A stretch of DNA of 64,000 nucleotides from an uncultured Alphaproteobacteria bacterium. GTDB taxonomy: Bacteria > Pseudomonadota > Alphaproteobacteria > Rhodobacterales > Rhodobacteraceae. Below the pieces are notes generated by a model, which did not search any database, was not told where the DNA came from, and saw nothing but the letters and a program-made list of their open reading frames with translations. The stretch is from positions 1,160 through 65,159 of the forward strand of contig CABZEW010000002.1 of NCBI GenBank assembly GCA_902524845.1, written 5' to 3'. Position numbers and translations under genes: made by a program. This document shows positions 1 to 64,000 of this stretch, piece by piece (position 1 is the first letter of the stretch; every line of letters starts with the position of its first letter).

Positions 1-44
1 TTAATAAGAAGGGTTTCCAATTAAGTAGGAAATACATTCTTCGC

Positions 45-527
45 TTAACTTTTCTTTACCAATGTTCTGATAATAGGCCCCTCAGGCTCTTCGTGGTCAC
101 TAACGTGTCTTCTTATGGAACCTTCATAGTAGGCTCCGTCCTCAATAGCAATTGTTTCATGGAACGTATCTCCTTCTACTCTTGCAGAAGATCCAAACCG
201 TACTTTTTTTCCGAATACAGGACCAATTATTCTGCCTTTAATCACTAGATCTTCGGAAGTGACAGACCCAACCACTTTTGCTGATTTTTCAATAACTAAC
301 TTGGAGGCTGTTATTTCACCTTCTAGAACTCCATCTAATTGAAGAGCACCTTTTGAAGATATTTTCCCATATATTTTTATATCTTTCCCCAATAGTGAAG
401 GAGCGTTAAGTCCATCAAGTTCAACTCCATCAAAATTTCCATTGTCCTCTTCTTGTGTGGCCTTCTTATTAAATGATTTAGTCTTGTCGGACCGTGCTCT
501 TATTTTTTTCCACGAATTAAAAATCAT
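45..527 (-). CDS. bactofilin family polymer-forming cytoskeletal protein
   Basis: 160-aa ORF with a repetitive beta-helix-type core (LVIEKSAKVVGSVTSEDLVIKGRIIGPVFGKKVRFGSSARVEGD) and charged termini, typical of DUF583/bactofilin. Confidence 0.75.
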   Translation of the reverse strand: MIFNSWKKIRARSDKTKSFNKKATQEEDNGNFDGVELDGLNAPSLLGKDIKIYGKISSKGALQLDGVLEGEITASKLVIEKSAKVVGSVTSEDLVIKGRIIGPVFGKKVRFGSSARVEGDTFHETIAIEDGAYYEGSIRRHVSDHEEPEGPIIRTLVKKS

Positions 528-692
528 TATCTTGACGAATTAGTTTTTTGATGAACTTTGTATAATCAAAATACCACAAAAATAAAAAAAGTTAACCAAA
601 ATAAGAATTGTCTAGAATAGTTTTTTGATTGATCAAATGTTCATGTATGTGGTACCATGCCATTATAATTTTTGAAATTGAGGATTAGTGTT

Positions 693-812
693 ATGAAGAA
701 ATACGTTCTACTTTTTGCAATAGCAGTCGGCGGACTTTTTATCGCTGGATGTGAGGCACCGACAGTATCACCAGATTCAGTGTCTTGTACCAAGACCGGT
801 GGATGCAGTTAA
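693..812 (+). CDS. small lipoprotein (39 aa), unknown function
   Basis: Not in the ORF track (too short). ATG at 693 lies 7 nt after GAGGA. The translation MKKYVLLFAIAVGGLFIAGCEAPTVSPDSVSCTKTGGCS has a signal peptide and an IAGC lipobox. Confidence 0.5.
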   Translation: MKKYVLLFAIAVGGLFIAGCEAPTVSPDSVSCTKTGGCS

Positions 813-836
813 GCATCAACCCAACAATCGAATTTT

Positions 837-866
837 GGCTCCGAGTTTATTTTTTTATTCGGAGCC
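837..866. terminator. hairpin between convergent genes (possible bidirectional terminator)
   Basis: GGCTCCGA (837-844) pairs with TCGGAGCC (859-866) around a T-rich loop, between the lipoprotein stop and the acyltransferase stop. No clean U-tail, so weak. Confidence 0.35.
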
Positions 867-868
867 TG

Positions 869-1714
869 TCACTTCCAACGTTTATGTGGCCAATACCACT
901 GAGTGGGAGTAGCTTTCACTCTTTTCTCAAGGCTGCTATTCATAGCTTTAGTAATTGAGTTTACTGTATTTAACTCTATGGGTGTATCAAAGCTAACCTC
1001 TATATCACCTATATCTGTTCTGATACCGTAAGCCGGTATTAGTAAAACTCCGTATTTCAATGATATTTCAGCAATTGCCGTCGATGTTCTTGCAGGAGTT
1101 CCTAGAAATTTGAAGTACTTACCTTCTTTGACTGCTTGATCAATCATCAGCGCGACTATCCCTCCAGATTTTATAAGGGAAATCATTTTTCTAGTCCCAG
1201 TTCTTCCTACCTCAAAAATAGGTTCTCCACCCTCCTTAATAGCACCGAGGTGGAGCCGCTCATAAAAAATATTTCTATTTCGTTTGTAAAGAGCGCCAGA
1301 AGTCAGCCCATGCTTTTTCAGCACTGCTCTTACCGCTTCCCATGAGCCAATATGCCCTGATATTATTATTATTGGTCGATTTATTTTTTTAGCTGCAATA
1401 AGAGGTGCTAATTGTTTGTTATTGTAAATAATTTTATCGGTACGTTTTTGAAATTCTCTATTAAACATCAGCTCTATGAAACTTTTACCAATCATTTTTG
1501 AGTTTTCTTTAATAAACTGTTTCCTTTTTTGATGAGACATATCCGGGTAAATCAATTTTAGATTTTTGTCTACTCTTTTGTAAAACTTTCCAACTAAGGG
1601 TAGTATTAATTTACAGACCTGTGCCCCCCAAAAAACTCTTTTTTCAAAAGGTAGTATTTTTAAAATTATGATCAGTAGATAAAACGGTAATATCTCAAAG
1701 AGCTGACGATGCAT
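869..1714 (-). CDS. lysophospholipid/lipid A biosynthesis acyltransferase (LpxL/HtrB family)
   Basis: 281 aa with an N-terminal TM segment and a GHIGSWE motif (the H-x4-E/D acyltransferase catalytic motif). Length and layout fit lauroyl/myristoyl acyltransferases. Confidence 0.65.
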   Translation of the reverse strand: MHRQLFEILPFYLLIIILKILPFEKRVFWGAQVCKLILPLVGKFYKRVDKNLKLIYPDMSHQKRKQFIKENSKMIGKSFIELMFNREFQKRTDKIIYNNKQLAPLIAAKKINRPIIIISGHIGSWEAVRAVLKKHGLTSGALYKRNRNIFYERLHLGAIKEGGEPIFEVGRTGTRKMISLIKSGGIVALMIDQAVKEGKYFKFLGTPARTSTAIAEISLKYGVLLIPAYGIRTDIGDIEVSFDTPIELNTVNSITKAMNSSLEKRVKATPTQWYWPHKRWK

Positions 1715-1749
1715 TTCTATTTTTATCTAATCCAATAAATTAAAGAAGT

Positions 1750-2241
1750 TTAAGTATTGGGGTATATTATCATGATCATTTGCCGTCCCTCAACTTTTGG
1801 AATAACATCCGGCTTGCCAAGGTGGGCGGTGTCTACAGCTACCCTCTCCATGAGTTCAGCGCCTAATTCTTGATGCGCCATCTCTCTACCTCTAAATCTG
1901 AGCGTTATTTTAACTTTATCTCCATTTTCAAGAAATTTAGTCACAGAACGCATCTTAACTTCATAGTCATGAGTATCGGTATTTGGTCTAAACTTTATTT
2001 CCTTCAGCTCAATTGTTTTTTGCTTTTTTCGTGCTTCCGCTTCCCTTTTTTGTTGATCATATTTAAACTTACCAAAGTCCATAATCTTGCAAACTGGAGG
2101 GCTAGCATTAGGAGAAATCTCAACAAGATCGAGGCCAGACTCGCTTGCCATGGTGTTTGCCTTCTCCGGGGTGACAATTCCTACCATATTTCCGTTTGCG
2201 TCTATTAAACGTACTTCTTTACATACGATTGATGCATTCAC
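1750..2241 (-). CDS. infC: translation initiation factor IF-3
   Basis: Clear IF-3 sequence ([44 protein letters not shown]). The track start at 2241 is GTG. The frame stays open upstream, and an in-frame ATT at 2274 is a plausible classical AUU start. Confidence 0.9.
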
Positions 2242-2327
2242 TCGAGCCGCTACTTCCTTTTGTCCCGAGGCAATTTCTTGATTTCTTCTTACTATTTCAA
2301 GCTCCTTTTTATTTAAACTAATTTAGG

Positions 2328-4331
2328 TTACGTTCTTGTTATAACGGCATCTATATTATCTTTTTTTTCTTTAAGGTCTGGTGGCATGGCTTCCATTGCA
2401 AGCTCTCTTATAGCAGAATCTAATGAAATGGTTTGAGAATCTTTTCGACCAAGTCGCCGTAGGTTAACAGACCGGTCTTGAATTTCTTTCTCGCCTACGA
2501 CCGCAATTATAGGGATCTTTGAAAGAGAATGCTCTCGCACTTTATAATTAATTTTTTCATTTCTGTTATCTGCTTTGCACCTTAATCCTACATCTTTAAA
2601 AGATCTGATAACTTCGGCAAGGTATTTATCCATATTAGTTGTTATTGACGCAACTACAATCTGTGTTGGTGCAAGCCAGAGAGGAAGTCTGCCAGTTGTA
2701 TTCTCAAGTAATATACCAATGAATCTTTCAAAAGATCCTAGTATCGCTCTATGTAGCATTACAGGTGTATGCTTTTCTCCCATATCGGTTATGTAGCTCG
2801 ATCCTAGTCTTTCAGGTAAAACAAAGTCAACTTGTAAGGTGCCACACTGCCAATCTCTGCCCAAAGCATCTGTTAATACAAATTCTAACTTTGGGCCATA
2901 GAAAGCTCCCTCACCTTTATTGATCAAATAATCGTATCCTGCGGTTTTGGTTGCACTTTTTAGGGCTTGTTCGGCACGGTCCCAAACGTGATCGCTTCCG
3001 GCTCTATTCAATGGCCTATCAGAAAATTTAATCTTAAATTCTGCAAAACCCAGTTCTTTGTAAATCACAGATAAAAGGTCAATGAATTTTTTTGTCTCGC
3101 TTTCTATTTGCTGTTCGGTACAGAAAATGTGGGCATCATCTTGTAAGAAAGCTCTTACTCTCATTAGACCATGCAGTGCACCTGATGGTTCATTTCTATG
3201 GCAAGCACCAAATTCAGCCATTCGTAAAGGCAGGTCTCTGTACGATTTTATACCTTGATTATAAATCTGAACGTGGCAAGGACAGTTCATTGGCTTAAGA
3301 GCATTTATTCTAGGTGCTTTTTCTTGTTCATCTACCTCAACAATGAACATATTTTCTCTAAATTTATCCCAGTGGCCTGATTTTTCCCAAAGTCGTTTAT
3401 CCACCATCTGAGGTGTTTTTACTTCTAAGTAACCATTGTTTTCAAGTTTTCTACTCATATATCCCTGTAAAGTAGAGTATAGCTTCCACCCGTTTGGATG
3501 CCAAAAAATACTTCCAGTAGCCTCTTCTTGTAGATGGAATAAATCCATTTCCCTTCCTAGTTTTCTGTGATCTCGTTTTTCTGCTTCTTCCAGTCTAAAA
3601 AAATATTGTCTTAGTTCAGCTCTGCTCCTAAACGCTACTCCATATATTCGCTGTAACATTTTATTTTTGCTATCACCTTTCCAGTACGCACCCGCAACTC
3701 TCGTAAGCTTAAAAGCATCTGCAGGAACCTGGCCGGTGTTAGTTAAATGTGGACCTCTACAGAGATCTTGCCAATCACCATGCCAGTACATCTTAATATC
3801 ATGATTGGTCGGAATATCTTGAATAAGCTCAACTTTGTAGTGCTCATTTCTTTCTTTGTAAAACTCCAGAGCTCTATTACGATCCCATATTTCGCTTTTT
3901 ACAAGATCTTTCTTTGCGATTATCGATCGCATCAGCTTTTCAATTTTTTCTATATCATTCTCAGAAAAAGGCTCTTCTTTATCGAAATCATAAAAGAAGC
4001 CATCTTGAATAACCGGGCCTATAGTAACCTTTACATTTGGCCATATCTCTTGAACTGCTCTAGCCAAAATATGTGCACAGTCATGCCTAATTAATTCCAA
4101 TGCTATCTCGGTATCTTCAGTAGTGTGTATTATAAGAGAGCAATCTTCTGTCAATTTAGTTGATAGGTCTGTTAAGTCACCGTTTAAAGAGCATGCTACA
4201 GACTTTTTTGCGAGAGAAGTCGATATTTCTTCTGCTATCTCTAAGCCAGTGATACCAGATGGATACGTTTTTAAAGAACCGTCTGGTAGTTCAACAGCGA
4301 TTTTTTTTTCTTCAGGAAGATTTAAACTCAC
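2328..4331 (-). CDS. thrS: threonine--tRNA ligase
   Basis: 667 aa with a TGS-like N-terminus, editing domain, class II core ([22 protein letters not shown]) and anticodon-binding C-terminus. Conserved thrS-infC order. Confidence 0.95.
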
Positions 4332-4342
4332 GCTATACTTCT

Positions 4343-5494
4343 TTAACTTGCTTTTCTAAAAGATAAAGTACTGTATGCATTAATTAATATCTCTTCTATG
4401 TTTTTAACATCGAAGTTATTTAATACATAATTACGGTTTATTCGTCCAGTAAAAACCCTCTCTGGTGCTTTAATTTGCAGTAGGTGCGTCAAAATTCTCT
4501 CTAAACTCGTTGTTTCACCATTTCCAGAAAGATAACTATGATATTCTTTAGGTACAAGCTCTTTATTTACATCGTTCTCCCAACTAACTACCGCATTACC
4601 CATAGCCAAAGCGTTTAGTATGTCTAGTGAATAGTAATCGGTTTGAGGATTTAAGTCTAAGTATATCGAGGATAATTTTAAGCATGCCTCGAAGTCAGTT
4701 AAAGGATCCATAAGACATAAAACACTAGTTCTGTTTTTGAAGTATTTTTCCTCGAATTCAATGAGTTGTTTCTTATTCGCACGATTTTTCAAAACTATGA
4801 GGTAAGGTTTAATATTTTCTGGGAGTTTCTCTAGGATAACAGAGAGTTTAATTATCTGGTTTTGCCATTTTTTTGAATCAAAATACGCTCGAGTGAAAAC
4901 TATATGCCGAGGTTTCTCAAGCATCCCCCACTTGGTAGCTAAGGAGATAGTTCTTTCTTGACTAATCTTGTTCTCATCAAATATCGTGAAGTCCACCGGT
5001 ACTGGGACATGAACCAGGTCAATATTTTTTCTCGAATATTTGGTTAAAAGTTCTTTGTATGCTGTTTTGCTGGGCACTAAGGTTGTAACTTGAGGTAGAG
5101 ACTCTCCAAATATGGTCGTATTCAATCTGTTCATTATACTTTGCTCTGATGTGTTTTTCAGTAAAGACATTATTATTTTTATTGAACAGCTTTTCTGAAC
5201 CTGTAAAGCGGCTTTATAGCCTGCTGTATCATACACATGTATTATCGTTATAGATTTTGAGGACACAACTTCACAAATTTCCTTGACGGCAGATTTAGAA
5301 TAAACAATATCTATTGACGACGAGCGTTGGCTGACAATTTCTGCACCCCATCTTTTGAAATATGACAATTCTCTACCTAGGGGAGCGAAAACATATGCGT
5401 TACAGTTATTATCTTTTAAGACTTTAGAGTGAGCTGCGACTGCTCTTATTGAAATATCTGCATCAAAGCTGCTTAGAAGTTGAAGAATGTTCAT
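4343..5494 (-). CDS. glycosyltransferase (GT-B fold, GT4-like), putative
   Basis: The long ORF is 4343..5584. The likely start is MNILQLLSS at 5494, which removes the overlap with the divergent gene. The C-terminal half has a GT1/GT4-like layout, but the assignment is weak. Confidence 0.45.
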
Positions 5495-5545
5495 AGGTAT
5501 GAGACTATCATAAAAAATTTTATATCGTATAAATAGATCAAGAGA

Positions 5546-6313
5546 ATGGTTGAAACAAGTTTCTTTCACATTGACGATGAACAAAAATTAGCTTTTTCAC
5601 AAGTTATTGGTGGCAAAAATAGAAGAATGTTTCCCGGTGTTGTATTCTTGAGTGGTCTCAAGTCAGATAAAGAAGGGACAAAGGCAGTTTTCTTATCTCA
5701 GTGGGCTGAAAAGAATGAGAGGGACTTTTTAAGATTTGACTACCGAGGTCATGGAGCTTCCTCAGGAACGTTTGAGGATACTTCTATTACGGATTGGCTT
5801 GATGATACAATAAGAATTGTCATGGGTCTTACATCGGGCCCTCAGATTTTGGTAGGATCTTCTCTTGGGGGATGGATATCACTTTTATTTGCGCGAATGT
5901 TCCCTCAAAAGGTTGCAGGGGTAATTGGTATTTCTGCAGCTCCTGACTTCACAGCACAATATGCCAGCAATAAACTTACTTCGGATCAAAGACAAGAGCT
6001 ATTAAGTACAGGTAAACTTTCTTTTTATTCTGAGTATTTTGATCAGCCTCTAGTCATTACCAAAAAATTAATCGAAGACGGAAATAAAAACCTAGTTTTG
6101 ACAAAAAAACAAAACATAAAATGCCCAGTAAGACTTTTCCATGGATCTTGCGATGAAGATGTTCCTCTTTCTACTAGTATCGATATATTGAAAAGAATAA
6201 GTAGCATTGACGTGCAACTTCAAATTATTAAAGGAATAGATCATAGGTTTTCTACACCAGACTGCTTGAAACTAATACAAAAAGCAGTAGAGCAGGTGCC
6301 TCTACCCTATTAA
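5546..6313 (+). CDS. alpha/beta hydrolase
   Basis: 255 aa with a GSSLGG nucleophile elbow (G-x-S-x-G) and a late GIDHRF histidine. Confidence 0.7.
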   Translation: MVETSFFHIDDEQKLAFSQVIGGKNRRMFPGVVFLSGLKSDKEGTKAVFLSQWAEKNERDFLRFDYRGHGASSGTFEDTSITDWLDDTIRIVMGLTSGPQILVGSSLGGWISLLFARMFPQKVAGVIGISAAPDFTAQYASNKLTSDQRQELLSTGKLSFYSEYFDQPLVITKKLIEDGNKNLVLTKKQNIKCPVRLFHGSCDEDVPLSTSIDILKRISSIDVQLQIIKGIDHRFSTPDCLKLIQKAVEQVPLPY

Positions 6314-6532
6314 CATTCCGACGAGTACGATAATAAGACCAAAAGCGCCTAATGAAAGAGAAAGATAATTTATCATTATTAATCTTTCGAAGAAAATCTT
6401 TTGTTCTTTCTTGGCGTAACGTTTAGAGTTTTTTCTGATTAAAATACTACAAATGATAACTGTAGAAAGCCCAATTAGACAGAAAAAGCACAGAAAAACT
6501 CCGAGGCTAACTAAAATTAAAGCCAACATCAT
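6302..6532 (-). CDS. small membrane protein (2 TM), hypothetical
   Basis: 76-aa ORF with two hydrophobic helices around a basic loop. No recognisable family. Confidence 0.35.
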   Translation of the reverse strand: MMLALILVSLGVFLCFFCLIGLSTVIICSILIRKNSKRYAKKEQKIFFERLIMINYLSLSLGAFGLIIVLVGMLIG

Positions 6533-6629
6533 TATGCATTACATCAAAACTTAACCGAAATATACAAATAGATAACTTACAATAAAATTTTATTGCAAAA
6601 ACAATAAAATGTTTCTAATTTCGGACCGT

Positions 6630-6705
6630 GCCTCTATAGCTCAGTTGGTAGAGCAACTGATTTGTAATCAGTGGGTCGGGAGTTCGAGTCTCTCTGGGGG
6701 CACCA
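6630..6705 (+). tRNA. tRNA-Thr (anticodon UGU)
   Basis: 76 nt, GCCTCTATAGCTCAGTTGGTAGAGCAACTGATTTGTAATCAGTGGGTCGGGAGTTCGAGTCTCTCTGGGGGCACCA. The cloverleaf was folded by hand: acceptor GCCTCTA/TGGGGGC, anticodon stem ACTGA/TCAGT with loop TTTGTAA, T-arm GGGAG/CTCTC, encoded CCA. Confidence 0.9.
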
Positions 6706-6784
6706 TCCAGTTACAGTGTTAGCTTTATTTGCTTGGCTTTGATGAAACTTAGTCAAGGAGGGTAGACCAAATGGTAGACCAAAA
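6706..6784 (+). promoter_or_regulatory. attL-side arm (P' arm) with tandem 12-mers overlapping the int start
   Basis: TCCAGTTACAGTGTTAGCTTTATTTGCTTGGCTTTGATGAAACTTAGTCAAGGAG, then GGTAGACCAAAT (6761-6772) and GGTAGACCAAAA (6773-6784). The int ATG (6771-6773) straddles the two 12-mers and the SD AAGGAGG is at 6755-6761. Confidence 0.55.
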
Positions 6785-7886
6785 TGGAGCATATTTATTC
6801 AGAAAACGTGGTATCTACTACTTTTCAAAGCGCATACCATCAGATCTAAAACATTTGTATCGAGTAGAGAGACTAATACATTCTCTTAGAACTAAATGTG
6901 ATAGGAAAGCCAAGTCACAAGCATTAGCTATGTTGCTTAAGCTTGACGATCATTGGTCAAAAGCAAGACTGCACAATGATGTGCTTCACAGAAAATCTCT
7001 CAATCACAACAAAGCCATAAAATTCACGGAAAGTGTTTCAGAGTATCTTTCTGCAAATGGATCTAACCGAAGTATAACTTTTGAAAAAGCTGTGCAGAGA
7101 GCATCCAGATACCTTGTAGAGTCTGTTGGAGATAAAGACCTCAAAAGTTACACACGTGCTAATGCAAATTCTTTTAGAGACTATTTAATTGATAAAGGGT
7201 TGGCAGGTAGCTCAATTACTAGAATACTTACCACAATTAAAGCGATACTTAATTTCGCTAAACGTGAACATAGTTTAAATATGAACAATCATTTTGTTGG
7301 GTTGAACTATGATAGAAGCAAGAGAGTAGGGGGCAGACTACCTATTCCTATGAAGCACCTTCAAGCAATACAGAAGCGATGTGTAGAAATAGATGATGAG
7401 CTAAGATGGCTTGTTGCCCTAGTATCAGATACTGGGATGAGATTAGCAGAAGCTACAGGTCTTTTGGTGGAGGATATAAACTTAGATGCAGATATTCCTT
7501 TTGTCTCTTTAAAAAGTTATCCTTGGAGACCTTTGAAGACGGAGGGAAGCACAAGAGATATCCCTTTGGTTGGACAAGCTTTGTGGTCTGCAAAACGAAT
7601 AAAAACCATGTCACAAAGTAGGTTCGCCTTTCCTAGGTATAATACCATGTCTATTACGAGCTCTAATACAGCTAGTGCTACACTCAACAAGTGGTTAAAA
7701 AGCGAAAGTAATTATAATTATACGATGCATTGTTTTAGACACTCATTACGAGATAGATTGAGAAATATTAACTGTCCCTCAGACGTAGCTGATCAGATTG
7801 GTGGCTGGTCTAATAAAACGGTAGGGCAGGAATATGGTAGTGGCTATGCTTTGAGGAATTTGGAATGGTGGATGAGTTTAATTTAA
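6771..7886 (+). CDS. tyrosine-type site-specific integrase
   Basis: 371 aa. The N-terminal YYFSKRIPSDL-type arm is common in tRNA-island integrases. The catalytic signature is present: R in DTGMRLAEATGL, H-x-x-R in HCFRHSLRDRL, and W/Y in GGWSNKTVGQEYGSGY. Sits directly 3' of the tRNA. Confidence 0.9.
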   Translation: MVDQNGAYLFRKRGIYYFSKRIPSDLKHLYRVERLIHSLRTKCDRKAKSQALAMLLKLDDHWSKARLHNDVLHRKSLNHNKAIKFTESVSEYLSANGSNRSITFEKAVQRASRYLVESVGDKDLKSYTRANANSFRDYLIDKGLAGSSITRILTTIKAILNFAKREHSLNMNNHFVGLNYDRSKRVGGRLPIPMKHLQAIQKRCVEIDDELRWLVALVSDTGMRLAEATGLLVEDINLDADIPFVSLKSYPWRPLKTEGSTRDIPLVGQALWSAKRIKTMSQSRFAFPRYNTMSITSSNTASATLNKWLKSESNYNYTMHCFRHSLRDRLRNINCPSDVADQIGGWSNKTVGQEYGSGYALRNLEWWMSLI

Positions 7887-7889
7887 CAA

Positions 7890-9368
7890 TTATTTTGTAT
7901 AATGTCTTCTATGCCTTTCCAACCTCTTCCTGTAGCCCTCAGTCGATACACTTTCATTCACAAAATGCATATTATCTAAATAATAATCTCTGTCTGGTCC
8001 TGTACTGTACTTTGCTTGGTTGACCTGACCAAGCGTAAGATTTTTATTAAACTTTACCTTTGTTTTGTTTTTATTCGTGACATATACAAAGGCTTCCTTC
8101 ATCAGTTTCTCAAGCCTGTCCTCTTCTCCAAAAGGAACGATAAAACTATCATGTACGGTCAGGATAGGCGTATCCGTTTTAACAAAATCTTTAATAATAT
8201 ATTCAGCTATTTTACTATCTATATTCATCAACTCTAATCCTGCACCACTATTAATGAGATGCTTAATCTTTGGGTGCTTATCCTTAATGCTCTGAAGTAT
8301 TTCAGAGAGCTTTTCATCAGGAAATGAATAGCGTACAGAATAGTTTTTATAGTCAAACTCTGATCTAAATGCTTTGAATAAACTGGACTCGTCAGACGCA
8401 TTAAATGCGAGCAAAGTAAGTTGCTTTACGACATCTCGTGCATGATCAGGGTACTCTATGCCCTCTATAGGAATATTGTAGGGGTCTTCATCTGTTGTTG
8501 CCCAGTAGTCTATACCCTCTTTGGCATATGCTAGGATTACATGAAGACCAGAGAAGTCTATTTCAACAGTGGAACTATCATTTAATCGTATAGCTCCTCT
8601 TAATATTTGATCTATTTGCTGCCAGAATCCACCGTAGAAACGTCCTCCCTGATCCCATGAGCTATTGTTGAACACTCTATGGGTGAACTTGCCATGATGG
8701 GTAATGTTGACATATCTAGTTTTACCTGAGTTCTTATCTTTAATCTCTAACATGGGTTTATTCATGTCAGGGATATCTATGAATGTTTTTTCCAACAGAT
8801 CGTTGTTAGCTCGTACAACTTTAGCCATCTCTTCTGTATGTTTTGTAGTCTCATATTCAACATTCTTTTTGTTGCTATCACGTAGAATAATGACTTCTTT
8901 ATTCTTAATATAATTAATATCAAAGTATCCAAATTGTGCAGTCTCAAATGCTTCTATAAGGCGCTCATAAGCCCATATACGGGATGTACGTCCTCCATAC
9001 TCAAGACTACCTTCATAACCTTCTTTAAAGCCTATAAGCCCTACATCTTTGAGTCTGTGAATGACTTGAATGATAGTATCTTTTATATGCAGTTCGTTAT
9101 ATCTGCTCTTACCTTTAGAGAAGACTGTCCCATCACTATACGCATTGGGAGACATGTGAACTCCTATACATAGGTTGGGATCATCTATCCATGCTACATA
9201 GAGATCTAGGAGTACTACTTTGAGTAGTTTTTTACGTATAGTTTTGTTGGCATTATCAGTTAGGAAATATTGCTCATATATAGAGTTCACAAATGTGTTG
9301 GTTTCAGTATAACAACTCCACCTATGGACATCTAAAGGTCTTGAATAGTTATAGTCTCTTGTAACCAT
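7890..9368 (-). CDS. compact polymerase-like protein with T7-type single-subunit RNAP / family A palm motifs
   Basis: 492 aa. WDQGGRFY (239-246) resembles T7 DWRGRVY. EIDFSGLHVILAY (D271) resembles motif A DGSCSGIQH. RDVVKQLTLLAFNAS (K315, F322) resembles motif B RSVTKRSVMTLAYGS. TVHDSFIVP (D407) resembles motif C IHDSFGT. The T7 motifs are quoted from memory and motif order is conserved. Confidence 0.55.
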   Translation of the reverse strand: MVTRDYNYSRPLDVHRWSCYTETNTFVNSIYEQYFLTDNANKTIRKKLLKVVLLDLYVAWIDDPNLCIGVHMSPNAYSDGTVFSKGKSRYNELHIKDTIIQVIHRLKDVGLIGFKEGYEGSLEYGGRTSRIWAYERLIEAFETAQFGYFDINYIKNKEVIILRDSNKKNVEYETTKHTEEMAKVVRANNDLLEKTFIDIPDMNKPMLEIKDKNSGKTRYVNITHHGKFTHRVFNNSSWDQGGRFYGGFWQQIDQILRGAIRLNDSSTVEIDFSGLHVILAYAKEGIDYWATTDEDPYNIPIEGIEYPDHARDVVKQLTLLAFNASDESSLFKAFRSEFDYKNYSVRYSFPDEKLSEILQSIKDKHPKIKHLINSGAGLELMNIDSKIAEYIIKDFVKTDTPILTVHDSFIVPFGEEDRLEKLMKEAFVYVTNKNKTKVKFNKNLTLGQVNQAKYSTGPDRDYYLDNMHFVNESVSTEGYRKRLERHRRHYTK

Positions 9369-9527
9369 ACCTTAGTATATTAGGTCACTAAGATGCTATA
9401 AATACTTAATATTAAGTACTCTTATAAATATAGTAACTAATATATATTATTACTTCCTCCATAAACTTCTTCCATTACCAATAGGTTTTTTAAACTATCC
9501 TTGTTTTAACATGAAAGGAGTAGCCAA

Positions 9528-9689
9528 ATGTGGTTACCAATAACTTGTAAAAGCACCAACGCCTACTACATGCAAAGTATGATAATATTCGTAGCAACAT
9601 TAGCCACTATCCTGCTTTTAACAAAGCTTGGAGCAAAGCCGAAGCAACAGCCAAAGCGGTTTAGGGTGAATGCAAAGACGAAAAGTTAA
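9528..9689 (+). CDS. small membrane protein (53 aa), hypothetical
   Basis: Not in the track. ATG lies 8 nt after AAAGGAG. MWLPITCKSTNAYYMQSMIIFVATLATILLLTKLGAKPKQQPKRFRVNAKTKS has one TM helix and a basic tail. Confidence 0.35.
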   Translation: MWLPITCKSTNAYYMQSMIIFVATLATILLLTKLGAKPKQQPKRFRVNAKTKS

Positions 9690-9962
9690 AGCAAAGATTC
9701 AAGCGTGATTATGCACAGAGTTCCAGTAAGCAAGTAGCACAACTGCTAAAACAAGCAGATGATTACATTGCTAGCAGTGGAACTGAGTTTTTTAAATGCG
9801 TAGCAAATAGCAAACAACGCTCGTATAGCGTCATACAAGCGTTGTAAGAGTTTATAGTATAAGATTATGTTTAAGGCTTTTAGACTACGTATAGTGCTTA
9901 AGATTAGCCTACAGCCTCTTCTTCGTTATCTAATTCATAAAAATCAATAACACTTTGAAGCA

Positions 9963-10337
9963 TTATTGAGGACTTATCCACCAATCATCTGTTGCGTTTT
10001 CATATATTTCTAGACCTTTCACAAAATGTTCTTGGAATGCGGGAACTTGTTGCATTTTTCTAAAATCTGCCTGTATAGATGCTATATCTGCACCACTGCT
10101 TGTCCACTTTATTCTATTAGGATTTCCTGAGATAGGTAATGTAACTGCTAGCTCTACTCCATTTTCAGCACATATTTTGACGAAACCAAGAGCATGTTGA
10201 ACTGCTAGTGGTAACGGTGTTCCGTCCCGTACTTCAGCAGTGCGTGACCAGTAAGCCTCTGCAGAAACAAAATTTGTTGAGGCTATTAAACACACTAGCG
10301 TTAATAACATTGATATTTTTCTTCTTATAATTTTCAT
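9963..10337 (-). CDS. small secreted protein, hypothetical
   Basis: Signal peptide MKIIRRKISMLLTLVCLIASTNFVSAEA. The ATG at 10337 is 8 nt after AAGGAG, whereas the track start at 10346 is a GTG overlapping the SD. Confidence 0.55.
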   Translation of the reverse strand: MKIIRRKISMLLTLVCLIASTNFVSAEAYWSRTAEVRDGTPLPLAVQHALGFVKICAENGVELAVTLPISGNPNRIKWTSSGADIASIQADFRKMQQVPAFQEHFVKGLEIYENATDDWWISPQ

Positions 10338-10538
10338 ATTTTTCACTCCTTTTTAAAAATTGTTGAAATTAAATTTCATGAAATAATTTTTTTTTAAAAA
10401 GTGCAATGAACATATCTTATTACGTTGCGTCATGACTAAACACAATCAAATGTTAATGTCTGATTGTGTTTAGTACTGGCTACCATTGTTGTAAAAATAA
10501 ATATTTTCTATAAAGTAGATATGGGGATAGGGGTGAAT

Positions 10539-10865
10539 ATGATGAAACTAAAACATTTTATTGCGACACACACTTTTCATTCGGATAAAGTAAAAAAAGA
10601 ATATTTGAAGTTTGTCAAACATAGGAAAAAAAATGCTGAGTGGTTTGAAAATGTACCACAGAGGGAGGATGCCCAACTACATCAATTGTTTATTGGCAAG
10701 GAAGATTTTTTCTTTTGCCACTGGTATGCTGAGAGCGAAAAAGCGATTATTGAAACTTTATCCGAAGCAGGTGCTGATCAATATATGATAACGATGGCCA
10801 CTGAGGTAGGCGTACCTAAAATTGATTTAGATAAAATGACAATGTTGATGGGAAAAATTAAATAA
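10539..10865 (+). CDS. hypothetical protein (possibly DUF4242-like ferredoxin fold)
   Basis: Likely start is MMKLKH at 10539, after AGGGGTG. FFFCHWYAESEKAIIETLSEAGADQYM loosely resembles DUF4242. The stop TAA lies inside the left end of CBR1. Confidence 0.45.
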   Translation: MMKLKHFIATHTFHSDKVKKEYLKFVKHRKKNAEWFENVPQREDAQLHQLFIGKEDFFFCHWYAESEKAIIETLSEAGADQYMITMATEVGVPKIDLDKMTMLMGKIK

Positions 10866-11061
10866 ACCCCATCTGCTGCATAATCCAAGACCATACTACG
10901 TGTATACCCCTTGCGTCCCATGCGTGGGAGGGGTCACTTAGACTTTGAAACAAATCGTGCCTATTGATATGAACACGGGGATACCTGAGTTCCTGTAATT
11001 CACCTCTTTTTGTTGCTAATGGTGCAGTATAAGGGCAGTTAACTTTATCTCAGCCGCACCA
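10861..11061 (+). repeat. cassette boundary repeat CBR1 (diverged 'type 2')
   Basis: AATAAACCCCATCTGCTGCATAATCCAAGACCATACTACGTGTATACCCCTTGCGTCCCATGCGTGGGAGGGGTCAC ... AATGGTGCAGTATAAGGGCAGTTAACTTTATCTCAGCCGCACCA. The 12-mers and tRNA-derived part are degenerate. Confidence 0.6.
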
Positions 11062-11081
11062 TAATCTGGACCTCTTTCAAC

Positions 11082-12365
11082 CTAAAGCTGTAATTTGTGA
11101 ATACCGATCTTTTCTGTTCTACCTGGAATACTAAAATTTGCCTCGAAATCAGACTTGATTTCTTCAGATAATCGTTTGGCCACGGCATCGCTAATAATTA
11201 CTTGGCTATCAAATTTTTTACACGCATCACATAAACGATTAGCTACATTCACTGTATCTCCTAAAACGGTGAATTCAACTCTCTGATCTCCGCCAATGTT
11301 CCCAATTATGCATGGGCCAAAATGAATGCCAATTCTGTGCGTTATTTGAGGTAGTTTCTTTTCTGCGCGTTCTTTTGACCACTGGTTCATAGAAATTTGC
11401 ATTTTTCTCGCGCATTCAAATGCATTTTGAGCGTCATTGCCTCTACTAGTAGGTGTCCCAAACGTAGCCATAACTGCATCGCCTATAAATTTGTCAACAG
11501 TACCACCTGAACTAAATATCGCAGCAACCATTTTGGACTGGTACTCAGAAACCAATCGAACTACATCTTTGGGATCCATCGTTTCGGTCATCTTCGTAAA
11601 GCCATTTATATCTGTAAACAAAACTCCTACTAAAGAAGATTTTTCTACTTCAGTAATGTCAGAAAAACGGCTATTCTCTATTTCATCTTTAACCTCAGGA
11701 GAAAAATATCTACCTAATACCTGGTTTGCCCTCTCAAAATTCGAAGCTTGATTTGTTACTTTATCGAACTGCCAGCTAGTTACCGTAACCACTATAACCG
11801 TGAATACAACAAATAAACAATTCAAAACAAACCAGTCCAAATTTATAGCGAGTCCGTCTGAGAAAACAACTGGCAGGTTGCTAGAAAAAAATACACCATC
11901 AATGCTTAAAGCCATATATTGCTGGATAACAATGCTAGTTACAAATAATGCCGACAGGAATGCAGAAATAGTCAATCTGAGATATAGAACAGATACCACA
12001 ATAAACATAATACCAGGCGCGAATTGATAATCAACAATCCTTCCAACATTAGACTCAACGAGTAATGGATCATTATCAAGATTCGTAAGTATAGCGACAC
12101 CAATATTTGTTAAAATTATTAATAAAAGGCTCAAGAAAAGTAAAGGGCGATAATTTTCGATTCTAGTGTTCAACGCTATTGCTGCATTTAGTAGCGAACT
12201 AGTAAGAAACAAAGTAGGAAACCCAAACTTACCTAAGTCAGTGCTTGCGGTAGGTATTAGGAGTTGTGAAAATACTACCATCATCTGAATCATAGCATAG
12301 ACCCAGCTCACCATCTTCAACCCAGAGACATATCTTGAAATTAATTGATCGTTATTCATCATCAA
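11082..12365 (-). CDS. membrane-anchored class III adenylate/guanylate cyclase
   Basis: 427 aa with about 6 TM helices followed by a cyclase homology domain (VLFTDINGFTKMTE, DKFIGDAVMATFG, EFTVLGDTVNVANRL). Paralog of 33600..34895. Confidence 0.85.
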   Translation of the reverse strand: MMMNNDQLISRYVSGLKMVSWVYAMIQMMVVFSQLLIPTASTDLGKFGFPTLFLTSSLLNAAIALNTRIENYRPLLFLSLLLIILTNIGVAILTNLDNDPLLVESNVGRIVDYQFAPGIMFIVVSVLYLRLTISAFLSALFVTSIVIQQYMALSIDGVFFSSNLPVVFSDGLAINLDWFVLNCLFVVFTVIVVTVTSWQFDKVTNQASNFERANQVLGRYFSPEVKDEIENSRFSDITEVEKSSLVGVLFTDINGFTKMTETMDPKDVVRLVSEYQSKMVAAIFSSGGTVDKFIGDAVMATFGTPTSRGNDAQNAFECARKMQISMNQWSKERAEKKLPQITHRIGIHFGPCIIGNIGGDQRVEFTVLGDTVNVANRLCDACKKFDSQVIISDAVAKRLSEEIKSDFEANFSIPGRTEKIGIHKLQL

Positions 12366-12462
12366 TCTTTAACCAGCAAAATATTGGTTTGTTTGATAGA
12401 CATAGCATACCTTTTCATAACCAGACCATTCAATAGTTTGTATAGTGAACTTAATAGTTAAA

Positions 12463-12686
12463 GTTGTAAACTCCCCATCTGTTGCACACTCCAAGAAAAT
12501 ACTACGTGTACACCCCTAGTGGTCTGGCATGGGGGTAGACCAAACGGTAGACCAAAATTGTTTAATTGATGCGTAAATCTATGTTAAACTTTCAGATAAG
12601 TAGCCAAGAAAAGCTAATTATAGTTGGTAGAGCAACTGATTTGTAATCAGTGGGTCGGGAGTTCGAGTCTCTTTGGGGGGGCACCA
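12463..12686 (+). repeat. CBR2, full-length 'type 1' repeat with pseudo-tRNA-Thr
   Basis: GTTGTAAACTCCCCATCTGTTGCACACTCCAAGAAAATACTACGTG... The 12-mers are GGTAGACCAAAC at 12534-12545 and GGTAGACCAAAA at 12546-12557. A spacer is followed by the tRNA segment at 12623-12686, which is identical to the gene over GAGCAACTGATTTGTAATCAGTGGGTCGGGAGTTCGAGTCTCT and has a 5-nt D-loop deletion and a non-pairing 5' acceptor. Confidence 0.85.
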
Positions 12687-12741
12687 TCGAGTTCTAGCTC
12701 TGTTTATTTGGCTTTGATGCAGCTTAGTCAAGGATGTAGAC
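12687..12741 (+). repeat. P' arm remnant without integrase
   Basis: TCGAGTTCTAGCTCTGTTTATTTGGCTTTGATGCAGCTTAGTCAAGGATGTAGAC aligns with 6706-6767 next to the real tRNA. Homology stops inside the first 12-mer, where int would start. Confidence 0.7.
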
Positions 12742-12964
12742 ACTGTCAGCACTAATTAAAATAATTTGTTGTGATGACAAAATAAAGTGTGAAACTAAGA
12801 AGTACAATTGGTTTTATCAATCCAACTTAAATTATCTTATTCCATTTTCAATTGCTTTTTAGATATCTTTCGCATGGCCTTTTAACGAAATACTCACAGA
12901 GAAATTATTTTTGTAGTCTAATTAGAAATCGTTATATAAACTGACAGCTGTAGGTAAGCAAAGA

Positions 12965-13165
12965 ATGGAAAAAATTGCAAAACTAATAAATGTAACCACA
13001 CAAGATTTTGGGGCGTCAAAAGATACGGTATTGCATGATGTCAGATGGGAAAAAATGAAAGCCCACTGTTTTCCCGTGCTCCAAAAGGCTGGTCAAATAA
13101 AAATTACTACCATAAGGGTCTGGAATAAAGCTAATAAATTCAAATACTTGCACGTTTTTGAATAG
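12965..13165 (+). CDS. hypothetical protein (66 aa)
   Basis: ORF only; no motif and no clear SD. Confidence 0.2.
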   Translation: MEKIAKLINVTTQDFGASKDTVLHDVRWEKMKAHCFPVLQKAGQIKITTIRVWNKANKFKYLHVFE

Positions 13166-13374
13166 AGTAGCCAAAAATCATTTGAAGATTGTCAACCTAT
13201 ATGGAAGCAAATCTAACCCGAGCTTTTCAAAGATCTGTTGGTTAAAATGGTCTCTGACAAGGGTATTGTAGTCGTTGAAGATGTTTAGATAAAAATTACT
13301 CGAGCTCTATAGGATCTCTTTATTTGTAGTTCATAAAGTTTTCTAATCCATAAAATTGTATATACCTGCTACTT

Positions 13375-15228
13375 CTATTGATTTAAATAGCCAATTTCAT
13401 CTAAGTAAGGCTTGATAAGAGGATAAACTTTCCCATCTTTCCAATTCTGTAACCTCGAGATTTTTAATCCCGCCTTATTAGCTCTTGCTAATAACTTTTT
13501 AGCCTCTTCTAAATTACCAACTTCAGCCTCTAAAGCCGCATAAAGAATTAGAAGAAGCGAAGTTTTGTTAGAGAACTCATCGTTTAAAACATCCTTTAAT
13601 AGTGTCTTTATTTCATCCTTTCGATCAAGCATATAAAGCTGAGGGGCCAACTGCATTTTTACCATATGCTGTACATCATTTGGCATCAATCGAAGAGCTT
13701 CATAGCGGTAACCGACTGCTTTTTCAGCCAATCCACACATTTCTAAAATATTTGCCCCGACATTCAAAACAGTCGGATTAGCACTATTGATAGATAGCGC
13801 TTTATTAATGTGGCCCATCGCTATATCGCAATCCTTTGACAAAAAGATAAATTCTACATTCGCTCTCATCATGTACGCATCGTCATTTCCTTTAGTATTT
13901 ATGATATTTTGAGAAATATAATCTAGACGTGCGATATCCTCTTCTCGTTTCTGAGATAGACCTAAACGCAACCTCTGATATATCGTCCAACCTTCGATAT
14001 ATTCCATAACATATTGGTTACTGGATATTTTTTTTAAACTTTCAAATAGTTCTAAATGTTTATTATATCCTTCAGGCGTCCATCTTCTCCATTCATTTCT
14101 GTGATTTAGAAAAAGCGTATATGCTTCAGCAGTATCGAATTCATTCAACCATTTTTTTGCATTTTGGCCTTCAACCATATTTACTTGAAGTTCAACAAGT
14201 AAATTTGTCCCTAAATCATCTTGAACCTTAAAAATATCTTTTTGCTGAAAATCTAGCAAATCTGACCATGATATTGTTCTCTTCTCGAAGTCATAAAGCT
14301 CTACAGTTAACCTACTTTGTTCACCAAAAGCTTGCACAGAACCCTTTATCAAATAATTTACACCAAAATTCTTACCGATCTCATCATCACTTATGTCCTG
14401 CTCTAATATATTAAAACTAGTACTTGAGGACAAAACGTTGATGCCGTTATATTTTGATAAAATAGATATTACACCTTCTGTAAGAGCTGTTCCAACCGAA
14501 CTATTATCTGAACCCAATGTCTGGAATGGCTTAACCAATATAGTGGGCAGAGAGTTTTTGTTTTTCTGTACTTTTAGTTCCTGGTCCGTATCTTCTTTAA
14601 ATATGCTGAATGTTGAAAAGACCAAAAAGCCAATTACTAAAAGAGCTGCAATTGCTCCAACGGACACAAACCTCAAGCTTTTTTTATTTTTAAGTGTTCT
14701 CTTTTGCGACGGATCAAGAAGTATATCAAACGCATGGAATTCGTTCTGTTTAACCTTTTGTACCCCAAGATCATTAAAAGTCATCTTAGTTTTTGGCACA
14801 ACAAAGTCGTATACACTTTTTGATATTGATATCCCGTTCGGTTGAGCAAGAGCTTCTAGCCTGGCGGCGATATTTACACCGTCTCCTATAAGATTGGAAT
14901 CTTTTCTTACGACATCTCCCATATTTATACCAAGACGAAACTCCAGCTTTACAACTGCTTTTTGAGAGTCGTGTCTTTTCTTTATTTGTTTTTGGAACTC
15001 AACTCCACACTCAACAGCATTAACAGCACTAGGAAACTCAGCCAGGACCGAATCTCCAGCAGTGTTAAACACAGATCCCTTATATTTTTTGAGGAGTGTT
15101 TGTAAGATCTTTTCACAAGAATTGTAGCTATTGATTGTGGCATTTTCATCTTTTTCCATATGCTTGGAATAGCCAACTACGTCGGCAACAAATATAACAG
15201 CGATTTTACGATCAAAATTGCTAGACAT
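13375..15228 (-). CDS. class III adenylate cyclase with TM segment and C-terminal TPR-like domain
   Basis: Start moved to MSSNFDRKIAVIFVADVVGYSKHM at 15228, because the track's 56-aa N-terminal extension runs through CBR3. The cyclase domain (FNTAGDSVLAEF, NLIGDGVNIAARLE) is followed by one TM helix and TPR-like repeats. Confidence 0.85.
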   Translation of the reverse strand: MSSNFDRKIAVIFVADVVGYSKHMEKDENATINSYNSCEKILQTLLKKYKGSVFNTAGDSVLAEFPSAVNAVECGVEFQKQIKKRHDSQKAVVKLEFRLGINMGDVVRKDSNLIGDGVNIAARLEALAQPNGISISKSVYDFVVPKTKMTFNDLGVQKVKQNEFHAFDILLDPSQKRTLKNKKSLRFVSVGAIAALLVIGFLVFSTFSIFKEDTDQELKVQKNKNSLPTILVKPFQTLGSDNSSVGTALTEGVISILSKYNGINVLSSSTSFNILEQDISDDEIGKNFGVNYLIKGSVQAFGEQSRLTVELYDFEKRTISWSDLLDFQQKDIFKVQDDLGTNLLVELQVNMVEGQNAKKWLNEFDTAEAYTLFLNHRNEWRRWTPEGYNKHLELFESLKKISSNQYVMEYIEGWTIYQRLRLGLSQKREEDIARLDYISQNIINTKGNDDAYMMRANVEFIFLSKDCDIAMGHINKALSINSANPTVLNVGANILEMCGLAEKAVGYRYEALRLMPNDVQHMVKMQLAPQLYMLDRKDEIKTLLKDVLNDEFSNKTSLLLILYAALEAEVGNLEEAKKLLARANKAGLKISRLQNWKDGKVYPLIKPYLDEIGYLNQ

Positions 15229-15284
15229 ATTGAACCATAGGGACACAAAAATTAATTTACAAGATTGACGTAACTGGAGTTCTT

Positions 15285-15400
15285 TTCTGCTGTGCTTGAC
15301 TGCAGCGTACTCCAAGAAAATTCTGACTGTACGTCCCCAGTAGTCCTGCATAGGGGTAGACAAAACTCTAAACAAATATATGCGTTGGGAGACCACCCAG
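15285..15400 (+). repeat. CBR3 (decayed left module with degenerate 12-mers)
   Basis: TTCTGCTGTGCTTGACTGCAGCGTACTCCAAGAAAATTCTGACTGTACGTCCCCAGTAGTCCTGCATAGGGGTAGACAAAACTCTAAACAAATATATGCGT. Confidence 0.55.
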
Positions 15401-15454
15401 AGTGGGCGAGATTAGTTCATCCTACTTGTTTATTTCTAGCAATATTCCATAAAT

Positions 15455-15483
15455 TTGACAATTTAGAGTTTTTTGTAGATAAT
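15455..15483 (+). promoter_or_regulatory. sigma70-type promoter of module B copy 1
   Basis: TTGACA (15455-15460), 17-bp spacer, GATAAT (15478-15483). The same geometry is conserved in copy 2. Confidence 0.6.
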
Positions 15484-15489
15484 ATCGCG

Positions 15490-15593
15490 GGAACAAGTCT
15501 GTGAGAATGTTGTACCAGTTGGGGAGGAAAATTCCACAGAAACACTATTTCTATACATTATTCTGAAAATTAAACAGGCTGTTCCTTTTTTTT
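15490..15593 (+). ncRNA. candidate ~105-nt structured RNA (sRNA or leader) of module B copy 1
   Basis: Predicted +1 is about 7 nt after the -10. 5' GGAACAAGTCTGT (15490-15502) can pair with ACAGGCTGTTCC (15574-15585), directly followed by T8 (15586-15593). An alternative hairpin, CTGTGAGAAT/ATTCCACAG, presents a CCAGTTGGGGAGGAAA loop. Confidence 0.45.
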
Positions 15594-15623
15594 AAAAAAA
15601 AAGGGCCACACTTTGTATGGCCC
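15594..15623 (-). terminator. intrinsic terminator-like hairpin reading on the minus strand
   Basis: GGGCCA...TGGCCC hairpin (15603-15623) preceded by A9 on the + strand, which is hairpin plus U9 on the minus strand. Conserved in copy 2. Confidence 0.4.
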
Positions 15624-16119
15624 AGTGGGGAGGAAATGTCCGATTAGGACAATAGTTTGATGTTAAACTAAATATCTTAGACTGCAAGAATAACGTGACG
15701 TTAACGTAAACTTAACGTTGAGTAATTCTTAATAAAGTTACCTTCGATCTGGCAACACTTTAGTTTGCAATTAAATTACCTTACAAGTTTAAAAGGATGC
15801 TCAGGTATCTGAAGTTATTGTGTAAATGTTTCGGTCAATTATTTGCTAATTTTGACCGCTTGATTGAAACAATTCTTAAAATTGTAGCTTAATAAAATTA
15901 TAACTCGTCGTAATGAGGGTTTACTTGGTTTTATAACAAGAGCGAAAACGAATTTGTAATTAATGATTCACTAAAAAATTTATTACTGCATCAGTTTGTA
16001 TTTTTAAAAAAGGCATAGTGAACGCAAGGTCTCAGTTTTATTATTTTGGAATTGAGATAATGGCATAAACAAAAAGGATCAGATTAAATATTTCCAGAGT
16101 TTCAATTCTGATGTCGTTT

Positions 16120-18042
16120 CTAATCAGACAGTCCTAGCGGCTTAAGTACATTGCCAATGTCAGCCAAAAACTTCTTATTCTGGAATGCAGGATAGTCAGA
16201 AAACGGGGAGTTTGCAGTATATTTCCTCCCAATACCATTACTCATTTCTAATGTTTGAGCAGCAAGTTTGTTTTGTTTTTTCTTTTCATAAGAGTACGCC
16301 AATAGGGCCGAGATCGTTGGCAATGCCATAACATCATTATGGTATCTCTTGGATTTCTCTGACATCCAAAGGCTCTCGAGTTTTCCGGAGTCCACACCAT
16401 ATTGAAAAGTGAGATAGGCATATCCATAAGCAAGATATTTCGCGTTAAAAGCGCTAGGTCTTAATTCAAGTGATCTTTCCATATGAAGCAAGCCTTGCTC
16501 AAATTGATCTTGTGAGCTCCCATTCGAAGAACAGACTTGGTACAATAATCCAAAGTCGAATTGGCTCAGATGATCGTCGTAAATCCTATTTTCATATTGT
16601 TTGAGATCTGGAATAATAGAACAAGCCAAATCAAACTTCTGTAAGATTGCCTGATAAATACTCTTTCCCGCAAATAAATATAAATATATTGAATCAGCTT
16701 GATCAACAAATTGAATGCCGTGAGATAGATAATTTATGGCCTTGTTGATTTCCAAGGTAGGATCATCAACAAGTCCCAAGCTAGTACTAGCAAATGTATG
16801 AAAAGCTGCCAGTTGTAAAACGTGAGGATCATTTGGTGCAGAAGCTAGGTTCCTTTGTAATAGTTGACCTGCATAAGTCACACTCTCGACTGTTGATTTT
16901 AGAATAGCCTTATCAATCTTGATAAGATCAAAGTAAGTTTTGGGGTCATTCGTGTATTTGAACACGTGCTGCTTAGATGAAATATATCTCGATAATCCCT
17001 TCATAAGAAACATTGCAAGTTGTTCTTTTACCACGATCATGTTTTCTTCTATTCGGAAATCATACTGCTCTCTGAAAATTGTTTCAGAGGATACTGCTTC
17101 AACAACTCTGTATTGAACTCTTATAAATTCCTCTGAGTTTTGTACTGTGCCCGTGACCACATAGCGGATATCATTATTTGCCGCCAATTCTTTGTAAGGC
17201 AGTTTTTCTTCGATGAGCAATTGAGCTTCGATAGAGTCAATAAATTTCATATCAGTATTAAGATCTGATAAAGTATTGTTGATACTAACAGAGAGGTTAG
17301 CTTGTTCACTGCCAAAGTTTTTTTCAGAACTTTGGCTTTCAAATGGAAGAATAAGTATTTTCGGTCTTATATCGGAAATATCTGTAGCTGAATTTATTTC
17401 TTCATTATTAAAGAAAATAGAGAAGTATGTAATTGCGGCAGAGGATATTAAAATTAATACTGCCAGTCCAAACATACTCAGCTTTTTCAATCCGGATTGG
17501 GGTCTCAATTTTCGTTTTTGTTTAGGATCAAGTATGACATCATAGACGTGAAATTGGTTGCTTTTTACTTTCTGTATACCCTGGTCAGCAAAAGAGAGCT
17601 TTGTCTTGGAAGATACATATTCAAAAATGCCCTTTGAAATTGATATCCCACTTGCTTGAGCCAAAGACTCTAGACGGGCGGCTATGTTGACTCCGTCACC
17701 TAAAAGGTTTCCTTTTTCCTTTATTACATCCCCAACGTTAATCCCGATGCGAAACTCTAACTTAACTGTTGCACCTGCAGTTTTATTTCTTCTTTTAATT
17801 GCATTTTGAAATTCAACGGCGCACTCAACCGCGGCAACGGCACTTTCAAACTCTCCAAAAAATGAGTCTCCCCCAGTATTAAAAAGTCTAGCTTTATATT
17901 TCTCGAAAAGGTCCTTTAGCAAACTTTCGCACGCTCGAAGGTTTTTTATAGTAGCATTTTCATCGCTTTCAATGTGCTTACTGTATCCAACTACATCAGT
18001 CGCAAAAATTACAGCAATCTTCCGCTCTATGGCAGTGTTCAC
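16120..18042 (-). CDS. class III adenylate cyclase with TM segment and C-terminal helical-repeat domain
   Basis: 640 aa. N-terminal cyclase domain (IAVIFATDVVGYSKHIE, FNTGGDSFFGEF, NLLGDGVNIAARLE) and one TM helix. Same architecture as 13375..15228. Confidence 0.85.
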   Translation of the reverse strand: MNTAIERKIAVIFATDVVGYSKHIESDENATIKNLRACESLLKDLFEKYKARLFNTGGDSFFGEFESAVAAVECAVEFQNAIKRRNKTAGATVKLEFRIGINVGDVIKEKGNLLGDGVNIAARLESLAQASGISISKGIFEYVSSKTKLSFADQGIQKVKSNQFHVYDVILDPKQKRKLRPQSGLKKLSMFGLAVLILISSAAITYFSIFFNNEEINSATDISDIRPKILILPFESQSSEKNFGSEQANLSVSINNTLSDLNTDMKFIDSIEAQLLIEEKLPYKELAANNDIRYVVTGTVQNSEEFIRVQYRVVEAVSSETIFREQYDFRIEENMIVVKEQLAMFLMKGLSRYISSKQHVFKYTNDPKTYFDLIKIDKAILKSTVESVTYAGQLLQRNLASAPNDPHVLQLAAFHTFASTSLGLVDDPTLEINKAINYLSHGIQFVDQADSIYLYLFAGKSIYQAILQKFDLACSIIPDLKQYENRIYDDHLSQFDFGLLYQVCSSNGSSQDQFEQGLLHMERSLELRPSAFNAKYLAYGYAYLTFQYGVDSGKLESLWMSEKSKRYHNDVMALPTISALLAYSYEKKKQNKLAAQTLEMSNGIGRKYTANSPFSDYPAFQNKKFLADIGNVLKPLGLSD

Positions 18043-18086
18043 AGGAGTTCTTTCATAAAGTCCTTATAATGAACTTTATACGCACA

Positions 18087-18312
18087 GTTGTAAATACCCC
18101 ATCTGCTGCACACTTCAAGAACATACTACGTGAGTACCCCCTATGTCCCACGCAAGGGTGGGGTAGACCAAACGGTAGACCAAAAGTGATTAATTTATGC
18201 TTTAATCTATGATATGCTGGTAAAAGAGTAGCCAAGAAAAGCTAACTATAGTTGGTAGAGCAACTGATTTGTAATCAGTGGGTCGGGAGTTCGAGTCTCT
18301 CTGGGGGCACTA
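18087..18312 (+). repeat. CBR4, full-length type 1 repeat with pseudo-tRNA-Thr
   Basis: GTTGTAAATACCCCATCTGCTGCACACTTCAAGAACATACTACGTG... 12-mers at 18162-18173 and 18174-18185. The tRNA segment at 18251-18312 ends CACTA instead of CACCA. The track ORF 18053..18235 lies inside this repeat and is judged spurious. Confidence 0.85.
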
Positions 18313-18433
18313 CAAAAAAAGCGAAATCAATCTAAAGATATTTTTCCAAAAAAATTGGGCTACACCGGGGGAAACATATTATGGAGAAACCATCTACAAA
18401 AACCATGCGCTTCCTAGTTTATAAATCTCTTGT

Positions 18434-19147
18434 CTAAGTTTTTGTAACCATAGCCTGTCCAGTGGGCAATTCACAAATGAAATAGTTTCTTTCTTTAAAC
18501 CATGCATGCTCTTTTAGAGCCTGAATTATTGCAATTTTATTACCATAGTCATCTAGTAAACATACAGACCCTCTGACCATTTTTTCAAACAAAACTTCTA
18601 ATGCACCAATCTCTCCTAAAGACGTGTTCAAATCTAAGTGCAGAAATGAAACCTTTGTTAGCGTGTCAGTTTCATTAAAAATTTCAGGTACTTTTCCCTT
18701 AATTATTTTGACGTTAGTCAGTCCCTTGAATCTTTCTTCAACTTTTTTGAGATTTGATTGATCTTCATATCTGTCGATTTTTGTCCTATTTTTGTCTAGT
18801 TGTTCTGCAGGAATACCTTCCCAAGTATCAAAAAGGTAGAGTTTCTTGCTTAATCTCCCAAAGTCTGTATATCTTGTTGCAACAGCTGAAGAAAAGCCTC
18901 TGTAGACACCACATTCAATAAGATCTCCTTCGAGTTTTAACCCATTGATAAAAGCCCATAAAAAAATATGAACTCGCCAAACGCGTATCTTTTCTCGCTT
19001 GTCTTCATATGTTTCTCTGTAAACCTTTGCAAACTTCTTATCCTTCATAAATAAAAGGTTTTGATCGAAGACACATAAGTTTTCTGCATGGAAAACCTCG
19101 CTTTCCATATTCTCTTTAAATCCTTTTATAATTTGTGATTTAATCAT
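18434..19147 (-). CDS. TylF/MycF-family class I SAM-dependent O-methyltransferase
   Basis: 237 aa. LIECGVYRGFSS (SAM-binding loop), LFDTWEGIP and LHLDLN motifs are typical of macrocin-O-methyltransferase-like proteins. Confidence 0.7.
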   Translation of the reverse strand: MIKSQIIKGFKENMESEVFHAENLCVFDQNLLFMKDKKFAKVYRETYEDKREKIRVWRVHIFLWAFINGLKLEGDLIECGVYRGFSSAVATRYTDFGRLSKKLYLFDTWEGIPAEQLDKNRTKIDRYEDQSNLKKVEERFKGLTNVKIIKGKVPEIFNETDTLTKVSFLHLDLNTSLGEIGALEVLFEKMVRGSVCLLDDYGNKIAIIQALKEHAWFKERNYFICELPTGQAMVTKT

Positions 19148-19233
19148 GCTTATCTCTTACCCCGCCAGATAACTCTTCTCAAATGAGCTTACAACAAATT
19201 TATAACAAGGAAATAGTAATTTACCGTATTTTA

Positions 19234-19420
19234 CCAAGAACGTACTACCCGTACATCCCTTATGTCCCCTGCGGGGGAGAGGTAGACCAAATTCTTTTAA
19301 ATGATGCGTAAATCTATGTTAAGCTATTAGAGAAGAAGCTAAGAAAAGCCAATAATAGCTGGAAGGGCAACTGATTTGTAATCAGTGGGTCGGGAGTTCG
19401 AGTCTCTCTGGGGGGCACCA
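19234..19420 (+). repeat. CBR5, type 1 repeat truncated at left, with pseudo-tRNA-Thr
   Basis: Starts at CCAAGAACGTACTAC and lacks the CCCCATCTGCTGCAC part. Single 12-mer GGTAGACCAAAT at 19281-19292. tRNA segment at about 19355-19420, with a perfect anticodon-to-T-arm match and one extra G. Confidence 0.8.
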
Positions 19421-19746
19421 CAAAAAAAATAGCTTATGAAAAAAGCGCACTGGCGGCAAATTTATTTTGGGTAGCTAATGGCATTCTCGTGGCACAGACT
19501 ATGATGCAAATTTAACCAATATATTGCTCTCAATTTTAGTTAGCTTGACCTATAGCCCTGGGGTATCTCATCTTTACAGATTTAGACTGGTTACATAATT
19601 ATTATGAGGACATAGTGTTGGAAGAAGTGAAACACTTTATTTAACAAGAATATTCAAGATGGAGGTACTGTCATATGTTATAATTGAAACTCTTGACATA
19701 AATCTTAATTGTATCGATGCTGATAAACCCAATTATGGTAGGTTTT

Positions 19747-20538
19747 ATGAAACTAATTGATCTCTCGGTTCCTCTTGATAATGACGTGCTTGCTGATCCC
19801 CCAAATTCCAGACCCTCAATACAGTATTTAGGGCATAGGGAAACTTTTGAGCGCTTAGAGCCACATTTTCCTGGCCTTAATCTGAAAGATATGCCGGACG
19901 GAGAGGCTTGGGCTATCGAGAAAGTAAGCCTTACTACCCATCATGGGACGCATTTGGACGCGCCTTGGCACTTTCATTCCACATCCAATCATGAGGTTAA
20001 AGAAGGAGGTGAGCGCTCTCGTACAATAGATGAAGTCCCTTTGGATTGGTGTATTAGACCTGGCATAAAGTTAGATTTTCGAGAGTTCCCAGACGGCCAT
20101 GTAGTTACAGTTAATGAAGTAAAAGAAGAACTTCTGCGAATTAATTACCAAATTCAAGCGTACGACATTGTTGTGATTAACACTAGTGCTGGGAAAAAAT
20201 ATGGCCAAAAAGACTATGTTTCATCTGGTAGTGGTATGTCCCGAGAAGCAACACTTTGGCTTATTGAACAGGGCGTTCGAATAACTGGAACAGATGCATG
20301 GAGCTGGGATGCCCCTTTTGTTCATACTGCAAGAAAAGTTTACAGAACAGGCGATAAGTCTTTAATATGGGAAGCCCATAAAGCGGGGCGTGAACGCGAG
20401 TATTGCCACTTAGAAAAGCTTCATAATCTTGAAGTCTTACCGTCTGTTGGATTTACAGTAATTTGTTTCCCAATTAAAATTACGAGAGCGTCAGCAGGAT
20501 GGGTTCGTGCTGTGGCGATAGTAGATCCTGATAATTGA
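19747..20538 (+). CDS. cyclase-family protein (kynurenine formamidase-like metal hydrolase)
   Basis: THHGTHLDAPWHF matches the H-x-G-T-H-x-D-x-P-x-H signature of the putative cyclase/arylformamidase family. Start taken at MKLIDLSVPL. Confidence 0.75.
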   Translation: MKLIDLSVPLDNDVLADPPNSRPSIQYLGHRETFERLEPHFPGLNLKDMPDGEAWAIEKVSLTTHHGTHLDAPWHFHSTSNHEVKEGGERSRTIDEVPLDWCIRPGIKLDFREFPDGHVVTVNEVKEELLRINYQIQAYDIVVINTSAGKKYGQKDYVSSGSGMSREATLWLIEQGVRITGTDAWSWDAPFVHTARKVYRTGDKSLIWEAHKAGREREYCHLEKLHNLEVLPSVGFTVICFPIKITRASAGWVRAVAIVDPDN

Positions 20539-20865
20539 CAAAAGCATAACCTATTTTGGACCTATATTAATACCACTAGCATTATAATGTTTAGCTACAC
20601 AAACTGCATAAGAAATGAAACCGTCGAGCCTAGAGAGGAAAGAAAATAAATCAAACACTTCAAGCAATTAATTGACTTCGGTCGGATTAGAAACATACTC
20701 TTGAGAGGATTTTTTTTTTGGCGGTATACTGAGTAAAAATATTTGTCAAAAAGTGAGTTACATACACTAGATATGCTTGTGTTTGTTTAGAAGCGAAAAA
20801 TATTGAGCCAACTCTTGAAAGATGAAGGGTAATCAGATGAAACATAAGCCAATAAGGTTATAAAA

Positions 20866-21723
20866 GTGAAACCACCAAACTTTCAATACAAACGACCCTT
20901 CTCTATCGATGAAGCATTGGCGATAATCGATAATTGCAAAGACCTAGATGTTCGTATTATTGCGGGTGGTCAAAGCCTTATACCAATGATGAATTTTCGA
21001 GTCGCAGTCCCAGAAGTTTTAGTAGATCTCGGTGCAATTCAAGGATTAACCACTATTCAAAAAGATAGTGACTTCTTGTATATTGGAGCTATGGCCACAG
21101 CTACGAGTGTAATGCAGAGTGATCTAATTTTAAGAAATGCTCCCTTAATACCACTAGCGTATGAGCATGTTGCACATCCTACAATTCGAAACCGAGGAAC
21201 TCTTGGAGGCAATCTCTGCCATTGCGATCCTGCGTCTGAAATGCCAATGGTAATGTCAGTGCTTCAAGCCAAGCTAATAGTCGCATCCACTAGGGGGGTC
21301 CGTTGCATCTCAGCAAAGGACTTTTTTAAAGATCTTTATACCACCGCTTTAGAACCCGATGAAATTCTTACTCAGATCAGAGTACCCTTTGCTTCTCATA
21401 GTACACGATTTGCTTTCGAGGAGATAAGTTTGCGTAAGGGTGACTATGCAATAGTAGGCATTGCAGGAAGTATTGAAACTAAGCAAGGTAGTTGTAAAAA
21501 TCTACGTATTGGTCTTTGCGGTGTTAGCAATGTTGTAGCCTGCTTTGATCAGTTTAGTGACCTAACCCAAGGATGTAGAGTAGAGAATATTCCTACAGAG
21601 AAGATTATTGAGAGAGTCAGATCTCAAATAAACTTTGAGTCTACTGCTTCGGTTAGTGCTGCCTATCGAAAGTATGCCACAGAGGGCTTAATCAGGCGTG
21701 TTGTTGATCGCTTACGAGGGTAA
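20866..21723 (+). CDS. xanthine dehydrogenase-family molybdoenzyme, FAD-binding medium subunit (CoxM-like)
   Basis: 285 aa with IIAGGQSLIPMMNFR and RNRGTLGGNL motifs. Confidence 0.85.
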   Translation: MKPPNFQYKRPFSIDEALAIIDNCKDLDVRIIAGGQSLIPMMNFRVAVPEVLVDLGAIQGLTTIQKDSDFLYIGAMATATSVMQSDLILRNAPLIPLAYEHVAHPTIRNRGTLGGNLCHCDPASEMPMVMSVLQAKLIVASTRGVRCISAKDFFKDLYTTALEPDEILTQIRVPFASHSTRFAFEEISLRKGDYAIVGIAGSIETKQGSCKNLRIGLCGVSNVVACFDQFSDLTQGCRVENIPTEKIIERVRSQINFESTASVSAAYRKYATEGLIRRVVDRLRG

Positions 21724-21730
21724 ATGGTTC

Positions 21731-22216
21731 ATGAAATATGACGTTAAAATGAAAGTTAATGGAGACCTTGTAGAAGAACAAGTTACTTCCCGAATGTTGC
21801 TATCGGATTTTATCCGAGATGTCTTAGGTTTAACCGGCACCCATATCGGTTGTGAGCACGGGGTGTGTGGCTCCTGTACAATAAAAATCGATGGCGTAAC
21901 GAATAGGGCTTGCCTTATTTTTGCTGTTCAGGCTAACGGTGCTGATATTTCTACAATAGAGGGTCTGAGTAATGAGGATGGATCTATGTCAATTTTACAG
22001 GAGTTGTTTAGTAAGCATCAAGCCCTCCAATGTGGGTTTTGTACTCCTGGGATTTTGTTAGCAGCGCAAGAATTTATCGATGGGCCAGGAGTTACTGTTG
22101 ATCGCGAGACAGTACGTGAAGTCATATCTGGCAACCTGTGCCGTTGCACTGGTTATGAGACAATTGTGGATGCAGTTGTTGAAGCAGCAGCTTTAAAAAT
22201 TGAGGGAGAATTATGA
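21731..22216 (+). CDS. (2Fe-2S)-binding small subunit (CoxS-like)
   Basis: CEHGVCGSCT and CGFCTPG...NLCRCTGY cysteine clusters. ATG at 21731. Confidence 0.9.
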   Translation: MKYDVKMKVNGDLVEEQVTSRMLLSDFIRDVLGLTGTHIGCEHGVCGSCTIKIDGVTNRACLIFAVQANGADISTIEGLSNEDGSMSILQELFSKHQALQCGFCTPGILLAAQEFIDGPGVTVDRETVREVISGNLCRCTGYETIVDAVVEAAALKIEGEL

Positions 22217-24621
22217 TCCCAAACCGTAAAAACAGTAGTTGGATCGGGGCTTCATTAGAGCGTCGGGAAGATCGTCGTTTGCTTAAGGGAAGGGGAAGGT
22301 TTGCTGACGATGTCTCCCTGCCAAGAATGGGCTATGTTGCCTTACTCCCAAGTCCTTATGCCAACGCTCGTATCAAGAAAATTGATCTTAAAGCTGCACA
22401 AGCATTATCGGGAGTATATCTAGTGGTTACGGGTGCTCAATTTGTCAAAACTGTGGGGCCTATGCCCACACGCTCTAATGCCCCAGTAGTTCAATACTGT
22501 ATCGCAGTGGATCGGGTTCGGCATGTTGGCGAACCTGTGGCAGCAGTTGTAGCGGTAAATAGGTATATCGCTGAGGACGCCGTCGAACTGATTGAAGTAG
22601 AATATGAGGAATATGATCCCGTTGTAGATCCGATGGCATCAATTAAAGCGACTGGTAATGGAGTGCTCCATCCAGATGTGGGAAGCAATGTAGTTCATAA
22701 AAGCGAACATTCATGGGGCCCGCTGTCACAAAATCTTAAAAAAGCTGCCCATATAGTAACCGAAAATTTTCGTTGGAACCGTGTCGCACCTCAACCAATT
22801 GAGACATGTGCGGCAGTAGCAGATTTTAATCCTGCTGGCGAATACTTTACAATATGGTCCAACATGTCGCAGCAAAGTATTATTGGCGGTAATTTAGCTA
22901 TTTCTCTTGGAGTACAAGAAACTCAAGTCAATTATCATTTATGTGACGTTGGAGGAAGTTTTGGGGGTAAGGCAGGATTATTTCATGTTCCTATGATTGC
23001 TGCAGGATTGGCTCGCTTGGCAAAGCGACCCGTTAAGTACGTAGAAGATCGAATGGAACATATGGCCAATGGAAATCAGAACGGCTCTGACAGAATATAT
23101 ACTGCTTCTTTGTCACTAGATTCTGATGGCAGGTTTACCGCAGTCATATTTGACGTAATCGATGATTTTGGCGCATATTTTATGATAAACACGGGATCGC
23201 ATGGGAACTCGTTGGCACAGGCCACTGGACCCTATGATATACCAGCACTTGGTTATAATTTAAAATGTGTTCTCACTAATAAGGTGCAACAAGCACCATA
23301 TCGCGGATTTGGCGGAGAGGTAGCTAACTTTGTGCTAGAGCGTCTTGTCGATGCAGCTGCCAAAAAGATGAATTGGGATCCAATTGATCTTCGGCGACGT
23401 AACTTCATTACAAAGGATAACTTTCCCTATCGCATACCTAACGGGAATATATACGATAGTGGAGATTATGAGAAAGTGTTGGAAAAAGCTCTCATGGCTG
23501 CAGACCTTCCATATTGGGAGTCAAAAAAGAAGTCCGCAATTCAAAAAGGAAAAAGGATTGGATGGGGGATATCCACAGTTAATGAAAGAAGTGTGCTATC
23601 GATGACTGAATTCTGGTTTTTAGATAAGTCTCCAAGATTTCCTCAGACTTCTAGCCCAGAAAGTGTTCAAATTCGGATTGCCTCCAATGGTCGTGCCGTG
23701 GTAACAATCTATGCACCACACTGGGGTAATAGCCCTGAAACGATGGCGGTTCAACTAGTTGCTGAAACACTTGGCATGCACCCCGATCATATAGAGGTCA
23801 ACTACGGTTCTACTGAAAATGGTATGATTTCCAAAGGTCCAGTAGGCAGCCGTTATACCGTGATGCTCGCAGGAGCGATTGCTGGTGCCTGTAAGAAGCT
23901 CAAAGATCGAATATTCACCTTTGCTGCACACATGCTAGAGGTTGAAAAAAATGAATTGGTGATTAGGGATGAGGTTGTTTCTAGTGCGTTTAGTAGCGGT
24001 AGTAGCCTCACATTCGCAGAGATAAGTCGCTTTGCGCATAATTTTCGATTGGAATTTCCAGCCGGTGAGGAGTATGCAAGCGGCCTAATAGCACAGTATA
24101 CTTATGATCATCCGTTAACAACATCTCCAAACCCGGACACCAATGACTTGGGAATTTTTTACCCAATCGTCGGCCATGCTTGCCATATTGCAATTGTCGA
24201 GGTAGACGAGATAACACTTCAAACAAAATTTTTAAAATATGTTGCTGTTCACGATGCTGGTACTATCGTAAATCCAAAAGCCGTTGCTGGTCAGATTCGA
24301 GGTGGGATTGCTCAGGGAATAGGAACTGCATTGTATGAGCGGGTCTACTATGATGACCAAGGACAATTGTTGACCGTGACCCTGGCCGATTACGCTATAC
24401 CTACTTCTTTAGAAATTCCTGATATTGTCATAGATCATGTTGAGACACCCTCTCCTTATACAGAATACGGCATCAAGGGCTGCGGAGAGGGAGGTCGGCT
24501 TGCAGCAATGCCTGCTATTGCGGCTGCAATTGATAATGCTTTCAAGGATAAAGGACTTTTCATTCGAGAATTACCTGTCACTCCATCTTTTTTGTATGAT
24601 AATTTGCATATCGATGACTAG
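22213..24621 (+). CDS. molybdopterin-binding large subunit of an XDH/aldehyde oxidase-family hydroxylase
   Basis: 802 aa with an ATGA overlap onto the small subunit. The active-site loop reads QQAPYRGFGGE, which matches neither CODH signature (AYxCSFR or AYRGAGR). Confidence 0.85.
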   Translation: MIPNRKNSSWIGASLERREDRRLLKGRGRFADDVSLPRMGYVALLPSPYANARIKKIDLKAAQALSGVYLVVTGAQFVKTVGPMPTRSNAPVVQYCIAVDRVRHVGEPVAAVVAVNRYIAEDAVELIEVEYEEYDPVVDPMASIKATGNGVLHPDVGSNVVHKSEHSWGPLSQNLKKAAHIVTENFRWNRVAPQPIETCAAVADFNPAGEYFTIWSNMSQQSIIGGNLAISLGVQETQVNYHLCDVGGSFGGKAGLFHVPMIAAGLARLAKRPVKYVEDRMEHMANGNQNGSDRIYTASLSLDSDGRFTAVIFDVIDDFGAYFMINTGSHGNSLAQATGPYDIPALGYNLKCVLTNKVQQAPYRGFGGEVANFVLERLVDAAAKKMNWDPIDLRRRNFITKDNFPYRIPNGNIYDSGDYEKVLEKALMAADLPYWESKKKSAIQKGKRIGWGISTVNERSVLSMTEFWFLDKSPRFPQTSSPESVQIRIASNGRAVVTIYAPHWGNSPETMAVQLVAETLGMHPDHIEVNYGSTENGMISKGPVGSRYTVMLAGAIAGACKKLKDRIFTFAAHMLEVEKNELVIRDEVVSSAFSSGSSLTFAEISRFAHNFRLEFPAGEEYASGLIAQYTYDHPLTTSPNPDTNDLGIFYPIVGHACHIAIVEVDEITLQTKFLKYVAVHDAGTIVNPKAVAGQIRGGIAQGIGTALYERVYYDDQGQLLTVTLADYAIPTSLEIPDIVIDHVETPSPYTEYGIKGCGEGGRLAAMPAIAAAIDNAFKDKGLFIRELPVTPSFLYDNLHIDD

Positions 24622-24722
24622 CATTATTACCTTGTGTTACGAGATGAAATCTTAGCAAAAATCGTAAAGTCAAGCAAAATAAGAAAAGAGAAGATAACAA
24701 GCTACTATCTAAAATTGCGGTT

Positions 24723-24917
24723 CATCTGACCTGCTTCCCCAAGAATATACTACGTGCACATTCCCTGTGTCCCATGCGTGGGAGGGCTAGACAAAACGGT
24801 AGACAAATATGTGCGTCTTGACATGAATTACACTTTATCTAACATAGTGATATTGCTTACGTCGATGTAGTCATTGGTGCAGGTACTGAGCAATTAACTC
24901 TCTCTGGGGGCGTCACA
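24723..24917 (+). repeat. CBR6 (type 2)
   Basis: CATCTGACCTGCTTCCCCAAGAATATACTACGTGCACATTCCCTGTGTCCCATGCGTGGGAGG GCTAGACAAAAC GGTAGACAAATA ... ATTGGTGCAGGTACTGAGCAATTAACTCTCTCTGGGGGCGTCACA. The right flank (AAAATAATTGAT...) is also shared with CBR9. Confidence 0.75.
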
Positions 24918-25233
24918 TTATCAATGACTTGGAAAATAATTGATCTAACTGTCTGTCAGCATTGGGTTTCTGGTGGCACGGACTATGGAGCTACATAACG
25001 AATATATTACCCTATATTTGCTGTCATGTGACCTGTACACCAGGGCACCCCACTTATCTAATTAGGATCCCTGATAGTATTTTGTGATATGAATCGCGCT
25101 CAAGAAATTGTTGGGAATTTAATCTTTTTAAGTTTTTTATAATATGAAGTATTTTGTCACAATTTTGATAAAATTTTGTATTACTTTTTATTTCTTCTGT
25201 TAATTTATATTTTTATGTGGAAAGGGAGTTCTA

Positions 25234-27027
25234 ATGAGATTATTGTCTTTTTTAAAGTGTACAATTATATCTTTATTTGTACTTAGTGCAGCTTATGCTG
25301 GCGAGCTAACATTATTGCATATCAATGACCATCATTCACATTTGAGGGCAGACTCAAGAATGTCTTTAACCATCGGTGGTGAAAAAACGAGGGTGCGTTC
25401 TGGTGGCTTTCCCGCGGTAGTCAATATGTTTAATTTATTATCGGAAGGAAAGAATAATGTTCTAAAACTTCATGCTGGCGACGCAATAACTGGTGATTTA
25501 TATTTCACTCTTTTTAAAGGCGAAGCCGATGCTGCATTAATGAACGAGGTGTGCTTTGACGCTTTTGCAATTGGAAATCACGAATTTGACGAAGGGGATT
25601 CTGGATTAGCTAAGTTTCTAGATTTCTTAAATGAAGGTGACTGTAAAACTCCTGTGCTTGGGGCAAATATTATTCCTGAGGTGGGAGTTTCACCATTGGC
25701 AAAAAAAACAGTTAATGACTACATCAAACCCTATACCATAATAGAAAAAAATGGGCTCAATATTGGTATTATTGGGATTAACATCGTTGGGAAAACTGTG
25801 ATTTCTTCAAGTCCTAACGCTACCACGCAATTTATTGGTGAGAAAGAAACAGCTCAGAGGTATATAAATGAGCTTAAATCTAAAGGAATTAACCACATAG
25901 TTTTGCTTACGCATTTTCAATACAAAAATGATCTTAATCTAGCAAAAGAGTTGTCGGGAGTAGATATCATTGTTGGAGGAGACTCGCATTCTCTTTTAGG
26001 AGATTTTTCTAAGGTTGGGCTGAATTCGCAGGGCTCTTATCCCACTATAGTTAAAAATAATGATGGTAATATTGTTTGTGTAGTTCAGGCTTGGCAATAT
26101 AGTCAAGTTGTCGGGGAATTGAATGTTGAGTTTGATAAAATGGGTAATATTAAGTCATGTGAAGGGACGCCACATTTGATGCTAGCAGATACGTTTAAAA
26201 GGAAAAACGCAGATGGAGAAAGAGTTGAAATTGAGGGTGAGGCGAGAACTGCAGCTTTGAACGCTATTAGAGAAAACCCTAGCCTTAATTTGATTTCTGA
26301 AGATCCTGAAGCAGCGGTAATACTGAAAAAGTTCTCTTTAAAAGTGGATGAGTTAAAAACGCGAACAGTAGGTGAGGTGGTGACAGACCTTTGTTATGAG
26401 AGAATACCGGGTCAGGGAAGGTCAAAATTATGTGATGTGTCCAAGACGGCAAAGAATGGTTCGGATATTTCAAATATAGTGGCTCATGCATTTAGAGAAA
26501 TGACAAGAACTTCTGAAATCGCGATTCAAAATGGTGGTGGAGTGAGAATTGATGTTCCGAAAGGTGATTTTTCTATCGGTACCGCATATATGCTTCTTCC
26601 ATTTGCAAACACTATTGTTGAGTTAGAGATGACGGGTGCTGAAATTTCACAGGTACTTGAGGAAGCACTAGATTGGGCTCTGAATCCAGATGGTTCCACC
26701 GGAGCATATCCTTATGCAGCAGGGTTAAGATGGGATATTGATGCTAGTAAATCTATAGGATCTAGGTTTACTAATATCCAATTTAAAGGTCCAGGTGAGA
26801 GTAAGTGGAGTAATCTTGATTTGAGTAGAACCTACAAGGTGGCAACCAACAATTATATTGCTGCTGGTAAAGATGGATATAAAATGTTCGGAGTAGTTTC
26901 AAAGTCGGGTAGAATGGTAGATACTTATCTTGATTATGCTCAGAGTTTTGTGAATTACGTTAAAAAATATAAATCGATTGACAAATTGCCCTTGGATGAT
27001 TACTCGACGCAATCTTATAAACAGTAG
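25234..27027 (+). CDS. secreted bifunctional 5'-nucleotidase / UDP-sugar hydrolase family protein (UshA/NadN-like)
   Basis: Signal peptide, metallophosphatase motifs (HINDHHSH, GDAITGD, GNHEFD) and a C-terminal 5'-nucleotidase domain. Confidence 0.85.
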   Translation: MRLLSFLKCTIISLFVLSAAYAGELTLLHINDHHSHLRADSRMSLTIGGEKTRVRSGGFPAVVNMFNLLSEGKNNVLKLHAGDAITGDLYFTLFKGEADAALMNEVCFDAFAIGNHEFDEGDSGLAKFLDFLNEGDCKTPVLGANIIPEVGVSPLAKKTVNDYIKPYTIIEKNGLNIGIIGINIVGKTVISSSPNATTQFIGEKETAQRYINELKSKGINHIVLLTHFQYKNDLNLAKELSGVDIIVGGDSHSLLGDFSKVGLNSQGSYPTIVKNNDGNIVCVVQAWQYSQVVGELNVEFDKMGNIKSCEGTPHLMLADTFKRKNADGERVEIEGEARTAALNAIRENPSLNLISEDPEAAVILKKFSLKVDELKTRTVGEVVTDLCYERIPGQGRSKLCDVSKTAKNGSDISNIVAHAFREMTRTSEIAIQNGGGVRIDVPKGDFSIGTAYMLLPFANTIVELEMTGAEISQVLEEALDWALNPDGSTGAYPYAAGLRWDIDASKSIGSRFTNIQFKGPGESKWSNLDLSRTYKVATNNYIAAGKDGYKMFGVVSKSGRMVDTYLDYAQSFVNYVKKYKSIDKLPLDDYSTQSYKQ

Positions 27028-27104
27028 GTAACATTTTAAAGAAATTAATTAAATTGCCACTGAGTTTACTCTGGATGCTAATCTAAATGAGCACTTATAA
27101 AACT

Positions 27105-27133
27105 GTGAGAGGTGACTTTAAGTTACCTCTCAC
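27105..27133 (+). terminator. hairpin downstream of the 5'-nucleotidase gene
   Basis: GTGAGAGGT (27105-27113) pairs with ACCTCTCAC (27125-27133). Poor U-tail. Confidence 0.3.
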
Positions 27134-27168
27134 TTACAATAAAATCTATCTTCAAATAGGAGATAACT

Positions 27169-27393
27169 ATGTCAGAAAATTCGCAATTGAATAAAACTTA
27201 TGCGCTGTTAAAAGAAGTGTATGGGCCGCTTGAAAACTTATCTCAAACTCAATGGTCGCAAATTGAACTGGGCGTAAAAGCATTAATGAAAGAATATGGG
27301 CCTGATATCCCTCTTGACACTCTGAAAGCTATGAAGCATACCTATGATAACTACTACGCTGAAAAAGATGTAGCTTTGGATTATCGGAAATGA
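27169..27393 (+). CDS. hypothetical protein (74 aa)
   Basis: ATG preceded by AGGAG. No recognisable family. Confidence 0.45.
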   Translation: MSENSQLNKTYALLKEVYGPLENLSQTQWSQIELGVKALMKEYGPDIPLDTLKAMKHTYDNYYAEKDVALDYRK

Positions 27394-27766
27394 AAATGAC
27401 GTGAGTTTATCGTAAGAGAGAGGTGGCCGAGGGGCCCACTCCTATCACACCCCCGGGACCCCACCCTTCTGGCCAATTATCTTATAACAATACTGCTTCC
27501 ACCTGAGTGCTTCAGTAAGGACCATTTTCCAAAACCCACTTGCTGAAAACCTCGAAAGCTTTCCTGTTATTTCCCTGCGTTTGGACACCTTTTATGAACT
27601 CTCTAAACTCAGTCATAATTTTATTTTATACGATCTTGTTTATTTCTTTCTCTTCTTGTTTGTTTATTCAATTTTCTTAAAAAAAATAAGATAAAAAACT
27701 TTGTTTAAGTTTAAGTATTAATATGCTAAGTCCTCATTGGCTTAATACAAAGTATTATTGAAATTT

Positions 27767-28219
27767 ATGAATTCAAAAAAATTAATGGAAACTTATTTGA
27801 TTGAGGTTGGTCAGAATGGTAGGCTTGACTTGATCGAAACCATAACCCAGCCAGATATGATTGATGAAGCGAATAGGGCATTTGGTGGTCCACTTGGAAG
27901 AGATGGTCTTATAGCGCATGTAAAAACATTTCGGCGACAAGTATTAGACCTAAAGGTGGATATACAAAAGATAGTTGGAAATAAAGATGAAGTAATGGCA
28001 CATTGGTCTTTTACCGGTATTCACAATGGCCCCTGGTTGGGGTGTGAGGCGACCGGTAAAAAGATCTCGGCTGATGTCTTTAGCTTTTTTACTTTAAAGG
28101 AAGGTCTCATCAGTTATTATCGTTTATGGCTACATGCTAAGTTTGATAAACCAATAATATTTGATTCCTCAAATCTAAAAAAGGGAGTCGATAGGATATC
28201 ACCAACAATCAAAATATAA
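27767..28219 (+). CDS. SnoaL-like ester cyclase family protein
   Basis: NTF2-like fold signature of predicted ester cyclases (GRDGLIAHVKTFRRQVLDLKVDIQKIVGNKDEVMAHWSFTGIHNGPWLG). The ATG at 27767 is preferred over the track's TTG at 27758. Confidence 0.65.
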   Translation: MNSKKLMETYLIEVGQNGRLDLIETITQPDMIDEANRAFGGPLGRDGLIAHVKTFRRQVLDLKVDIQKIVGNKDEVMAHWSFTGIHNGPWLGCEATGKKISADVFSFFTLKEGLISYYRLWLHAKFDKPIIFDSSNLKKGVDRISPTIKI

Positions 28220-28254
28220 ATTTTTAGAGCTACTAAGGTAGTATTGGTGATCTG

Positions 28255-28626
28255 TTAATGAATACAGGTTTGATCCAGTGTAAACCCATCAGACACTTCT
28301 TTGCCACCCACCATTTCTCTCCAATTTTTCCCATCTTTCCAAAATTGAACGTTAGGTGTAAAAAATATTTTGCCATCAATTCTAATAATATCTTTCCAAA
28401 GAAACGTGTCCTCATCCTCATATAGAAGTTTAATATCCTCTATAATTAAACCTTTATCAAACTAGTCATTTACGTGGTCAATCATCTCAACTCCGACAAC
28501 GAGGGCAGTTTCACGGGCATACATATATTCATTATGCAATGAACTCCTCATAAGTTTGTTGAACTTTTTCTTATCTATATCTCGAGTTTTAATCATATCC
28601 TTGAAATGCTTAAACTTATCTCCCAT
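28255..28626 (-). pseudogene. 124-codon ORF interrupted by an in-frame TAG
   Basis: MGDKFKHF...EMIDHVND (54 codons), then TAG at 28464..28462, then the same frame continues FDKGLIIEDIKLLYEDEDTFLWKDIIRIDGKIFFTPNVQFWKDGKNWREMVGGKEVSDGFTLDQTCIH to TAA at 28257..28255. The track ORF 28233..28421 is in another frame. Confidence 0.5.
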
Positions 28627-28699
28627 TCAATTGTTTTCTTTGCCTTGGGGTGCTGAAGTGAAAGGGAACTGACACACCATAGTGAACGTTTTTAATTGT

Positions 28700-28775
28700 G
28701 TTGTAAACACCCCATCTGCTGCACACTCGAAGTGCATAATAAGTGAGTACCGCCCTCAGCTTCTATGCGTGAAGA
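28700..28775 (+). repeat. CBR7 (left module only)
   Basis: GTTGTAAACACCCCATCTGCTGCACACTCGAAGTGCATAATAAGTGAGTACCGCCCTCAGCTTCTATGCGTGAAG. No 12-mers or tRNA part. Confidence 0.65.
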
Positions 28776-28819
28776 AGGAGAATAAAAGCTGAATGTTATT
28801 TTTTTAATCCGTGGTCTCT

Positions 28820-29974
28820 TTAAGTTTGCACGATCCGCTCTAGCGACCACCATACTCCAAAAAACCCAATAATTAGTGATCCTGGTATTGTTATATAATT
28901 TCTGAATTGTTCTTGTGTATTGAACAATAATTTGAGAATGAAATACACTAGGAATACAATAGTAATCTGACCGAGTTCAACTCCTACGTTGAAACCTGCT
29001 AGAGCCAGCAGGAAATGGTTCTCAGGCAGACCAAAAGTATTTAGGACACTTGCGAAACCAAGCCCATGCAGCAAGCCAAAAATAAAAATTATTATGGATC
29101 TATATTTTGAGCCTTCAGACTTAAATATGTTTTCGATTGCGATGTATACAATTGTAAGGGCTATCAACGGTTCAACAAATGCAATAGGCAAATTAATTAT
29201 TTTTAGAGAGTTTAAACCTAAAGTGATGGTATGAGCCAAGGTAAATAATGAAATCTGAAACACTAAAGCATACATTTTCTGTGAGAAAAAAATCAAGCCC
29301 AACACAAATAGAATATGGTCTAGTCCCTTAGGAATTATATGAGTAAATCCTACTTGTATGTATTTGAAAAATATACCTACCCTACTTACTAGTTGCTTTT
29401 CATCGTAAGAAATAATGGCACTTTTTTCTCCAGAAAGCAGGTATTGAGCAGAACCATCCTTAGTGTTTCTTACTCGCAATATAGTGTCGCCAAGCTTTTT
29501 AGAAAGTTGAACTGAAAAAGGACTTAGGTCCTGATTCTCAATGAAAAAATGTACAACAGTCAAGCGGGGAACGCTTAGGTCAGCAGTCGCTTCACTTTTA
29601 AGAAATGAAAAGACAATTTTATTTAGCTTCGAACCGTCCTCTCTGGAAAGTGAAAATAATGTTGTAAAATCTTTCCATTTTAGTAAAAACTTTTCGTTTA
29701 ATTTTTTATCACTTAGAGCTCTATATGTTTTATACAGTTGTTGGTTTTCATAATCATCCGTATTATCAACTATTGAAAGATCCATACCAGAGATATATGC
29801 CTCAAGGTTGGTAGTAAATTGAACTGTGATCCGATTGTTTTCTAATTTAAGGTCTAGTATGTTTGGAGATAATTCATGTGCAAAAAGTTGTGATGAAACG
29901 CATATTATGGAACAAGTAAATAAAATCATTGTAGCTAAAAAAAAGTTCGTCGCTATTTTAGCTAGTTTGGTCAT
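28820..29974 (-). CDS. HupE/UreJ-family membrane protein with N-terminal periplasmic extension
   Basis: 384 aa. Signal peptide, ~190-aa soluble domain, then a HupE/UreJ core (GFTHIIPKGLDHILFVLGLIFF, LLHGLGFASVL). Confidence 0.7.
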   Translation of the reverse strand: MTKLAKIATNFFLATMILFTCSIICVSSQLFAHELSPNILDLKLENNRITVQFTTNLEAYISGMDLSIVDNTDDYENQQLYKTYRALSDKKLNEKFLLKWKDFTTLFSLSREDGSKLNKIVFSFLKSEATADLSVPRLTVVHFFIENQDLSPFSVQLSKKLGDTILRVRNTKDGSAQYLLSGEKSAIISYDEKQLVSRVGIFFKYIQVGFTHIIPKGLDHILFVLGLIFFSQKMYALVFQISLFTLAHTITLGLNSLKIINLPIAFVEPLIALTIVYIAIENIFKSEGSKYRSIIIFIFGLLHGLGFASVLNTFGLPENHFLLALAGFNVGVELGQITIVFLVYFILKLLFNTQEQFRNYITIPGSLIIGFFGVWWSLERIVQT

Positions 29975-30761
29975 TTTAGCGATCTCTGATTTATGGATTT
30001 CACGAGCATATACTCATGAGTTGTGGTTGGAGCCGACGAAGTTTTATATAAATACTAACGAAATGCTAGAAGTCAACATCAAACTAGGAGAAAAACTTCA
30101 GGGCGCGATCTTACCATTTTTGCCAGCCAGCTTTAAAGAATTTTACTGGAGTCAAAACGGTGTTAAAAACTTAATAAAATCTAGACTAGGAGATAGACCA
30201 GCCTTTTCTGCACCGGTCCCTAAGGATGGACTTATATCCGTCATTTATGTATCAAAAGCTTCCACTTTAAGATACCAGACATTTGATAAGTTTGAGAAAT
30301 TTGCTCAAAGCAAGGATTTGGGACCGGTAAAACGACTACATAAGGAGCATGGCTTTTCAGAAAATGAATTTAGCGAGATTTACAGTCGCTTTGCTAAGGC
30401 CATTGTAAGAGTTGGTTCTGGTTTGGGAAAAGACAGGTCTTTCGGGCTGACCACTGAGTTTATACTGTTGAATAATCCCTATGAGAGCAAAGATGAAGAT
30501 TTTGTAGAATTAAAATTGCTTTACAATGGAGCGCCAAGAAGTAATGCGCAAATTGAGATTTTTGAAAGATCAGATGACGGCATTGTAAAACTTGCTACGA
30601 CAAGAACACTCAGCACTGGTATTGCGGTGATCCCAATTAAACGAGGTAATGAATATCTATTTAATGCAGTGAAGTTACGTAGAGCAGAAGCATATTCTCC
30701 CCAAAACGTAGTTTGGGAAACTTTATGGGCTAGCTTAATGGTCAAGATACCACATTACTAA
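29907..30761 (+). CDS. DUF4198-family periplasmic protein (Ni/Co uptake-associated)
   Basis: Signal peptide followed by THELWLEPTKFY, typical of DUF4198. Start taken at MEQVNK (29907); it still overlaps the divergent gene by 68 nt. Confidence 0.6.
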   Translation: MEQVNKIIVAKKKFVAILASLVILAISDLWISRAYTHELWLEPTKFYINTNEMLEVNIKLGEKLQGAILPFLPASFKEFYWSQNGVKNLIKSRLGDRPAFSAPVPKDGLISVIYVSKASTLRYQTFDKFEKFAQSKDLGPVKRLHKEHGFSENEFSEIYSRFAKAIVRVGSGLGKDRSFGLTTEFILLNNPYESKDEDFVELKLLYNGAPRSNAQIEIFERSDDGIVKLATTRTLSTGIAVIPIKRGNEYLFNAVKLRRAEAYSPQNVVWETLWASLMVKIPHY

Positions 30762-30951
30762 AACATTTTAACTGGTTGTTTTTAGAAATAGACCTGTCCT
30801 TTCTAGTACTTAAAAAAACATGTGGCCCGCGGGTGAGCAATGGCTTATTACTATATCTTGGCAAATTCTGTAACGTCTAATGAACAAAATTTAGAGGTAC
30901 TTAAGTAAAGTCTTTATAAATAGTCTAGTAAAGTAAAAGGAGGAAATTCAG

Positions 30952-31254
30952 TTGAAAATGACTAGCGTAATAGCAATCTCTCCAATAGACGGTTCAGCGG
31001 ACGATGTGAAACAATTAATCGTAGACAGCTGAGCGGAAGGGATAGCGGGTTCAAAAAAATATAGCATAGTATTAACTAAAGAGTATCAGTTACTTGTTAT
31101 CAATGAATGGGTTTCGCTTGATGCTTTTATGGATTACGTCAATAGTCCTCACAATATGATTGAGTTAATCAAACATTTATGTAATCGATATGATGAAAGA
31201 AATGTTTGTAAAGCATACTCAGAAACAGTCGTCCATGAAGAGTTAGCTAACTAA
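30952..31254 (+). pseudogene. ~100-codon ORF interrupted by an in-frame TGA
   Basis: SD AAAGGAGG, then TTG 30952 / ATG 30958. MTSVIAISPIDGSADDVKQLIVDS, then TGA at 31030-31032, then the same frame continues AEGIAGSKKYSIVLTKEYQLLVINEWVSLDAFMDYVNSPHNMIELIKHLCNRYDERNVCKAYSETVVHEELAN to TAA at 31252-31254. Confidence 0.5.
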
Positions 31255-31278
31255 TTTATTAAGACCTTTTTTTTCGTA

Positions 31279-31363
31279 CTCCATCCGCTGCATACTCCAA
31301 GAATAGAATATGGCCTCACTCCTAGTGGTCCTGCATTGGGGTAGACAAAACAGTAGACAAACA
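31279..31363 (+). repeat. CBR8 (left module plus 12-mers)
   Basis: CTCCATCCGCTGCATACTCCAAGAATAGAATATGGCCTCACTCCTAGTGGTCCTGCATTGG GGTAGACAAAAC AGTAGACAAACA. Confidence 0.7.
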
Positions 31364-31420
31364 TGAGAAAGTTCTGCCTAATAAAACAAGTTCATAAAAT
31401 AAACTTAAAAGGAGAGTAGA

Positions 31421-31777
31421 ATGAATGTAGATCAAGTACTTGTAGCAGCGAATAATAGAGTACATGACGTATATAAAACTCTTTATGTATCGATAGCTAG
31501 CTATTTAATAATAATCATAGGGCTTACAGTATCAGACTCTGGAGAGGTAAACTTAATCTGTGCAGTGCTTGCGGTTGCTACAGCTATTGTACAAATCGCT
31601 GCTGGAGATGGAGCTATCAGAGATATTGAAGCTTTAAGAAATGATATGCCTAAAGAAATGCAAAATTCAAACTATGCAGAGAGCTGGCGATCACAGCCTA
31701 TTGGACTTTTTAGACTATTAAACCTAATTGTGCCAATAGCCGTTAGTGGTGCAACTCTTTTAACGATTTATAATTAG
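31421..31777 (+). CDS. small membrane protein (3 TM), hypothetical
   Basis: 118 aa, ATG preceded by AAGGAGAG, three hydrophobic helices. Confidence 0.55.
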   Translation: MNVDQVLVAANNRVHDVYKTLYVSIASYLIIIIGLTVSDSGEVNLICAVLAVATAIVQIAAGDGAIRDIEALRNDMPKEMQNSNYAESWRSQPIGLFRLLNLIVPIAVSGATLLTIYN

Positions 31778-31907
31778 CTCAATTTTAATTTGAGTGGTCT
31801 TTTCAATAAAAGTGACTCTCCACGAGTTTGGCAAGCCACTCGAATATTTTTAAGCTAGGATTATTAAATTTAGTGAGTAGTTTCTGGTGAGTGAATTAAT
31901 ATTAGAT

Positions 31908-32105
31908 CATAAACACCCCATCTGTTGCACACTTTAACAATAGAATAACTTCATACTTCTAGTGGTCTGGCATAAAGGTAGAAAAACGGTAGACAAATAG
32001 GTGTGGCGTGATATGGACCTCTCTTTATCTAACAAATTGATACTCCTTAGTCTGATTTAATGATTGGTGCGGGTAGGGAGTAATTAATTTTTCTGGAGGC
32101 ACCAC
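31908..32105 (+). repeat. CBR9 (type 2)
   Basis: ATCATAAACACCCCATCTGTTGCACACTTTAACAATAGAATAACTTCATACTTCTAGTGGTCTGGCATAAAGGTAGAAAAAC GGTAGACAAATA ... ATTGGTGCGGGTAGGGAGTAATTAATTTTTCTGGAGGCACCA. Confidence 0.75.
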
Positions 32106-32363
32106 AAAATTATTATCTTATAAAATAATTGATAGTGATAGAGAACGTACCCAGTGGACGGAACAGTGATCTTTCGAGTAAGTCTGTTAACGCATAAACA
32201 ATTAGATTTGATTGACTTGTAATTTGTATTCTAGCGCACATACACTTATTCCAATTACGAATTTAAAATTTGTTGTAGTTGCTCTATGTGAATGCCAGTA
32301 GTCTAATAGGAGTAGGTGAGATCAGACCAGGTTATTATTTTTTTTTAAGTATTTTTCAACAAT

Positions 32364-32392
32364 TTGACATTTTCAATTTTTTTGTTGATACT
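32364..32392 (+). promoter_or_regulatory. sigma70-type promoter of module B copy 2
   Basis: TTGACA (32364-32369), 17-bp spacer, GATACT (32387-32392). Confidence 0.6.
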
Positions 32393-32398
32393 ATGCCC

Positions 32399-32503
32399 GG
32401 GGACTAGTCTGTGAGAATGTTGTACCAGTTGGGGGAGGAAAATTCCACAGGAACTCGATTTCAACAGATTATTTTGAAATTTAAAACAGACAGTTCCCTT
32501 TTT
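32399..32503 (+). ncRNA. candidate ~105-nt structured RNA of module B copy 2
   Basis: GGGGACTAGTCTGT (32399-32412) can pair with ACAGACAGTTCCC (32486-32498), followed by T5 (32499-32503). Same internal hairpin and CCAGTTGGGGGAGGAAA loop as copy 1. Confidence 0.45.
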
Positions 32504-32532
32504 AAAAAAAAGGGCCACTTTTGGTGTGGCCC
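32504..32532 (-). terminator. minus-strand intrinsic terminator-like hairpin (copy 2)
   Basis: A8 followed by GGGCCAC TTTTGGT GTGGCCC (32512-32532). Confidence 0.4.
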
Positions 32533-33004
32533 AGTTGGAGGAGGAAATGTCCGATAGGACAGTAGTTTGATGTTAAACTAAACGCACCAATTTGCAAGAA
32601 TAACGTTACGTTAACGTAAACTACAAGCAGACTTACTAAAATAAAGTAATCCACAAATTGATCGACGATTTAGTTTTCAATTAAACTACCTTACTAAGTT
32701 TAAGAAAATACTTTTGGTTTTGAGATTTACGTGCAGATGTCTCGCTCGATTATTTGCTAAGGTTTAATGCGTAATAAAAATAAATCTCAAATTGTAGCTT
32801 TATAAAGTGAATACTTGCTGTAATTAAGCGCTTGAACGTTCTCACAACAAAAAACAAGAAATGTGAAATAAAGTTGATCAACTTAGAATTTACACAAAGT
32901 TGAATTTATATTTGATGAATTTAAAGCGAGTTGACGTTAGGTTTCAGTTTTCTTTTTTAAATCAGTTCATATGATGAACTTAAGTTACGAGAAAGGATAT
33001 TAAG

Positions 33005-33493
33005 ATGGCATTGCATTGCCCAGGATGGATACTTTGTATTTTTTGTGCAAATGCGGCTAGGGAAACCCTATTTTATTCTGCACCACTCAATGTTATTACA
33101 AAAAAGTATACAGATGAAATCGCAGTTCATTACAAAGAGATCTCTGCAGAATTTTTACAAATTTGCAGCGAGAAAATTTTGGGTTCGTTAGTTGAAGTTG
33201 AAGCAGGAGAGAGTGCTGAGGAAGTCATAAGAGGATATTTGTATCAAAAGATTAAATTCAAAGATGATGGGTCTGTAAGAAAACTGGTGGGCCTATTTTC
33301 ATCAGAGTTTAGTGGTGAAAGATCTCAATCTGGAACGGAAAAATATATTGTCACAAATTTTAGAGCTTTTTTATTTTCATTAAGGTCTGGAAAAAAAGTT
33401 GGCTGTCCTCCAGGTTGGCAGGTTGATCAAGTACCTGATCTTAAATGGGTGCAAGAGGTAATGATGAAAAAAGTATCGATAATGGATGTTTAA
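33005..33493 (+). CDS. hypothetical protein (162 aa)
   Basis: ORF with a weak SD (AAAGGA). No recognisable motif. Confidence 0.45.
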   Translation: MALHCPGWILCIFCANAARETLFYSAPLNVITKKYTDEIAVHYKEISAEFLQICSEKILGSLVEVEAGESAEEVIRGYLYQKIKFKDDGSVRKLVGLFSSEFSGERSQSGTEKYIVTNFRAFLFSLRSGKKVGCPPGWQVDQVPDLKWVQEVMMKKVSIMDV

Positions 33494-33599
33494 ATAAAGT
33501 TAAGAAATAATTTGCTGTATAAGAGAAATATTACCACGGCTTGCCCAATTCTTGTTTTCTATAAAGTATTAGAACGAATATTGTTAGGATCCTAAAGTA

Positions 33600-34895
33600 G
33601 TGAAGACAGAAAGAGATCATAAAAGAGATAGGCATGTCACTGGACTAAAGCTGTCCTCTGCCGTGTTTTTGGGAAACAGTGTCATAGGGATAATTAATTT
33701 TTTCTATTTTCAGACTTTTAATTTACCTTTTTCTAACCAAATCGCCTTAGCAAACTTAATAATTGGTATGGCAATTGCGGGGTCAATTTTCTATTTTGCA
33801 AACAGAGAAAATTATAATTTGCTCCTAGCTATTTCTGTTTTAAAAGTGATAACTTCGTTTGTCATATTTCGCCAAATTATCCCATACGATTTTGTTAATA
33901 GCGTAGAAAATCCAGGAGACTGGATAGGTAGAAGCATGGACTTCCAATTTTTGGTGCCACTAAGTTTTCTGCTTTTTTCGTTAACTTATTTACGATTTTC
34001 TGTAGTCCTTTTTTTGTTACTTTTTATTACAATTTACTTTTTTGGATATGAAATTTATGGGTATTTTAAAATGTTTCCGGACGCATATTTGTCAGACGAC
34101 ATGGCAAAGGTGTACTCTGATAGTAATGCGATTTATAGAGTTTTTTTTATTGCAAATGTAGGGAACTTTGTTGTTTATGGCACCATTGTACTCTTTGTAA
34201 GCTTCCTAATCGAAAGACTGACGGGAAATGTTGCGAGGTTTGAGAAAACTAACGCTCAATTGGGAAGATATTTCTCGCCCCAAATCAAGGAGGAAATAGA
34301 AACTTCCGAGCTAGATAATATAGGTAAAAATGCTAAGGATCTTTTTGTCGCAATTCTCTTTACTGATATAGTAGGCTTCACCAAATTGTCAGAAAAAATG
34401 GATCCTAAAGATGTATTATCTCTTTTATCAGATTATCAAGCGATTATGGTAGATTGTATATTTGCTCACAGAGGTACTGTCGATAAATTCATCGGGGACG
34501 CCGTAATGGCAAATTTCGGTACACCGAAATCCGCTGGCAATGATGCACAAAATGCATTTAATTGTGCATTGGAGATGAATTTGAAGCTACAAAAATTCAA
34601 CAAATTTAGAAAGAAAAAAGGGCTAAAAGAGATTAAGCACAGAATAGGAATTCATTATGGACCCTGTGTCGTTGGGAACATAGGTAGTGAACTCAGGACA
34701 GAGTTTGCGGTTATCGGAGACTCAGTAAACGTAGCAAGTAGAATATGTGACGCATGTAAGGAGTTTGATACGAACTTAATAATAAGTAAAATTGTTGCCG
34801 ATAAAATAAATATGAATGGTAGTTTTGTACAAATTAAGGACTACAAAATAAGAGGCCGCAGAGAAGTAATTGATTTGGTGAAAATTTCTAATTAA
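33600..34895 (+). CDS. membrane-anchored class III adenylate/guanylate cyclase
   Basis: 431 aa, GTG start, ~6 TM helices plus a cyclase domain (ILFTDIVGFTKLSE, DKFIGDAVMANFG, EFAVIGDSVNVASRI). Paralog of 11082..12365, sharing the linker LGRYFSPxxKxEIExS. Confidence 0.85.
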   Translation: MKTERDHKRDRHVTGLKLSSAVFLGNSVIGIINFFYFQTFNLPFSNQIALANLIIGMAIAGSIFYFANRENYNLLLAISVLKVITSFVIFRQIIPYDFVNSVENPGDWIGRSMDFQFLVPLSFLLFSLTYLRFSVVLFLLLFITIYFFGYEIYGYFKMFPDAYLSDDMAKVYSDSNAIYRVFFIANVGNFVVYGTIVLFVSFLIERLTGNVARFEKTNAQLGRYFSPQIKEEIETSELDNIGKNAKDLFVAILFTDIVGFTKLSEKMDPKDVLSLLSDYQAIMVDCIFAHRGTVDKFIGDAVMANFGTPKSAGNDAQNAFNCALEMNLKLQKFNKFRKKKGLKEIKHRIGIHYGPCVVGNIGSELRTEFAVIGDSVNVASRICDACKEFDTNLIISKIVADKINMNGSFVQIKDYKIRGRREVIDLVKISN

Positions 34896-34975
34896 ATACC
34901 TCGTCTCCTGCACACTCCAGAATAGTATATGAGTATTCCTTTTGTAGTCTGGCTTTGGGTTAGTAAAGAGTGGTG
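34890..34975 (+). repeat. CBR10 (decayed left module)
   Basis: AATTAAATACCTCGTCTCCTGCACACTCCAGAATAGTATATGAGTATTCCTTTTGTAGTCTGGCTTTGGGTTAGTAAAGAGTGGTG. The cyclase stop TAA (34893-34895) aligns with the TAA of the repeat's TGTAAAC. Confidence 0.6.
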
Positions 34976-35130
34976 CGTTTTTAATCAAAAACCTTATTGT
35001 TTTTAGTTTAATAAACATGTTTATTTAGACGCGAAGGCTTATTATTCTGGTAAAAGTCATTAGGTTTGTTGGAAGATAGGTAGATTACCTCACTTATTTT
35101 TAAATAAGATGCTTAGTTGAGCGGAAGAAA

Positions 35131-36219
35131 ATGAAACACAATAGTAATGCAAGTAGCAACGGCTTTGATGAAGCAAAGCTAGTAAAAGCAATAGAGTTTT
35201 CAAAAAAACATGAGTCCAAAATGGATCGTAATATCGAAAGAGCTCTTAAAGAGGGTCATTTCCATGAACCATGGCCAATCGGTAAAACTATAGGACCAGT
35301 AAAAAAAAGAAAAGGCAACTCTGGAGCGATATTAAGAGGAAATAAAATTGTAAAAGTTTGGGGCGATGTTGAATATACTGATATGGCATTCAGTATGAGT
35401 AAAAGTTTTCTTTCCTTATGCGCTGGAATTGCATTTAAAGAAAACATTATTCGCGATTTTCATGCTCCCATAAGAGATAGAATAAAAACCAAAATTTTTG
35501 AAACAGAGCAAAATAGAAAAATCACGTGGTCCCAAATGCTTCAACTCACAAGTGAGTGGGAGGGAGAACTTTGGGGAAAACCAGATTGGATCGATCATAA
35601 TCGTAATTTAAATGATGCCCAGAAAAACAGATTAGAAAAAGGACAAAAAAGAAAGTTACACCTACCAGGAACGTTTTGGGAGTATAATGATGTACGAGTA
35701 AATGTTCTCTCATATGCTCTTATGTTGGCCTTTGGTCGCTCACTTGCTGATGTTTTACGAGAACACATAATGGTTCCCATAGGAGCAAGTAATACTTGGG
35801 AATGGCATGGATATGAAAATTCATGGGATGAAGTTAAAGGCGACAGATTGCAATCTGTTTCTGGTGGAGCTCATTGGGGTGGTGGGTTATGGATAAGCAC
35901 TCTTGATCTTGCGCGGGTTGGCCAACTAATTGCTAACCAAGGACTTTGGGATGGTAAAGTAGTTATTCCTAAGAAATGGATTAAAATGAGTACCAAACCA
36001 TGCAAGTTAGCCTTAAATTACGGTTATCTATGGTGGCTTAATGATAAAAAAAGCGGGATGTTTCCTGGCGCACCGACTAGTGCATTTGCTGCCATGGGAG
36101 TGGGCACACAAATCTTATATATTGACCCAAAAAATGATTTAGTAATCGTAAATAGGTGGATTGAAAAAGATAAAGTAGCAAAATTTGTAAAACTAGTATT
36201 AGGTAGTATTGATTTTTAG
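35131..36219 (+). CDS. serine hydrolase (beta-lactamase/transpeptidase-like family)
   Basis: 362 aa with an S-x-x-K motif in FSMSKSFLSL and a late WGGGLW / YLWW region. Confidence 0.65.
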   Translation: MKHNSNASSNGFDEAKLVKAIEFSKKHESKMDRNIERALKEGHFHEPWPIGKTIGPVKKRKGNSGAILRGNKIVKVWGDVEYTDMAFSMSKSFLSLCAGIAFKENIIRDFHAPIRDRIKTKIFETEQNRKITWSQMLQLTSEWEGELWGKPDWIDHNRNLNDAQKNRLEKGQKRKLHLPGTFWEYNDVRVNVLSYALMLAFGRSLADVLREHIMVPIGASNTWEWHGYENSWDEVKGDRLQSVSGGAHWGGGLWISTLDLARVGQLIANQGLWDGKVVIPKKWIKMSTKPCKLALNYGYLWWLNDKKSGMFPGAPTSAFAAMGVGTQILYIDPKNDLVIVNRWIEKDKVAKFVKLVLGSIDF

Positions 36220-36423
36220 CCTTGAGATAAGTATTTAAATTTCGATCTCTCGAAACGGTTGGATAAATTAATCATTGACCGAAATAATGCATATTATGTT
36301 GGGATGTTGTTTATTAAATATTGTTCAAAAGGTATATAAACAAAAAAGTTCACTGAAATATTGACAAAATGTAAATTGTTTAATACTAAAGTTCATTTTT
36401 ACTACTATTTATCACTCATTTTC

Positions 36424-36870
36424 ATGGAAACAGTATTAATTAAATCAGGCTATTACTCCCATGTGTTTAAAGATGATCCTGTAAGACCCCATTTAACGGA
36501 GGAATTTAGGTTATCTGACAACAGATTGGGATTGGCTTTGATTGATAACCAAATGTGTAAGGCGGCGGTTTGCGTGGCAATATCTAGTGAAGTTCCAACA
36601 AATGAGATTGAATTAGATAAGTTCTCTTCGGAGAATACAAACATTGAAAAATCAATAGCAATATTTTACACAATTTGGAGTTATGATAAAGGATGCGGTC
36701 GGAAAATGCTGTTTAATGCTGTAGAGTGGCTGAAAATAAATAGACCTAAAATTAAACGATTTGTAACACTCAGTCCAAAGAACAATATGGCCAGAAGTTT
36801 TCATATGAAAAATGGAGCCAAAGAATTGAAGGCAAATGAAAATTCACTTAACTTTGAATACTTTATCTAG
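36424..36870 (+). CDS. putative GNAT-like acetyltransferase
   Basis: Start taken at METVLIK. The IAIFYTIWSYDKGCGRKMLFNAVEWL segment resembles GNAT motif A. Weak. Confidence 0.35.
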   Translation: METVLIKSGYYSHVFKDDPVRPHLTEEFRLSDNRLGLALIDNQMCKAAVCVAISSEVPTNEIELDKFSSENTNIEKSIAIFYTIWSYDKGCGRKMLFNAVEWLKINRPKIKRFVTLSPKNNMARSFHMKNGAKELKANENSLNFEYFI

Positions 36871-36871
36871 A

Positions 36872-37090
36872 TCATAATTTAACCTGATAAATAAGTACCC
36901 CACCTTTTGTACTCTTTAAGTCATAATACCGGCACGCCCCGTATGTGTCATACGTTGGAGAGTACACTAAATGATAATCCGAAAATGGCTGCAAGTCTCT
37001 TGTCAAGTCACCGATCCATACTATGTTCTGTTTAGGTCTGTATCTATGGTTAATTTGTCGAACAACCGTCGCGAAAAAAGCTTGGAGCAA
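36872..37090 (-). CDS. hypothetical protein (72 aa)
   Basis: ORF only. Competes with the overlapping + strand ORF 36971..37201. Confidence 0.2.
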   Translation of the reverse strand: MLQAFFATVVRQINHRYRPKQNIVWIGDLTRDLQPFSDYHLVYSPTYDTYGACRYYDLKSTKGGVLIYQVKL

Positions 37091-37214
37091 GATCTAAGAA
37101 CTGGGTATTTAAAATTAAACACGATTTTCTATCTTAGAAGCCTAGAATGGGGCGACCAAGATAGAAGAATTCTTTGGAATTTGAGAGTACTGCTTAAATG
37201 AGACTCGGCTTGAA

Positions 37215-37724
37215 ATGAGATATTCTATTGGCTTAATAGTGTTACATTGGACAACTGCCGCTCTTATGTTAGCTTTGGCAACTTCTGGTCTACTATATAG
37301 TTACAAAATTGTTGGTACAAATGCATTGATCTTTCACCAGTGGGGGGGGCAGCTTCTTTTAGTGGTTGTTTTTATGTGGATCGGAGTAAGGCTAGCTTTC
37401 GGGGTTGGTCCACGTAATTCTGATCATGTGTGGTGGGAAAAAATGCTGGCTGCTTTAGTTAAAATCTCCCTTTATGCGCTTCTTATTGCTTACGTTATTA
37501 CTGGCTACGTTACAGCTTCAGGCCTCAGAAATTCTGAGATATTGTTTCCCATTAATGTTGCTTTTGCCAGATCTGACTTAGGGGACTTGTTCATGGAAGC
37601 TCACTTTGCATTAAAATGGGTGTTACTTGTGGTTCTTGGTCTCCATGTATTAGGAACGATTAAGCATATTTTGATAGACCGTGACAACACCTTTAGAAAC
37701 ATATGGATAACAAAGAAAGGATAA
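37215..37724 (+). CDS. cytochrome b561-family membrane protein
   Basis: 169 aa, 4 TM helices, with conserved His positions (LHWTTAALM..., FHQWGG, HFALKWV, HVLGTIKH). Confidence 0.7.
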   Translation: MRYSIGLIVLHWTTAALMLALATSGLLYSYKIVGTNALIFHQWGGQLLLVVVFMWIGVRLAFGVGPRNSDHVWWEKMLAALVKISLYALLIAYVITGYVTASGLRNSEILFPINVAFARSDLGDLFMEAHFALKWVLLVVLGLHVLGTIKHILIDRDNTFRNIWITKKG

Positions 37725-37731
37725 CCTGAAT

Positions 37732-38250
37732 ATGAAAAAAATTTCTCGTCGACATGTCATTGTCACTCTTTCCAGCACTGCCACATTCTTATGTCCAGCT
37801 GTACTGAACGCAGCAACGACTACAGATCTAAGTGGTTGGGCTAATATCCCAACGGATATCCCAATGGGACTTAAAAAAGTTTTACGACTTGGAAATGGTC
37901 CTGCGAGCATTGATATATCACAGCTTAAACCTGGAGACGTTAGTGTAATTGCCCGTCCGAATGATAGTGCAGACTACGCAGGAACTGGACAAACGCAATT
38001 TGTTGCAGCAATGCGGAGAGATAAAGACTACCTGATCGTTGAATTGACCTGCCCTCATAAGGGAAAAGCCATCGGCCTAACAGGCGATCCTAAAGTGCCA
38101 TTCGCCTGCACCAAACGTGGCAGGTACCACTCGAGTGAGTTTGACTCAAATGGCCTAGGAGTGGCAGGTAAATCATCAGGAGATCCGATGATTGTTCCAG
38201 AGCATAAGTTGACCAGTTCTAACGGAAAAGTTGTGCTTGAACTAGCCTAA
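37732..38250 (+). CDS. Tat-exported Rieske-like [2Fe-2S] domain protein
   Basis: Twin-arginine signal SRRHVIV and a first Rieske box, LTCPHKG. The second box is atypical (C-T-K-R-G-R-Y-H instead of C-x-x-H). Confidence 0.5.
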   Translation: MKKISRRHVIVTLSSTATFLCPAVLNAATTTDLSGWANIPTDIPMGLKKVLRLGNGPASIDISQLKPGDVSVIARPNDSADYAGTGQTQFVAAMRRDKDYLIVELTCPHKGKAIGLTGDPKVPFACTKRGRYHSSEFDSNGLGVAGKSSGDPMIVPEHKLTSSNGKVVLELA

Positions 38251-38330
38251 CGTCAATAATTGCTGGTGAATATTTATGACAAAAATAGAGTAATTCCTAA
38301 GGATAATTAAGTTCAAAAAACAACAGCACG

Positions 38331-38400
38331 CTATTTGGTGCAAACTAAAAGAATAAACTACTTGAATACCCCTTGTGTTGAATACGCGAGAGGTCAGCAC
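38331..38400 (+). repeat. CBR11 (decayed left module)
   Basis: CTATTTGGTGCAAACTAAAAGAATAAACTACTTGAATACCCCTTGTGTTGAATACGCGAGAGGTCAGCAC aligns with CBR1. Confidence 0.5.
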
Positions 38401-38455
38401 ATACGTGAGTAAATCGAAATCATTTGATCTATGTAAGCGCCAATACGTTATAGCT

Positions 38456-39442
38456 TTAAATCGCTAGCCACTCTTTAATGATATTATTTAATTCATCAGG
38501 CTTTTCTTGCGCTATCCAATGGTCACTATTGATGGTCGCCTCCTTTAGGTTCGAACAATTTTCTCTCATAGGATCTGCCAAGCTGGTATGACATGTATCA
38601 CAAACTCTGTCATATTTCGCATGAATGAAAAGAATTGCCTTTTCTAGTTTTTTAAGTGGTGCTTTCTTAAAATATGCACTATTGAGCTGAGTATTCATAT
38701 ACCATGAACCCGGCCCAAAAAACCCATTCTCGGACAAGTATTTTGAATATATTTCAAGCTCTTTTCTCGATAAAACATTCTCATCCAAAGCAATATCTGG
38801 TGCTATTCCGTTCTTAAACCAACCATTATTTTTTCTGACGAAAGCTGTATTGGCGAGCTTTCCTAAGTTTTCTGCATTACCACTTCTGAAGAGGCATTTA
38901 ATTGTGTTTCTGGGATTATCTTCTAATGATTGTTTCGCTTTATCAAAATTTTCCCTATAAAAGATTTGGTACTCCCACTGCCCATAAGGAAATTCGTCCT
39001 CCGGATAAAGCTGCCTGTCAATACTAGATAGCATGTTGTCATTTTCCATCATTTTAAATGGCACGCATAAGCTTACGATTTTTTCTACATACTCGTCATG
39101 GTGGCAAGCAATGTTCCAAACAACAGGTGAACCCCAATCATGCCCAACCCATATTGCTTCTCCTCCTCCAAGATGAGCATGAAGTTCAATCATATCTTTA
39201 ACAATTTCTTCTTGACAGTAATCTGTATGCTTATCGTAGATTGATGATTGGCCATATCCTCTCATGTCTGGTGCTATTGCATGCAAACCGAGATTAGAAA
39301 AAAAGCCTAATTGATTTCTCCAGCTGATACTAAGTTCGGGCCATCCATGAAGAAAATAAATTTTTTTATTATTTTCTTCTCCAGCAGAAAGGTAAAAGGT
39401 CTTGTGTCTATTATTTTGATATGTATTTTCAGAAAATTGCAT
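38456..39442 (-). CDS. alpha/beta hydrolase, epoxide hydrolase-like
   Basis: HGWPELSISWRNQ and GHDWGS (Asp nucleophile) motifs of the epoxide hydrolase/haloalkane dehalogenase clade. Confidence 0.75.
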   Translation of the reverse strand: MQFSENTYQNNRHKTFYLSAGEENNKKIYFLHGWPELSISWRNQLGFFSNLGLHAIAPDMRGYGQSSIYDKHTDYCQEEIVKDMIELHAHLGGGEAIWVGHDWGSPVVWNIACHHDEYVEKIVSLCVPFKMMENDNMLSSIDRQLYPEDEFPYGQWEYQIFYRENFDKAKQSLEDNPRNTIKCLFRSGNAENLGKLANTAFVRKNNGWFKNGIAPDIALDENVLSRKELEIYSKYLSENGFFGPGSWYMNTQLNSAYFKKAPLKKLEKAILFIHAKYDRVCDTCHTSLADPMRENCSNLKEATINSDHWIAQEKPDELNNIIKEWLAI

Positions 39443-39497
39443 TAAAATAATCCCTTTTGATTTAGAAACGGTTTATACTATGAACCCAACAAAATTA

Positions 39498-39560
39498 GTT
39501 GTAAACAACCCATCTGCTGCAGACTCCAAGAAGATACTTTTCTGCTCAATTCTCCAACAA
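39498..39560 (+). repeat. CBR12 (truncated left module)
   Basis: GTTGTAAACAACCCATCTGCTGCAGACTCCAAGAAGATAC... The track ORF 39478..39702 overlaps it and is judged spurious. Confidence 0.6.
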
Positions 39561-39780
39561 ATTCATTCTCAAGGTTGATCTGTATTAAAAAGATAACCGG
39601 TTTCGTTACATTGTCTGTATGGTAATGGTTAGTATTTTTGAGACTGACTGTGTAAAAGGGATAAGAGCTATATATGCACCTGCAACTTGGGAACTGCAAC
39701 ATCGATATAAACCCTAGTAAAATAAAAATGGTTTTTTTTTTGAACTTTAGGTATACCTTAGAGAAATAAAGGAAAATAAA

Positions 39781-40326
39781 ATGAGAGAACTATTTCAATT
39801 GCATGATCACAGTACTGCTCCATCAGAAAGCAAACAATTGCTGGAGAAAGTTAAAGCTTCTTCTGGAATGATACCGGGGCTCTATGCAGTTCTTGCCGAA
39901 TCCCCTGAGGCTCTGAAGGCATATGTTGAGTTAGGAAAAATTTTTGGTCAATCAAGTTTGTCTGATGAAGAAAAGACTGTTGTATGGCAAACAATAAATG
40001 TTGAACACGACTGTAAGTTCTGTGTTCCTGCGCATACTTTGGTTGCGAAGCTTATGAAAGTTGATGAAACGATTACAAACGCTCTCAGAGACAAAACCCT
40101 TCTTCCAAACGAGAAGCTCGAGAAGCTAAGAGAATTCACGCTGATTTTAGTACGTAATAGGGGAAAGGCTAGTGAAGAAGAAGTATCGGCCTTTATAGAA
40201 GCGGGCTTCACAAGAAAAAATATACTTGAGGTGATTGTTGGAATATCTCAAAAAGTACTAAGCAACTACACCAATTATATTGCTAGGACTCCATTAAACA
40301 AAGAATTTCAACCTTTTGCTTGGTAG
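39781..40326 (+). CDS. carboxymuconolactone decarboxylase (AhpD-like) family protein
   Basis: 181 aa with a CKFCVPAH (C-x-x-C-x-x-H) motif. Confidence 0.7.
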   Translation: MRELFQLHDHSTAPSESKQLLEKVKASSGMIPGLYAVLAESPEALKAYVELGKIFGQSSLSDEEKTVVWQTINVEHDCKFCVPAHTLVAKLMKVDETITNALRDKTLLPNEKLEKLREFTLILVRNRGKASEEEVSAFIEAGFTRKNILEVIVGISQKVLSNYTNYIARTPLNKEFQPFAW

Positions 40327-40354
40327 GTTAGTTAGTAGATATTCCTTGCATTCA

Positions 40355-40540
40355 ACCCATCGCTGCACTCCCCATGATAGACTCCTTAGTCACTATGGTA
40401 GACAGGCATTGGGGTAGCCCATAAGTTCTTAAATTGTAATTGCATCCCCGTTATCAAAGTTAAAGAGTGGCAACACAAGTGGATTCCAGCCGGTTGAGCA
40501 ACTGACCTTTAGTCAGGAGGTTTTTGAGGCTCTCTCAATG
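40355..40540 (+). repeat. CBR13 (decayed full-length copy with degenerate tRNA-like part)
   Basis: ACCCATCGCTGCACTCCCCATGATAGACTCC...TATGGTAGACAGGCATTGGGGTAGCCCATAAG ... CCGGTTGAGCAACTGACCTTTAGTCAGGAGGTTTTTGAGGCTCTCTCAATG retains a recognisable anticodon-arm relic. Confidence 0.55.
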
Positions 40541-40660
40541 TTTCCTGAAGCAGTTTTTATTCTAATTGGAAGCAATAGAATAGAAATTTATTTTGTTTGT
40601 GAATTAAAAAACTTATAAATATTATCAGAGCTTATTTATAGAGATATATTTTTTCAAGCC

Positions 40661-42022
40661 ATGTTTCGTTTGTCACCAATAATTATATGTTTTTTCCTAT
40701 ATACTCCGTTAACTCTTGGGCAGAGCCAACCTCCCACACATTCATATTATGTATTGGATGGAACTTGTTGTGGAGGAGAGGATTCTGATCCTCATGCTGT
40801 TTTTGGGATTGAAGCGTCAGACGGCTATATCCTTTTAGGAAAGTCTATAGATTCGGGTGGATCGGAAAACGCATTTGCAGTCAAACTCTCTAAAAAACTA
40901 CCAAAAGAGAAATTATTCCTTCATCCTGAAGAAGACAAAAGCTTCGAGTGGTCTCTTGTTTTTGGTGAAGCAAATAAGCGAGACGGATTTAACTCTGCTG
41001 CTGTATTAGGTGAGTATATATTTTTGGCTGGATACAAAGAGAGTAAGGTAGGAGTTATTGATCGTTTCTTGATGAAGATAAATACTGTAGATGGGTCTCT
41101 GATCTGGTCAAAAACATTTCCAAGTAAAAAAAAAGGAAAATCTAGTGCGTTTGAGTCTATAGTTTTGACTAGTGAAAATGCTTTGTTGCTGACGGGTGTT
41201 ACCGGGGCAAGATACAGTGCGGTTGAAGGATTTAAATCCTATGGAAACCCATCTGAAGGCTACGCGTTCGCTCTCTATTTAAGCCCAGAAACCATAGCCC
41301 GAAAAAAAGCACCAAAGATGGCAGATTGGGAAAAAGTGTATGAAAATACACTAACAGGAAAAAGTATTGAGGAAATTGGGTCTTCAAAAGAGTTCGTTCT
41401 TGTAGGGTCATCTCATGAGCCCACTGTGGCAAAACTTTTGAAGATAAATAGGTCTGGAAAGATCCTTTGGGAAAAGAAATTCCCTCAACACGGTGAAGTT
41501 ACAGACCTAGCTGTTTCAAAAGATGGTATTTTTCTATCTGGTCACAAGGGTGGTTGGGAAACTGGAATAGATGGAAGTCTCTCAAAGGTTTCTGACGATG
41601 GAAACTTAATCTGGAATAAAACGTTTGGAAACCCAATTGGTGGTGAAAATGTTTATGCTGATTTAGGAAGAGGAAATAATAAATTAATTTTTGACGAGTG
41701 CTGGTCGGTTACCACCGTTGACAAATTTGATGCTATAATGGCATGTGGCACTGGCATAGAAGGATGCGCAGGTCATACTGGATCAATTAAAAAAGAATGC
41801 GAAAGTGATCCCCGCCTAAACTGGCGAAGCTATGTCGCTAAAATAGACGCTGATGGAAGATTAGTTTGGGAAGTCGCTAGCTCTTTTTCATTTCCAGAAG
41901 AAGAAAGTGACGATTTGCCTTCAACTGCTTCTGAATGGGTGTTCACAACCAAGAATGGTGATTTAGCTTCTGTAGTAGACTTAGATTTTGGTTTCGGTTT
42001 AGAAATACTCGGACTCAACTGA
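40661..42022 (+). CDS. secreted beta-propeller-like repeat protein
   Basis: Signal peptide plus recurring DGxLxWxKxF blades (DGSLIWSKTF, SGKILWEKKF, DGNLIWNKTF, DGRLVWEVAS). Confidence 0.55.
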   Translation: MFRLSPIIICFFLYTPLTLGQSQPPTHSYYVLDGTCCGGEDSDPHAVFGIEASDGYILLGKSIDSGGSENAFAVKLSKKLPKEKLFLHPEEDKSFEWSLVFGEANKRDGFNSAAVLGEYIFLAGYKESKVGVIDRFLMKINTVDGSLIWSKTFPSKKKGKSSAFESIVLTSENALLLTGVTGARYSAVEGFKSYGNPSEGYAFALYLSPETIARKKAPKMADWEKVYENTLTGKSIEEIGSSKEFVLVGSSHEPTVAKLLKINRSGKILWEKKFPQHGEVTDLAVSKDGIFLSGHKGGWETGIDGSLSKVSDDGNLIWNKTFGNPIGGENVYADLGRGNNKLIFDECWSVTTVDKFDAIMACGTGIEGCAGHTGSIKKECESDPRLNWRSYVAKIDADGRLVWEVASSFSFPEEESDDLPSTASEWVFTTKNGDLASVVDLDFGFGLEILGLN

Positions 42023-42099
42023 TTTCTTAAATAATTGAAATATGCGTTATACAGTTTATGAAAAATGCTCTTTGATCACTAATAAATTTATAACACTCA

Positions 42100-42166
42100 A
42101 AATATTCTACCTGTGGGCTCCCGGCATTCAACGCGTTGGAAGGTCAGACCAAAGGGTAGACAAAAT
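42100..42166 (+). repeat. CBR14 (decayed, keeps 12-mers)
   Basis: ...CTACCTGTGGGCTCCCGGCATTCAACGCGTTGGAAGGTCAGACCAAAG GGTAGACAAAAT. Confidence 0.5.
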
Positions 42167-42252
42167 TGGTTATTATTTTCTATGTAGAACAAGTGAAATT
42201 TATTAGTGCTCTCTCAAACATTGTTTATGAACGCAAAATTCTTTTTGCAAAC

Positions 42253-42636
42253 TTACTTCCCTCCCGTCATGCTTGCTGCCCAAGCAGAACAAACAAGCTT
42301 CAAAATAAGACCATAGAAAACGGGTAGAAGAGCAATAGGCGATGCTTTATTGAAAAATGTGTTAATTCCCTCAGGAGTTGAAAGATCAGTGCTACCTAAC
42401 ATTAGAACTATACCTATTAAAAGAGCAATCCAACCCAACGTGAGAGCTGAATTACCAAAAAAACTCACTGCCTCTTTATCAAAATTACCCCTACTCATAG
42501 CAAGGCTTGCGAAAAAGGCTCCTCCTGCCACTATGGCAAGTGACGGAATATCTAAAAATGGGCCTAATCCTCCGCCAGAGATTGCAGCGTAAAAAATGAA
42601 CCCAACTACTCCTATTGTGCCTACTATCAAATACAT
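42253..42636 (-). CDS. small membrane protein, resembles the N-terminal part of MotA/TolQ/ExbB-type proteins
   Basis: 127 aa, 3-4 TM helices. GGGLGPFLDIPSLAIVAGGAFFASL is similar to the MotA N-terminus. Too short for a full stator subunit. Confidence 0.4.
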   Translation of the reverse strand: MYLIVGTIGVVGFIFYAAISGGGLGPFLDIPSLAIVAGGAFFASLAMSRGNFDKEAVSFFGNSALTLGWIALLIGIVLMLGSTDLSTPEGINTFFNKASPIALLPVFYGLILKLVCSAWAASMTGGK

Positions 42637-42739
42637 CTTAAAGTCCTCCTATCCTTGAGATTCAATGTTTATAACCCAAAACACGTCTTTTAATCAAATA
42701 AAAACGTCTAGCATGTTTGTATATACTTTTTATAAATGA

Positions 42740-42937
42740 CTGCAATCACCCCATCGACTGCGCATTAAAGGAACATAATATCCTGACACCCTTTGCATCA
42801 TGCGTGGGGGGTAAACAAAATGGTAGAAAAATTTGTACATCTTGACATGAACTACACTTTCGCTAACTCATTGGTGGTGCTTTCCATAATGTATGTGTTA
42901 GTGCAGGTATAGAGCAATAATTCCCTCTTGGGCGCCA
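42740..42937 (+). repeat. CBR15 (type 2)
   Basis: CTGCAATCACCCCATCGACTGCGCATTAAAGGAACATAATATCCTGACACCCTTTGCATCATGCGTGGGGGGTAAACAAAAT GGTAGAAAAATT ... TTAGTGCAGGTATAGAGCAATAATTCCCTCTTGGGCGCCATTG. Confidence 0.7.
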
Positions 42938-42976
42938 TTGGTCTGCTGCGTTAGCTCTATTTACTCGCTTTGATAA
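42938..42976 (+). repeat. second P' arm remnant without integrase
   Basis: GTCTGCTGCGTTAGCTCTATTTACTCGCTTTGATAA aligns with CAGTTACAGTGTTAGCTTTATTTGCTTGGCTTTGATGAA next to the real tRNA. Confidence 0.55.
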
Positions 42977-43012
42977 TATACATACTGAAAGTTTAAAATT
43001 TGACGGAAAAAA

Positions 43013-44305
43013 TTACTTTAGTGGAGAACTTTTTCTAGCATTAAATTTTTTTACGCTCTTTTTTTTAAAATTTCTACCTTTAGCGGGATATGCTCTTTTC
43101 CCCTTACTATCAATTTTTTTCGGCAACTCATTATTAGGAGGTTTTTGTTTGTGGACACGTAGACTTGTAGAGTGGTACTCAGTTTTAATTTTAGCTTTTA
43201 TTAACCTTTCAATTGCTCGAAGCTTTTTTATTTCTGATTCTGAACAAAATGATATTGCATCTCCTATCATTCCAGCTCGTGCAGTGCGACCAATTCTGTG
43301 AACATAGCTCTCTGGAGCTTCTGGCAAATCATAGTTGATCACTGCTTCTACTCCCGGAACATCTATCCCTCTCGCAGCGATATCTGTAGCCACCAATAAA
43401 GGACACGAACCCGTTTTAAAATTCATTAAGGATTTTTGTCTCTGATTTTGTGATTTGTTTCCATGAATTGAAGAAACAGCGAAGCCATCTTTCGATAGGC
43501 TTTTTACAACCCTTTCTGCCCCATGCTTAGTTTTGGTGAAGACTAGTAATCTGGCTCCCGATCTTTTTTGTGCAATTTCTTTTAAAGCATCTATTTTTTG
43601 AGCAGAGCTTAAAATTAATATTTTTTGATTAACTTTATCAACTGGTTTAGCAATTACCGAAACTGCAACCTCTACCGCTTCCACCATAAACTTCGTTACA
43701 AGATTCTTGATCTCTATCGGCATCGTTGCAGAAAAAAGTAACGTTTGTCGTTTTTTTGGGGTAGTGCTCAGGATCCTCTTTATTGCAGGTAAAAATCCAA
43801 TATCTAACATTTGGTCAGCTTCGTCTAATACCGCATAATTTACGCTAGTTAGGTCGATTGATTTTTGTGAAATATGGTCCTCTATTCTGCCTGGAGTTCC
43901 AACTATAATATCAGAGCCTTTTCTTAAGTCTCTAAATTGTTTAAAGATTGGCACACCACCGACGATCGTGCACGTTTTTAAATTAGTCGCCGATGCAAAA
44001 GGTTTAACCACTTCCCCAATCTGTTGAGCAAGCTCTCTTGTCGGGGATAACACGAGTATTTTTACTTTTCTGAATTTGCCTGTCTGCTGTGTTCCATACA
44101 ACTTGCTTAGCAACGGAAGAATGAATGCAGCAGTTTTACCAGTGCCCGTCTGGGCAAGTCCTATAACATCCTTTCCTTCTAATATGATTGGTATTGATTT
44201 CTCTTGAATAGGGGTGGGGACATGTAGCCCTTGTTTATCTAATGTTTTCAAAATGGGAGATACGAGACCCAAAGATCTAAAATTCAAGCTAGGATATCCT
44301 TTCAA
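43013..44305 (-). CDS. DEAD-box ATP-dependent RNA helicase (RhlE-like)
   Basis: Q motif (TPIQ), AQTGTGKT, DEAD, SAT, HRIGRTAR and a basic C-terminal tail. Confidence 0.9.
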   Translation of the reverse strand: MKGYPSLNFRSLGLVSPILKTLDKQGLHVPTPIQEKSIPIILEGKDVIGLAQTGTGKTAAFILPLLSKLYGTQQTGKFRKVKILVLSPTRELAQQIGEVVKPFASATNLKTCTIVGGVPIFKQFRDLRKGSDIIVGTPGRIEDHISQKSIDLTSVNYAVLDEADQMLDIGFLPAIKRILSTTPKKRQTLLFSATMPIEIKNLVTKFMVEAVEVAVSVIAKPVDKVNQKILILSSAQKIDALKEIAQKRSGARLLVFTKTKHGAERVVKSLSKDGFAVSSIHGNKSQNQRQKSLMNFKTGSCPLLVATDIAARGIDVPGVEAVINYDLPEAPESYVHRIGRTARAGMIGDAISFCSESEIKKLRAIERLIKAKIKTEYHSTSLRVHKQKPPNNELPKKIDSKGKRAYPAKGRNFKKKSVKKFNARKSSPLK

Positions 44306-44428
44306 ACTTTTTTGCAGTGGTCCATGAGATGAATGTTATTCGCTTTAAAGACTATTCCAATTCATGATGTATATGCTGGTTCTACACTTAATGCAAAGGA
44401 GATTTAAAGCATACTTGGTTTGACAAAA

Positions 44429-44490
44429 CACATCCTGCTCCACAATCCAAAGCTTCTCATTATTGTTACCCACTATTGTAGAAACCTCAA
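44429..44490 (+). repeat. CBR16 (very decayed, tentative)
   Basis: ACACATCCTGCTCCACAATCCAAAGCTTCTCATTATTGTTACCCACTATTGTAGAAACCTCAA aligns loosely with the left module and first 12-mer. Confidence 0.3.
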
Positions 44491-44567
44491 TAAGAAATAG
44501 AGCCTTCAATAATATAAAAATTCAAACAAGCAATTAGAAAATAAAATAGTTGTAATCGTTATGATTT

Positions 44568-46057
44568 TTGACCTTTAATTATCTTATGGAAAAATATTCT
44601 ACGGAAGGCACAGTACTTGATCTTTTATTTCGGGCTGCGCGGGAAAACCCCTCTAAAACATATTGTAAATCGGCTCATCACGAATTTACTTATCACCAGT
44701 TTATTTCTGCAACTATTAAACTGTCGAGTAAGATATCGCAGAAAAAAATAAAAAATAAGTATGTTGGGGTTTTACTGCCCAATTCTATCTTATTTTTAGT
44801 AGCTTACTTTGCTGTTCTAATTTCTGGTAATACGCCCGCATTACTAAACTTTTTATTGCCAGAATAGGCACTTAGAAAATTATTAGGTGACTTACAACCG
44901 TCTTTAGTCCTCTCCAACAAAGAGTTATCAGAATATGAGAGCCTTACACTGGAAATTCAGGACTATCTTAATATGGCGCTATCAGATATTAAGGAAATCA
45001 ATCACAGATGTAATGGTGGAGACACTGCAGCTGTGTTATTCTCTGGCGGCACAACGGGTATTCCAAAGCAGATTAATCATTCTCATAGATCTATAACCTT
45101 TATGGTTGATCGAATGGAATGGGGATGGCCAACCAAACCCAATGAAAATTGGTTAATAGTCGCACCATTTACTCATATCTATGGATTTTTAACCGGTGTG
45201 ACCAACCCATTATTAAAGTCTGGCACTGTTTTCATACCGGGAGCTTTTGATCCTAAATTTATTGTTGAAAAACTGAGCAGTGAGAAATTACTGTGTTTGG
45301 GGGAGCCCCCCCCCTCAATATACCAAGCTTTACTCTCTGTTGAGGAATTTGAAAATAGTCAAATGCCATATTTAAGAGTATGTCCCGGTGGAGGAGCACC
45401 ATTTCCTCTAGCTGTACATAAAATGTGGCAAGAAAAAACTGGAATCCCAATTTATGAGGGATACGGTATGACTGAAATTGCACCTATATCGGTAAATACA
45501 GTTCAAAGTGGTACTAAAATGGGATCTGCTGGTAAAGCGGTTCCTGATACTGTAATTGAAATTGTTGATATTGAGACGAGGAGGAAAGTGTTAAAGCCAG
45601 GTGAAACAGGAGAGATTCGCGTTAGAGGGCCTCATATGATGTTAGAATATGAATCAAATATCGAGGAGACTAAAACGACCATTAGAGATGGCTTTATTTA
45701 CAATGGTGACATTGGAGTATTAGATGATGAAGGATTTCTATTTATAACTGATAGAAAAAAGACGTGATACTCGTTAAAGGCTTTAATGTATTTCCCCGGG
45801 AAATTGAAGAACAACTAATGTCCCAATCAAATGTTTCTTCTGTTTGTGTTGTACCAAAGCAAGATAATCGTAGTGGTGAAACACCATTGGCATTTATTAC
45901 TCTCAATAGACAGATCGATATTTCTATTCTTAAGGAGTATTGTGAAGAGACTTTATCACCCTATAAAGTTCCTTCAGAATTTACAGTGCTAGAGAGTCTA
46001 CCTCTGACACCAGCAAAGAAGGTGGATAGAGCTGCCTTGAAAAATAGTCTAATTTAA
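44568..46057 (+). pseudogene. AMP-binding acyl-CoA ligase, disrupted
   Basis: Three colinear ORFs of one enzyme. There is an in-frame TAG at 44865-44867 (the next ORF's ATG at 44973 is 35 codons downstream, in frame). There is also a frameshift in the A6 run at 45755-45760: restoring one A gives FITDRKKDVILVKGFNVFPREIE, the canonical A8 region. SGGTTGIPK and GYGMTE motifs are present. Confidence 0.75.
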
Positions 46058-46078
46058 TTAGGACACTAAAAAACTGAT

Positions 46079-47077
46079 CTAGTGCTTTGCAGCTATCAAA
46101 TTGAAATGTTTGTCAATATCTATATTTTTTCCGCACATTAAAGCTAAAGAAGGGCCTTTTGGAGTGGATTTATTGTTTAAAAGTGACGCAATAGCTACAG
46201 CTCCCGCTCCCTCAACTATTTGAGATTCGTGCCAATAGGCATGATGAATTCCTTTTGCGATTTCTTCTTCACTTACGAGCACTATCTCATCAACTAGTTT
46301 TCTCGTTAGATCAAAAGTATATTTGTTATCAAGACCAATACCTCCTGTTAGAGCATCAGCAAGGCTTTCCTCCTCTTTAACAAAGATTGGTTTCCCAGCT
46401 TTTTGAGACTCATACATTGCAGCTCCTCTATCCATTGAAACCCCTATCACTTTTAAATTTGGGTTTAAGCTTTTAAGAGCTTTGGCTACTCCACAAATCA
46501 ATCCACCACCTGATAACGGAACAAAAACAAATTTTAGCTTAGGTATCTGTCGATAAATCTCGAGTCCAAGAGTCCCTTGACCTGCGATAACATCGATATT
46601 ATCGAATGGTGAGATATACGTCATACCTTCCTCAATTGAAAGTCTATCCGCTTCTAGTTGCGCTTCGTCTTGATTTCCCCCAATTAATTTCACTTCAGCT
46701 CCAATCTCTTTTATCCCCTCTATTTTGTTATTAGGCACAAGTTCCGACATGCATATAATACATCGTATTTTCATAAGATTTGCAGCATATGCTAAGCCTC
46801 TACCATGGTTTCCCGTAGATAAAGCGACAACTCCTGCTTTTCTCTGTTCTGGAGTAAGGTTTGATATCGCATTAATAGCTCCCCTTATTTTAAAACTTCC
46901 AGTGATTTGTTGATTTTCCAGTTTTAAATATATCTCTTCACCAATAGCATCCGATAGAGCCTTTGATTGTACTATTGGGGTCTTGACAACATGCTTGGCA
47001 ACTATCTTTTCAGCACGTTGTATGTCTTCAAATAAAAGCATTTTCCCTACTTTCTTGTTAACGGCTAACTGTTTCAT
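46079..47077 (-). CDS. PLP-dependent threonine/serine dehydratase (threonine ammonia-lyase-like)
   Basis: 332 aa with the PLP lysine in GSFKIRGA and a glycine-rich loop, SGGGLICG. Confidence 0.8.
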   Translation of the reverse strand: MKQLAVNKKVGKMLLFEDIQRAEKIVAKHVVKTPIVQSKALSDAIGEEIYLKLENQQITGSFKIRGAINAISNLTPEQRKAGVVALSTGNHGRGLAYAANLMKIRCIICMSELVPNNKIEGIKEIGAEVKLIGGNQDEAQLEADRLSIEEGMTYISPFDNIDVIAGQGTLGLEIYRQIPKLKFVFVPLSGGGLICGVAKALKSLNPNLKVIGVSMDRGAAMYESQKAGKPIFVKEEESLADALTGGIGLDNKYTFDLTRKLVDEIVLVSEEEIAKGIHHAYWHESQIVEGAGAVAIASLLNNKSTPKGPSLALMCGKNIDIDKHFNLIAAKH

Positions 47078-47122
47078 ATCATCTTAGTTTTTATTATTAC
47101 TTTTTTTTGGTAGGATAACAAT

Positions 47123-47980
47123 ATGATCAAAAAGAGTTTTAATGAGGATATCGTCAAAGAGAAGATCGGATTAGCTGGCTGCGGGAATATGGGCCTGCCT
47201 ATGCTTTATTCAATGTTGTCGAAAAATATTGATGCACGGGGATATGATATAGATAGCAGAAAGTCTTTATCTGGCTTGGGAGAAAACTTTATCGATTCAA
47301 AAAAGAAGTTTCTAGATGATAGGCAAATTATAATCAGTGTCGTGAGAGATGCCGCAGATACTCTTGAGCTGTGTCTAGGAAGAAATGGCTTATTTGAGCA
47401 GAAATCAAATAAAATCTTGATAATATCTTCAACATTGTCTCCAAGGTTTTTGATGGATTTAAAGAGCAAAGCACCGAAAAACATTACAATTATTGATGCA
47501 CCTATGTCTGGAGCAACGGTGGCAGCAGAACAGTCAAGGCTCACATTTATGGTTGGATGTAAAAAAAAATTGTTTGATTATACCAAGCCACTTCTAACTG
47601 TTATGGGCAGCCAAATAAATCATGTGGGACACTATGGCTCAGGTATGATGGTAAAAGTGCTAAATAATTTTATTGCTGCAGCGTCTGTAGTGTCAGTTAG
47701 GCATGTCATTAATCAAGCTGAAAAATTTGATCTAGATATTGAAACAATATTTAAAACGATTGATACGTCATCAGGCCAAACGTGGTTTGGGACCAATAGA
47801 GAAAAAATTGATTGGTTTAAAGAACCTTATAATGATGATAATACCATTGGAATTCTCAAAAAAGATGTAGAGGCATATGTCGACGCCTTTGAGAATGTAT
47901 CGGAATTGGACAACTTTGTGACTGGTGAGCTTAGTTCCTCTATTATTAAAGCTATAAATAATATGCCATTGACAAGATGA
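47123..47980 (+). CDS. NAD(P)-dependent beta-hydroxyacid dehydrogenase (3-hydroxyisobutyrate dehydrogenase family)
   Basis: GLAGCGNMGLPM Rossmann motif and DAPMSG; about 285 aa. Confidence 0.75.
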   Translation: MIKKSFNEDIVKEKIGLAGCGNMGLPMLYSMLSKNIDARGYDIDSRKSLSGLGENFIDSKKKFLDDRQIIISVVRDAADTLELCLGRNGLFEQKSNKILIISSTLSPRFLMDLKSKAPKNITIIDAPMSGATVAAEQSRLTFMVGCKKKLFDYTKPLLTVMGSQINHVGHYGSGMMVKVLNNFIAAASVVSVRHVINQAEKFDLDIETIFKTIDTSSGQTWFGTNREKIDWFKEPYNDDNTIGILKKDVEAYVDAFENVSELDNFVTGELSSSIIKAINNMPLTR

Positions 47981-48014
47981 TAATGTAGAAATTTTTCTAA
48001 AAAGGTTTAATAGA

Positions 48015-48731
48015 ATGAACAATATTAAAGCGCTTACTTTCGATACTGGTGGAACTATACTTGACTGGCACTCAGGTTTCAGAGAGGCACTAAAGACAGT
48101 TGGTGAAAAATACAACTATCAAAAAGATTGGGCCTTTTTGAGTAATGAACTGAGAAGAAGAAGTTTAAATGCTATGCTCAATTTAGGTGAAAATGAACCT
48201 CCACGATACAATTTCGACGATGCTCATAGGTTCGTCTTGGAAGAACTAATTGAAGAAAACAACCTAACAAACTTTACGCAGGAAGACATTCGATATATCG
48301 CTTACGAAACAGTTCATAACCTAAAGTGTTGGGAGGATTTTCCAGATATACTCCCAAAATTGAAAAAAAACTTCATAGTATGTTCATTTACTATACTTAG
48401 CTATCGGATAATAATTGATACTGCGCGAAAAAACTCTCTTAGTTGGGACGCAGTGTTTTCCTGCGAAGGTATTAAAAAATATAAACTTTTGCCAGAAGCT
48501 TATGATACCGTTAGAACGCATCTTCAAATACAGCCTGAGCAGTGTATGATGGTTGCTTGTCATAATTTCGATTTAGACGCGGCGAAGCGCGTGGGTTTTA
48601 AAACAGCCTTTGTGAAAAGACCAGATGAGTGGGGGGAGCAGGGACCCCCTGATCCAATTCCAAATCCTAAGCATGATTTAATCGCGGAGGACTTTCCAGA
48701 TTTACTTATTAAAATGGAAAGGTTTTTATAG
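48015..48731 (+). CDS. HAD-superfamily hydrolase (haloacid dehalogenase type II-like)
   Basis: FDTGGTILDW motif I and a late ACHNFDLDAAKRVGF. Confidence 0.7.
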   Translation: MNNIKALTFDTGGTILDWHSGFREALKTVGEKYNYQKDWAFLSNELRRRSLNAMLNLGENEPPRYNFDDAHRFVLEELIEENNLTNFTQEDIRYIAYETVHNLKCWEDFPDILPKLKKNFIVCSFTILSYRIIIDTARKNSLSWDAVFSCEGIKKYKLLPEAYDTVRTHLQIQPEQCMMVACHNFDLDAAKRVGFKTAFVKRPDEWGEQGPPDPIPNPKHDLIAEDFPDLLIKMERFL

Positions 48732-48768
48732 GCTTTTTAAAAGAAAAGTTATTCATAATTAAAATCAT

Positions 48769-49494
48769 TTATTCTTCAATTTTCTTTGAAGCGTTTACCA
48801 GTGGATCGACTACTTTTCCCTTTAGGTCAATGCCTATACCACATTTGCATCCTGGGCAATTTAGACAAGTGTCTAACCCAAGTTTTACGGCTTGAGTTAC
48901 TGCATCATCTTTCTGTTGATTGCTCGAGACAGGATCTAAAACAATAGCTTGTAGCTTCAACAATGAAAAGGGGTTTCCATACTTATATCTTTCTCTACTT
49001 TCATTAAGTTCAACATTATTTTTTTCATGCATTGGACAATTATGAAGGCAAGCGTAGCACTCTATGCAGGATGTAAGTTCATGATAATCTTCGGAGGCAT
49101 CAACATTTAGATCATTACCACCAGAATTTCGGTAAATTTTTCCCCGAAGCTGCCTAGATATTTGATCTCTTTTCACAACCAAATCAGTTATTACTGGCAG
49201 AGTCGACATTGCCTTTAAATTATCATTTTCCCGGACTACAGAACGACAAGCTATTCTTGGTAATCCATTTATATCTATCGTACAAACTCCGCAGTTTCTT
49301 GCACGACATCCATACCTAAATGCCAGATCAGGAAGGCTTGTTTCCTGAGCTTGAAGCAAAATATCAAGTGCCATAGGTTTTTCTCTATCATGTCTTTTTT
49401 TATATTTGAATTTGACCGGAATATCTTTGCCGTCTAAATGAGTAATGATCGTGACATTAAGATATTGACGATCTCTAACATTTTTAATGGTCAT
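48769..49494 (-). CDS. succinate dehydrogenase/fumarate reductase-type iron-sulfur subunit
   Basis: CRARNCGVCTIDINGLPRIAC (2Fe-2S), CIECYACLHNCP and CLNCPGCKC (4Fe-4S/3Fe-4S). Confidence 0.75.
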   Translation of the reverse strand: MTIKNVRDRQYLNVTIITHLDGKDIPVKFKYKKRHDREKPMALDILLQAQETSLPDLAFRYGCRARNCGVCTIDINGLPRIACRSVVRENDNLKAMSTLPVITDLVVKRDQISRQLRGKIYRNSGGNDLNVDASEDYHELTSCIECYACLHNCPMHEKNNVELNESRERYKYGNPFSLLKLQAIVLDPVSSNQQKDDAVTQAVKLGLDTCLNCPGCKCGIGIDLKGKVVDPLVNASKKIEE

Positions 49495-51443
49495 AGTATT
49501 TTTTGATCTCCTATAGCGGCCTCTACACTTCCTGGTTGGACAGTAATTGAAGATTTTTGAATATTCATAATTTTTTTGTAACGCTTTTCGAGAATATTGT
49601 CCTTTAGCCTCATAGGCATAAGTCTTAAAAATTTTGCTCCCAAGAACTTCTTTTGTTCTTCAAACTTAAATTTTATGAGCTTTTTAAAGTCAGTTTGTTT
49701 CCTTTGCAATCGAGTAACATGCGCATCATTACCAAAAAATCTTGCAACGGTTGAGTACGGCTTTGAAAAAAGCGAGATGTTTGGACAGTCGGATCTTACA
49801 TGGCCTCCTAGACTCCCATCTCTTTCTAATGCCGCAATAGCCATTAATTCTGCGGTATCCAGCATGTTTTCTAGTTCAAGGTACTCAATTAAAGCTTGAT
49901 TCCATTTTGTTCTATTTGAAATATTGATATTTTTCAGTTGCTTTTTTGTTTTTCTAATGAATAACTTTGTGTTAGTCAGTCTTCTCTTATCTCTTATTGG
50001 CCCTAAATTTTCCCAACATTTTTTTTGAACTGTAAGTTTTATTTTTGATGCGTGTAGATGACCTTTTTGTCCAATTAACGAATGAACTCTTTTTGCTTTT
50101 TCAATAAATAATTTTTTATTTAAAAGGTTAATTACAGATTTTTGTGCATGAAGAGCAGCACTCTTTCCAGCGCGCTGTCCAAAAACAGCTCCCTCTGTTA
50201 ACGAGGTAGATCCAAGTCTATTTGCGCCAAAAAGTCCCCCCATTGCCTGGCCTGCAGCAAATAATCCTGATATACCACGATTTCTTAAACCATTTGATCC
50301 GCCTATAGAACGACAATTTTCATCAACTCTTATTCCTCCCATCATGTAATGTGCGCTTGGCCTTACCTCCCATAAGTCGTCACATTGTGACTCACTCTTG
50401 CTCATAGCTTGTCTTACATTGTTATAAGCCGAGGGCAAACTGCCTTTAAGGAAATTCATAAAGTACACCCCTGATTTAGGAGCTCTTTTGTTAGCTGTCA
50501 TATCCAGATATGCGCCACCATTCTTAGTTCCTCTTCCATCTTCAACTGCTTTCATTATCGCTGCTGAACACTCTGCACGTGTTCGCAAGTATACGCCATC
50601 CAAAATCACTTTTTTATTCTTATCTCTCAATACTCCCAAGTAGCTTGCAGTAACTGGTTCACCCCCCAATAATCCTTCAAACGCGGGGGGAGAAGTGAGG
50701 CAAAACGGTAAGAACTGTATTTGTTCCATGTCCACTAATTCGGCTCCAGCGCGAGCCGCAATAGCATAGCTGTCACCAGTATTTCCTCTCATTGTGTCAG
50801 TTTTAGGAAAATATATTGTTGATAGCCCTCCGGACGCAACAACAACAGAAGCGCATACAACTGCTAAAATTTCGCCACACTGAGCATCATAAATTAGAGC
50901 TCCAACAACTGATTTTGTATCATCTTTATTTGTTTCAGTTATTACGTCTATTAACCAACAATCTTCTTTGTAATCAATTTTTGTGTCCTTCACAATTGAG
51001 TTCCAATTTGCATGGCCAAATGCCACACCGCTATTTTTATGTCCGATACTTCTTCTCTTTGTATGACCCCCCATCGGAAGAGGAAGTGGGTCAGGGTTGT
51101 TTGTAATTGCAGAAATTTTGGGCCTTAGGCCGTTTGCTCTAACTTTGTCGTATGCCTTTTGACTATCTTTTGCGAAAGCAGATGTGATATTAATGTCGGG
51201 AAGATCACCACCTGCTAATTGTAAATTTTCCGATAAAGCATTTTCACTATCGTCTTCTGATCCAGATCCTCTAACAGTTGCAATCCCCTCAGAAATTTTG
51301 GTATCAGACGCACTTAAAGGGTCTTTAGTTACCAACAGGACAGATGCCCCCATATCAGACGCAGTTTCTGCCGCATTTGATCCAGCACCTCCCGAACCCA
51401 CTACCAGAACATCGTACTCTTTCCAGACCAAATTTATTCGCAT
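49491..51443 (-). CDS. FAD-binding flavoprotein of the succinate dehydrogenase/fumarate reductase/L-aspartate oxidase family
   Basis: YDVLVVGSGGAGSNAA dinucleotide fold and AHYMMGGIRVD. 4-nt overlap with the Fe-S subunit. No membrane anchor genes adjacent. Confidence 0.8.
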   Translation of the reverse strand: MRINLVWKEYDVLVVGSGGAGSNAAETASDMGASVLLVTKDPLSASDTKISEGIATVRGSGSEDDSENALSENLQLAGGDLPDINITSAFAKDSQKAYDKVRANGLRPKISAITNNPDPLPLPMGGHTKRRSIGHKNSGVAFGHANWNSIVKDTKIDYKEDCWLIDVITETNKDDTKSVVGALIYDAQCGEILAVVCASVVVASGGLSTIYFPKTDTMRGNTGDSYAIAARAGAELVDMEQIQFLPFCLTSPPAFEGLLGGEPVTASYLGVLRDKNKKVILDGVYLRTRAECSAAIMKAVEDGRGTKNGGAYLDMTANKRAPKSGVYFMNFLKGSLPSAYNNVRQAMSKSESQCDDLWEVRPSAHYMMGGIRVDENCRSIGGSNGLRNRGISGLFAAGQAMGGLFGANRLGSTSLTEGAVFGQRAGKSAALHAQKSVINLLNKKLFIEKAKRVHSLIGQKGHLHASKIKLTVQKKCWENLGPIRDKRRLTNTKLFIRKTKKQLKNINISNRTKWNQALIEYLELENMLDTAELMAIAALERDGSLGGHVRSDCPNISLFSKPYSTVARFFGNDAHVTRLQRKQTDFKKLIKFKFEEQKKFLGAKFLRLMPMRLKDNILEKRYKKIMNIQKSSITVQPGSVEAAIGDQKIL

Positions 51444-51832
51444 CCTATACCCCAGTCAATATAAGCGACTAAACTTACTTCAGAATTTAAGTATATTTAA
51501 AAAAGAGAATGTGGTCTAGCATTTTAAAAAACAGTTTGTACTAATGAGTAATAATAATTATTAAAATCTTTAAATATCCTTACATGATTAGTAGGCATAG
51601 TGCGCGCAAAGTGATTATGGCTTAAACCTTGTGTTGGTAAAATTTATGTCCGAATTATTGTAAAAAAACAGTGAGTGCGATGCTTGATAAAGACATGAAG
51701 CAAGGCGGACCTTAAAATTCAGGTTTAATGGGTTGATATCTCGTAAAATTATCAACCATTTTGCAAGAAAAAGGTACCCTCGACTTATCAATTTCTATTT
51801 CTTAAGTAAGGTTCTAAAGTTATTTCAAAGAC

Positions 51833-53140
51833 TTATTTTTTATCTGCAATTTGAAGTGCTTGATCTATATCTGCAACTATATCGTCGATATGTTCAATTC
51901 CTACCGCTAGCCTTATGTAGCCTGGAGTCACGCCAGCTTTGAACTGATCTTGTAGCGAAAGTTGAGAATGGGTGGTGGATGAGGGATGAATGGCTAGTGT
52001 TCGCGTATCACCAATATTCGCTACATGATACACCATTTTAAGATTATTAATGAATTCTTTTCCAGCATCAGCTCCTCCTCGTAGTACCATTCCCACAATA
52101 GGGCCATAACCGGTTTTGAGGTATTTATCTGCAGTTGCCTTGTCTTTCCCCTCAAACAGGGAGGGGTAAATAACTTGTTGCACGGCTTTATGAGACAAGA
52201 GATAATTAGCCAATTTCTCTGCGTTTTCCTGATGTGCTTTGTAGCGCAATGGGAGTGTCTCAAGTCCTTGGATTATGTTAAATGAATTCATTGGTGATAT
52301 CGCTGAACCTAAATCTCTTAAAAGAACCACTCTTGCTCTTACCGTAAACGCAATAGGAGCACCTAGCGCATCCGGAACGAGTTGACCCCAGATAGCCCCA
52401 TGATAACTTTCGTCAGGTTGATTAAATAGCGGTTGTCTTTTAGGATTTGCTGTCCAATCAAAGTTACCACTGTCTACTATAATGCCACCTATCGAGTTTC
52501 CATGTCCGCCTATATATTTAGTGAGTGAATTTACAACAATAGCAGCGCCATGATCGATAGGCCGACAGGTTAATGGTGATACCGTATTATCTATAATTAA
52601 CGGTATGCCTAACTCTTTCCCAATATTAGCAACTTCTTCAATTGGAAAAACTTTCAATTTGGGATTTGGAATTGTCTCCCCAAAAAAAGCTCTAGTATTT
52701 TCATCAACAAGCTCTCCAAATGTTTCAGGTTTTTCCGGATCAGCGAAGCGAACCTCAATCCCAAACTGCTTAAAGGTATTTACAAACAAGTTCCAAGTAC
52801 CGCCATAGAGATGTGGAGATGAAACAATATTATCACCAGCACTACATAAGTTTTGTATAGCTAACGCAGTCGCTGAGGAACCTGACGATAGCGCAAGGGC
52901 TGCGGATCCGCCTTCTATCGAAGCAACTCTTTCTTCAAGAACAGCATTAGTTGGATTCATTATTCGAGTGTAGATATTTCCAAGCTCTTTTAGAGCGAAT
53001 AGGTTTGCTGCATGCTCTGTATTTTTGAATTGATAACTCGTTGTTTGGTAAATAGGCACAGCCACTGCATTGGTATTTGAGTCGCTCCTATATTGGCCAC
53101 CGTGTAAAACCAAAGTTTCTGCGTTTGTGTAATCAGTCAT
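51833..53140 (-). CDS. metY: O-acetylhomoserine aminocarboxypropyltransferase/sulfhydrylase
   Basis: 435 aa Cys/Met-metabolism PLP enzyme with PLP lysine in SLTKYIGGHGNSIGG and an N-terminal ETLVLHGGQ. Confidence 0.85.
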   Translation of the reverse strand: MTDYTNAETLVLHGGQYRSDSNTNAVAVPIYQTTSYQFKNTEHAANLFALKELGNIYTRIMNPTNAVLEERVASIEGGSAALALSSGSSATALAIQNLCSAGDNIVSSPHLYGGTWNLFVNTFKQFGIEVRFADPEKPETFGELVDENTRAFFGETIPNPKLKVFPIEEVANIGKELGIPLIIDNTVSPLTCRPIDHGAAIVVNSLTKYIGGHGNSIGGIIVDSGNFDWTANPKRQPLFNQPDESYHGAIWGQLVPDALGAPIAFTVRARVVLLRDLGSAISPMNSFNIIQGLETLPLRYKAHQENAEKLANYLLSHKAVQQVIYPSLFEGKDKATADKYLKTGYGPIVGMVLRGGADAGKEFINNLKMVYHVANIGDTRTLAIHPSSTTHSQLSLQDQFKAGVTPGYIRLAVGIEHIDDIVADIDQALQIADKK

Positions 53141-53280
53141 ATTGGACCTCTATAAATAAAATTTTACCAACCGTAAGAAAAAAATTCGGCTATTTAAATA
53201 AAAAATTGAAAATTTTCCAAAAAAATCTCATTATGGTAAATATTTAAGAAAATTTTTCTAATTTTTCAAGGAATAAAGGA

Positions 53281-53733
53281 ATGGATGATATTGACAAAAA
53301 ACTTTTGAATCTTCTGCAAGTGAATGCGGATTTACCTTTATCTGAAATCGCGAAGAAAGTAGGGGTCTCATCAACTCCGTGTTGGAACAGGATTAAAAAG
53401 CTCGAAGAAAAAGGTATAATTAAATACAAAGTATCACTTGTTGACAAAGAAAAGGTCGGTTATGCGGTCACAGTCTTCCTCTCCATTTCTGTTAGCAATC
53501 ATAATACAGATTGGTTCACTGAGTTCGAGAAAGTTGTCATGCGTCATAGACATATTTTAGAGGTGCATCGCTTAACAGGATCAGGTGCGGACTACTTATT
53601 AAAAATTATTGCTAAGAGTATTGAGGAATATGATGCATTCCAGCAAAAATTAATATCAGAGATCCAGTTTACAGGGATGTCGTCAAGCATTTCTTTAAAA
53701 GAGGTAAAAAACGTTAAACAAATACCGGTATAA
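53281..53733 (+). CDS. Lrp/AsnC family transcriptional regulator
   Basis: MDDIDKKLLNLLQVNADLPLSEIAKKVGVSSTPCWNRIKKLEEKGII HTH plus a RAM domain. Divergent from metY. Confidence 0.9.
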   Translation: MDDIDKKLLNLLQVNADLPLSEIAKKVGVSSTPCWNRIKKLEEKGIIKYKVSLVDKEKVGYAVTVFLSISVSNHNTDWFTEFEKVVMRHRHILEVHRLTGSGADYLLKIIAKSIEEYDAFQQKLISEIQFTGMSSSISLKEVKNVKQIPV

Positions 53734-53812
53734 ATTTTTCTATGAGCGTATTCTCGATCCTTCCGAGTCTCATAGACAATTGCCAAGCTCCACGCAAAGA
53801 TTTTCCTTTAGA

Positions 53813-54604
53813 TTATTTTCCTTTCCATTTTGGAGGTCTCTTTTCAGCAAACGCTTTAGCTCCTTCAATTTGATCTTCACTCGAATATAATTGATCAACA
53901 GTTTTAAATTGTCTTTTGGTTATCCTGTTCAAGGCATCTTGAAATTTTGTGTCTTCTGCATCACGTACAATTTCTTTTATGGCAGCATAAACTAGCGGTG
54001 GTCCACTTGCTAAGAGTTCAGCTAGTTCCCAAGCCTTTTTTCTTAGTTGGTCAAATTTTACTATTTCCTTTATTAAACCATACGACTTCGCTTCCGGGGC
54101 ATTAAACCATCGTCCTGTTAATAAAAGATCCATAGCGACATGGTATGGTATTCTTTTTGGAAGCTTAATGGAAGCAGCATCAGCTACAGTTCCTGATCGA
54201 ATCTCTGGCAATGCAAAAGTAGCGTTTTCGGAGCAGATAATTAGATCACAGGATAGAGCTATCTCTAAACCTCCGCCGCAACAAATGCCGTTTACTGCAC
54301 AAATAACCGGCTTATTGAGATTCCCAAGTTCTTGCAGTCCTCCAAAGCCTCCAATCCCATAGTCACCATCTACAGCATCTTCTTTGGCAGCAGCTTTTAA
54401 ATCCCACCCTGCGGTAAAAAATTTCTCTCCCTCTGCTCTTAAGATAGCTACTCTTAATTTAGGGTTATCTCTGAACCCCATAAAGATTTCGCCCATTTTC
54501 TGACTAGTCAGCAAATCAATCGCGTTTGCCTTGGGGCGATCAAGAGTAACCTCAAGAATTGTTCCCTTAATTTTTGTTTTTAGCTCACAGGTGTTTATTG
54601 CCAT
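53813..54604 (-). CDS. enoyl-CoA hydratase/isomerase (crotonase) family protein
   Basis: 263 aa with oxyanion-hole segments FFTAGWDLK and VNGICCGGGLEIAL. Confidence 0.85.
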   Translation of the reverse strand: MAINTCELKTKIKGTILEVTLDRPKANAIDLLTSQKMGEIFMGFRDNPKLRVAILRAEGEKFFTAGWDLKAAAKEDAVDGDYGIGGFGGLQELGNLNKPVICAVNGICCGGGLEIALSCDLIICSENATFALPEIRSGTVADAASIKLPKRIPYHVAMDLLLTGRWFNAPEAKSYGLIKEIVKFDQLRKKAWELAELLASGPPLVYAAIKEIVRDAEDTKFQDALNRITKRQFKTVDQLYSSEDQIEGAKAFAEKRPPKWKGK

Positions 54605-54683
54605 TTTTTACCGTCTAATAATTTTCTCTTATAAGTGCGTCAGCCACAAAGACTTCATTTGATTTCACTAAAAGTGGATTTAT

Positions 54684-55004
54684 TTATAATTCAATTATCC
54701 TGTCCTTATTGTCTATAGCATAGCGCTGAAGCACGAAAATTGCCAAAACTAACTTTGCAATATTAACTGCTTTTTTGTTCCTATAACAATTTAGTAAGGG
54801 CCATATTCGTAGTTTTATCAATGCTACTTTTATCTCATATTTGTTACATGGCATACACAATGTAACGGTATCTCCTCGTAATTCTGATAAAATTCCACCC
54901 TCTCCGATAGTAAGCATATATCCATGTTGAGGATCTCTTACAATTCCTACTAACAGTTCTACAAAAACATTATTTACTTGGTGTTCAATAAGAAGGTTTC
55001 TGAC
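54684..55004 (-). pseudogene. C-terminal remnant of an ADP-forming acyl-CoA synthetase (ATP-grasp) gene
   Basis: Open frame of 107 codons bounded upstream by TAA at 55007..55005. ELLVGIVRDPQHGYMLTIGEGGILSELRGDTV resembles the ATP-grasp_5 region, and the N-terminal ~600 aa are absent. Confidence 0.4.
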
Positions 55005-55166
55005 TTAGTCACTTAAATTAAAGTCCACAGTTCAATCGATCCCTAGACTTGTAAAAATATCATAATTGTTTAATCCTAATATCAATTTTGTTGAAAACCA
55101 AAGCAAAAAACTTGCGAGCATTTGCGTGCCTAGCCAAAATCATAACTGGATCTTGCAGGAAGTACC

Positions 55167-56585
55167 ATGGAAAGACTGTCACTTAAACAAATTATTAAAT
55201 TATTGAGTGCTAGAAAAATATCAGAAGAAGAGCTAGTAAAATATTATTACTCTAGAATAGAGAAATACAATCCAACCCTTAATGCGGTCGTGTCTCTTAG
55301 AAATATTGATCAGGTTTTTGATGATCTTGCTTCATTAAAGCGCTCTTTATCTGGGCAAAAAAGAAAGTTGTTGGGTATACCTCTTGCCATAAAAGATTTG
55401 ATTGATGTTGCGGGTCTGCCAACGACCTACGGAGTCCCGAAATATAAAAACAATATAGCAAAAAAAAACAGCCTAATTGTTGAAAGACTAATTGACAGTG
55501 GTGCTTTAATAATTGGAAAAACTAATACGCCTGAGTGGGGACTAGGGTCGCAAACATTTAACCGACTTTTTGGCACCACAGCTAATCCTTATGATACCTC
55601 TAAAACTCCTGGTGGCTCAAGCGGTGGAGCGGCCGCAGCCATTGCCGCCGATTTAATCCCAGTAGCTGATGGATCAGACATGATGGGTTCATGTCGAAAT
55701 CCTGCTGCCTATTGTAATCTATATGGGTTCAGACCAACCCCAGGGGTAATACCCGAAGAAAGATCAAAAACAAGACATAAAAAGTTACCCATATTATCAA
55801 CTCTTGGCATAATAGCAAAAAACCCTGAAGATTTGGCCTATTCCCTTGATATTGTTTCAGGCGCACACAGATCTGATCCGTTTTCTTTCAATCTAAACAG
55901 CTCTTTTGATGACTCGCAGATCTGTGATGATTCAGAAAAAAAAATAAAAATTGGCTGGTTAGACAATTTTGATGGTTATTATCAAGTGGACGAAGAGATA
56001 CGTAATCAGTGTAAGTTAACACTTGTTACACTCGCTCAAAACAAAGTCGCAGTTGAAGAAGTAAAGCCAACGGCTAATCCCCATAACCTAAGTGAAAGTT
56101 GGAAAACGCTAAGGTCAAAAAGCCTACATGACGAGTTGGTAAAATACAAATTGAGTGCAGATGAAAAAATACATTCCATTGATTGGGAAATTAGAAATGG
56201 TGAGTTAATTAAAGAAGAGGATGTTGATAAAGCATTATTATGGAGATCACAATGGCACAAGGATATTAATTCAATTTTCAAAAAATATGATTATTTGGCT
56301 TTGCCTGCTGCTCAAGTTTATCCCTTTAATAAAGATATCCCATCTCCTGCTGCGATTAATGGAGTTCAGATGGAGACATACCATCAGTGGATGGACATAG
56401 TTGTTTTAGCAAGCATTCTGGGCTTGCCAACAATCTCAGTTCCTGTTGGCTTGAATAGAGACGGTCTCCCTATAGGAATGCAGATAATAGGAAACAGAAT
56501 GTCTGATACAAATTTAATCGCCTTTGCAAAAAAATACGAAGCTTTATTCAATTACTCTGAAATAATCCCAAAAGATTTTAATTAG
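55167..56585 (+). CDS. amidase (amidase-signature family)
   Basis: 472 aa with a GGSSGGAAAAIA signature and the K-S-S triad context. Confidence 0.85.
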   Translation: MERLSLKQIIKLLSARKISEEELVKYYYSRIEKYNPTLNAVVSLRNIDQVFDDLASLKRSLSGQKRKLLGIPLAIKDLIDVAGLPTTYGVPKYKNNIAKKNSLIVERLIDSGALIIGKTNTPEWGLGSQTFNRLFGTTANPYDTSKTPGGSSGGAAAAIAADLIPVADGSDMMGSCRNPAAYCNLYGFRPTPGVIPEERSKTRHKKLPILSTLGIIAKNPEDLAYSLDIVSGAHRSDPFSFNLNSSFDDSQICDDSEKKIKIGWLDNFDGYYQVDEEIRNQCKLTLVTLAQNKVAVEEVKPTANPHNLSESWKTLRSKSLHDELVKYKLSADEKIHSIDWEIRNGELIKEEDVDKALLWRSQWHKDINSIFKKYDYLALPAAQVYPFNKDIPSPAAINGVQMETYHQWMDIVVLASILGLPTISVPVGLNRDGLPIGMQIIGNRMSDTNLIAFAKKYEALFNYSEIIPKDFN

Positions 56586-56697
56586 TTGAACGCATTTTTC
56601 GCATTAGATAAAAAAATGTATGTTATAAATATGGGATTCAAGTCCAAGCACAGATAACAGATAGCTCAATAACCATTAATGGAGAAAAAAGATACGC

Positions 56698-57966
56698 ATG
56701 AATTTCCAAGATTTTTTTAATCCTGATAGGGTCGTAGATTTAAGTTTTTTTAACTTTGAGAACGCTATCACTGCCTGCTATTACGCAGATAAGAATTTGA
56801 GAGTGAAAAAGGTCAATAAAAACTTTAAAGGTTTTTTTCCTGTTTTAGGCAACGTTAAGGATGCGTACTTCCCAGACATTTTGAAGCAGTTAGGAGTAAC
56901 TGACGAACAGATAAACCTTTTTGAAAATGAAATACATAATAAGGGCTCTGTTTTAATTCCTAAGGTAAAAATTATTATAGATAATAACGAGCGGCTCTTT
57001 TCATTGCTTTCAACAAAAACCAAAAACTCTGACTTTGAGTACTTAAATGGAATTCAAGGTCAATTCGTAGATAGAACAAATGAGCATGAGTTAACCAAGC
57101 AGAGAGACTTACTTATAGAAGGGCAACTTAAAGATAAACAAATAATTGAGGAGAAAAGTAAAAAACTTGAAAGTCTAGCTACTAGATTAGCCAAATATCT
57201 TTCTCCACAGATTTATAAAAATATTTTTGACGAAGAAAAGGAGCAAGGGGTCTCTCATAGCAGAAAAAACCTAACCGTTTTTTTTTCTGATATCGTAAGT
57301 TTTACTGATTTAACTGATAAGATGGAGCCGGAGAAACTCGCATTAATTATCAATTCCTACCTGTCAGAAATGTCGACAATAGCTATAAAATATGGTGGTA
57401 CGATAGATAAATTTATTGGTGACGCTTTAATGGTTTTTTTCGGTGATCCAGAAACTCTAGGAGAAACTGATGACGCCCTAAAGTGTATAGAAATGGCGAT
57501 AGCTATGCAGGAAAGAGTAAAAGAATTGCAATCACACTGGAGGGGCTTAGGAGCGGTTGAAGGAATCTCGGTCAGGATGGGGGTTTCAAATGGCTTTTGT
57601 ACGGTAGGAAACTTTGGCTCAGACTTACGATTAGACTATACAATACTTGGAAGCCCAGTGAACCTAGCTGCGAGACTTCAGTCTATGGCTGAAGTAGACG
57701 ATATGCTTGTTGATGAAAACACAAAAAACCTAATTTCATCAGAGGTTGAAACTGATTTTGTTAAAGAATATACGCCCAAGGGGTTTGTGAGACCAATTGG
57801 AGTATTTAAAGTTAAGAAATTAAAGTCTCAAAAAGAAAGTAAGATAAGATTGTCGCACAAAGGGAAGAGGGTTGAAATTAATGTCACGGATAGTTCCGAT
57901 ATTCGTGCCGCGATTGAGGAATTAAAGTCTATCCAACAAGCGTATGAAAAGCAGCTAGATAAATAA
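56698..57966 (+). CDS. class III adenylate/guanylate cyclase with N-terminal sensor-like domain and coiled coil
   Basis: 422 aa. C-terminal cyclase domain (VFFSDIVSFTDLTD, DKFIGDALMVFFG, DYTILGSPVNLAARL). Soluble, unlike the cassette-borne paralogs. Confidence 0.85.
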   Translation: MNFQDFFNPDRVVDLSFFNFENAITACYYADKNLRVKKVNKNFKGFFPVLGNVKDAYFPDILKQLGVTDEQINLFENEIHNKGSVLIPKVKIIIDNNERLFSLLSTKTKNSDFEYLNGIQGQFVDRTNEHELTKQRDLLIEGQLKDKQIIEEKSKKLESLATRLAKYLSPQIYKNIFDEEKEQGVSHSRKNLTVFFSDIVSFTDLTDKMEPEKLALIINSYLSEMSTIAIKYGGTIDKFIGDALMVFFGDPETLGETDDALKCIEMAIAMQERVKELQSHWRGLGAVEGISVRMGVSNGFCTVGNFGSDLRLDYTILGSPVNLAARLQSMAEVDDMLVDENTKNLISSEVETDFVKEYTPKGFVRPIGVFKVKKLKSQKESKIRLSHKGKRVEINVTDSSDIRAAIEELKSIQQAYEKQLDK

Positions 57967-58005
57967 TTTTATTGATTTGGTTTTAAAACGCAATTTTTTA
58001 GAGAC

Positions 58006-58443
58006 CTAAAATAGAGTTTCCGACACTTTACTTGTTGCTTTTATAGTTACTAAAGCAGAGGCAGTTAGTATCCTATTTTCATTTTTTATCGTATACACTT
58101 TCGATTCTCCATGGAAAATACTCCGACCCCCTTGTAAAATCTCTGCTTCAGCGATCAGCCTTTCCCCATCTGCAATATTTAAAAAATTAATCTTAAACTC
58201 AATTGTTAAAGGCTCTTTGTCCTTACCCATCAAGGTCATTGCAGCAAATCCAGCGGCATTGTCCGCAATTGCTCCTGAAATCCCACCATGAAACAAACCA
58301 TGTTGCTGAGTTATACTTCTTTCATAAGCGACTTCTATGCAAGCTTTCCGGGGCGATATCGCAGAGAGTTTTGCGCCTATATAAGGCATAAGGGGTTGAT
58401 TTAAGAAAGACGCTCTCAATTCTTTTTCTGTACGAACTTCCAA
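58006..58443 (-). CDS. PaaI-family hotdog-fold thioesterase
   Basis: HGLFHGGISGAIADNAAGFA motif. The track ORF overlaps the upstream gene, so a TTG at 58443 (5 nt after the upstream stop) or the ATG at 58389 is the likelier start. Confidence 0.7.
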   Translation of the reverse strand: MEVRTEKELRASFLNQPLMPYIGAKLSAISPRKACIEVAYERSITQQHGLFHGGISGAIADNAAGFAAMTLMGKDKEPLTIEFKINFLNIADGERLIAEAEILQGGRSIFHGESKVYTIKNENRILTASALVTIKATSKVSETLF

Positions 58444-58447
58444 AGTT

Positions 58448-59047
58448 TTAAACCCTATGTTTTCCAACCGTCCAATTGGTGGGTTTCTTAAGATATTTTT
58501 CACCTTTCTCAATTGGCAAATCTTCCAGAGATGATCCCATACTGTCATTCCAACGGTTGAGAAAGCCAAACAATGCAATAACACCCATCATCTCAACAAT
58601 ATCACTATCATTCCAATAAGTTTTTAATTGCGATATTTCTTTCTCCGTGACCTTATTAGGAACAGATGCTGCCGCGCTAGCAAAGTCTAAAGCGGCTTTC
58701 TCTGCATTTGAAAAAACAGACGAATTCGAATAATTCCAAACCTCCTCTAGTCTTTTTTCTGTGCTTCCGAAGCGTTCCGCTCCTAAAATAGTGTGAGCTT
58801 GGCAATAAAGACATCCCGAAGAAAAACTTGTTATATATCCGATAAGTCTTTTAAACTCAGGCGTAACTGACCCTTTGCATTCCATTACCGCGATGTTAAG
58901 GTCTGTGAATGCATCGGCAACATTGGGGTGGTAACTCATCGTTTTAACGGAGCTTGGTATAACACCTAGGGGTCCTTTAAAGAACTGTATTTTATCTAAT
59001 AAAGTTGGATCAATTTTGTTTTCTTCAAGGGGCTTCACAATTTCCAT
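58448..59047 (-). CDS. carboxymuconolactone decarboxylase / peroxidase-related (AhpD-like) family protein
   Basis: 199 aa with a SSGCLYCQAH C-x-x-C-x-x-H motif. Confidence 0.75.
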   Translation of the reverse strand: MEIVKPLEENKIDPTLLDKIQFFKGPLGVIPSSVKTMSYHPNVADAFTDLNIAVMECKGSVTPEFKRLIGYITSFSSGCLYCQAHTILGAERFGSTEKRLEEVWNYSNSSVFSNAEKAALDFASAAASVPNKVTEKEISQLKTYWNDSDIVEMMGVIALFGFLNRWNDSMGSSLEDLPIEKGEKYLKKPTNWTVGKHRV

Positions 59048-59427
59048 ATTGTCCTTTCAAACTATTTTATAATTTTCAAAATTATTTCAGAATAAAAAAA
59101 AATAGCACGAATTTAAATTTCAATCGTCACAATGATGTTAAATACTACCTACCTTTAAAATTAATAGCTGAGAAATATTACGCAAATTTATTTAGGTAAT
59201 AAACCTCTTTATGTTTTCAATATAGATTTAAATTTCTCTAATATTAACGAGGCTATTTGAAAATTGGTTCCCCTCATACATAGGTTTGGGTTTATATTGG
59301 GAGTATGAGGGGACTATATGACTGCAAAACGCATGCCATTAGATACAATACCACAAACTTGAATAAAAAAAAATCATAGTTTTTTTCTATCTAAAGATAC
59401 TTTCTTTTTGTGCTTTATATAACTAAT

Positions 59428-60597
59428 ATGCTTACAGGTAAGGAGGAAATAAAGTTGCCCGGATTTGAGGTTATTGATGAAAGAGAGAAAAAAGCAATTT
59501 CTAACATCTTTGATGAGGGGAAAGTTTTTTTTGCTCACGGTTTCGATACAAAAAGAAAACATTTTCATGTAAGAGAATTCGAGAAAAAATTGAAAGCTGT
59601 TTTTAGCCCCCAAATGGCGGATGCTCTTTGCGTCTCATCTGGGACTGCCGCGATAAAAGTAGCGCTGAAGGCTTTAGGTGTAGGTAAAGGTGATCATGTT
59701 ATAACTCAGGCCTTCAATTTCATTGCGACAGTAGAGGCAATCGTAGACACTGGTGCGAGTGTAATTTTTACTGATGTAGATGATACGTTAAATATGAACC
59801 CTAAAAGTCTAGAAAGATTAATAACAAAAAAAACAAAAGCTATCATACCTGTTCATATGCTTGGGGTCCCTGCAGATATGATATCAATTAACAGGGTAAG
59901 TAAAAAAAATAAAATCCCGGTAATTGAGGATGCATGTGAGGCGATAGGAGCAAAAGTTGCACGAAAATTTGTTGGGGGGTTGAGTGAATTTGGAGTATTC
60001 AGTTTTGACTTTGGCAAAATGATTACAACCGGTGAGGGGGGCGCACTTTTTTCAAAGAGGAAAAGCGATGGAAAAAACGCGAGAATGTATCACGATCACG
60101 GCCATAAAAATATCCCCAATTTGCCAAGAGGTTTAGATCGTGCTGGGTTAATAGGTTTTAATTATAGGATGACAGAAATAAGTGGAGCCTTTGGCAAAGT
60201 TCAGTTGCAAAAATTTCCAAGAATTTTGAAAGAATCTCGAAAAAGATATCGTACCCTTGAGAGATACATTAGACACAATGAGATAAAATTCAGAGACATA
60301 AATCCAGGTAATGAGCCCAATTATGATACTTTCGTTATCTCTATAGAAAATAAAAAAATACGTGACCGAGTGATAGGTGTTTTAAACAAAACTGGCTTTG
60401 GCACGAAAAACTTACCTGATGCATTTAACTGGCATTGTGCGTATTTTTGGGAACATATCGATAAAAAAATTAGGAATAAGGAGGTGACCAATTGCTATAA
60501 TAGGTTGATAAAATGCATTGCTATTCCAATTTTAGTATCGAGGCCAATTATAGATTACAAAAATATAGCCAGTTATATTAATGAATGCTCAGAATGA
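59428..60597 (+). CDS. DegT/DnrJ/EryC1/StrS-family PLP-dependent sugar aminotransferase
   Basis: FSFDFGKMITTGEGG (PLP lysine) and an N-terminal EKKAISNIFDEG. ATG at 59428. Confidence 0.8.
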   Translation: MLTGKEEIKLPGFEVIDEREKKAISNIFDEGKVFFAHGFDTKRKHFHVREFEKKLKAVFSPQMADALCVSSGTAAIKVALKALGVGKGDHVITQAFNFIATVEAIVDTGASVIFTDVDDTLNMNPKSLERLITKKTKAIIPVHMLGVPADMISINRVSKKNKIPVIEDACEAIGAKVARKFVGGLSEFGVFSFDFGKMITTGEGGALFSKRKSDGKNARMYHDHGHKNIPNLPRGLDRAGLIGFNYRMTEISGAFGKVQLQKFPRILKESRKRYRTLERYIRHNEIKFRDINPGNEPNYDTFVISIENKKIRDRVIGVLNKTGFGTKNLPDAFNWHCAYFWEHIDKKIRNKEVTNCYNRLIKCIAIPILVSRPIIDYKNIASYINECSE

Positions 60598-61381
60598 AAA
60601 CTTTGTTATAGTTATTCCTGCTCGAAAAAATTCAAAAAGGCTTAAAGACAAGAATTTTAAGGATTTTCATGGATTTCCTCTATTTGAGTGGAGTTTGGCA
60701 GCTGGGTTGTTTTTAAAGAATCAGCTCAGCGACTCAAGAAAGATTTCAGTTATTTGTTCGAGCGATGATGATCGGATTTTAGATCTAGTAAAAAAGAAAT
60801 ATTCTTCTCATGTTTATACTGTTCAAAGGGATCCAAAGCTTTCTGATAGTCAGGCAGTTCTATCTGACGTTATAATTGATTGTATTTATAGGTTAGCTGA
60901 TAAACAAGACATCAGTTTGGATGATTATTTAGGTGGAAGCTTTATATTGTTACAACCAACCTCTCCAATTAGATTAAAAAATGATCTAGTTAATTTTTGC
61001 AGACAAATAAAAAACATGGGAGATCATCTTTCTTTGGTATCTGTCAATGAAGATTATGATAAAATCAAAGATATTTATCAGATTGAAAATTACAAAAAAG
61101 TAAATTCAAATTTTTCAATAGGCCACATAGGTAAAAAACTGCTTTCACGGCAAGACATAGCCAAAAATAGTAATACAGCTTTTGTCGATGGAAGTTTATA
61201 TCTAGGCTTTATATCTATGCTAAAAGAAAAAGGCTTCATGCCTGAAGCCAAGACTCTGGCTTTTCCTCTTTCGGTTGATTGCTCAATGGACATTGATACG
61301 GAAGATGAGTTTAAAGATGCGTTGATCTCGATCGAAAAACTACAAGATTTGGGAATAGAGTATGTCAAACCAGCTCTATGA
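60581..61381 (+). CDS. acylneuraminate/nonulosonate cytidylyltransferase family protein
   Basis: VIVIPARKNSKRLKDKN and LLQPTSPIR motifs of CMP-NeuAc synthetase-like enzymes. Confidence 0.75.
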   Translation: MNAQNENFVIVIPARKNSKRLKDKNFKDFHGFPLFEWSLAAGLFLKNQLSDSRKISVICSSDDDRILDLVKKKYSSHVYTVQRDPKLSDSQAVLSDVIIDCIYRLADKQDISLDDYLGGSFILLQPTSPIRLKNDLVNFCRQIKNMGDHLSLVSVNEDYDKIKDIYQIENYKKVNSNFSIGHIGKKLLSRQDIAKNSNTAFVDGSLYLGFISMLKEKGFMPEAKTLAFPLSVDCSMDIDTEDEFKDALISIEKLQDLGIEYVKPAL

Positions 61382-62906
61382 CTTAGCAATTATCGGTGCT
61401 GGGACCTCTGGGTTAGAAATTGCAAAAAATGCTAGCAGATCTGGTTTCAAAGTATGTTTAATTGAACAGGGAAATTCTGAAGGCAAAAGTTATTTAAATA
61501 AAGTCCCATTATTATCAGGGAAACTACTTCAAAACGATAAACATTGTTTAAGCTTCATATCTAAGAAGCAAGAAGGTTTAGGAAATCGAGAATTGCCCAT
61601 TCTCCAGGGAACTGGGTTTGGTGGTTCAAGTTTAATAAATGGAAATGTTTCATACTTAGGTTTTAAGAAGAGATTTGAAGATGTCTTTTACTTTTGGCCA
61701 AGAAATTTTTTCCAGAAAATTTTGGACAGCATATATCGTAATGCGGATTTCTCATATAATAGAGAGTACGGATATTCAGATCAACTAACCGATATTTTTA
61801 GCAAAACTCTGAACAGTATTTCAATCCCTGAGGTGGCGGATTTGGATAATTTTTTAGAAGGTTGGGCAAAACTCCACCTTAATATGCTTGACTCAAAAAG
61901 ATATAATTTTTCAAATGATTTTGAAGAAAATGCCAAACATAGAAATATTGTGAGGCTAGCAAATACGCGTGCGATAAAACTCCTTTTTAGAGATAATGAT
62001 GCGTCGGGAGTTGAATGCGAAAATTTGTTAACAAATGCAAAAACTGTTGTTAACGCACGAAAGATAGTTGTTTCAGCTGGCACAATATTTTCACCGTTTA
62101 TTCTGATGCAGTCAGGTATCGGGGATCCCAAAGATGTCAACAAAGCTGGTGTCCCATTGAAAATCAAACAAGAACATGTAGGAAAACATTTGAGAGATCA
62201 TGCGAATTTTAGGATTGAATTTGATTGCACTGGATTTGATACGCTCAATCAAAAAACACGTGGGTTGAAATTATTAATTGAACTGACCAAGTATATCACC
62301 TCAATGAATTCGATTTTTAAAAGTCAAGGAGTGACTCTTGCCTGGAATAAATCAAGTTTTAATAACAAAAATAATATTAATGACCTGGTGAGATTTCATT
62401 TGGTGCATTTCACACAAGATCGAAGCTTGTTATCTTCCAAAGGCATTAGATTTCAAAAAACCCAGAGAGCGTCAATTGGGTGCTTTCAAGTTTTTCCAAA
62501 ATCTGAAGGATCAATTTCTCTTAATAATGAGAAAAGCATTGAAATTGATCCAAACTATTTGTCAAAAAAATCTGATAGAGTTCTCGCTCATAAAGCTTAT
62601 GTTAGTGCACTAAACCTTTTAAAAAAATCGGGCTTTTCTGAAAGCGGGAAAGATCTCCTGCCGAACAATATCGAGCAAAACATAGAGTCAGAAACCTATT
62701 CCGGATACCATCTTATAGGAACCAATAGAATGTCCAGAGATAAAAATAGTGGGGTAGTTGACGAAAATTTTAAAGTGTTTGGAATAAATAATCTTTATGT
62801 ATGTGATGCTTCGATATTTCCAGATTTTGTGTCTACGCATCAATATTTGCCTACTTTAGCAGCCAGTAAGGTTTTTTCTCTTAAACAAGGATTTATTAAT
62901 GGGTAG
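61362..62906 (+). CDS. GMC-family FAD oxidoreductase
   Basis: YDLAIIGAGTSGLEIA dinucleotide fold, GGSSLINGN and a C-terminal HLIGTNRM active-site region. Confidence 0.8.
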   Translation: MSNQLYDLAIIGAGTSGLEIAKNASRSGFKVCLIEQGNSEGKSYLNKVPLLSGKLLQNDKHCLSFISKKQEGLGNRELPILQGTGFGGSSLINGNVSYLGFKKRFEDVFYFWPRNFFQKILDSIYRNADFSYNREYGYSDQLTDIFSKTLNSISIPEVADLDNFLEGWAKLHLNMLDSKRYNFSNDFEENAKHRNIVRLANTRAIKLLFRDNDASGVECENLLTNAKTVVNARKIVVSAGTIFSPFILMQSGIGDPKDVNKAGVPLKIKQEHVGKHLRDHANFRIEFDCTGFDTLNQKTRGLKLLIELTKYITSMNSIFKSQGVTLAWNKSSFNNKNNINDLVRFHLVHFTQDRSLLSSKGIRFQKTQRASIGCFQVFPKSEGSISLNNEKSIEIDPNYLSKKSDRVLAHKAYVSALNLLKKSGFSESGKDLLPNNIEQNIESETYSGYHLIGTNRMSRDKNSGVVDENFKVFGINNLYVCDASIFPDFVSTHQYLPTLAASKVFSLKQGFING

Positions 62907-64000
62907 AGGTCTCAAAGAACGTTTTCTGTAAATTCAATTCCCAAATTTTTTTATTATTTAAAATCTTTGTGAATTTTTTTGCTGATTGGCCGGTCCCAAA
63001 ACTATTATCAGTCTGAAAACGTTTGCCCCATTGGGTCTCAACCACCTTATCAAGTTGCTTGGTTTTTAGAACATCGAAGTTTTTTATACTTTTTGCCTCA
63101 CCTCTTCTAAATTGCCTTGACCCTATATTTATAGAAGGGATCCCAAGGAAAGGAGCTTCTCGAACTCCGGCAGAACTATTCCCAACAATTATTTGGGCAT
63201 GTTTCAGTAAACTCGAAAAATACGAAAATCTCATCGAAGGTATCTGTTTAAAATGAGACCTTGGTAGTTTTCCGATAGTCTTGAATATTATTTCACACCC
63301 AGGGTCATTGTTTGGAGAGATAACTACAAAATTCTTTTTTATTTTTTGCAAAGAATGGCAGCAAATTTGGATCTCTTTCTTTAAACTTTCTAATTCGGAA
63401 GTGACAGAGTGAAATATAAAAATCCCATAGTCATCCCAGTCAATATCGTAATAATTTAAAACCTCATTTATCGGAATCATGTCTCTTGCTCTATGTACAT
63501 CAAGTTCTGGAGACCCCAGAACAAAAACCCTATCGGGGTGCTCTCCAAGTTTCGTAACTCGCCTTTTTGCCGATTTTGAACTTACAAAGTGGACTGTGCA
63601 TAACTTGGTATTACAATGGCGATAAACTTCATCTATAGTTCCCGACACCTCTCCTCCTTCGATATGAGCGCTTCGGATGTTATTTGTGGCACACACAAGA
63701 GAGGCCGCAACTGCCTCAATTCTATCTCCATGGATCAAAACAAGATCAGGCTTTAATTTTCTGACATATTCGGAGATGCCTGTAATAGTTTTAGAAAGAA
63801 TTTTATCTTGAGGATCCCCCTCCATTTGATTGATAAATTCAAATCTTGAAATATCTTCCATCCTTGAAACTTCTATGCTCGTAAGACCATACTTTTCCAG
63901 AAGATGCATGCCTGTAACAAAAAAGTAAATTTTAAATCCTGCCGATTTTGCACTGGAGGCTAATGGTTCAAGTTTGCCGAAGTCAGCTCTTGTACCTGTT
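62896..64000 (-). CDS. neuC: UDP-N-acetylglucosamine 2-epimerase (hydrolysing), NeuC family; partial, N-terminus beyond window
   Basis: HGDRIEAVAASLVCATNNIRSAHIEGGEVSGTIDE. The frame stays open upstream of the track's Met (TGTRADFGKLEPLASSAKSAGFKIYFFVTGMH) to the window edge. Confidence 0.75.
   Translation of the reverse strand, partial: TGTRADFGKLEPLASSAKSAGFKIYFFVTGMHLLEKYGLTSIEVSRMEDISRFEFINQMEGDPQDKILSKTITGISEYVRKLKPDLVLIHGDRIEAVAASLVCATNNIRSAHIEGGEVSGTIDEVYRHCNTKLCTVHFVSSKSAKRRVTKLGEHPDRVFVLGSPELDVHRARDMIPINEVLNYYDIDWDDYGIFIFHSVTSELESLKKEIQICCHSLQKIKKNFVVISPNNDPGCEIIFKTIGKLPRSHFKQIPSMRFSYFSSLLKHAQIIVGNSSAGVREAPFLGIPSINIGSRQFRRGEAKSIKNFDVLKTKQLDKVVETQWGKRFQTDNSFGTGQSAKKFTKILNNKKIWELNLQKTFFETSTH

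What the first reader, a model, noticed from the sequence alone, without database searches (positions are those of the whole stretch)
6630..44490. tRNA-Thr-anchored array of ~16 gene cassettes bounded by same-strand att-like repeats (integron-like logic, tRNA-derived att site)
Downstream of an intact tRNA-Thr(UGU) and a tyrosine integrase I count 16 copies of one composite repeat, all on the + strand whatever the orientation of the flanking genes. The consensus has a left module (GTTGTAAAC CCCCATCTGCTGCACACTCCAAGAA N ATACTACGTG ... GTCCCATGCGTGGGG), then GGTAGACCAAAC GGTAGACCAAAA. Full-length copies add a ~70-nt spacer and a copy of the tRNA from the D-arm to CCA. The copies lie 0-140 nt from gene ends and cut 38 kb into units of 0.7-5.5 kb. 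Each unit holds 1-5 functionally unrelated genes: cyclases, a methyltransferase, a molybdoenzyme, a nucleotidase, Ni/Co uptake proteins, hydrolases, an AhpD-like protein, a propeller protein and a helicase. Serial site-specific integration at one tRNA attB would leave exactly this pattern (cargo plus attR per event), yet only the tRNA-proximal unit keeps an integrase. One integrase with many short cassettes and recombination sites abutting ORF ends parallels an integron, but there is no IntI or attC and gene orientation is mixed. The closest described analogues I know are tycheposon-built islands in Prochlorococcus and 'additive' flexible islands next to tRNAs. A repeat family this well preserved and this densely arrayed may be a distinct cassette-capture system.
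Basis: partly seen in the sequence, partly recalled or inferred. Interest (0 to 1): 0.9.

Follow-up and report, generated by a model that had tools for sequence, protein, structure and literature searches.

The report
tRNA-anchored island of shuffled gene cassettes
Downstream of a threonine tRNA gene, an uncultured marine roseobacter carries a 36-kb island of about 15 small gene units, each ending in the same leftover integration-site sequence; this is a clear example of a known way ocean bacteria gain genes, and it shows that the units are reshuffled at one short conserved sequence.

Summary
An intact tRNA-Thr(UGU) and a tyrosine integrase are followed by 15 same-strand copies of one composite repeat (6.7-43.0 kb). 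None occurs in the 26 kb of flanks.

The repeat is the distal (P) arm of the attachment site of a family of small integrative elements. It has a conserved 38-nt block, a GC inverted repeat, two GGTAGACCAAA boxes, a spacer and 17-61 nt of the tRNA 3' end. The same box pair overlaps the integrase start codon. The integrase model resembles lambda integrase, N-terminal arm-binding domain included.

A related genome has an empty site: tRNA and helicase lie 145 nt apart. Three other genomes carry different cargo at this tRNA. The module also forms arrays beside Leu and Ser tRNAs in related single-cell genomes, with only the tRNA-matching core swapped.

Cassettes recur in other genomes in different orders. 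Linkage between cargo and the rest of the module breaks at the block, at scattered positions. That points to homology-driven recombination rather than precise integron-like exchange.

Verdict: an additive, tycheposon-like tRNA island and a new variant of a known kind. It is not an integron. The helicase is core flank, not a cassette.

The parts
6630..6705 (+). Intact tRNA-Thr(UGU). This is attL, with the core in its 3' part.
   Evidence: ARAGORN; Rfam tRNA 70 bits. The same tRNA with 145 nt to the helicase gene is the empty site in L102.
6706..6784 (+). P' arm: a 55-nt conserved stretch, then the tandem boxes GGTAGACCAAA x2 (6761-6784). The boxes cover the ribosome-binding site and codons 1-4 of the integrase.
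   Evidence: Sequence. Nearly identical in five loci at this tRNA and at internal junctions in L038 and L024. A Tranquillimonas integrase of the same family has the same layout next to tRNA-Phe.
6771..7886 (+). Lambda-type tyrosine integrase (DUF6538 N-terminal domain, SAM-like core-binding domain, catalytic domain).
   Evidence: Pfam. AlphaFold model with pLDDT 82 has three N-terminal strands plus a helix. Best Foldseek matches are Tn1549 integrase and full-length lambda integrase. No IntI family hit.
9520..9545 (+). Degenerate third box pair (GTAGCCAAATGTGGTTACCAATAAC). With it, box repeats flank the integrase and the 492-aa gene.
   Evidence: Sequence. In L024 the P' arm, one box and the ATG are joined directly to the homologue of window ~9545-9680, with the integrase missing.
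10857..11044 (+). Module M1: block, GC inverted repeat, a different box pair (ACTTTGAAACAA type), spacer, then the 3' end of tRNA-Leu(GAG) with a conserved flank. It looks like a Leu-island junction carried inside the Thr island.
   Evidence: The same sequence follows Leu(GAG) cores in L025 and L009.
12463..12734 (+). Module M2: full copy (block, inverted repeat, GGTAGACCAAAC GGTAGACCAAAA, 64-nt spacer, tRNA-Thr nt 14-74), then a P' arm remnant (12690-12734) with no integrase.
   Evidence: (families D2, D7, D12).
15290..15384 (+). Module M3: partial block plus boxes, followed by a conserved non-coding cassette.
   Evidence: (D5).
18087..18312 (+). Module M4: full copy with 61 nt of tRNA-Thr (100% identical).
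19233..19420 (+). Module M5: second half of the block, one box, spacer and 61 nt of tRNA-Thr.
24736..24920 (+). Module M6: second half of the block, boxes, the 'type-b' ~110-nt spacer and the last 17 nt of tRNA-Thr.
   Evidence: (D3, D6, D14).
28700..28803 (+). Module M7: block followed by decayed sequence, no tRNA part.
31269..31369 (+). Module M8: block, inverted repeat and boxes, no tRNA part.
   Evidence: (D5).
31906..32110 (+). Module M9: block, boxes, type-b spacer and a degenerate 17-nt tRNA-Thr end.
   Evidence: (D6, D14).
34893..34995 (+). Module M10: decayed copy.
   Evidence: E=4e-13.
36892..36985 (+). Module M11: weak, decayed copy. It travels with the cytochrome b561 cassette to its right in three other genomes.
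   Evidence: E=1.5e-4.
38319..38424 (+). Module M12: decayed copy.
   Evidence: E=3e-15.
39498..39540 (+). Module M13: left half of the block only.
42093..42172 (+). Module M14: second half of the block plus boxes.
   Evidence: (D3).
42739..42975 (+). Module M15: block, boxes, type-b spacer, a degenerate tRNA 3' end and a P' arm remnant. This is the last module before the core flank.

Best explanation
The region 6,706 to about 43,000 is an additive genomic island at the 3' end of tRNA-Thr(UGU). It was built by a family of small integrative elements that use a lambda-type tyrosine integrase.

Attachment site anatomy. The element's attP reads: [38-nt conserved block - GC inverted repeat - two GGTAGACCAAA arm boxes - 65-110-nt spacer] - core (the last 17-61 nt of the tRNA) - [55 nt - two more boxes over the integrase start codon]. 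Integration regenerates the tRNA and leaves the P arm plus a partial tRNA at the far end of the element.

How the array grows. Repeated integrations push older units away from the tRNA. This step is inferred from the array and from the internal P-O-P' junctions.

How integrases are lost. Integrase genes are deleted, which is shown directly in related loci, leaving short cargo-plus-module units.

How units may travel. The resident integrase can probably excise itself together with a variable number of downstream units, by recombining attL with any downstream core. It could then drop them elsewhere. This step is inferred.

A second layer of recombination. Recombination within the highly conserved block deletes and reshuffles units within and between islands. 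Linkage analysis shows this happens. The mechanism is inferred to be homology-driven, because breakpoints are scattered across the block.

Other tRNA targets. The same module serves islands at several Leu and Ser tRNAs, with only the tRNA-matching core exchanged.
For: Anatomy:
- tRNA, P' arm, boxes over the integrase start.
- Full attR-type copies with boxes, spacer and 61 nt of tRNA.
- Internal P-O-P'-int junctions in L038 and L024.
- P' remnants without an integrase at window 12690-12734 and 42930-42975.

Integrase type:
- DUF6538 plus catalytic domain.
- The model has a three-strand-plus-helix N-terminal domain.
- Best fold matches are Tn1549 and full-length lambda integrase.
- A 48%-identical Tranquillimonas integrase sits 63 nt from tRNA-Phe with GTAGACCA boxes over its start codon.

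Insertion polymorphism:
- L102 has tRNA-Thr 145 nt from the helicase, is collinear with window ..6705 and 43028.., and has no module in 21 kb.
- L039, L040 and L041 have the same tRNA and integrase with unrelated cargo, and modules plus partial tRNA only downstream.

Integrase decay:
- tRNA-Leu(CAA), P' arm, box and ATG with no integrase in L024 and L066.
- Truncated or frameshifted integrases in L008, L023, L024 and L038.

Other tRNA targets:
- The type-b spacer is conserved while its last 17 nt match Thr, Leu(GAG), a Leu(CAA)-like end or another tRNA.
- Co-oriented arrays lie directly downstream of Leu(CAA), Leu(GAG), Leu(TAG) and Ser(GGA) genes.

Shuffling:
- Window cassettes recur at 80-96% identity in other single-cell genomes, in other orders.
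- Twelve of 26 breakpoints lie at modules (p=7e-6).
- Eleven of 12 left-cargo families are joined to more than one kind of right part.
- A metagenome contig has the tRNA directly abutting cargo, with no P' arm. This fits drop-off after excision.
Against: - No excised circle, empty-site read or recombination assay is available, and no circular contig was found among 59 metagenome contigs. Activity is therefore inferred.
- If crossover happened only at the tRNA core, cargo should stay linked to its whole P arm. It does not, so a second process is needed and its mechanism is unknown.
- The reason the 38-nt block is more conserved than the boxes or the core is unexplained.
- Five loci from single-cell genomes and three metagenome contigs have modules in both orientations. 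Simple serial integration does not predict that.
- Most window units show no trace of an integrase, and some spacings are only 0.64 kb. Not every unit need have arrived as an autonomous element.
Confidence: 0.72

Rival explanations
1. An active, integron-like cassette system. The conserved 38-nt block, not the tRNA-derived core, is a dedicated recombination site. A recombinase (the DUF6538 integrase or a host enzyme) excises integrase-less units there as circles and reinserts them into any array.
For: - Linkage between cargo and the rest of the module breaks at the block in 11 of 12 cargo families.
- The block is the most conserved part of the module (at least 90% at about 28 positions across 54 copies) and survives where the boxes and core are gone.
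- The same cassettes occur at different tRNAs and in different orders.
- Several start-to-start spacings (0.64-1.6 kb) leave too little room for a 1.1-kb integrase gene plus cargo.
Against: - Truncation and switch points are spread over about 40 nt (profile start 15-34, profile end 35-78), not at one crossover position.
- No inverted-repeat core is evident in the block.
- The neighbouring GC inverted repeat has no covariation support (86.0% of cells paired versus 84.7% in shuffles).
- No circular contigs.
- Deletion between directly repeated blocks would by itself produce the same loss of linkage.
- The integrase is lambda-like, not IntI-like.
Confidence: 0.15
2. A static scar field. The units are only decayed remains of once-complete elements. 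They no longer move. All differences between genomes come from independent integrations plus deletions.
For: - Direct evidence of integrase deletion and truncation.
- About half of the window modules have lost the tRNA core.
- Scattered breakpoints.
Against: - The same cassette appears in different orders, in permuted order (X-Y versus Y-X), and beside different tRNAs with different cores.
- Cassettes are 80-96% identical across genomes whose arrays otherwise differ. This implies transfer of units, not only loss.
Confidence: 0.1
3. A generic dispersed repeat (REP, MITE or regulatory element) that merely accumulates in variable regions and has nothing to do with integration.
For: - The module is found on several contigs per single-cell genome and in both orientations in some loci.
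- It lies close to gene ends.
Against: - It is physically continuous with tRNA 3' fragments in about half of the window copies (seven) and in many copies elsewhere.
- It shares its box pair with the integrase start region.
- There are 15 copies in the island and none in 26 kb of window flanks or in 21 kb around the empty site.
- It has no terminal inverted repeats or target duplications.
- Eleven of 30 blocks from single-cell genomes contain a tRNA gene.
Confidence: 0.03

Closest known systems
Tycheposon-built genomic islands of Prochlorococcus (Hackl et al., bioRxiv 10.1101/2020.12.28.424599)
   Same: - Islands abut specific tRNA genes.
- Integrase-bearing elements sit next to the tRNA.
- Successive integrations push older elements distally.
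- Partial tRNAs and broken integrases are scattered through the island.
- Most island material is left-behind cargo.
- A proposed capture-and-drop-off mechanism fits the tRNA-abutting cargo in L068.
   Different: - No replication or packaging hallmark genes lie next to the integrase.
- Spacing between modules is much smaller (0.64-5.5 kb).
- A long conserved module (100-270 nt), not just about 40 nt of tRNA, marks each unit and is shared between islands at different tRNAs.
- The host is a low-GC roseobacter lineage.
- Homology of the integrase to tycheposon recombinases was not tested.
Additive flexible genomic islands (Alteromonas, PMC4898812; Methylophilaceae tRNA-Lys island, PMC10872708)
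   Same: - A tRNA-adjacent integration hotspot.
- Cassettes vary in number and order between strains.
- Cassettes are marked by repeats of part of the tRNA (20 nt of tRNA-Lys in Methylophilaceae).
- Nearly identical cassettes occur in divergent genomes.
   Different: - Here the repeat anatomy is resolved: arm boxes, spacer, a swappable core and a conserved block.
- The same module is used at several tRNAs.
- The joint between units maps to the block rather than to the tRNA repeat.
Integrons and attC clusters without integrase (CALINs)
   Same: - An array of short units, each ending in a related repeat in one orientation.
- Unit-level presence/absence and reordering between genomes.
- Arrays that lack a nearby integrase also exist (L025).
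   Different: - No IntI and no attI.
- The repeat is not an attC-type imperfect palindrome.
- Genes point both ways and several units hold multi-gene operons.
- Anchoring is in a tRNA.
- Breakpoints are not at one position.
Accretion of integrase-less cis-mobilizable elements (CIMEs) next to integrative elements such as ICESt3 (own knowledge)
   Same: Integrase-less units bounded by att-type sites lie in tandem with an integrase-bearing element at one tRNA or gene 3' end. In principle they could be excised with it or by it.
   Different: - No conjugation or mobilization genes.
- Many more and much smaller units.
- Mobilization is untested here.
Phage lambda attP and integrase (heterobivalent tyrosine recombinase with arm-type sites; own knowledge plus PDB 1z1b/1z1g/5j0n matches)
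   Same: - Three-domain integrase.
- Repeated arm boxes on both sides of a core, at distances of roughly 55-110 nt.
   Different: - Not a phage.
- The core lies inside a tRNA 3' end.
- The P' boxes overlap the integrase start codon.
- No excisionase was identified.

Membership tests
Additive (tRNA-anchored) flexible genomic island | Lies directly downstream of an intact tRNA gene | tested here: met
   tRNA-Thr(UGU) at 6630-6705; the island starts at 6706.
Additive (tRNA-anchored) flexible genomic island | Direct repeats of part of the tRNA downstream of inserted units | tested here: met
   Three 61-nt copies and further ~17-nt copies of the tRNA 3' end.
Additive (tRNA-anchored) flexible genomic island | Content differs between related genomes at the same locus, including empty sites | tested here: met
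   L039-L041 carry different cargo. L102 is an empty site. L101 has a different distal end.
Tycheposon | Integrates at a tRNA and is flanked by full and partial tRNA copies | tested here: met
Tycheposon | Hallmark replication or packaging module (primase/helicase, PICI-like genes) beside the recombinase | tested here: not met
   The integrase-proximal unit holds a 492-aa protein (phrog_4756, unknown function), two small ORFs and a cyclase. No such domains appear in Pfam, NCBIfam or PHROGs.
Tycheposon | Recombinase belongs to the tycheposon recombinase families | not tested
Tycheposon | Demonstrated excision and circular intermediates | not testable with these tools
   No reads were available; no circular contigs were found.
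Integron | IntI-type integrase | tested here: not met
   NCBIfam gives only sub-threshold Xer-like hits. Pfam gives DUF6538 plus Phage_integrase. The integron integrase structure 2a3v ranks 50th, behind lambda and Tn1549 integrases.
Integron | attC sites: imperfect palindromes recombined at one conserved position | tested here: not met
   No consensus structure. The GC inverted repeat has no covariation support. Breakpoints are spread over about 40 nt.
Integron | Mostly promoterless single-gene cassettes in one orientation behind Pc | tested here: not met
   Genes lie on both strands and a 4-gene molybdoenzyme unit is present.
Integron | Unit-level gain, loss and reordering with breakpoints at the repeats | tested here: met
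Lambda-type (heterobivalent) tyrosine integrase system | Integrase with an N-terminal arm-binding domain plus core-binding and catalytic domains | tested here: met
Lambda-type (heterobivalent) tyrosine integrase system | Repeated arm-type boxes on both sides of the core | tested here: met
   GGTAGACCAAA x2 at 6761-6784 (P') and at 12534-12557 and 18162-18185 (P). Binding itself is not shown.
CIME-type accretion | Integrase-less units bounded by att sites, in tandem with an integrase-bearing element | tested here: met
CIME-type accretion | Mobilization in trans by the neighbour's integrase | not testable with these tools
   Needs an experiment or read-level data.
REP / MITE | Dispersed through core intergenic regions, independent of tRNA genes and integrases | tested here: not met
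   No copies in the window flanks or around the empty site. Copies occur in arrays, often with tRNA fragments.

The most novel reading that the evidence does not exclude
The 38-nt block (CCCCATCTGCTGCACACTCCAAGAANATACTACGTG) at the end of every unit is a dedicated recombination or transfer site. It would act as an attC-like or oriT/pac-like signal that lets integrase-less units be exchanged between arrays at many tRNAs. That would make this a tRNA-anchored cassette system separate from integrons, in an abundant ocean bacterium.
Probability: 0.15. Interest if true: 0.85.

Novelty: new variant of a known kind. Interest (0 to 1): 0.58.

Why it matters
Additive islands beside tRNA genes hold much of the flexible gene pool of ocean bacteria, but how small gene units get there has mostly been inferred from bare tRNA repeats.

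This island gives an unusually readable case:
- a full attachment-site anatomy, with arm boxes on both sides and a core that is swapped to retarget different tRNAs;
- an empty site;
- visible stages of integrase loss;
- a short conserved sequence where units are recombined.

That turns a descriptive model into specific experiments: box binding, recombination of P-O-P' with the tRNA, and the effect of deleting the block. It also extends tycheposon-like island building to low-GC pelagic roseobacters that are known mainly from single-cell genomes.

Tried and rejected
- Circular forms. None of 59 metagenome contigs carrying the block has terminal overlaps.
- Phage or satellite link. The block pattern has no match in 2.9 million viral contigs.
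- RNA structure. RNAalifold finds no consensus structure for 54 copies. The CCCC...GGGG inverted repeat is paired in 86.0% of cells versus 84.7% in shuffles, so it has no covariation support. Rfam finds nothing in the module itself.
- A single precise crossover at CCAAGAA. This looked likely from a few half-modules, but the full set of truncation points is spread out, so I dropped it.
- A 16th copy after the helicase (44435-44450). Not significant.
- The helicase as a cassette. Rejected: it is adjacent to the tRNA in the empty-site genome.
- Exact-sequence look-ups of the window's own integrase and 492-aa protein found no other contigs.
- Promoter, LexA-box, IHF-site and dif-like readings of the block were checked by eye. 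None fitted. None was tested further.
- Literature searches found no description of this module or of DUF6538 integrases.


Full report

ARAGORN finds a single tRNA in the window, tRNA-Thr(UGU) at 6630-6705 on the + strand. The ORF that follows (6771-7886, +) has a DUF6538 domain, a SAM-like domain and a Phage_integrase catalytic domain.

Repeat finding, BLAST and a profile HMM built from the copies agree on 15 copies of one composite repeat. All are on the + strand, between 10,858 and 42,841. Fourteen have E-values from 1e-27 to 1e-12, and one weak copy sits at 36892.

The sub-motifs are far above chance. The 25-mer matches 6 times against 0.00 expected, and the 11-nt box 11 times against 1.05. 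No copy lies in the 26 kb of window outside the island, even at E<=10.

Three copies carry 61 nt of the tRNA, from the D-arm to the 3' end.
- The copies are of several kinds.
- A possible extra copy near 44435 is not significant.
- The island ends at about 43.0 kb rather than 44.49 kb.

**2. Anatomy of the repeat**

An alignment of 54 copies from the window and related loci shows five parts in order:
- a nearly invariant 38-nt block, ACCCCATCTGCTGCACACTCCAAGAANATACTACGTG;
- a GC-rich inverted repeat, CCCC...GGGG, with two alternative interiors;
- two tandem 11-12-nt boxes, usually GGTAGACCAAAC GGTAGACCAAAA;
- a spacer;
- part of a tRNA 3' end.

There are at least three spacer and box types. 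'Type a' has a 64-nt spacer and tRNA-Thr from the D-arm onward. 'Type b' has a conserved ~110-nt spacer and only the last 17 nt of a tRNA. 'Type c' has different boxes (ACTGTAAAACAA ACTGTGAAACAA).

The type-b spacer stays conserved while its final 17 nt change to match tRNA-Thr, tRNA-Leu(GAG), a Leu(CAA)-like end or another tRNA.

The box pair also sits 55 nt downstream of the intact tRNA, where it covers the ribosome-binding site and the first four codons of the integrase (MVDQ).

**3. What the repeat is**

These parts fit the attachment site of an element with a lambda-type integrase:
- P arm: block, inverted repeat, boxes, spacer.
- Core: the tRNA 3' part.
- P' arm: 55 nt plus boxes, then the integrase gene.

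The junction beside the tRNA is nearly identical in five genomes. Two loci hold internal junctions that read P arm, core, P' arm, integrase in one piece (L038 and L024). That is what a tandem integration should leave.

In the window, the copy at 12463-12734 and the last copy (42739-42975) are each followed by a P' arm remnant without an integrase.

The AlphaFold model of the integrase (pLDDT 82) has three N-terminal strands and a helix ahead of the core-binding and catalytic domains. Its best structural matches are Tn1549 integrase and full-length lambda integrase, and the integron integrase ranks only 50th.

A 48%-identical integrase in Tranquillimonas rosea sits 63 nt from tRNA-Phe with GTAGACCA...GGAGACCAAG over its start codon. 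Boxes over the start codon therefore appear to be a family trait. That the boxes are arm-type binding sites is an inference. Binding was not tested.

**4. The island is an insertion polymorphism**

A 566-kb metagenome contig from a relative (L102) is collinear with the window on both sides. It has only 145 nt between tRNA-Thr and the DEAD-box helicase gene, and no module in 21 kb. The island is therefore 6,706 to about 43,000, and the helicase is core flank, not a cassette.

Three single-cell genomes have the same upstream genes (threonyl-tRNA synthetase, IF3, an alpha/beta hydrolase), the same tRNA and a related integrase. Their cargo is entirely different, and modules with partial tRNA copies lie only downstream. 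A fourth genome shows the distal end of its island next to the helicase, with a different set of units.

**5. Host and distribution**

Proteins in the same 90%-identity clusters as window proteins, and the closest integrase and helicase relatives, carry the name Paracoccaceae (roseobacter group) where a name is given. The window has about 36% GC.

A scan of 185,579 species genomes with a 22-nt block pattern gave about 30 hits in some 17 single-cell genomes labelled 'uncultured Alphaproteobacteria AG-...'. About 8 further hits were the expected chance matches.

In those 8-kb blocks the module occurs in arrays. Eleven of 30 blocks contain a tRNA gene. Co-oriented arrays lie directly downstream of:
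- Thr(UGU);
- Leu(CAA);
- Leu(GAG);
- Leu(TAG);
- Ser(GGA).

 Fifty-three marine metagenome contigs also carry the module. No viral contig does. This is not a generic dispersed repeat, but it is also not specific to tRNA-Thr.

**6. Integrase loss is directly visible**

In L024 and L066, tRNA-Leu(CAA) is followed by its P' arm, a box and the ATG. After that comes sequence that in the window lies 1.65 kb beyond the integrase.

The window has a degenerate third box pair at 9520-9545. Box repeats therefore bracket the integrase and the 492-aa gene, which gives a simple route to that deletion.

L008 has a module fused directly to a box and the first 51 integrase codons. L023 keeps only codons 2-75. 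The integrases in L024 and L038 are split into frame-shifted pieces.

**7. Units move and are reshuffled**

Window units recur at 80-96% nucleotide identity in other genomes with other neighbours. Examples are the cyclase unit, the alpha/beta hydrolase unit, the cytochrome b561 unit, the 5'-nucleotidase unit, the AhpD-like unit and a non-coding unit.

Of 26 distinct synteny breakpoints, 12 lie within 60 nt of a module, against 11% expected (p=7e-6).

One window module (10857-11044) carries the 3' end of tRNA-Leu(GAG) and the same following sequence as Leu-island modules elsewhere.

A metagenome contig (L068) has tRNA-Thr running directly into cargo with no P' arm. Its two cargo segments occur in the opposite order in a Leu(GAG) island.

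These patterns fit the capture-and-drop-off model proposed for tycheposons. In that model the integrase excises with a variable number of downstream units, reintegrates, then leaves without them.

**8. Where the joint lies**

I compared 75 modules pairwise:
- Among the 50 pairs whose left cargo is orthologous (at least 80% identity), only 6 share the sequence to the right of the block.
- Among the 50 pairs that share the distal right part, 31 also share the inverted repeat and boxes, but only 6 share the left cargo.

By family, 11 of 12 cargo families are joined to more than one kind of right part. The block is therefore the recombination joint, not the tRNA core. Crossover at the core alone cannot produce this.

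The switch and truncation points are spread over about 40 nt. The neighbouring inverted repeat has no covariation support.

The simplest reading is recombination, including deletion, between directly repeated copies of the best-conserved stretch. A dedicated site-specific step is not excluded, and I give it about 15%. Why the block is so conserved remains unexplained. A binding site for an accessory factor of integration or excision is my best guess, untested.

**9. Complications**

Five loci from single-cell genomes and three metagenome contigs have modules on both strands. In two genomes an integrase next to the tRNA, or next to an internal core, is followed by the same inverted array. That makes it a real arrangement, not an amplification artefact.

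Some unit boundaries shared between genomes have no module, for example around the 492-aa gene.

**10. Comparison with known systems**

The island meets every tested feature of an additive tRNA-anchored flexible island. It behaves like a tycheposon-built island but lacks the hallmark replication or packaging genes.

It is not an integron:
- no IntI;
- no attC-type site;
- mixed gene orientation;
- scattered breakpoints.

The new features are:
- the resolved attachment-site anatomy;
- one module serving several tRNA targets through a swapped core;
- the block as the unit joint;
- the host lineage.

I found no published description.

**11. Verdict**

This is a real, well-preserved additive island and a new variant of a known kind. 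The integron analogy is not supported as stated.

Noticed in passing
window 15400-15920 and 32310-32830 (sRNA-like hits at 15588-15657 and 32497-32567, both on the - strand): A ~450-nt non-coding unit occurs twice in the island (85-97% identical in pieces) and in many related arrays. Each copy contains a full-length but sub-threshold match to the alphaproteobacterial sRNA mmgR/suhB (RF00519; 35 bits against a gathering score of 41; E=1.5e-4 and 2e-5). The match has a CCUCC motif and a terminator hairpin.
   Followed up: partly
window 11082-12365 (-), 33600-34895 (+), 13375-15396 (-), 16120-18042 (-): Four class III nucleotide cyclase proteins lie in separate units. Two match Pycsar defence cyclase (PycC) models strongly (E=4e-32 and 6.5e-26). 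No neighbouring effector gene was recognised, and both have long N-terminal regions of unknown function.
   Followed up: partly
window 7890-9368 (-): The 492-aa protein next to the integrase has no Pfam or NCBIfam match. It matches phage family phrog_4756 (unknown function, E=3e-53). In three other genomes it occurs without an integrase beside it.
   Followed up: partly
window 9530-9680; also L024 245-400 and L002 2300-2430: A conserved ~150-nt non-coding stretch (CTTGTAAAAGCACC...GGAGCAAAGCCGAAGCAACAGCCAAAGCG) lies upstream of the 492-aa gene. It recurs in other islands, once fused directly to a P' arm where an integrase has been lost.
   Followed up: no
window 44568-44867 and 44973-45767 (+): The AMP-binding enzyme gene next to the helicase is split into two ORFs here. 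It is a single 490-aa gene in two relatives (L101, L102). This could be a pseudogene or an assembly error.
   Followed up: no
L004 1-2800 and L038 400-2750: In two single-cell genomes an integrase is followed by the same array of units whose modules point the opposite way. Simple serial integration does not predict this.
   Followed up: partly
window 20866-24621 (+): A three-gene molybdenum hydroxylase unit (FAD, 2Fe-2S and molybdopterin subunits) has about 44% GC against about 36% for the rest of the window. This suggests a more distant origin.
   Followed up: no

Follow-up and report, generated by a model that had tools for sequence, protein, structure and literature searches.

The arm-type sites in attL of KplE1/HK620 overlap the promoter of the integrase gene, which results in negative autoregulation by IntS (Panis et al., 2010; PMC2951348). 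A KplE1-like layout was predicted for 61.5% of tRNA-associated int genes, and these were predicted to be generally autoregulated (PMC2951348). The attP of ICEMlSymR7A is 283 bp long and contains five arm-type motifs with the sequence TGKTGGTATC. RdfS binds this attP just upstream of intS, and IntS was found to lower its own expression when assessed with a PintS-lacZ fusion (PMC11963761).

Here we analyzed a stretch of 64 kb (hereafter the window) from contig C2 of a 1.9-Mb, 36% GC and 74%-complete genome of a marine Paracoccaceae member. In the window a tandem 12-mer is located on the start of a tyrosine integrase gene (int) and recurs upstream of partial copies of the neighboring tRNA-Thr gene. 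A previous inspection of the letters of the window (the sequence-only reading) had taken direct repeats on both arms as the layout of arm-type integrase sites. This is supported by the single orientation of the dimers, their set distances to the core, a lineage-specific co-change of the motif in both arms and the independence of the motif from the reading frame. Because of these observations the tandem 12-mers probably serve as arm-type sites (P and P') for a heterobivalent tyrosine integrase with DUF6538 as arm-binding domain.

As in lambda attP, both arms carry a short repeated motif that is not part of the core, with distances to the core of between tens of bp and ~150 bp. Tandem direct repeats separated by approximately one helical turn likewise make up the P' sites, and the integrase has a small separate N-terminal domain, here modelled as a three-strand sheet plus a helix. 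Lambda has two plus three sites (P1, P2, and P'1-P'3), while we found two plus two. Unlike lambda, the N-terminal domain belongs to the family DUF6538, with no detectable sequence relation, and it is the 5' end of int and not the 3' end that abuts the P' arm, which places the sites on the start codon. Sites for IHF, Xis, or Fis have not been identified. The locus resembles KplE1 in that the tRNA gene and int are co-oriented, int follows right after attL, and the P' sites are in the 5' control region of int. However, the sites in KplE1 cover the -10 and -35 of a mapped promoter (PMC2951348), whereas those in the window cover the Shine-Dalgarno sequence (SD), the ATG and the first codons. The locus is similar to ICEMlSymR7A in being alphaproteobacterial, in the use of a tRNA gene as site and in the position of the integrase gene directly downstream of attL, but ICEMlSymR7A is large and conjugative and has a known RDF, and the motif and the number of sites differ. 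We take its IntS to be a P4-type integrase and not a member of DUF6538.

Copies of the 12-mer Repeat in the Window

The exact 12-mer GGTAGACCAAA was found seven times in the 64-kb window, always on the plus strand, with starts at positions 6761, 6773, 12534, 12546, 18162, 18174, and 19281. The expected number was 0.03, and a count of seven was reached in none of 100 shuffles. A 23-nt dimer with a period of 12 is exact at 6761-6783, 12534-12556, and 18162-18184. A relaxed search, in which C or A was tolerated at one position and up to three mismatches were allowed, added dimers at 15356, 24787, 31341, 42144, and 42811, while none were expected by chance. The repeat unit comprises 11-12 nt and is unrelated to the tRNA core. 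Altogether, dimers are present in 9-10 arms of the window, all on one strand.

The 12-mer repeat described in the sequence-only reading is real, and its coordinates were found to be correct to within 1-2 nt. At 6755-6784 the int ATG does straddle the junction between two units with the SD AAGGAGG adjoining. We also recovered the direct dimers upstream of the partial tRNAs at 12534 and 18162 and the single copy at 19281, and the degraded dimers proposed at 24786, 31340, 31978, 42143, and 42809 were found by relaxed matching or alignment with a shift of at most 1-2 nt. The motif had further been said to recur in every repeat arm, which was an overstatement. It is carried by approximately 10 of 13 repeat arms, whereas the repeat copies at 10845, 28688, 38307, and 39486 (of approximately 13) are without the dimer. 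The copy at 10845 has a different motif, which belongs to the integrase type of C18 (see below). In an alignment of the P arms, GGTAGA of unit 2 was the sole invariant block beyond the tRNA part.

The repeat modules have a common order, consisting of a conserved block, a variable G-rich hairpin, the 12-mer dimer, a spacer of 65-105 nt and a tRNA-Thr remnant. The remnant is either a partial tRNA-Thr or merely its last ~15 nt; 61 nt of tRNA-Thr(TGT) are repeated at 12622, 18250, and 19357 (repeat family D6). Relics of the int-proximal spacer follow two of the repeat modules, and the arm at 19281..19292 deviates from that at 12534-12557 by the deletion of exactly one 12-nt unit. The distance from the tRNA end to the start of the P' pair is 57 nt (the pair spans ~57-80 nt), and the pairs of the P arms, which have the same orientation as the P' pair, begin 125-151 nt upstream of the core 3' end. 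The P' arm spacer is conserved in the syntenic islands L060 and L061 and in the C26 element of the same genome. This arrangement of the repeat modules is characteristic of serial integration at one tRNA gene, B-O-P'(1)-int ... P(1)-O-P'(2) ..., and small elements would in this way have built up the tRNA-Thr(TGT) island of the window. A polymerase-like gene and a cyclase are found as element cargo in the window. The coordinates of the features are given in Table 1.

Table 1. Features of the tRNA-Thr island in the window. Site names (P, P') follow the proposed arm-type reading.
Feature	Position	Strand	Remarks
tRNA-Thr(TGT)	6630..6705	+	ARAGORN; Rfam 70 bits; 3' part is the putative attL core (crossover region)
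P' arm spacer, tRNA end to first unit	6706..6760	+	Ends in SD AAGGAGG (6755-6761)
P'1 unit GGTAGACCAAAT	6761..6772	+	Non-coding; overlaps last G of SD and AT of start codon
P'2 unit GGTAGACCAAAA	6773..6784	+	Third base of codon 1 to second base of codon 5 of int
Tyrosine integrase, 371 aa	6771..7886	+	Pfam: DUF6538 (residues 8-66), SAM-like and catalytic domains
Other-class unit TTGAAACAAAT in P arm	10945..10955	+	Core 11045-11061 is a tRNA-Leu 3' end
Element 1 P arm dimer (GGTAGACCAAAC + GGTAGACCAAAA)	12534..12557	+	65 nt upstream of partial tRNA-Thr 12622-12686
Relic P' spacer after partial tRNA	12687-12745		
Diverged dimer (GGTAGACAAAAC TCTAAACAAAT)	15355..15378	+	No core copy nearby
P arm dimer	18162..18185	+	65 nt upstream of partial tRNA-Thr 18250-18312
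P arm single unit	19281..19292	+	Partial tRNA at 19357-19420
Variant P arm dimer (CTAGACAAAAC GGTAGACAAAT), second spacer family	24786..24809	+	Core-like tRNA 3' end 24899-24915
Variant dimer GGTAGACAAAAC AGTAGACAAAC	31340..31363	+	
Variant dimer, 1-nt deletion in unit 1	31978..32000	+	Core-like end 32088-32104
Diverged dimer (GTCAGACCAAAG GGTAGACAAAA)	42143..42166	+	
Diverged dimer (GGTAAACAAAAT GGTAGAAAAAT)	42810..42833	+	Core-like end 42924-42937, then relic P' arm

The Repeat at the Start of int

The tRNA gene and int are both on the plus strand, and int follows attL directly. As the distance from the tRNA to the int start is only 65 nt, the P' pair falls on the SD, the ATG and the first four to five codons. 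Reading upstream in the frame of int gives TAG (6750) S R R V D Q M V D Q N. Since there is an in-frame TAG at 6750 the first unit is outside the int open reading frame, and the V, D, and Q codons of int are wholly inside the second unit (6773..6784). A consensus scan, which is weak evidence either way, gave no sigma-70-like promoter in 6706-6770 and a single sigma-70-like match upstream of the tRNA gene (6561-6588). No terminator was found after tRNA-Thr. The P' sites overlap the SD and the ATG of int with no recognizable promoter beneath.

In the window and in close relatives the GACCAAA core of the motif is read as GAC-CAA (MVDQ). In three other genomes (G096, G197, and G167) an ATG or TTG start codon is likewise located between the units, and the same core is read as G-ACC-AAA (MLTK, MQTK). 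Both units are inside the open reading frame in a large lineage with proteins beginning MERVLTRLLTKK. Because the motif is read in different frames or is found outside the coding sequence, the conserved object is the DNA and not the peptide; a site in the DNA can account for this pattern, whereas a constraint on the peptide or the codons cannot.

Motif Classes Within the Genome

Two more integrases were compared in the same genome. The C26 integrase is located after tRNA-Leu(CAA), is 59-68% identical to the integrase of the window and is apparently frameshifted. The identical 24-mer is present on its ATG, and a second dimer (GGTAGACCGAAT GGTAGACCAAAA) is found 10.5 kb away at the far end of the element, just before the contig end. 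The third integrase of the genome, C18, is 42% identical to that of the window, is located at another tRNA-Leu and has GTGAAACAAAAT GAGAAACAA at the int start. The unit (G/T)TGAAACAAAT is present in P arms joined to the C18-type tRNA-Leu core, both at the C18 end and at 10945-10955 of the window, and GTGAAACAA is paired with the tRNA-Leu core in C18 and at 10945. A blastn comparison of the C18 contig end with 10946-11088 of the window gave 82.5% over 143 nt.

Three motif classes are present in this one genome, and each goes with an integrase and a core type of its own. A host factor is excluded as the binder because the motif class follows the integrase lineage within one genome, and we infer that Int itself binds the 12-mers.

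Motif Classes in Other Genomes

The islands L060 and L061 have the same ThrRS-hydrolase-tRNA-Thr context as the window, integrases that are 62-64% identical and a dimer on the ATG. In L061 (62% identical) the dimer is found again 65 nt before a partial tRNA located 6.3 kb downstream, and the cargo consists of trypsin-like genes. The G125:C1 element carries GGTAGACCA twice on the ATG and again ~105 nt before the distal copy of the core. A third copy in G125:C1 is an int-less unit of core, P' spacer, dimer, P spacer and core, with no cargo; this would be the expected leftover of a deletion between two direct dimers. In the G125:C3/C4 family, located at tRNA-Thr(CGT), the P' arms carry GGTAGGACA twice, and the P arm of C4 carries GGAAGGACA + GGTAGGACA ~75 nt before the core copy. 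The complete genome G197 contains two elements, at tRNA-Ser(GGA) and tRNA-Ser(TGA). The P' motif is here CTGACCAAA, with CTGACCAAAT TGCTGACCAAA at the int start, and the P arm has CTGACCAGATTA CTGACCAAT (CTGACCAGA + CTGACCAAT) ~108 nt before the distal core copy.

Placement on both arms within ~50-150 bp of the core was found in C26, L061, G125, and G197, as in the window. The motif differs between lineages, with the variants GTAGACCA, CTGACCA, GTAGGACA, and GTGAAACA. In each of the four classes the P' and P arms are matched, and both units of a pair change in concert. The homologous islands that were checked had kept the motif at their int starts, which favors the arm-type reading.

The exact GTAGACAAAA dimer is a variant of the second P arm family; it is conserved among 12 of the 22 genomes in the genus and is paired with three different cores. 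An intact integrase with GTAGACAAAA on its start was sought in the congeners and none was found, as the ATG-bearing copies in L095 and L098 are not intact int genes. According to marine metagenome contigs compared to positions 6000-20000, this region is common in seawater and polymorphic. The joints seen on this region were short-sided and located at repeats and at sequences of relatives, and no clean attP/attB junction or excision product was found among these contigs.

Occurrence of Tandem Repeats With DUF6538

Among 8,000 candidates scored, 4,680 integrase homologues were identified at E ≤1e-10. At ~20 int loci from at least eight Paracoccaceae genomes, the best period-12 tandem is located at -45 to -54 nt relative to the glycine codon of G-YYF, with a single locus at -66. 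Most of these tandems are clear and a few are weak, and one is present at this place in all Paracoccaceae homologues examined. Of 301 alphaproteobacterial genomes sampled, 41 contain DUF6538. When 29 alphaproteobacterial DUF6538 loci were compared to random 63-mers from the same loci, a tandem with a period of 11-13 and a score of at least 6 was present before or on the int start in 13 loci vs. 3.6% of random sequences, and one with a score of at least 8 in seven loci vs. 1.4%. Examples of such tandems are TGTGACACACG, AGGTGGTACA, GCTACACA, and CTGTCCCACA, each present twice. Motifs similar to TGWGRCACA and to TTGGTAGGAAT (13-bp period) were also seen in the class-wide survey of DUF6538. No publication mentioning DUF6538 was found in the collection of papers searched.

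Two candidate relations were considered and rejected. The low GC content and the tRNA islands suggested the tycheposons of Prochlorococcus; such repeats are not found in the preprint describing these, and the homologues of the window integrase are from Paracoccaceae. The IntS of Mesorhizobium was considered as a family member via L069, which has the similar repeat AGGTGGTACA. L069 is located at tRNA-Ser and is without the TGKTGGTATC motif set, and no link to IntS was seen.

The N-Terminal Domain of the Integrase

In the integrase of the window DUF6538 precedes the SAM-like and catalytic domains (Pfam). An AlphaFold2 model of residues 1-80 had a pLDDT of 84 (alignment of 41 sequences), with strands at 8-12, 15-21, and 34-39 and two helices, a short one (24-29) and a long one (44-78). 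This order of strands and helices is that of the lambda-type arm-binding domains. In an exhaustive structural comparison the integrase of the Yersinia HPI (3JTZ) was the best-fitting solved arm-binding domain, with an rmsd of 1.8 Å over 47 residues and 17% identity to Int residues 7-61. The match is weak, however, as the Z of 4.2 (rank 22) is inside the stated background of the tool, and there is no relation at the sequence level. An AP2 domain matched the N-terminal model with a Z of 4.6, also within this background. Foldseek against the PDB gave nothing significant for the N-terminal model, and neither a sequence-profile search of the PDB nor a low-threshold Pfam scan gave a link to Arm-DNA-bind families or to solved structures. 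Altogether, the evidence from the modelled domain is consistent with arm binding and is not proof of it.

Alternative Explanations for the Repeats

The dimers could be sites of an RDF (excisionase), or of a small accessory protein that polymerizes on direct repeats spaced by approximately one helical turn, and not sites of the integrase. Direct repeats at a spacing of 11-13 bp are typical of winged-helix RDF sites, as for X1-X1.5-X2 of lambda Xis, and the spacing of the units agrees with this. The elements also have several small unannotated open reading frames that could encode such a protein, and in ICEMlSymR7A it is RdfS that binds just upstream of intS (PMC11963761). However, RDF sites are usually confined to a single arm and the dimers occupy both, and the small open reading frames of the elements matched no Pfam family and no known excisionase family. 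The cargo differs widely, and Int is the only protein common to the elements. As the motif class also tracks the integrase lineage, even among the three classes in one genome, we consider it unlikely that an RDF or accessory protein is the binder.

The repeat at the int start could alternatively be kept for translation or for the peptide, either as an N-terminal VDQ tag or as an unstructured, A-rich initiation region, with the distal copies being relics of the 5' ends of int. Unit 2 is coding and nearly all close homologues begin with MVDQ, and, as seen from the int-less unit in G125, a deletion can fuse P' and P dimers. This explanation is largely refuted by the frame independence, since other lineages read the same DNA core in another frame (LTK, QTK) or leave it untranslated. 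The P dimers are moreover located across the core from int, where they have a conserved upstream module and spacer of their own in several genera, and the units of a pair change together. A role in translation or in the peptide is therefore very unlikely. The polymerase-like gene beside int in element 1 would fit with the dimers being iterons, which are direct repeats, in a replication origin served by the family-A (TV-Pol-like) polymerase or another replication protein. The same dimers are, however, present in elements without a polymerase gene (L061, the G125 mini-unit, and G197), and on either side their position is linked to the att core, which makes iterons extremely unlikely.

Proposed Function of the Arm Sites

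If the 12-mers are arm-type sites, a monomer of Int would contact an arm unit with its N-terminal domain and the tRNA-derived core with its C-terminal domains. Binding of the DUF6538 domain to two P' and two P units would then give rise to a lambda-style intasome. Occupancy of the P' pair by Int would probably impede transcription of int and thereby exert negative feedback. By analogy with the systems described above, autoregulation of int through occupancy of the P' pair is plausible rather than probable. Transcription of int may arise by read-through from the promoter of the tRNA gene, or may enter from the P arm when the element is in a circle or a tandem array.

It is a more tentative idea, and a rather doubtful one, that the P' sites throughout the family are located in the ribosome binding site and the first codons with int being promoterless and expressed by such read-through only, so that occupancy or the intasome gates int. 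If int is promoterless in this way, the same sequence would at once be protein-binding DNA, translation signal, and coding sequence, with different lineages using different frames.

Arm sites with probable self-repression are established biology, and are met here in an unstudied integrase family that is common in marine bacteria. Conservation regardless of the reading frame illustrates cleanly how a DNA site can be told from a peptide motif. DUF6538, which heads thousands of integrases, gains a probable role in arm-site DNA binding together with target motifs. Hypervariable islands in the abundant marine Paracoccaceae are built by small tRNA-targeting elements, whose ends and working parts are defined here, and such islands become easier to delimit and to test with mini-attP constructs.

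Organization of the arms upstream of and within the P spacer

In the repeat copies of the window, the P arm dimer always has a conserved block (CCCCATCTGCTGCACACTCCAAGAA.ATACTACGTG) and a variable G-rich hairpin on its 5' side, and a related G-rich hairpin also precedes the P dimer of G197, another genome with DUF6538 integrase elements. Joints between repeat copies in metagenome contigs were found to cluster at a small palindrome around ACTACGTG, which may be a cassette exchange point or simply the place where the likeness between copies ends. A conserved GTAGCCAAGAAAAGC-like block similar to the arm unit adjoins the portion of the P spacer that derives from the tRNA. This block may represent a third, core-proximal site, or a site for a bending protein.

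Locations of att arm features in the window, in other contigs and in fetched loci (L numbers)
Feature	Location	Strand
Block and G-rich hairpin	window 12463-12533, 18087-18161, 10857-10934, other repeat copies	
Joint cluster at palindrome around ACTACGTG	window 12503-12516, 18121-18139, 10899-10915, 15335-15338	
GTAGCCAAGAAAAGC-like block	window 12601-12616, 18229-18244; P arm of the syntenic tRNA-Thr island L061; P spacer of G125:C1	
Inverted attP-like copy	L052 (G197:C1:1166500-1178500), about 2650-3000	minus
Inverted attP-like copy	L053	
Inverted attP-like copy	G000:C18, about 37400-37979	minus
Second P arm family	window 24786-24917, 31978-32106, 42810-42939; L093, L096, L098	

Possible deletion and inversion

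Contig C1 of genome G125 carries a unit without int, arranged as core, P' spacer, dimer, P spacer and core (L049 reverse complement, about 10390-10760); such a unit would remain if an element underwent deletion between its two 24-bp direct dimers. At window 19281, the arm with only one unit indicates that slippage also removes units from these repeats.

Three elements, two in G197 and one in contig C18 of the window's own genome (G000), have an inverted, complete attP-like P-core-P' copy directly downstream of int, each with the core sequence of the element in which it lies. In C18 the inverted P' arm includes its unit and ATG, and the ORF that it heads is not int but another, hydrophobic one. 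The inverted copies may constitute an invertible segment or be the outcome of integrase-mediated inversion.

An oligo-dT marine RNA-seq run contained contigs that match the int 5' region (window 6777-7064) and the tRNA identically; since DNA carry-over could account for them, they do not prove transcription.

Combination of arms and cores

The tRNA-Leu(CAA) integrase of G000 lies in two overlapping frames (query residues 1-232 and 229-369; C26:9423-10551, minus strand), a split due to a frameshift or else to an error in assembly. The repeat copy at window 10845-11100, which is 82.5% identical to the end of C18 over 143 nt, was found to be an att arm from an element specific for tRNA-Leu (core TCTCAGCCGCACCA, unit TTGAAACAAAT). 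Since this copy is located inside the tRNA-Thr island, arms from elements that target different tRNAs are mixed there.

In the second family of P arms the dimer is GTAGACAAAAC GGTAGACAAA, present in exact form in 12 of 22 genomes of the genus. The search for an intact integrase gene that starts on this variant gave none; the ATG-bearing copies in congeners (L095, L098) do not belong to an intact int. The spacer of this family occurs next to the final ~15 nt of three different tRNAs (Thr, Leu-CAA and a further Leu), so that, relative to the core, the P arm is a module.

Follow-up and report, generated by a model that had tools for sequence, protein, structure and literature searches.

A minimal TV-Pol-type polymerase beside the integrase of a tRNA-targeting island, and a conserved sequence motif upstream of its gene

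Introduction

What kind of polymerase is encoded next to the tyrosine integrase of a tRNA-associated island in the alphaproteobacterial DNA studied here, and what might it do for the element that carries it? We addressed this question in a window of 64,000 nt, the whole stretch of DNA analysed; all coordinates below are positions in this window. A preliminary description had pictured the encoded 492-aa protein as a compact T7-like RNA polymerase (RNAP) of an unusual class, possibly working as a DNA polymerase or a primase on the excised element. However, minimal superfamily-A polymerases of mobile elements were already described in 2008 as TV-Pols (Transposon-Virus polymerases; Iyer, Abhiman and Aravind, Biol Direct 2008, PMC2579912). 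TV-Pols adjoin lambda-type integrases and were predicted to be primase-polymerases (PMC2579912), so that the suggested role in the excised element had likewise been published for this class. The mere existence of a polymerase next to an integrase is no surprise, and the 492-aa protein proves to be a genuine and conserved, if pared-down, relative of Pol I and T7 RNAP rather than a new kind of enzyme. New here is a conserved motif of about 25 nt, with the core GTAATGGAAGA, that is found about 100 nt upstream of the gene across the island-borne family.

Results

The polymerase gene is an ATG-initiated open reading frame (ORF) at 7890..9368 on the minus strand, confirmed by the ORF listing, and encodes a minimal family-A-like (TV-Pol-type) polymerase of 492 aa. 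Its four motifs are DQGGRFY, starting at residue 239, motif A (EIDFSGLHVILAY, from residue 269, containing D271), motif B (RDVVKQLTLLAFNAS, from residue 311, containing R311 and K315) and motif C (TVHDSFIVP, from residue 404, containing H406, D407 and S408). The preliminary description had placed them correctly, with spacings of 32, 44 and 92 aa, and the T7 RNAP spacings that it gave (116, 94 and 181) match the real T7 sequence, where DWRGRVY is found at 421, DGSCSGIQH at 537, RSVTKRSVMTLAYGS at 627 and IHDSF at 810. When the polymerase sequence was shuffled, 4 of 20000 shuffled sequences matched a loose regular expression for the four motifs in this order, so that the motif set exceeds what chance would give.

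Conservation was assessed in 100 diverse homologs of 30-55% identity. G242, E269, D271, Y297 and K315 are conserved in all of them, N323 in 99, R243, R311, D407 and S408 in 98, H276 and L319 in 97, and D295 and H406 in 93. Furthermore, the dN/dS of the gene, 0.09-0.12 against four close relatives, shows that it is under purifying selection.

The residues at the positions that govern sugar selection are unusual. The equivalent of T7 RNAP Tyr639 had been given as Phe, which goes back to an alignment that was off by one: when anchored on R311 and K315, this position (K+8) is N323, with Asn in 99 of the 100 homologs. Phe at the neighbouring position, F322, occurs in only 4 of 100, with I, L or V being the usual residues there. 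The sugar-selecting residues E710, F762 and Y766 of Pol I correspond to H276, L319 and N323, the last of which is also the counterpart of Y639 in T7 RNAP. Because His, Leu and Asn occupy these positions, a preference for dNTPs or NTPs cannot be inferred from them. Relative to the family-A motif B, RxxxKxxxFxxxYG, the protein keeps R311 and K315 and has L319 and N323 at the F and Y positions, and motif C reads HDS versus HDE. The proposed RNAP-like character of the motifs holds for motif C (HDSF), but not for motifs A and B, which are nearer to those of T7 DNA polymerase (DASGLELR, RDNAK).

An AlphaFold model of the polymerase was obtained with a pLDDT of 84.9 and a pTM of 0.79. In the model, strand 267-272 carries D271 close to its C-terminal end, and D407 is flanked by strands 403-405 and 408-412; both aspartates are thereby predicted to be placed as in palm motifs A and C. 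When the model was searched with Foldseek, the fold of the right-hand polymerase superfamily was recovered with family-A DNA polymerases first. The best 50 matches in the PDB are all family-A DNA polymerases (apicoplast Pol, Bst, Taq, Klenow), with E values from 1.5e-5 to 1.7e-3 and probabilities of 0.95-1.0, mostly 1.0, and the PolA alignments cover about 260-290 columns. No T7 RNAP chain is present among these top 50. In the viral library (BFVD) some 11 phage proteins, 400-450 aa long, match best (E 4e-16 to 1e-23, with E <= 2.4e-20 for ten); they are followed by PolA and then by T7-like RNAPs, at rank 42 or lower and E ~2e-3. The model, the Foldseek matches and the residue conservation together support the earlier view that the protein belongs to the Pol I / T7 RNAP superfamily as a compact right-hand polymerase whose catalytic motifs are intact.

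On the basis of conservation, secondary structure and Foldseek, the polymerase core was delimited to about residues 200-440 (8049..8771, minus strand). It comprises the beta-hairpin arginine R243, D271 of motif A (codon 8556-8558), D295 and R311xxxK315 of the fingers, and H406-D407-S408 of motif C (D407 codon 8148-8150). The core is preceded by an alpha/beta accessory domain of about residues 1-170 (8859..9368, minus strand), which was modelled separately with a pLDDT of 88. According to this model it may include a winged-helix unit (H98-108, E112-115, E129-133). Foldseek searches with the N-terminal domain gave nothing significant; the matches, all at E >= 0.13, are mostly winged-helix proteins (PadR, MarR, RQC, ORC). 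Tblastn alignments to phage homologs begin at about residue 66-159, leaving most of this domain unmatched, and relatives that are extended at the N-terminus yielded no Pfam domains. In part, such extensions may reflect ORFs called too long, through the upstream motif region described below.

Sequence searches place the protein less readily. Neither the single protein nor two profiles retrieved anything relevant from Pfam, NCBIfam or the PDB sequences, and the polymerase has no Pfam match of any kind at E <= 1, hence none to DNA_pol_A (PF00476) or RNA_pol (PF00940). It is matched by the phage family phrog_4756 (E 3e-53), and the PHROG RNA polymerase family phrog_414 reaches E 0.054 over 54 residues around motif C. 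For profile comparisons we used home-made profiles of PolA (10 sequences) and T7-like RNAPs (6 sequences), built from phage and plasmid records. With hhalign, the family profile aligned to the six T7-like RNAPs at motif C only (402-427 with T7 807-832, E 0.015), and to the ten-sequence PolA alignment at E 0.36 in the wrong register. Comparisons with single T7 gp5 and T7 gp1 sequences were not significant, the best RNAP alignment again being motif C. The matches to both home-made profiles are too weak for a placement of the family by sequence.

Relatives of the polymerase are numerous: at E <= 1e-3 they form 8271 clusters at 50% identity, and the family is abundant in Rhodobacterales, other marine Proteobacteria, Bacteroidota and phages. 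A Pfam or NCBIfam model for the island-borne family was not found. The phage homologs (phrog_4756) are located among hypothetical, early or accessory genes, beside NAD-salvage genes; they are outside replication modules, are not beside helicases or primases, and do not have the conserved upstream motif. IMG/VR holds only distant relatives (23-33% identity) and so provides no evidence for packaging of the island form. Only five matches came from plasmids: three from Paracoccus or Neorhizobium replicons as large as chromids (1.6-2.2 Mb), and two from plasmids of about 130 kb (Thioclava, Sphingomonas). With so few, the family does not commonly serve as a plasmid replicase.

Upstream of the polymerase gene a conserved motif of about 25-30 nt was identified, AAAAACCTATTGGTAATGGAAGAAGT, with the core given above (9465..9495, minus strand). 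It is situated 97-127 nt upstream of the polymerase ATG and occurs as a single copy in the window, with a match of 24.3 bits to our motif model R1 (E 4e-5). At least 30 related loci of Alpha- and Gammaproteobacteria have this motif ahead of the polymerase gene in the same orientation, some of which share only 35-40% protein identity, and in most loci having it the distance is 85-160 nt. In 1.18 Mb, searched on both strands, 39 matches at E < 0.01 were obtained, most of them within a few kb of the gene. Many relatives have a second, inverted copy beyond the polymerase gene that points antisense into the gene. In many the motif is also part of inverted repeats of 100-700 nt that bracket the gene and start with the last ~17 nt of the target tRNA.

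The motif is separated from the ATG by an AT-rich leader (9369..9464, minus strand). This leader contains a perfect 16-nt palindrome, TACTTAATATTAAGTA, at 9403..9418, beside a sigma70-like promoter match (9402->9374). In five relatives the block from -1 to -130 is 78-85% identical, as against a divergence of 34-50% at synonymous sites of the gene; conservation is thus higher in the upstream 130 nt than at synonymous sites. The motif is a candidate origin or priming site, or else a candidate operator.

The polymerase gene is convergent with a tyrosine integrase gene at 6771..7886 on the plus strand, whose end is 3 bp from the polymerase stop codon; Pfam detects DUF6538, a SAM-like domain and the Phage_integrase catalytic domain in its product. 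The integrase gene is in turn preceded by tRNA-Thr(TGT) (6630..6705, plus strand; ARAGORN, Rfam 70 bits). ORFs, Pfam and the tRNA search all agree with the pairing of polymerase and integrase beside a tRNA gene that had been noted before. The 3' 61-63 nt of the tRNA form the left att repeat (6643..6705, plus strand; repeat alignments, family D3). A second tRNA-Thr 3' fragment, internal to the island (12622..12682, plus strand; Rfam 29.4 bits, repeat D3, 95%), bounds the int-pol segment, 6706..12682, and a third (18250..18312, plus strand; repeat alignments, Rfam) is the outer right att repeat. Adjoining attL is a tandem iteron, GGGTAGACCAAATGGTAGACCAAAAT (6760..6785, plus strand; repeat family D5), which recurs at 12533..12558 and 18161..18186, about 64 nt before the other two att cores. 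The iterons are candidate arm-type sites of the integrase. In two related loci (L011 and L015) two reverse-complement iterons, GGTCTACC, adjoin the conserved motif.

As cargo, the int-pol segment carries a gene for a 427-aa membrane-anchored class III nucleotidyl cyclase (11082..12365, minus strand; PF00211 E 1.2e-26, PADLOC PycC E 4e-32). Rfam found nothing relevant near the polymerase gene. What had been read as an array of cassettes is better seen as tandem segments between tRNA fragments, with three att copies and paralogous cyclase genes. An integron-like cassette array was rejected, as the repeats are tRNA 3' fragments and shared 5' regions of the paralogous cyclase genes.

In 80 related loci the polymerase gene is usually found near a tRNA gene; 59 of the 80 show a tRNA in the stretch that was fetched, and in six loci the same tRNA is present on both sides of the polymerase gene. 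It also usually lies close to an island end, and the cargo differs between loci. Among the neighbours, wide conservation is limited to an integrase cluster, found in 38 of 81 loci. This recurrence of the gene in islands beside tRNA genes supports the earlier proposal to regard it as a hallmark of the element. Near the polymerase gene the 81 loci have no conserved helicase, SSB or other replication gene, and neither a small partner gene nor a helicase-sized gene recurs among the neighbours. With no replication gene conserved nearby, the enzyme would depend on the host, or may have another role.

Discussion

We consider it probable that the gene encodes an active minimal polymerase that serves the replication of a small integrative island, as a primase-polymerase with its own cis site. 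The enzyme would consist of palm, fingers, a reduced thumb and a family-specific N-terminal domain, with no nuclease domain. In the sequence of events that we propose, the tyrosine integrase would excise the segment bounded by the tRNA-Thr fragments as a circle. The polymerase would then recognise a cis site, most likely the conserved upstream motif together with the AT-rich palindromic region upstream of its own gene, and this recognition may go through the N-terminal domain. Synthesis would start de novo, the enzyme acting as primase-polymerase and then extending its own product. Helicase and replisome of the host would probably take over afterwards, since the element has no helicase of its own.

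The same upstream motif could also be read as a promoter. The protein would then be a minimal, promoter-specific RNA polymerase similar to T7 RNAP, transcribing from the GTAATGGAAGA site either the genes of the element or RNA primers; T7 RNAP and mitochondrial RNAP make RNA primers for replication. A sequence of about 25 nt at a fixed distance upstream, on the coding strand and in distant lineages, does resemble a phage-type promoter. The HDSF of motif C is that of T7 RNAP and is the site of the best RNAP profile match (E 0.015), and the equivalents of the steric-gate Glu, F762 and Y766 of Pol I are absent (H276, L319, N323). Several results nevertheless led us to give up the label of a T7-like RNAP and to regard this reading as unlikely. 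Foldseek favours DNA polymerases, with T7-like RNAPs reaching only E ~2e-3 in the viral library, Pfam RNA_pol gives no match, the Tyr639 equivalent is Asn, and motifs A and B resemble those of T7 DNA polymerase. Moreover, 492 aa leave no room for a promoter-binding N-terminal domain or a specificity loop, and a single motif copy in the window, with a second copy in relatives that points antisense into the gene, would be odd for an expression promoter.

About equally doubtful is an active polymerase with a role other than replication, i.e. in defence, counter-defence or repair, that travels as cargo of islands and phages. The phage homologs beside NAD-salvage genes rather than helicases or primases, the lack of a conserved helicase near the island copies and the PycC-like cyclases among the island cargo would all fit such a role. 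Its defence version is down-weighted by the polymerase having no PADLOC match. Furthermore, the gene keeps a fixed place near the island end, by the tRNA or integrase, as do the replication modules of tycheposons and PICIs, while cargo varies, and it has a conserved upstream cis motif of its own. A catalytically dead polymerase fold that functions solely as origin-binding initiator or regulator appears highly improbable. It would be in line with the weak winged-helix similarity of the N-terminal domain and with some PolA-like proteins of mobile elements that are thought to be vestigial (PMC10061031), but both metal-binding aspartates, the RxxxK and the hairpin arginine are 98-100% conserved (n=100) in a family of thousands of 50%-identity clusters, which is hard to explain without catalysis.

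Starting from the favoured replicative primase-polymerase, a more far-reaching proposal can be made, which we consider conceivable but rather unlikely as a whole. The island TV-Pol subfamily and its 25-nt GTAATGGAAGA motif would form a complete replication module with a single gene, whose primase-polymerase is sequence-specific, needs no helicase and has an origin of its own. Such a module would drive the replication of thousands of tRNA-targeting islands in marine Alpha- and Gammaproteobacteria. Initiation might proceed in an unusual way, either via the inverted repeats, for instance by a foldback or bidirectional start, or via promoter-like RNA priming by a minimal, ancestor-like enzyme of relaxed sugar specificity.

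The subfamily is worth studying in any case. It comprises 8271 clusters with no Pfam or NCBIfam model and no helicase or SSB partner, has unusual residues (His, Leu and Asn) at all three sugar-selecting positions, and comes with a candidate recognition sequence. The sole TV-Pol tested so far, CcPol, is atypical in that it needs a partner protein. The island polymerase should therefore be a tractable system for de novo chain start by a right-hand polymerase and for the needs of a minimal core, as well as for the replication of small tRNA-targeting islands in marine bacteria, e.g. of the SAR116 and Roseobacter groups. It could also serve as a compact enzyme for biotechnology.

Comparison with known systems

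TV-Pols are defined by an ordered set of elements, namely an Arg in a beta-hairpin, two Asp of the palm, and an Asp plus RxxxK in the fingers; they are proteins of 400-600 aa without fused or linked nuclease domain, are found in mobile elements with a lambda-type integrase, resolvase or transposase, or with a D5-like helicase, and have been proposed as a minimal version of the Pol I / T7 RNAP superfamily that resembles its ancestor (PMC2579912). The defining features that we tested are all present in the 492-aa protein, the class assignment being made from this description. R243 (98%), D271 (100%), D295 (93%), R311 (98%), K315 (100%) and D407 (98%) correspond to the defining residues, and their strand and hairpin positions in the model fit. 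The length of 492 aa without nuclease domain and with an extra N-terminal domain, the convergent tyrosine integrase 3 bp away, the mobile-element setting and the occurrence in Rhodobacterales, marine Proteobacteria, Bacteroidota and phages agree as well. The TV-Pol thumb is described as two antiparallel helices (PMC2579912); our model shows one long helix (176-194) before the hairpin. There are also differences. An all-helical TV-PolN domain was predicted in the integrase-linked subset (PMC2579912), whereas the N-terminal domain of our model is alpha/beta with a possible winged helix. A D5-like helicase is neither fused nor adjacent here, and the main text of PMC2579912 mentions neither the upstream motif nor the flanking inverted repeats.

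For a direct comparison we took MAP_030 as the putative TV-Pol of the phage Ma-LMM01, judging from its motifs and its IS605-type transposase neighbours. MAP_030 has only six homologs in the database searched. The hhalign match between the family alignment and the seven-sequence MAP_030 family is weak (E 0.0033, probability 9.8%) and in register (GGRFY/GLRVY, D271/D264, H276/H269, K315/K307, N323/N315). HMMER with the family HMM found no match in the first 150 kb of the 162-kb Ma-LMM01 genome. MAP_134, annotated as 'putative DNA primase', was rejected as the TV-Pol of Ma-LMM01, being of the DnaG type by sequence inspection (CxxC zinc-finger-like N-terminus).

Biochemical tests exist for a single TV-Pol relative, CcPol of SCCmec. 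In combination with MP, its partner protein, CcPol is a template-dependent primase-polymerase that uses dNTPs and can start without a primer (Bebel et al., eLife 2020, PMC7581432; Rice, Front Mol Biosci 2023, PMC10061031). The polymerase studied here shares with CcPol a family-A-type polymerase domain encoded by an integrative element. However, CcPol requires the small OB-fold protein MP encoded just downstream, and its operon includes the Cch2 helicase and is located beside large serine recombinases, none of which is present at the polymerase locus here. CcPol also keeps E710 and F762 of Pol I, which exclude ribonucleotides, in place of the His and Leu found here.

Structurally the protein is closest to the family-A DNA polymerases (Pol I Klenow, Taq, Bst, T7 gp5, apicoplast Pol). 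It has both catalytic aspartates, and its motif A, DFSGLH, and motif B, RDVVK, resemble DASGLE and RDNAK of T7 gp5. It differs from these enzymes in having about half the size of their polymerase domain and no 3'-5' or 5'-3' exonuclease, in the HDS instead of HDE of motif C, and in the replacement of the steric-gate Glu by His and of F762 and Y766 by Leu and Asn. T7-like RNAPs belong to the same superfamily and have the same motif C, HDSF, and a similar DxxGR hairpin. In comparison with these, the protein is much shorter (492 vs 883 aa), has no promoter-recognition N-terminal domain or specificity loop, has Asn at the Tyr639 equivalent and no Pfam RNA_pol match, and is structurally nearer to DNA polymerases.

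With regard to the element as a whole, the nearest parallel is offered by the tycheposons described in Prochlorococcus, with an integrase lineage and primase or helicase profiles of their own (Hackl et al., bioRxiv 10.1101/2020.12.28.424599). [quoted passage not shown] Compared by layout, the island studied here and the related loci show the same organisation.

The polymerase gene and its conservation

The polymerase is encoded on the minus strand by an ORF of 492 amino acids (7890..9368), and both the ORF and its ATG start were confirmed. Four motifs, DQGGRFY (residues 239-245), EIDFSGLHVILAY (269-281), RDVVKQLTLLAFNAS (311-325) and TVHDSFIVP (404-412), follow each other with gaps of 32, 44 and 92 amino acids, exactly as given in the preliminary description. 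The T7 RNA polymerase spacings given there are also correct: D421, D537, K631 and D812 of the actual T7 sequence are 116, 94 and 181 residues apart. With a loose regular expression, the four motifs in this order were matched in 4 of 20000 shuffled versions of the protein; the pattern is not due to chance.

A 90%-clustered database yielded 2929 homologs among the candidates scored, and 8271 clusters at 50% identity match at E <= 1e-3, 1792 of them at E <= 1e-30. When 100 homologs of 30-55% identity were aligned, the motif residues were the best-conserved positions of the whole protein. G242, E269, D271, Y297 and K315 are conserved to 100%, N323 to 99%, R243, R311, D407 and S408 to 98%, H276 and L319 to 97%, and D295 and H406 to 93%. 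dN/dS of the polymerase is 0.09-0.12 against four close relatives.

Predicted fold and sugar-selecting positions

The best Pfam match was to an unrelated family (E 0.12), and searches of NCBIfam and, with the single sequence or two profiles, of PDB sequences gave no match. In PHROGs the polymerase falls into phrog_4756, of unknown function there (E 3e-53), with a faint match near motif C to the phage RNA polymerase family phrog_414 (E 0.054). The AlphaFold2 model, calculated with 36 homologs as input, is confident (mean pLDDT 84.9, pTM 0.79). The best 50 Foldseek matches in the PDB are all family-A DNA polymerases (E 1.5e-5 upwards, mostly probability 1.0, about 260-290 aligned columns) and include the Plasmodium apicoplast polymerase, Bst and Taq Pol I, Klenow, Pol theta, Pol nu and mycobacterial Pol1. 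Among predicted viral structures, about 11 phage proteins with a length of 400-450 aa match best, with E values from 4e-16 to 1e-23 (<= 2.4e-20 for ten); one, from a Rheinheimera phage, carries the name 'DNA polymerase'. PolA proteins come next, and T7-like RNA polymerases do not appear before E ~2e-3. Thus, the right-hand superfamily had been assigned correctly, but the label of a T7-like RNA polymerase does not hold, because DNA polymerases rank above these enzymes.

In the model, D271 is located near the C-terminal end of a strand (267-272) that is followed by a helix, and D407 between strands 403-405 and 408-412. R311 to K315 belong to helix 307-323 and R243 to strand 242-245. This predicted order corresponds to the topology known for palm motifs A and C, an O-helix and a hairpin that contacts the template. 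The N-terminal domain, modelled separately (pLDDT 88), gave weak winged-helix-like Foldseek matches (E >= 0.13).

As judged from sequence, the motifs are a mosaic of T7 DNA polymerase-like and T7 RNA polymerase-like elements. D-F-S-G-L-H in motif A is nearly the same as D475-A-S-G-L-E480 of T7 DNA polymerase, and motif B starts with R-D-V-V-K as compared to R518-D-N-A-K522 in that enzyme, whereas H-D-S-F in motif C is of the T7 RNA polymerase type (H811-D812-S-F) and not H-D-E. Profile-profile comparisons with small home-made alignments aligned motif C alone with RNA polymerases (residues 402-427 with T7 807-832, E 0.015) and gave nothing useful for PolA (E 0.36). The position of the Pol I steric-gate Glu (E710, T7 DNA polymerase E480; D+5) is occupied by H276, that of F762/Y526 (K+4) by L319, and that of Y766 and T7 RNA polymerase Y639 (K+8) by N323. 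The Phe previously assigned to the Y639 position was off by one, since the K+8 residue is N323; the neighboring F322 is Phe in just 4 of the 100 homologs. All sugar-selecting positions therefore differ from known enzymes, yet are conserved in their own way, and a preference for dNTPs or NTPs cannot be predicted from H276, L319 and N323.

Organization of the tRNA-Thr island

The gene is part of an 11.6-kb island at tRNA-Thr(TGT) (6630..6705). Three copies, not two, of a 61-63-nt 3' fragment of this tRNA are present (6643..6705, 12622..12682 and 18250..18312), and therefore the island consists of two tandem segments. In segment 6706..12682, the integrase and polymerase genes are accompanied by two small ORFs and the gene of a class III cyclase of 427 aa with a membrane anchor; in segment 12683..18312, there are two cyclase-TPR genes and neither integrase nor polymerase. 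As a 45-nt stretch at the start of this second segment is left over from the integrase-proximal end (repeat family D7; 12690-12734 versus 6715-6759, 82% identical), the segment looks like a decayed earlier insertion. An integron-like cassette array, as previously proposed, was rejected, because the tandem tRNA-Thr-bounded segments account for this impression. A repeat of ~90 nt (...CCCCATCTGCTGCA..TCCAAGA..ATACTACGTG...) probably contributed to it. Two of its copies (12451-12540 and 18075-18164) are located just upstream of cyclase genes, one (15300-15379) overlaps the third cyclase ORF at its annotated 5' end, and the fourth is found at 10845-10934; the repeat may represent a common promoter or 5' region, or junction sequence.

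In the tyrosine integrase (6771-7886, plus strand), an N-terminal DUF6538 domain (E 7e-16) precedes a SAM-like and a catalytic domain. In other genomes, integrases related to it (23-64% identity) occur together with the polymerase at sites of tRNA-Thr, Gly, Arg, Leu and Ser. Beside each tRNA-Thr fragment lies a paired iteron, GGTAGACC-N5-GGTAGACC (repeat family D5; 6760-6785, 12533-12558 and 18161-18186), the first of which overlaps the integrase start codon region; a weaker copy is present at 15354-15379. These pairs are candidate arm-type binding sites of the integrase. In the related loci L011 and L015, the reverse-complement iteron GGTCTACC occurs twice directly upstream of the conserved motif described below.

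The cargo comprises three class III nucleotidyl cyclase genes (PF00211) on the minus strand (11082-12365, 13375-15396 and 16120-18042). For one cyclase, which has a membrane domain at the N-terminus, the Pycsar cyclase PycC was matched (E 4e-32). Both remaining proteins (640-673 aa) carry the cyclase domain N-terminally and are weakly similar to PycC, and the 673-aa protein shows weak TPR matches (PADLOC TPR, E 0.002). No effector gene was recognized. Between two cyclase genes, a sub-threshold Rfam match to the suhB/mmgR sRNA was obtained (15588-15657, minus strand; 35.4 bits versus gathering 41, E 3e-4).

Context in related genomes and phages

Furthermore, 80 related loci from species genomes were surveyed, and neighboring ORFs were clustered over 81 loci. 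The polymerase gene mostly lies in a tRNA-adjoining island. A tRNA (among others Thr, Gly, Arg, Val, Leu, Ala or Ser; in Rhodobacteraceae mostly Gln) is found within the fetched stretch in 59 of 80 loci, and in six the same tRNA stands on either side of the gene. The integrase family is the sole widely common neighbor (38 of 81 loci), in agreement with the integrase pairing at tRNAs noted earlier, and no helicase, primase or SSB recurs among the clustered neighbors. Three layouts recur: tRNA-integrase-polymerase; polymerase-integrase-tRNA, as in the window; and tRNA-polymerase, cargo and integrase.

Homologs of the phrog_4756 polymerase are also present in 276 phage records, mostly of Vibrio, Rheinheimera and Aeromonas phages. 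At the two phage loci examined (Rheinheimera phage Barba19A gp041, 4584-5891 of L099; Aeromonas phage PhAER-3, 4821-6086 of L100), the homologs are shorter (421-435 aa) and lie among hypothetical genes, adjoining NAD-salvage genes (ribose-phosphate pyrophosphokinase, nicotinate phosphoribosyltransferase, macro domain), and not in a replication module.

A conserved motif upstream of the polymerase gene

Five relatives share 78-85% identity over the 130 nt 5' of the gene, as compared to differences of 34-50% at synonymous sites; homology ends at about -130 to -170 in two of the five. The motif AAAAACCTATTGGTAATGGAAGAAGT lies in this region at 9465..9490 (minus strand), at a distance of 97-122 nt from the ATG. 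The AT-rich stretch that comes after it contains a perfect 16-nt palindrome (9403..9418) abutting a sigma70-like promoter match. The motif core, GTAATGGAAGA, is part of a ~25-nt consensus (aaTAGGTAtnaGTAATGGAAGAgg) and is found again on the coding strand at polymerase loci of Rhodobacteraceae and Gammaproteobacteria, even where the proteins are 35-40% identical; it lies 85-160 nt 5' of the gene in most loci where it was detected. When both strands of 1.18 Mb were scanned with a sequence-only motif model, 39 matches were obtained at E < 0.01, the majority within a few kb of the gene. The motif was not found at the phage homologs.

Many loci have a second, identical copy past the gene on the opposite strand. 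In many related loci, mostly of Rhodobacteraceae at tRNA-Gln, the copies belong to near-perfect inverted repeats, 100-700 nt long, that bracket the gene with or without cargo: 9248-9694/11282-11728 in L043, 9635-10075/13599-14039 in L044, 9727-10218/16556-17047 in L046, 9591-10104/11991-12504 in L077 and 4529-5233/20730-21434 in L012, with further cases in L057, L064, L075, L078 and L050. Some take in the first 25-70 codons of the polymerase gene, and in L043, L044 and L046, the three loci checked against tRNA coordinates, the final ~17 nt of tRNA-Gln are contained in the outer ends. Such inverted att-like ends beside a tyrosine integrase could point to inversion, foldback replication or a polymerase-only unit bounded by TIRs. 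Extra partial 5' ends of the polymerase gene, each with the upstream motif, occur in direct or inverted orientation in L001 (~5790-6400), L046 (~16556-17047) and L064 (~6074-6739), which suggests repeated insertion or recombination at the polymerase module. The window has a single motif copy and no long inverted repeat.

As the motif goes with the polymerase gene and not with the att site (2.8 kb separate it from the left att copy in the window), the simplest reading would be that it serves the polymerase, as an origin or site of priming, as an operator, or in both roles. To our knowledge, the motif and the inverted-repeat architecture have not been described before, and they provide a concrete experimental handle.

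Possible function of the polymerase

Fold, catalytic conservation, selection, context and motif conservation come from the analysis itself; for activity, priming, substrate and site recognition we draw on the prediction made for TV-Pols and the precedent of CcPol. On this basis, the integrase would release the att-bounded segment in circular form; the polymerase, perhaps via its N-terminal domain, would recognize the motif and the AT-rich region beside its own gene, initiate a chain de novo and extend it, and host functions would finish replication.

A minimal promoter-specific RNA polymerase would also have the HDSF motif C, lack the Pol I sugar gate and act at a promoter-like conserved sequence, but the structural ranking, the Asn at the Y639 position and the antisense orientation of second motif copies make such an enzyme rather unlikely. 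We consider a role outside replication to be about equally improbable: the gene keeps a fixed position near the island end, has its own cis motif and gave no match in a PADLOC search, even though the phage homologs lie amid accessory and NAD-salvage genes and a helicase is absent. That the protein is an inactive initiator is hardly to be expected with near-invariant catalytic residues.

Comparison with TV-Pols and other known systems

Replication of the excised segment by this polymerase would be in line with the TV-Pol family described by Iyer, Abhiman and Aravind in 2008. TV-Pols are proteins of 400-600 aa from mobile elements and viruses with a minimal superfamily-A core: a thumb, a beta-hairpin with an invariant Arg, a palm with two Asp, and fingers with Asp and RxxxK (PMC2579912). 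They are never nuclease-linked; some are fused to or adjoin D5-like helicases, others have an extra N-terminal domain and adjoin a resolvase, lambda-type integrase or transposase, and primase-polymerase activity was predicted for them (PMC2579912). The polymerase agrees with every TV-Pol feature of sequence and context that could be checked, but this agreement does not clearly extend to the thumb architecture, the TV-PolN domain and a sequence link to a bona fide member. The model has one long helix (176-194) ahead of the hairpin and an alpha/beta N-terminal domain, as compared to a thumb of two antiparallel helices and an all-helical TV-PolN in the family description. Its relatives in species genomes come from uncultured marine Alphaproteobacteria, SAR116 cells, many Rhodobacteraceae, Rhodospirillales and some Gammaproteobacteria, with one from Cyclobacteriaceae and one from Neomarinimicrobiota. 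This spread is the same as that of the TV-Pol species list, rich in the Roseobacter group, other marine Proteobacteria, Bacteroidota and marine metagenomes (PMC2579912).

Microcystis phage Ma-LMM01 is named as host of a TV-Pol element (PMC2579912), and we took its MAP_030 (506 aa, adjoining IS605-type transposase genes; motifs GLRVY..., YDVVKCH, VKTAVLAVINGA and QHDG) for comparison. HMMER did not connect MAP_030 with the polymerase family. Profile-profile comparison of the two families gave a weak match (E 0.0033, probability 9.8%), in which the hairpin Arg, motif A Asp, D+5 His, motif B Lys and K+8 Asn are in register. We have therefore filed the 492-aa polymerase as a TV-Pol-kind member with a weak sequence link to the MAP_030 family; it belongs to a large subfamily without any Pfam or NCBIfam model. 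The preliminary description was right about superfamily and context and plausible about function, but wrong about the family label and one residue, and enzymes of this class had been described before.

CcPol of SCCmec is the sole TV-Pol tested biochemically and, according to its authors, no other has been characterized; together with its OB-fold partner MP it forms a dNTP-using primase-polymerase that does not need a primer, and its gene shares an operon with a helicase (PMC7581432; PMC10061031). Unlike CcPol, which keeps the E710 and F762 equivalents, the polymerase described here has neither of these residues, nor an OB-fold partner or helicase. The pairing of motif and gene is comparable to that in many Rep-ori modules, and the layout of the island matches that of tycheposons, in which the integrase at the tRNA faces inward and a small replication module lies next to it or at the other end.
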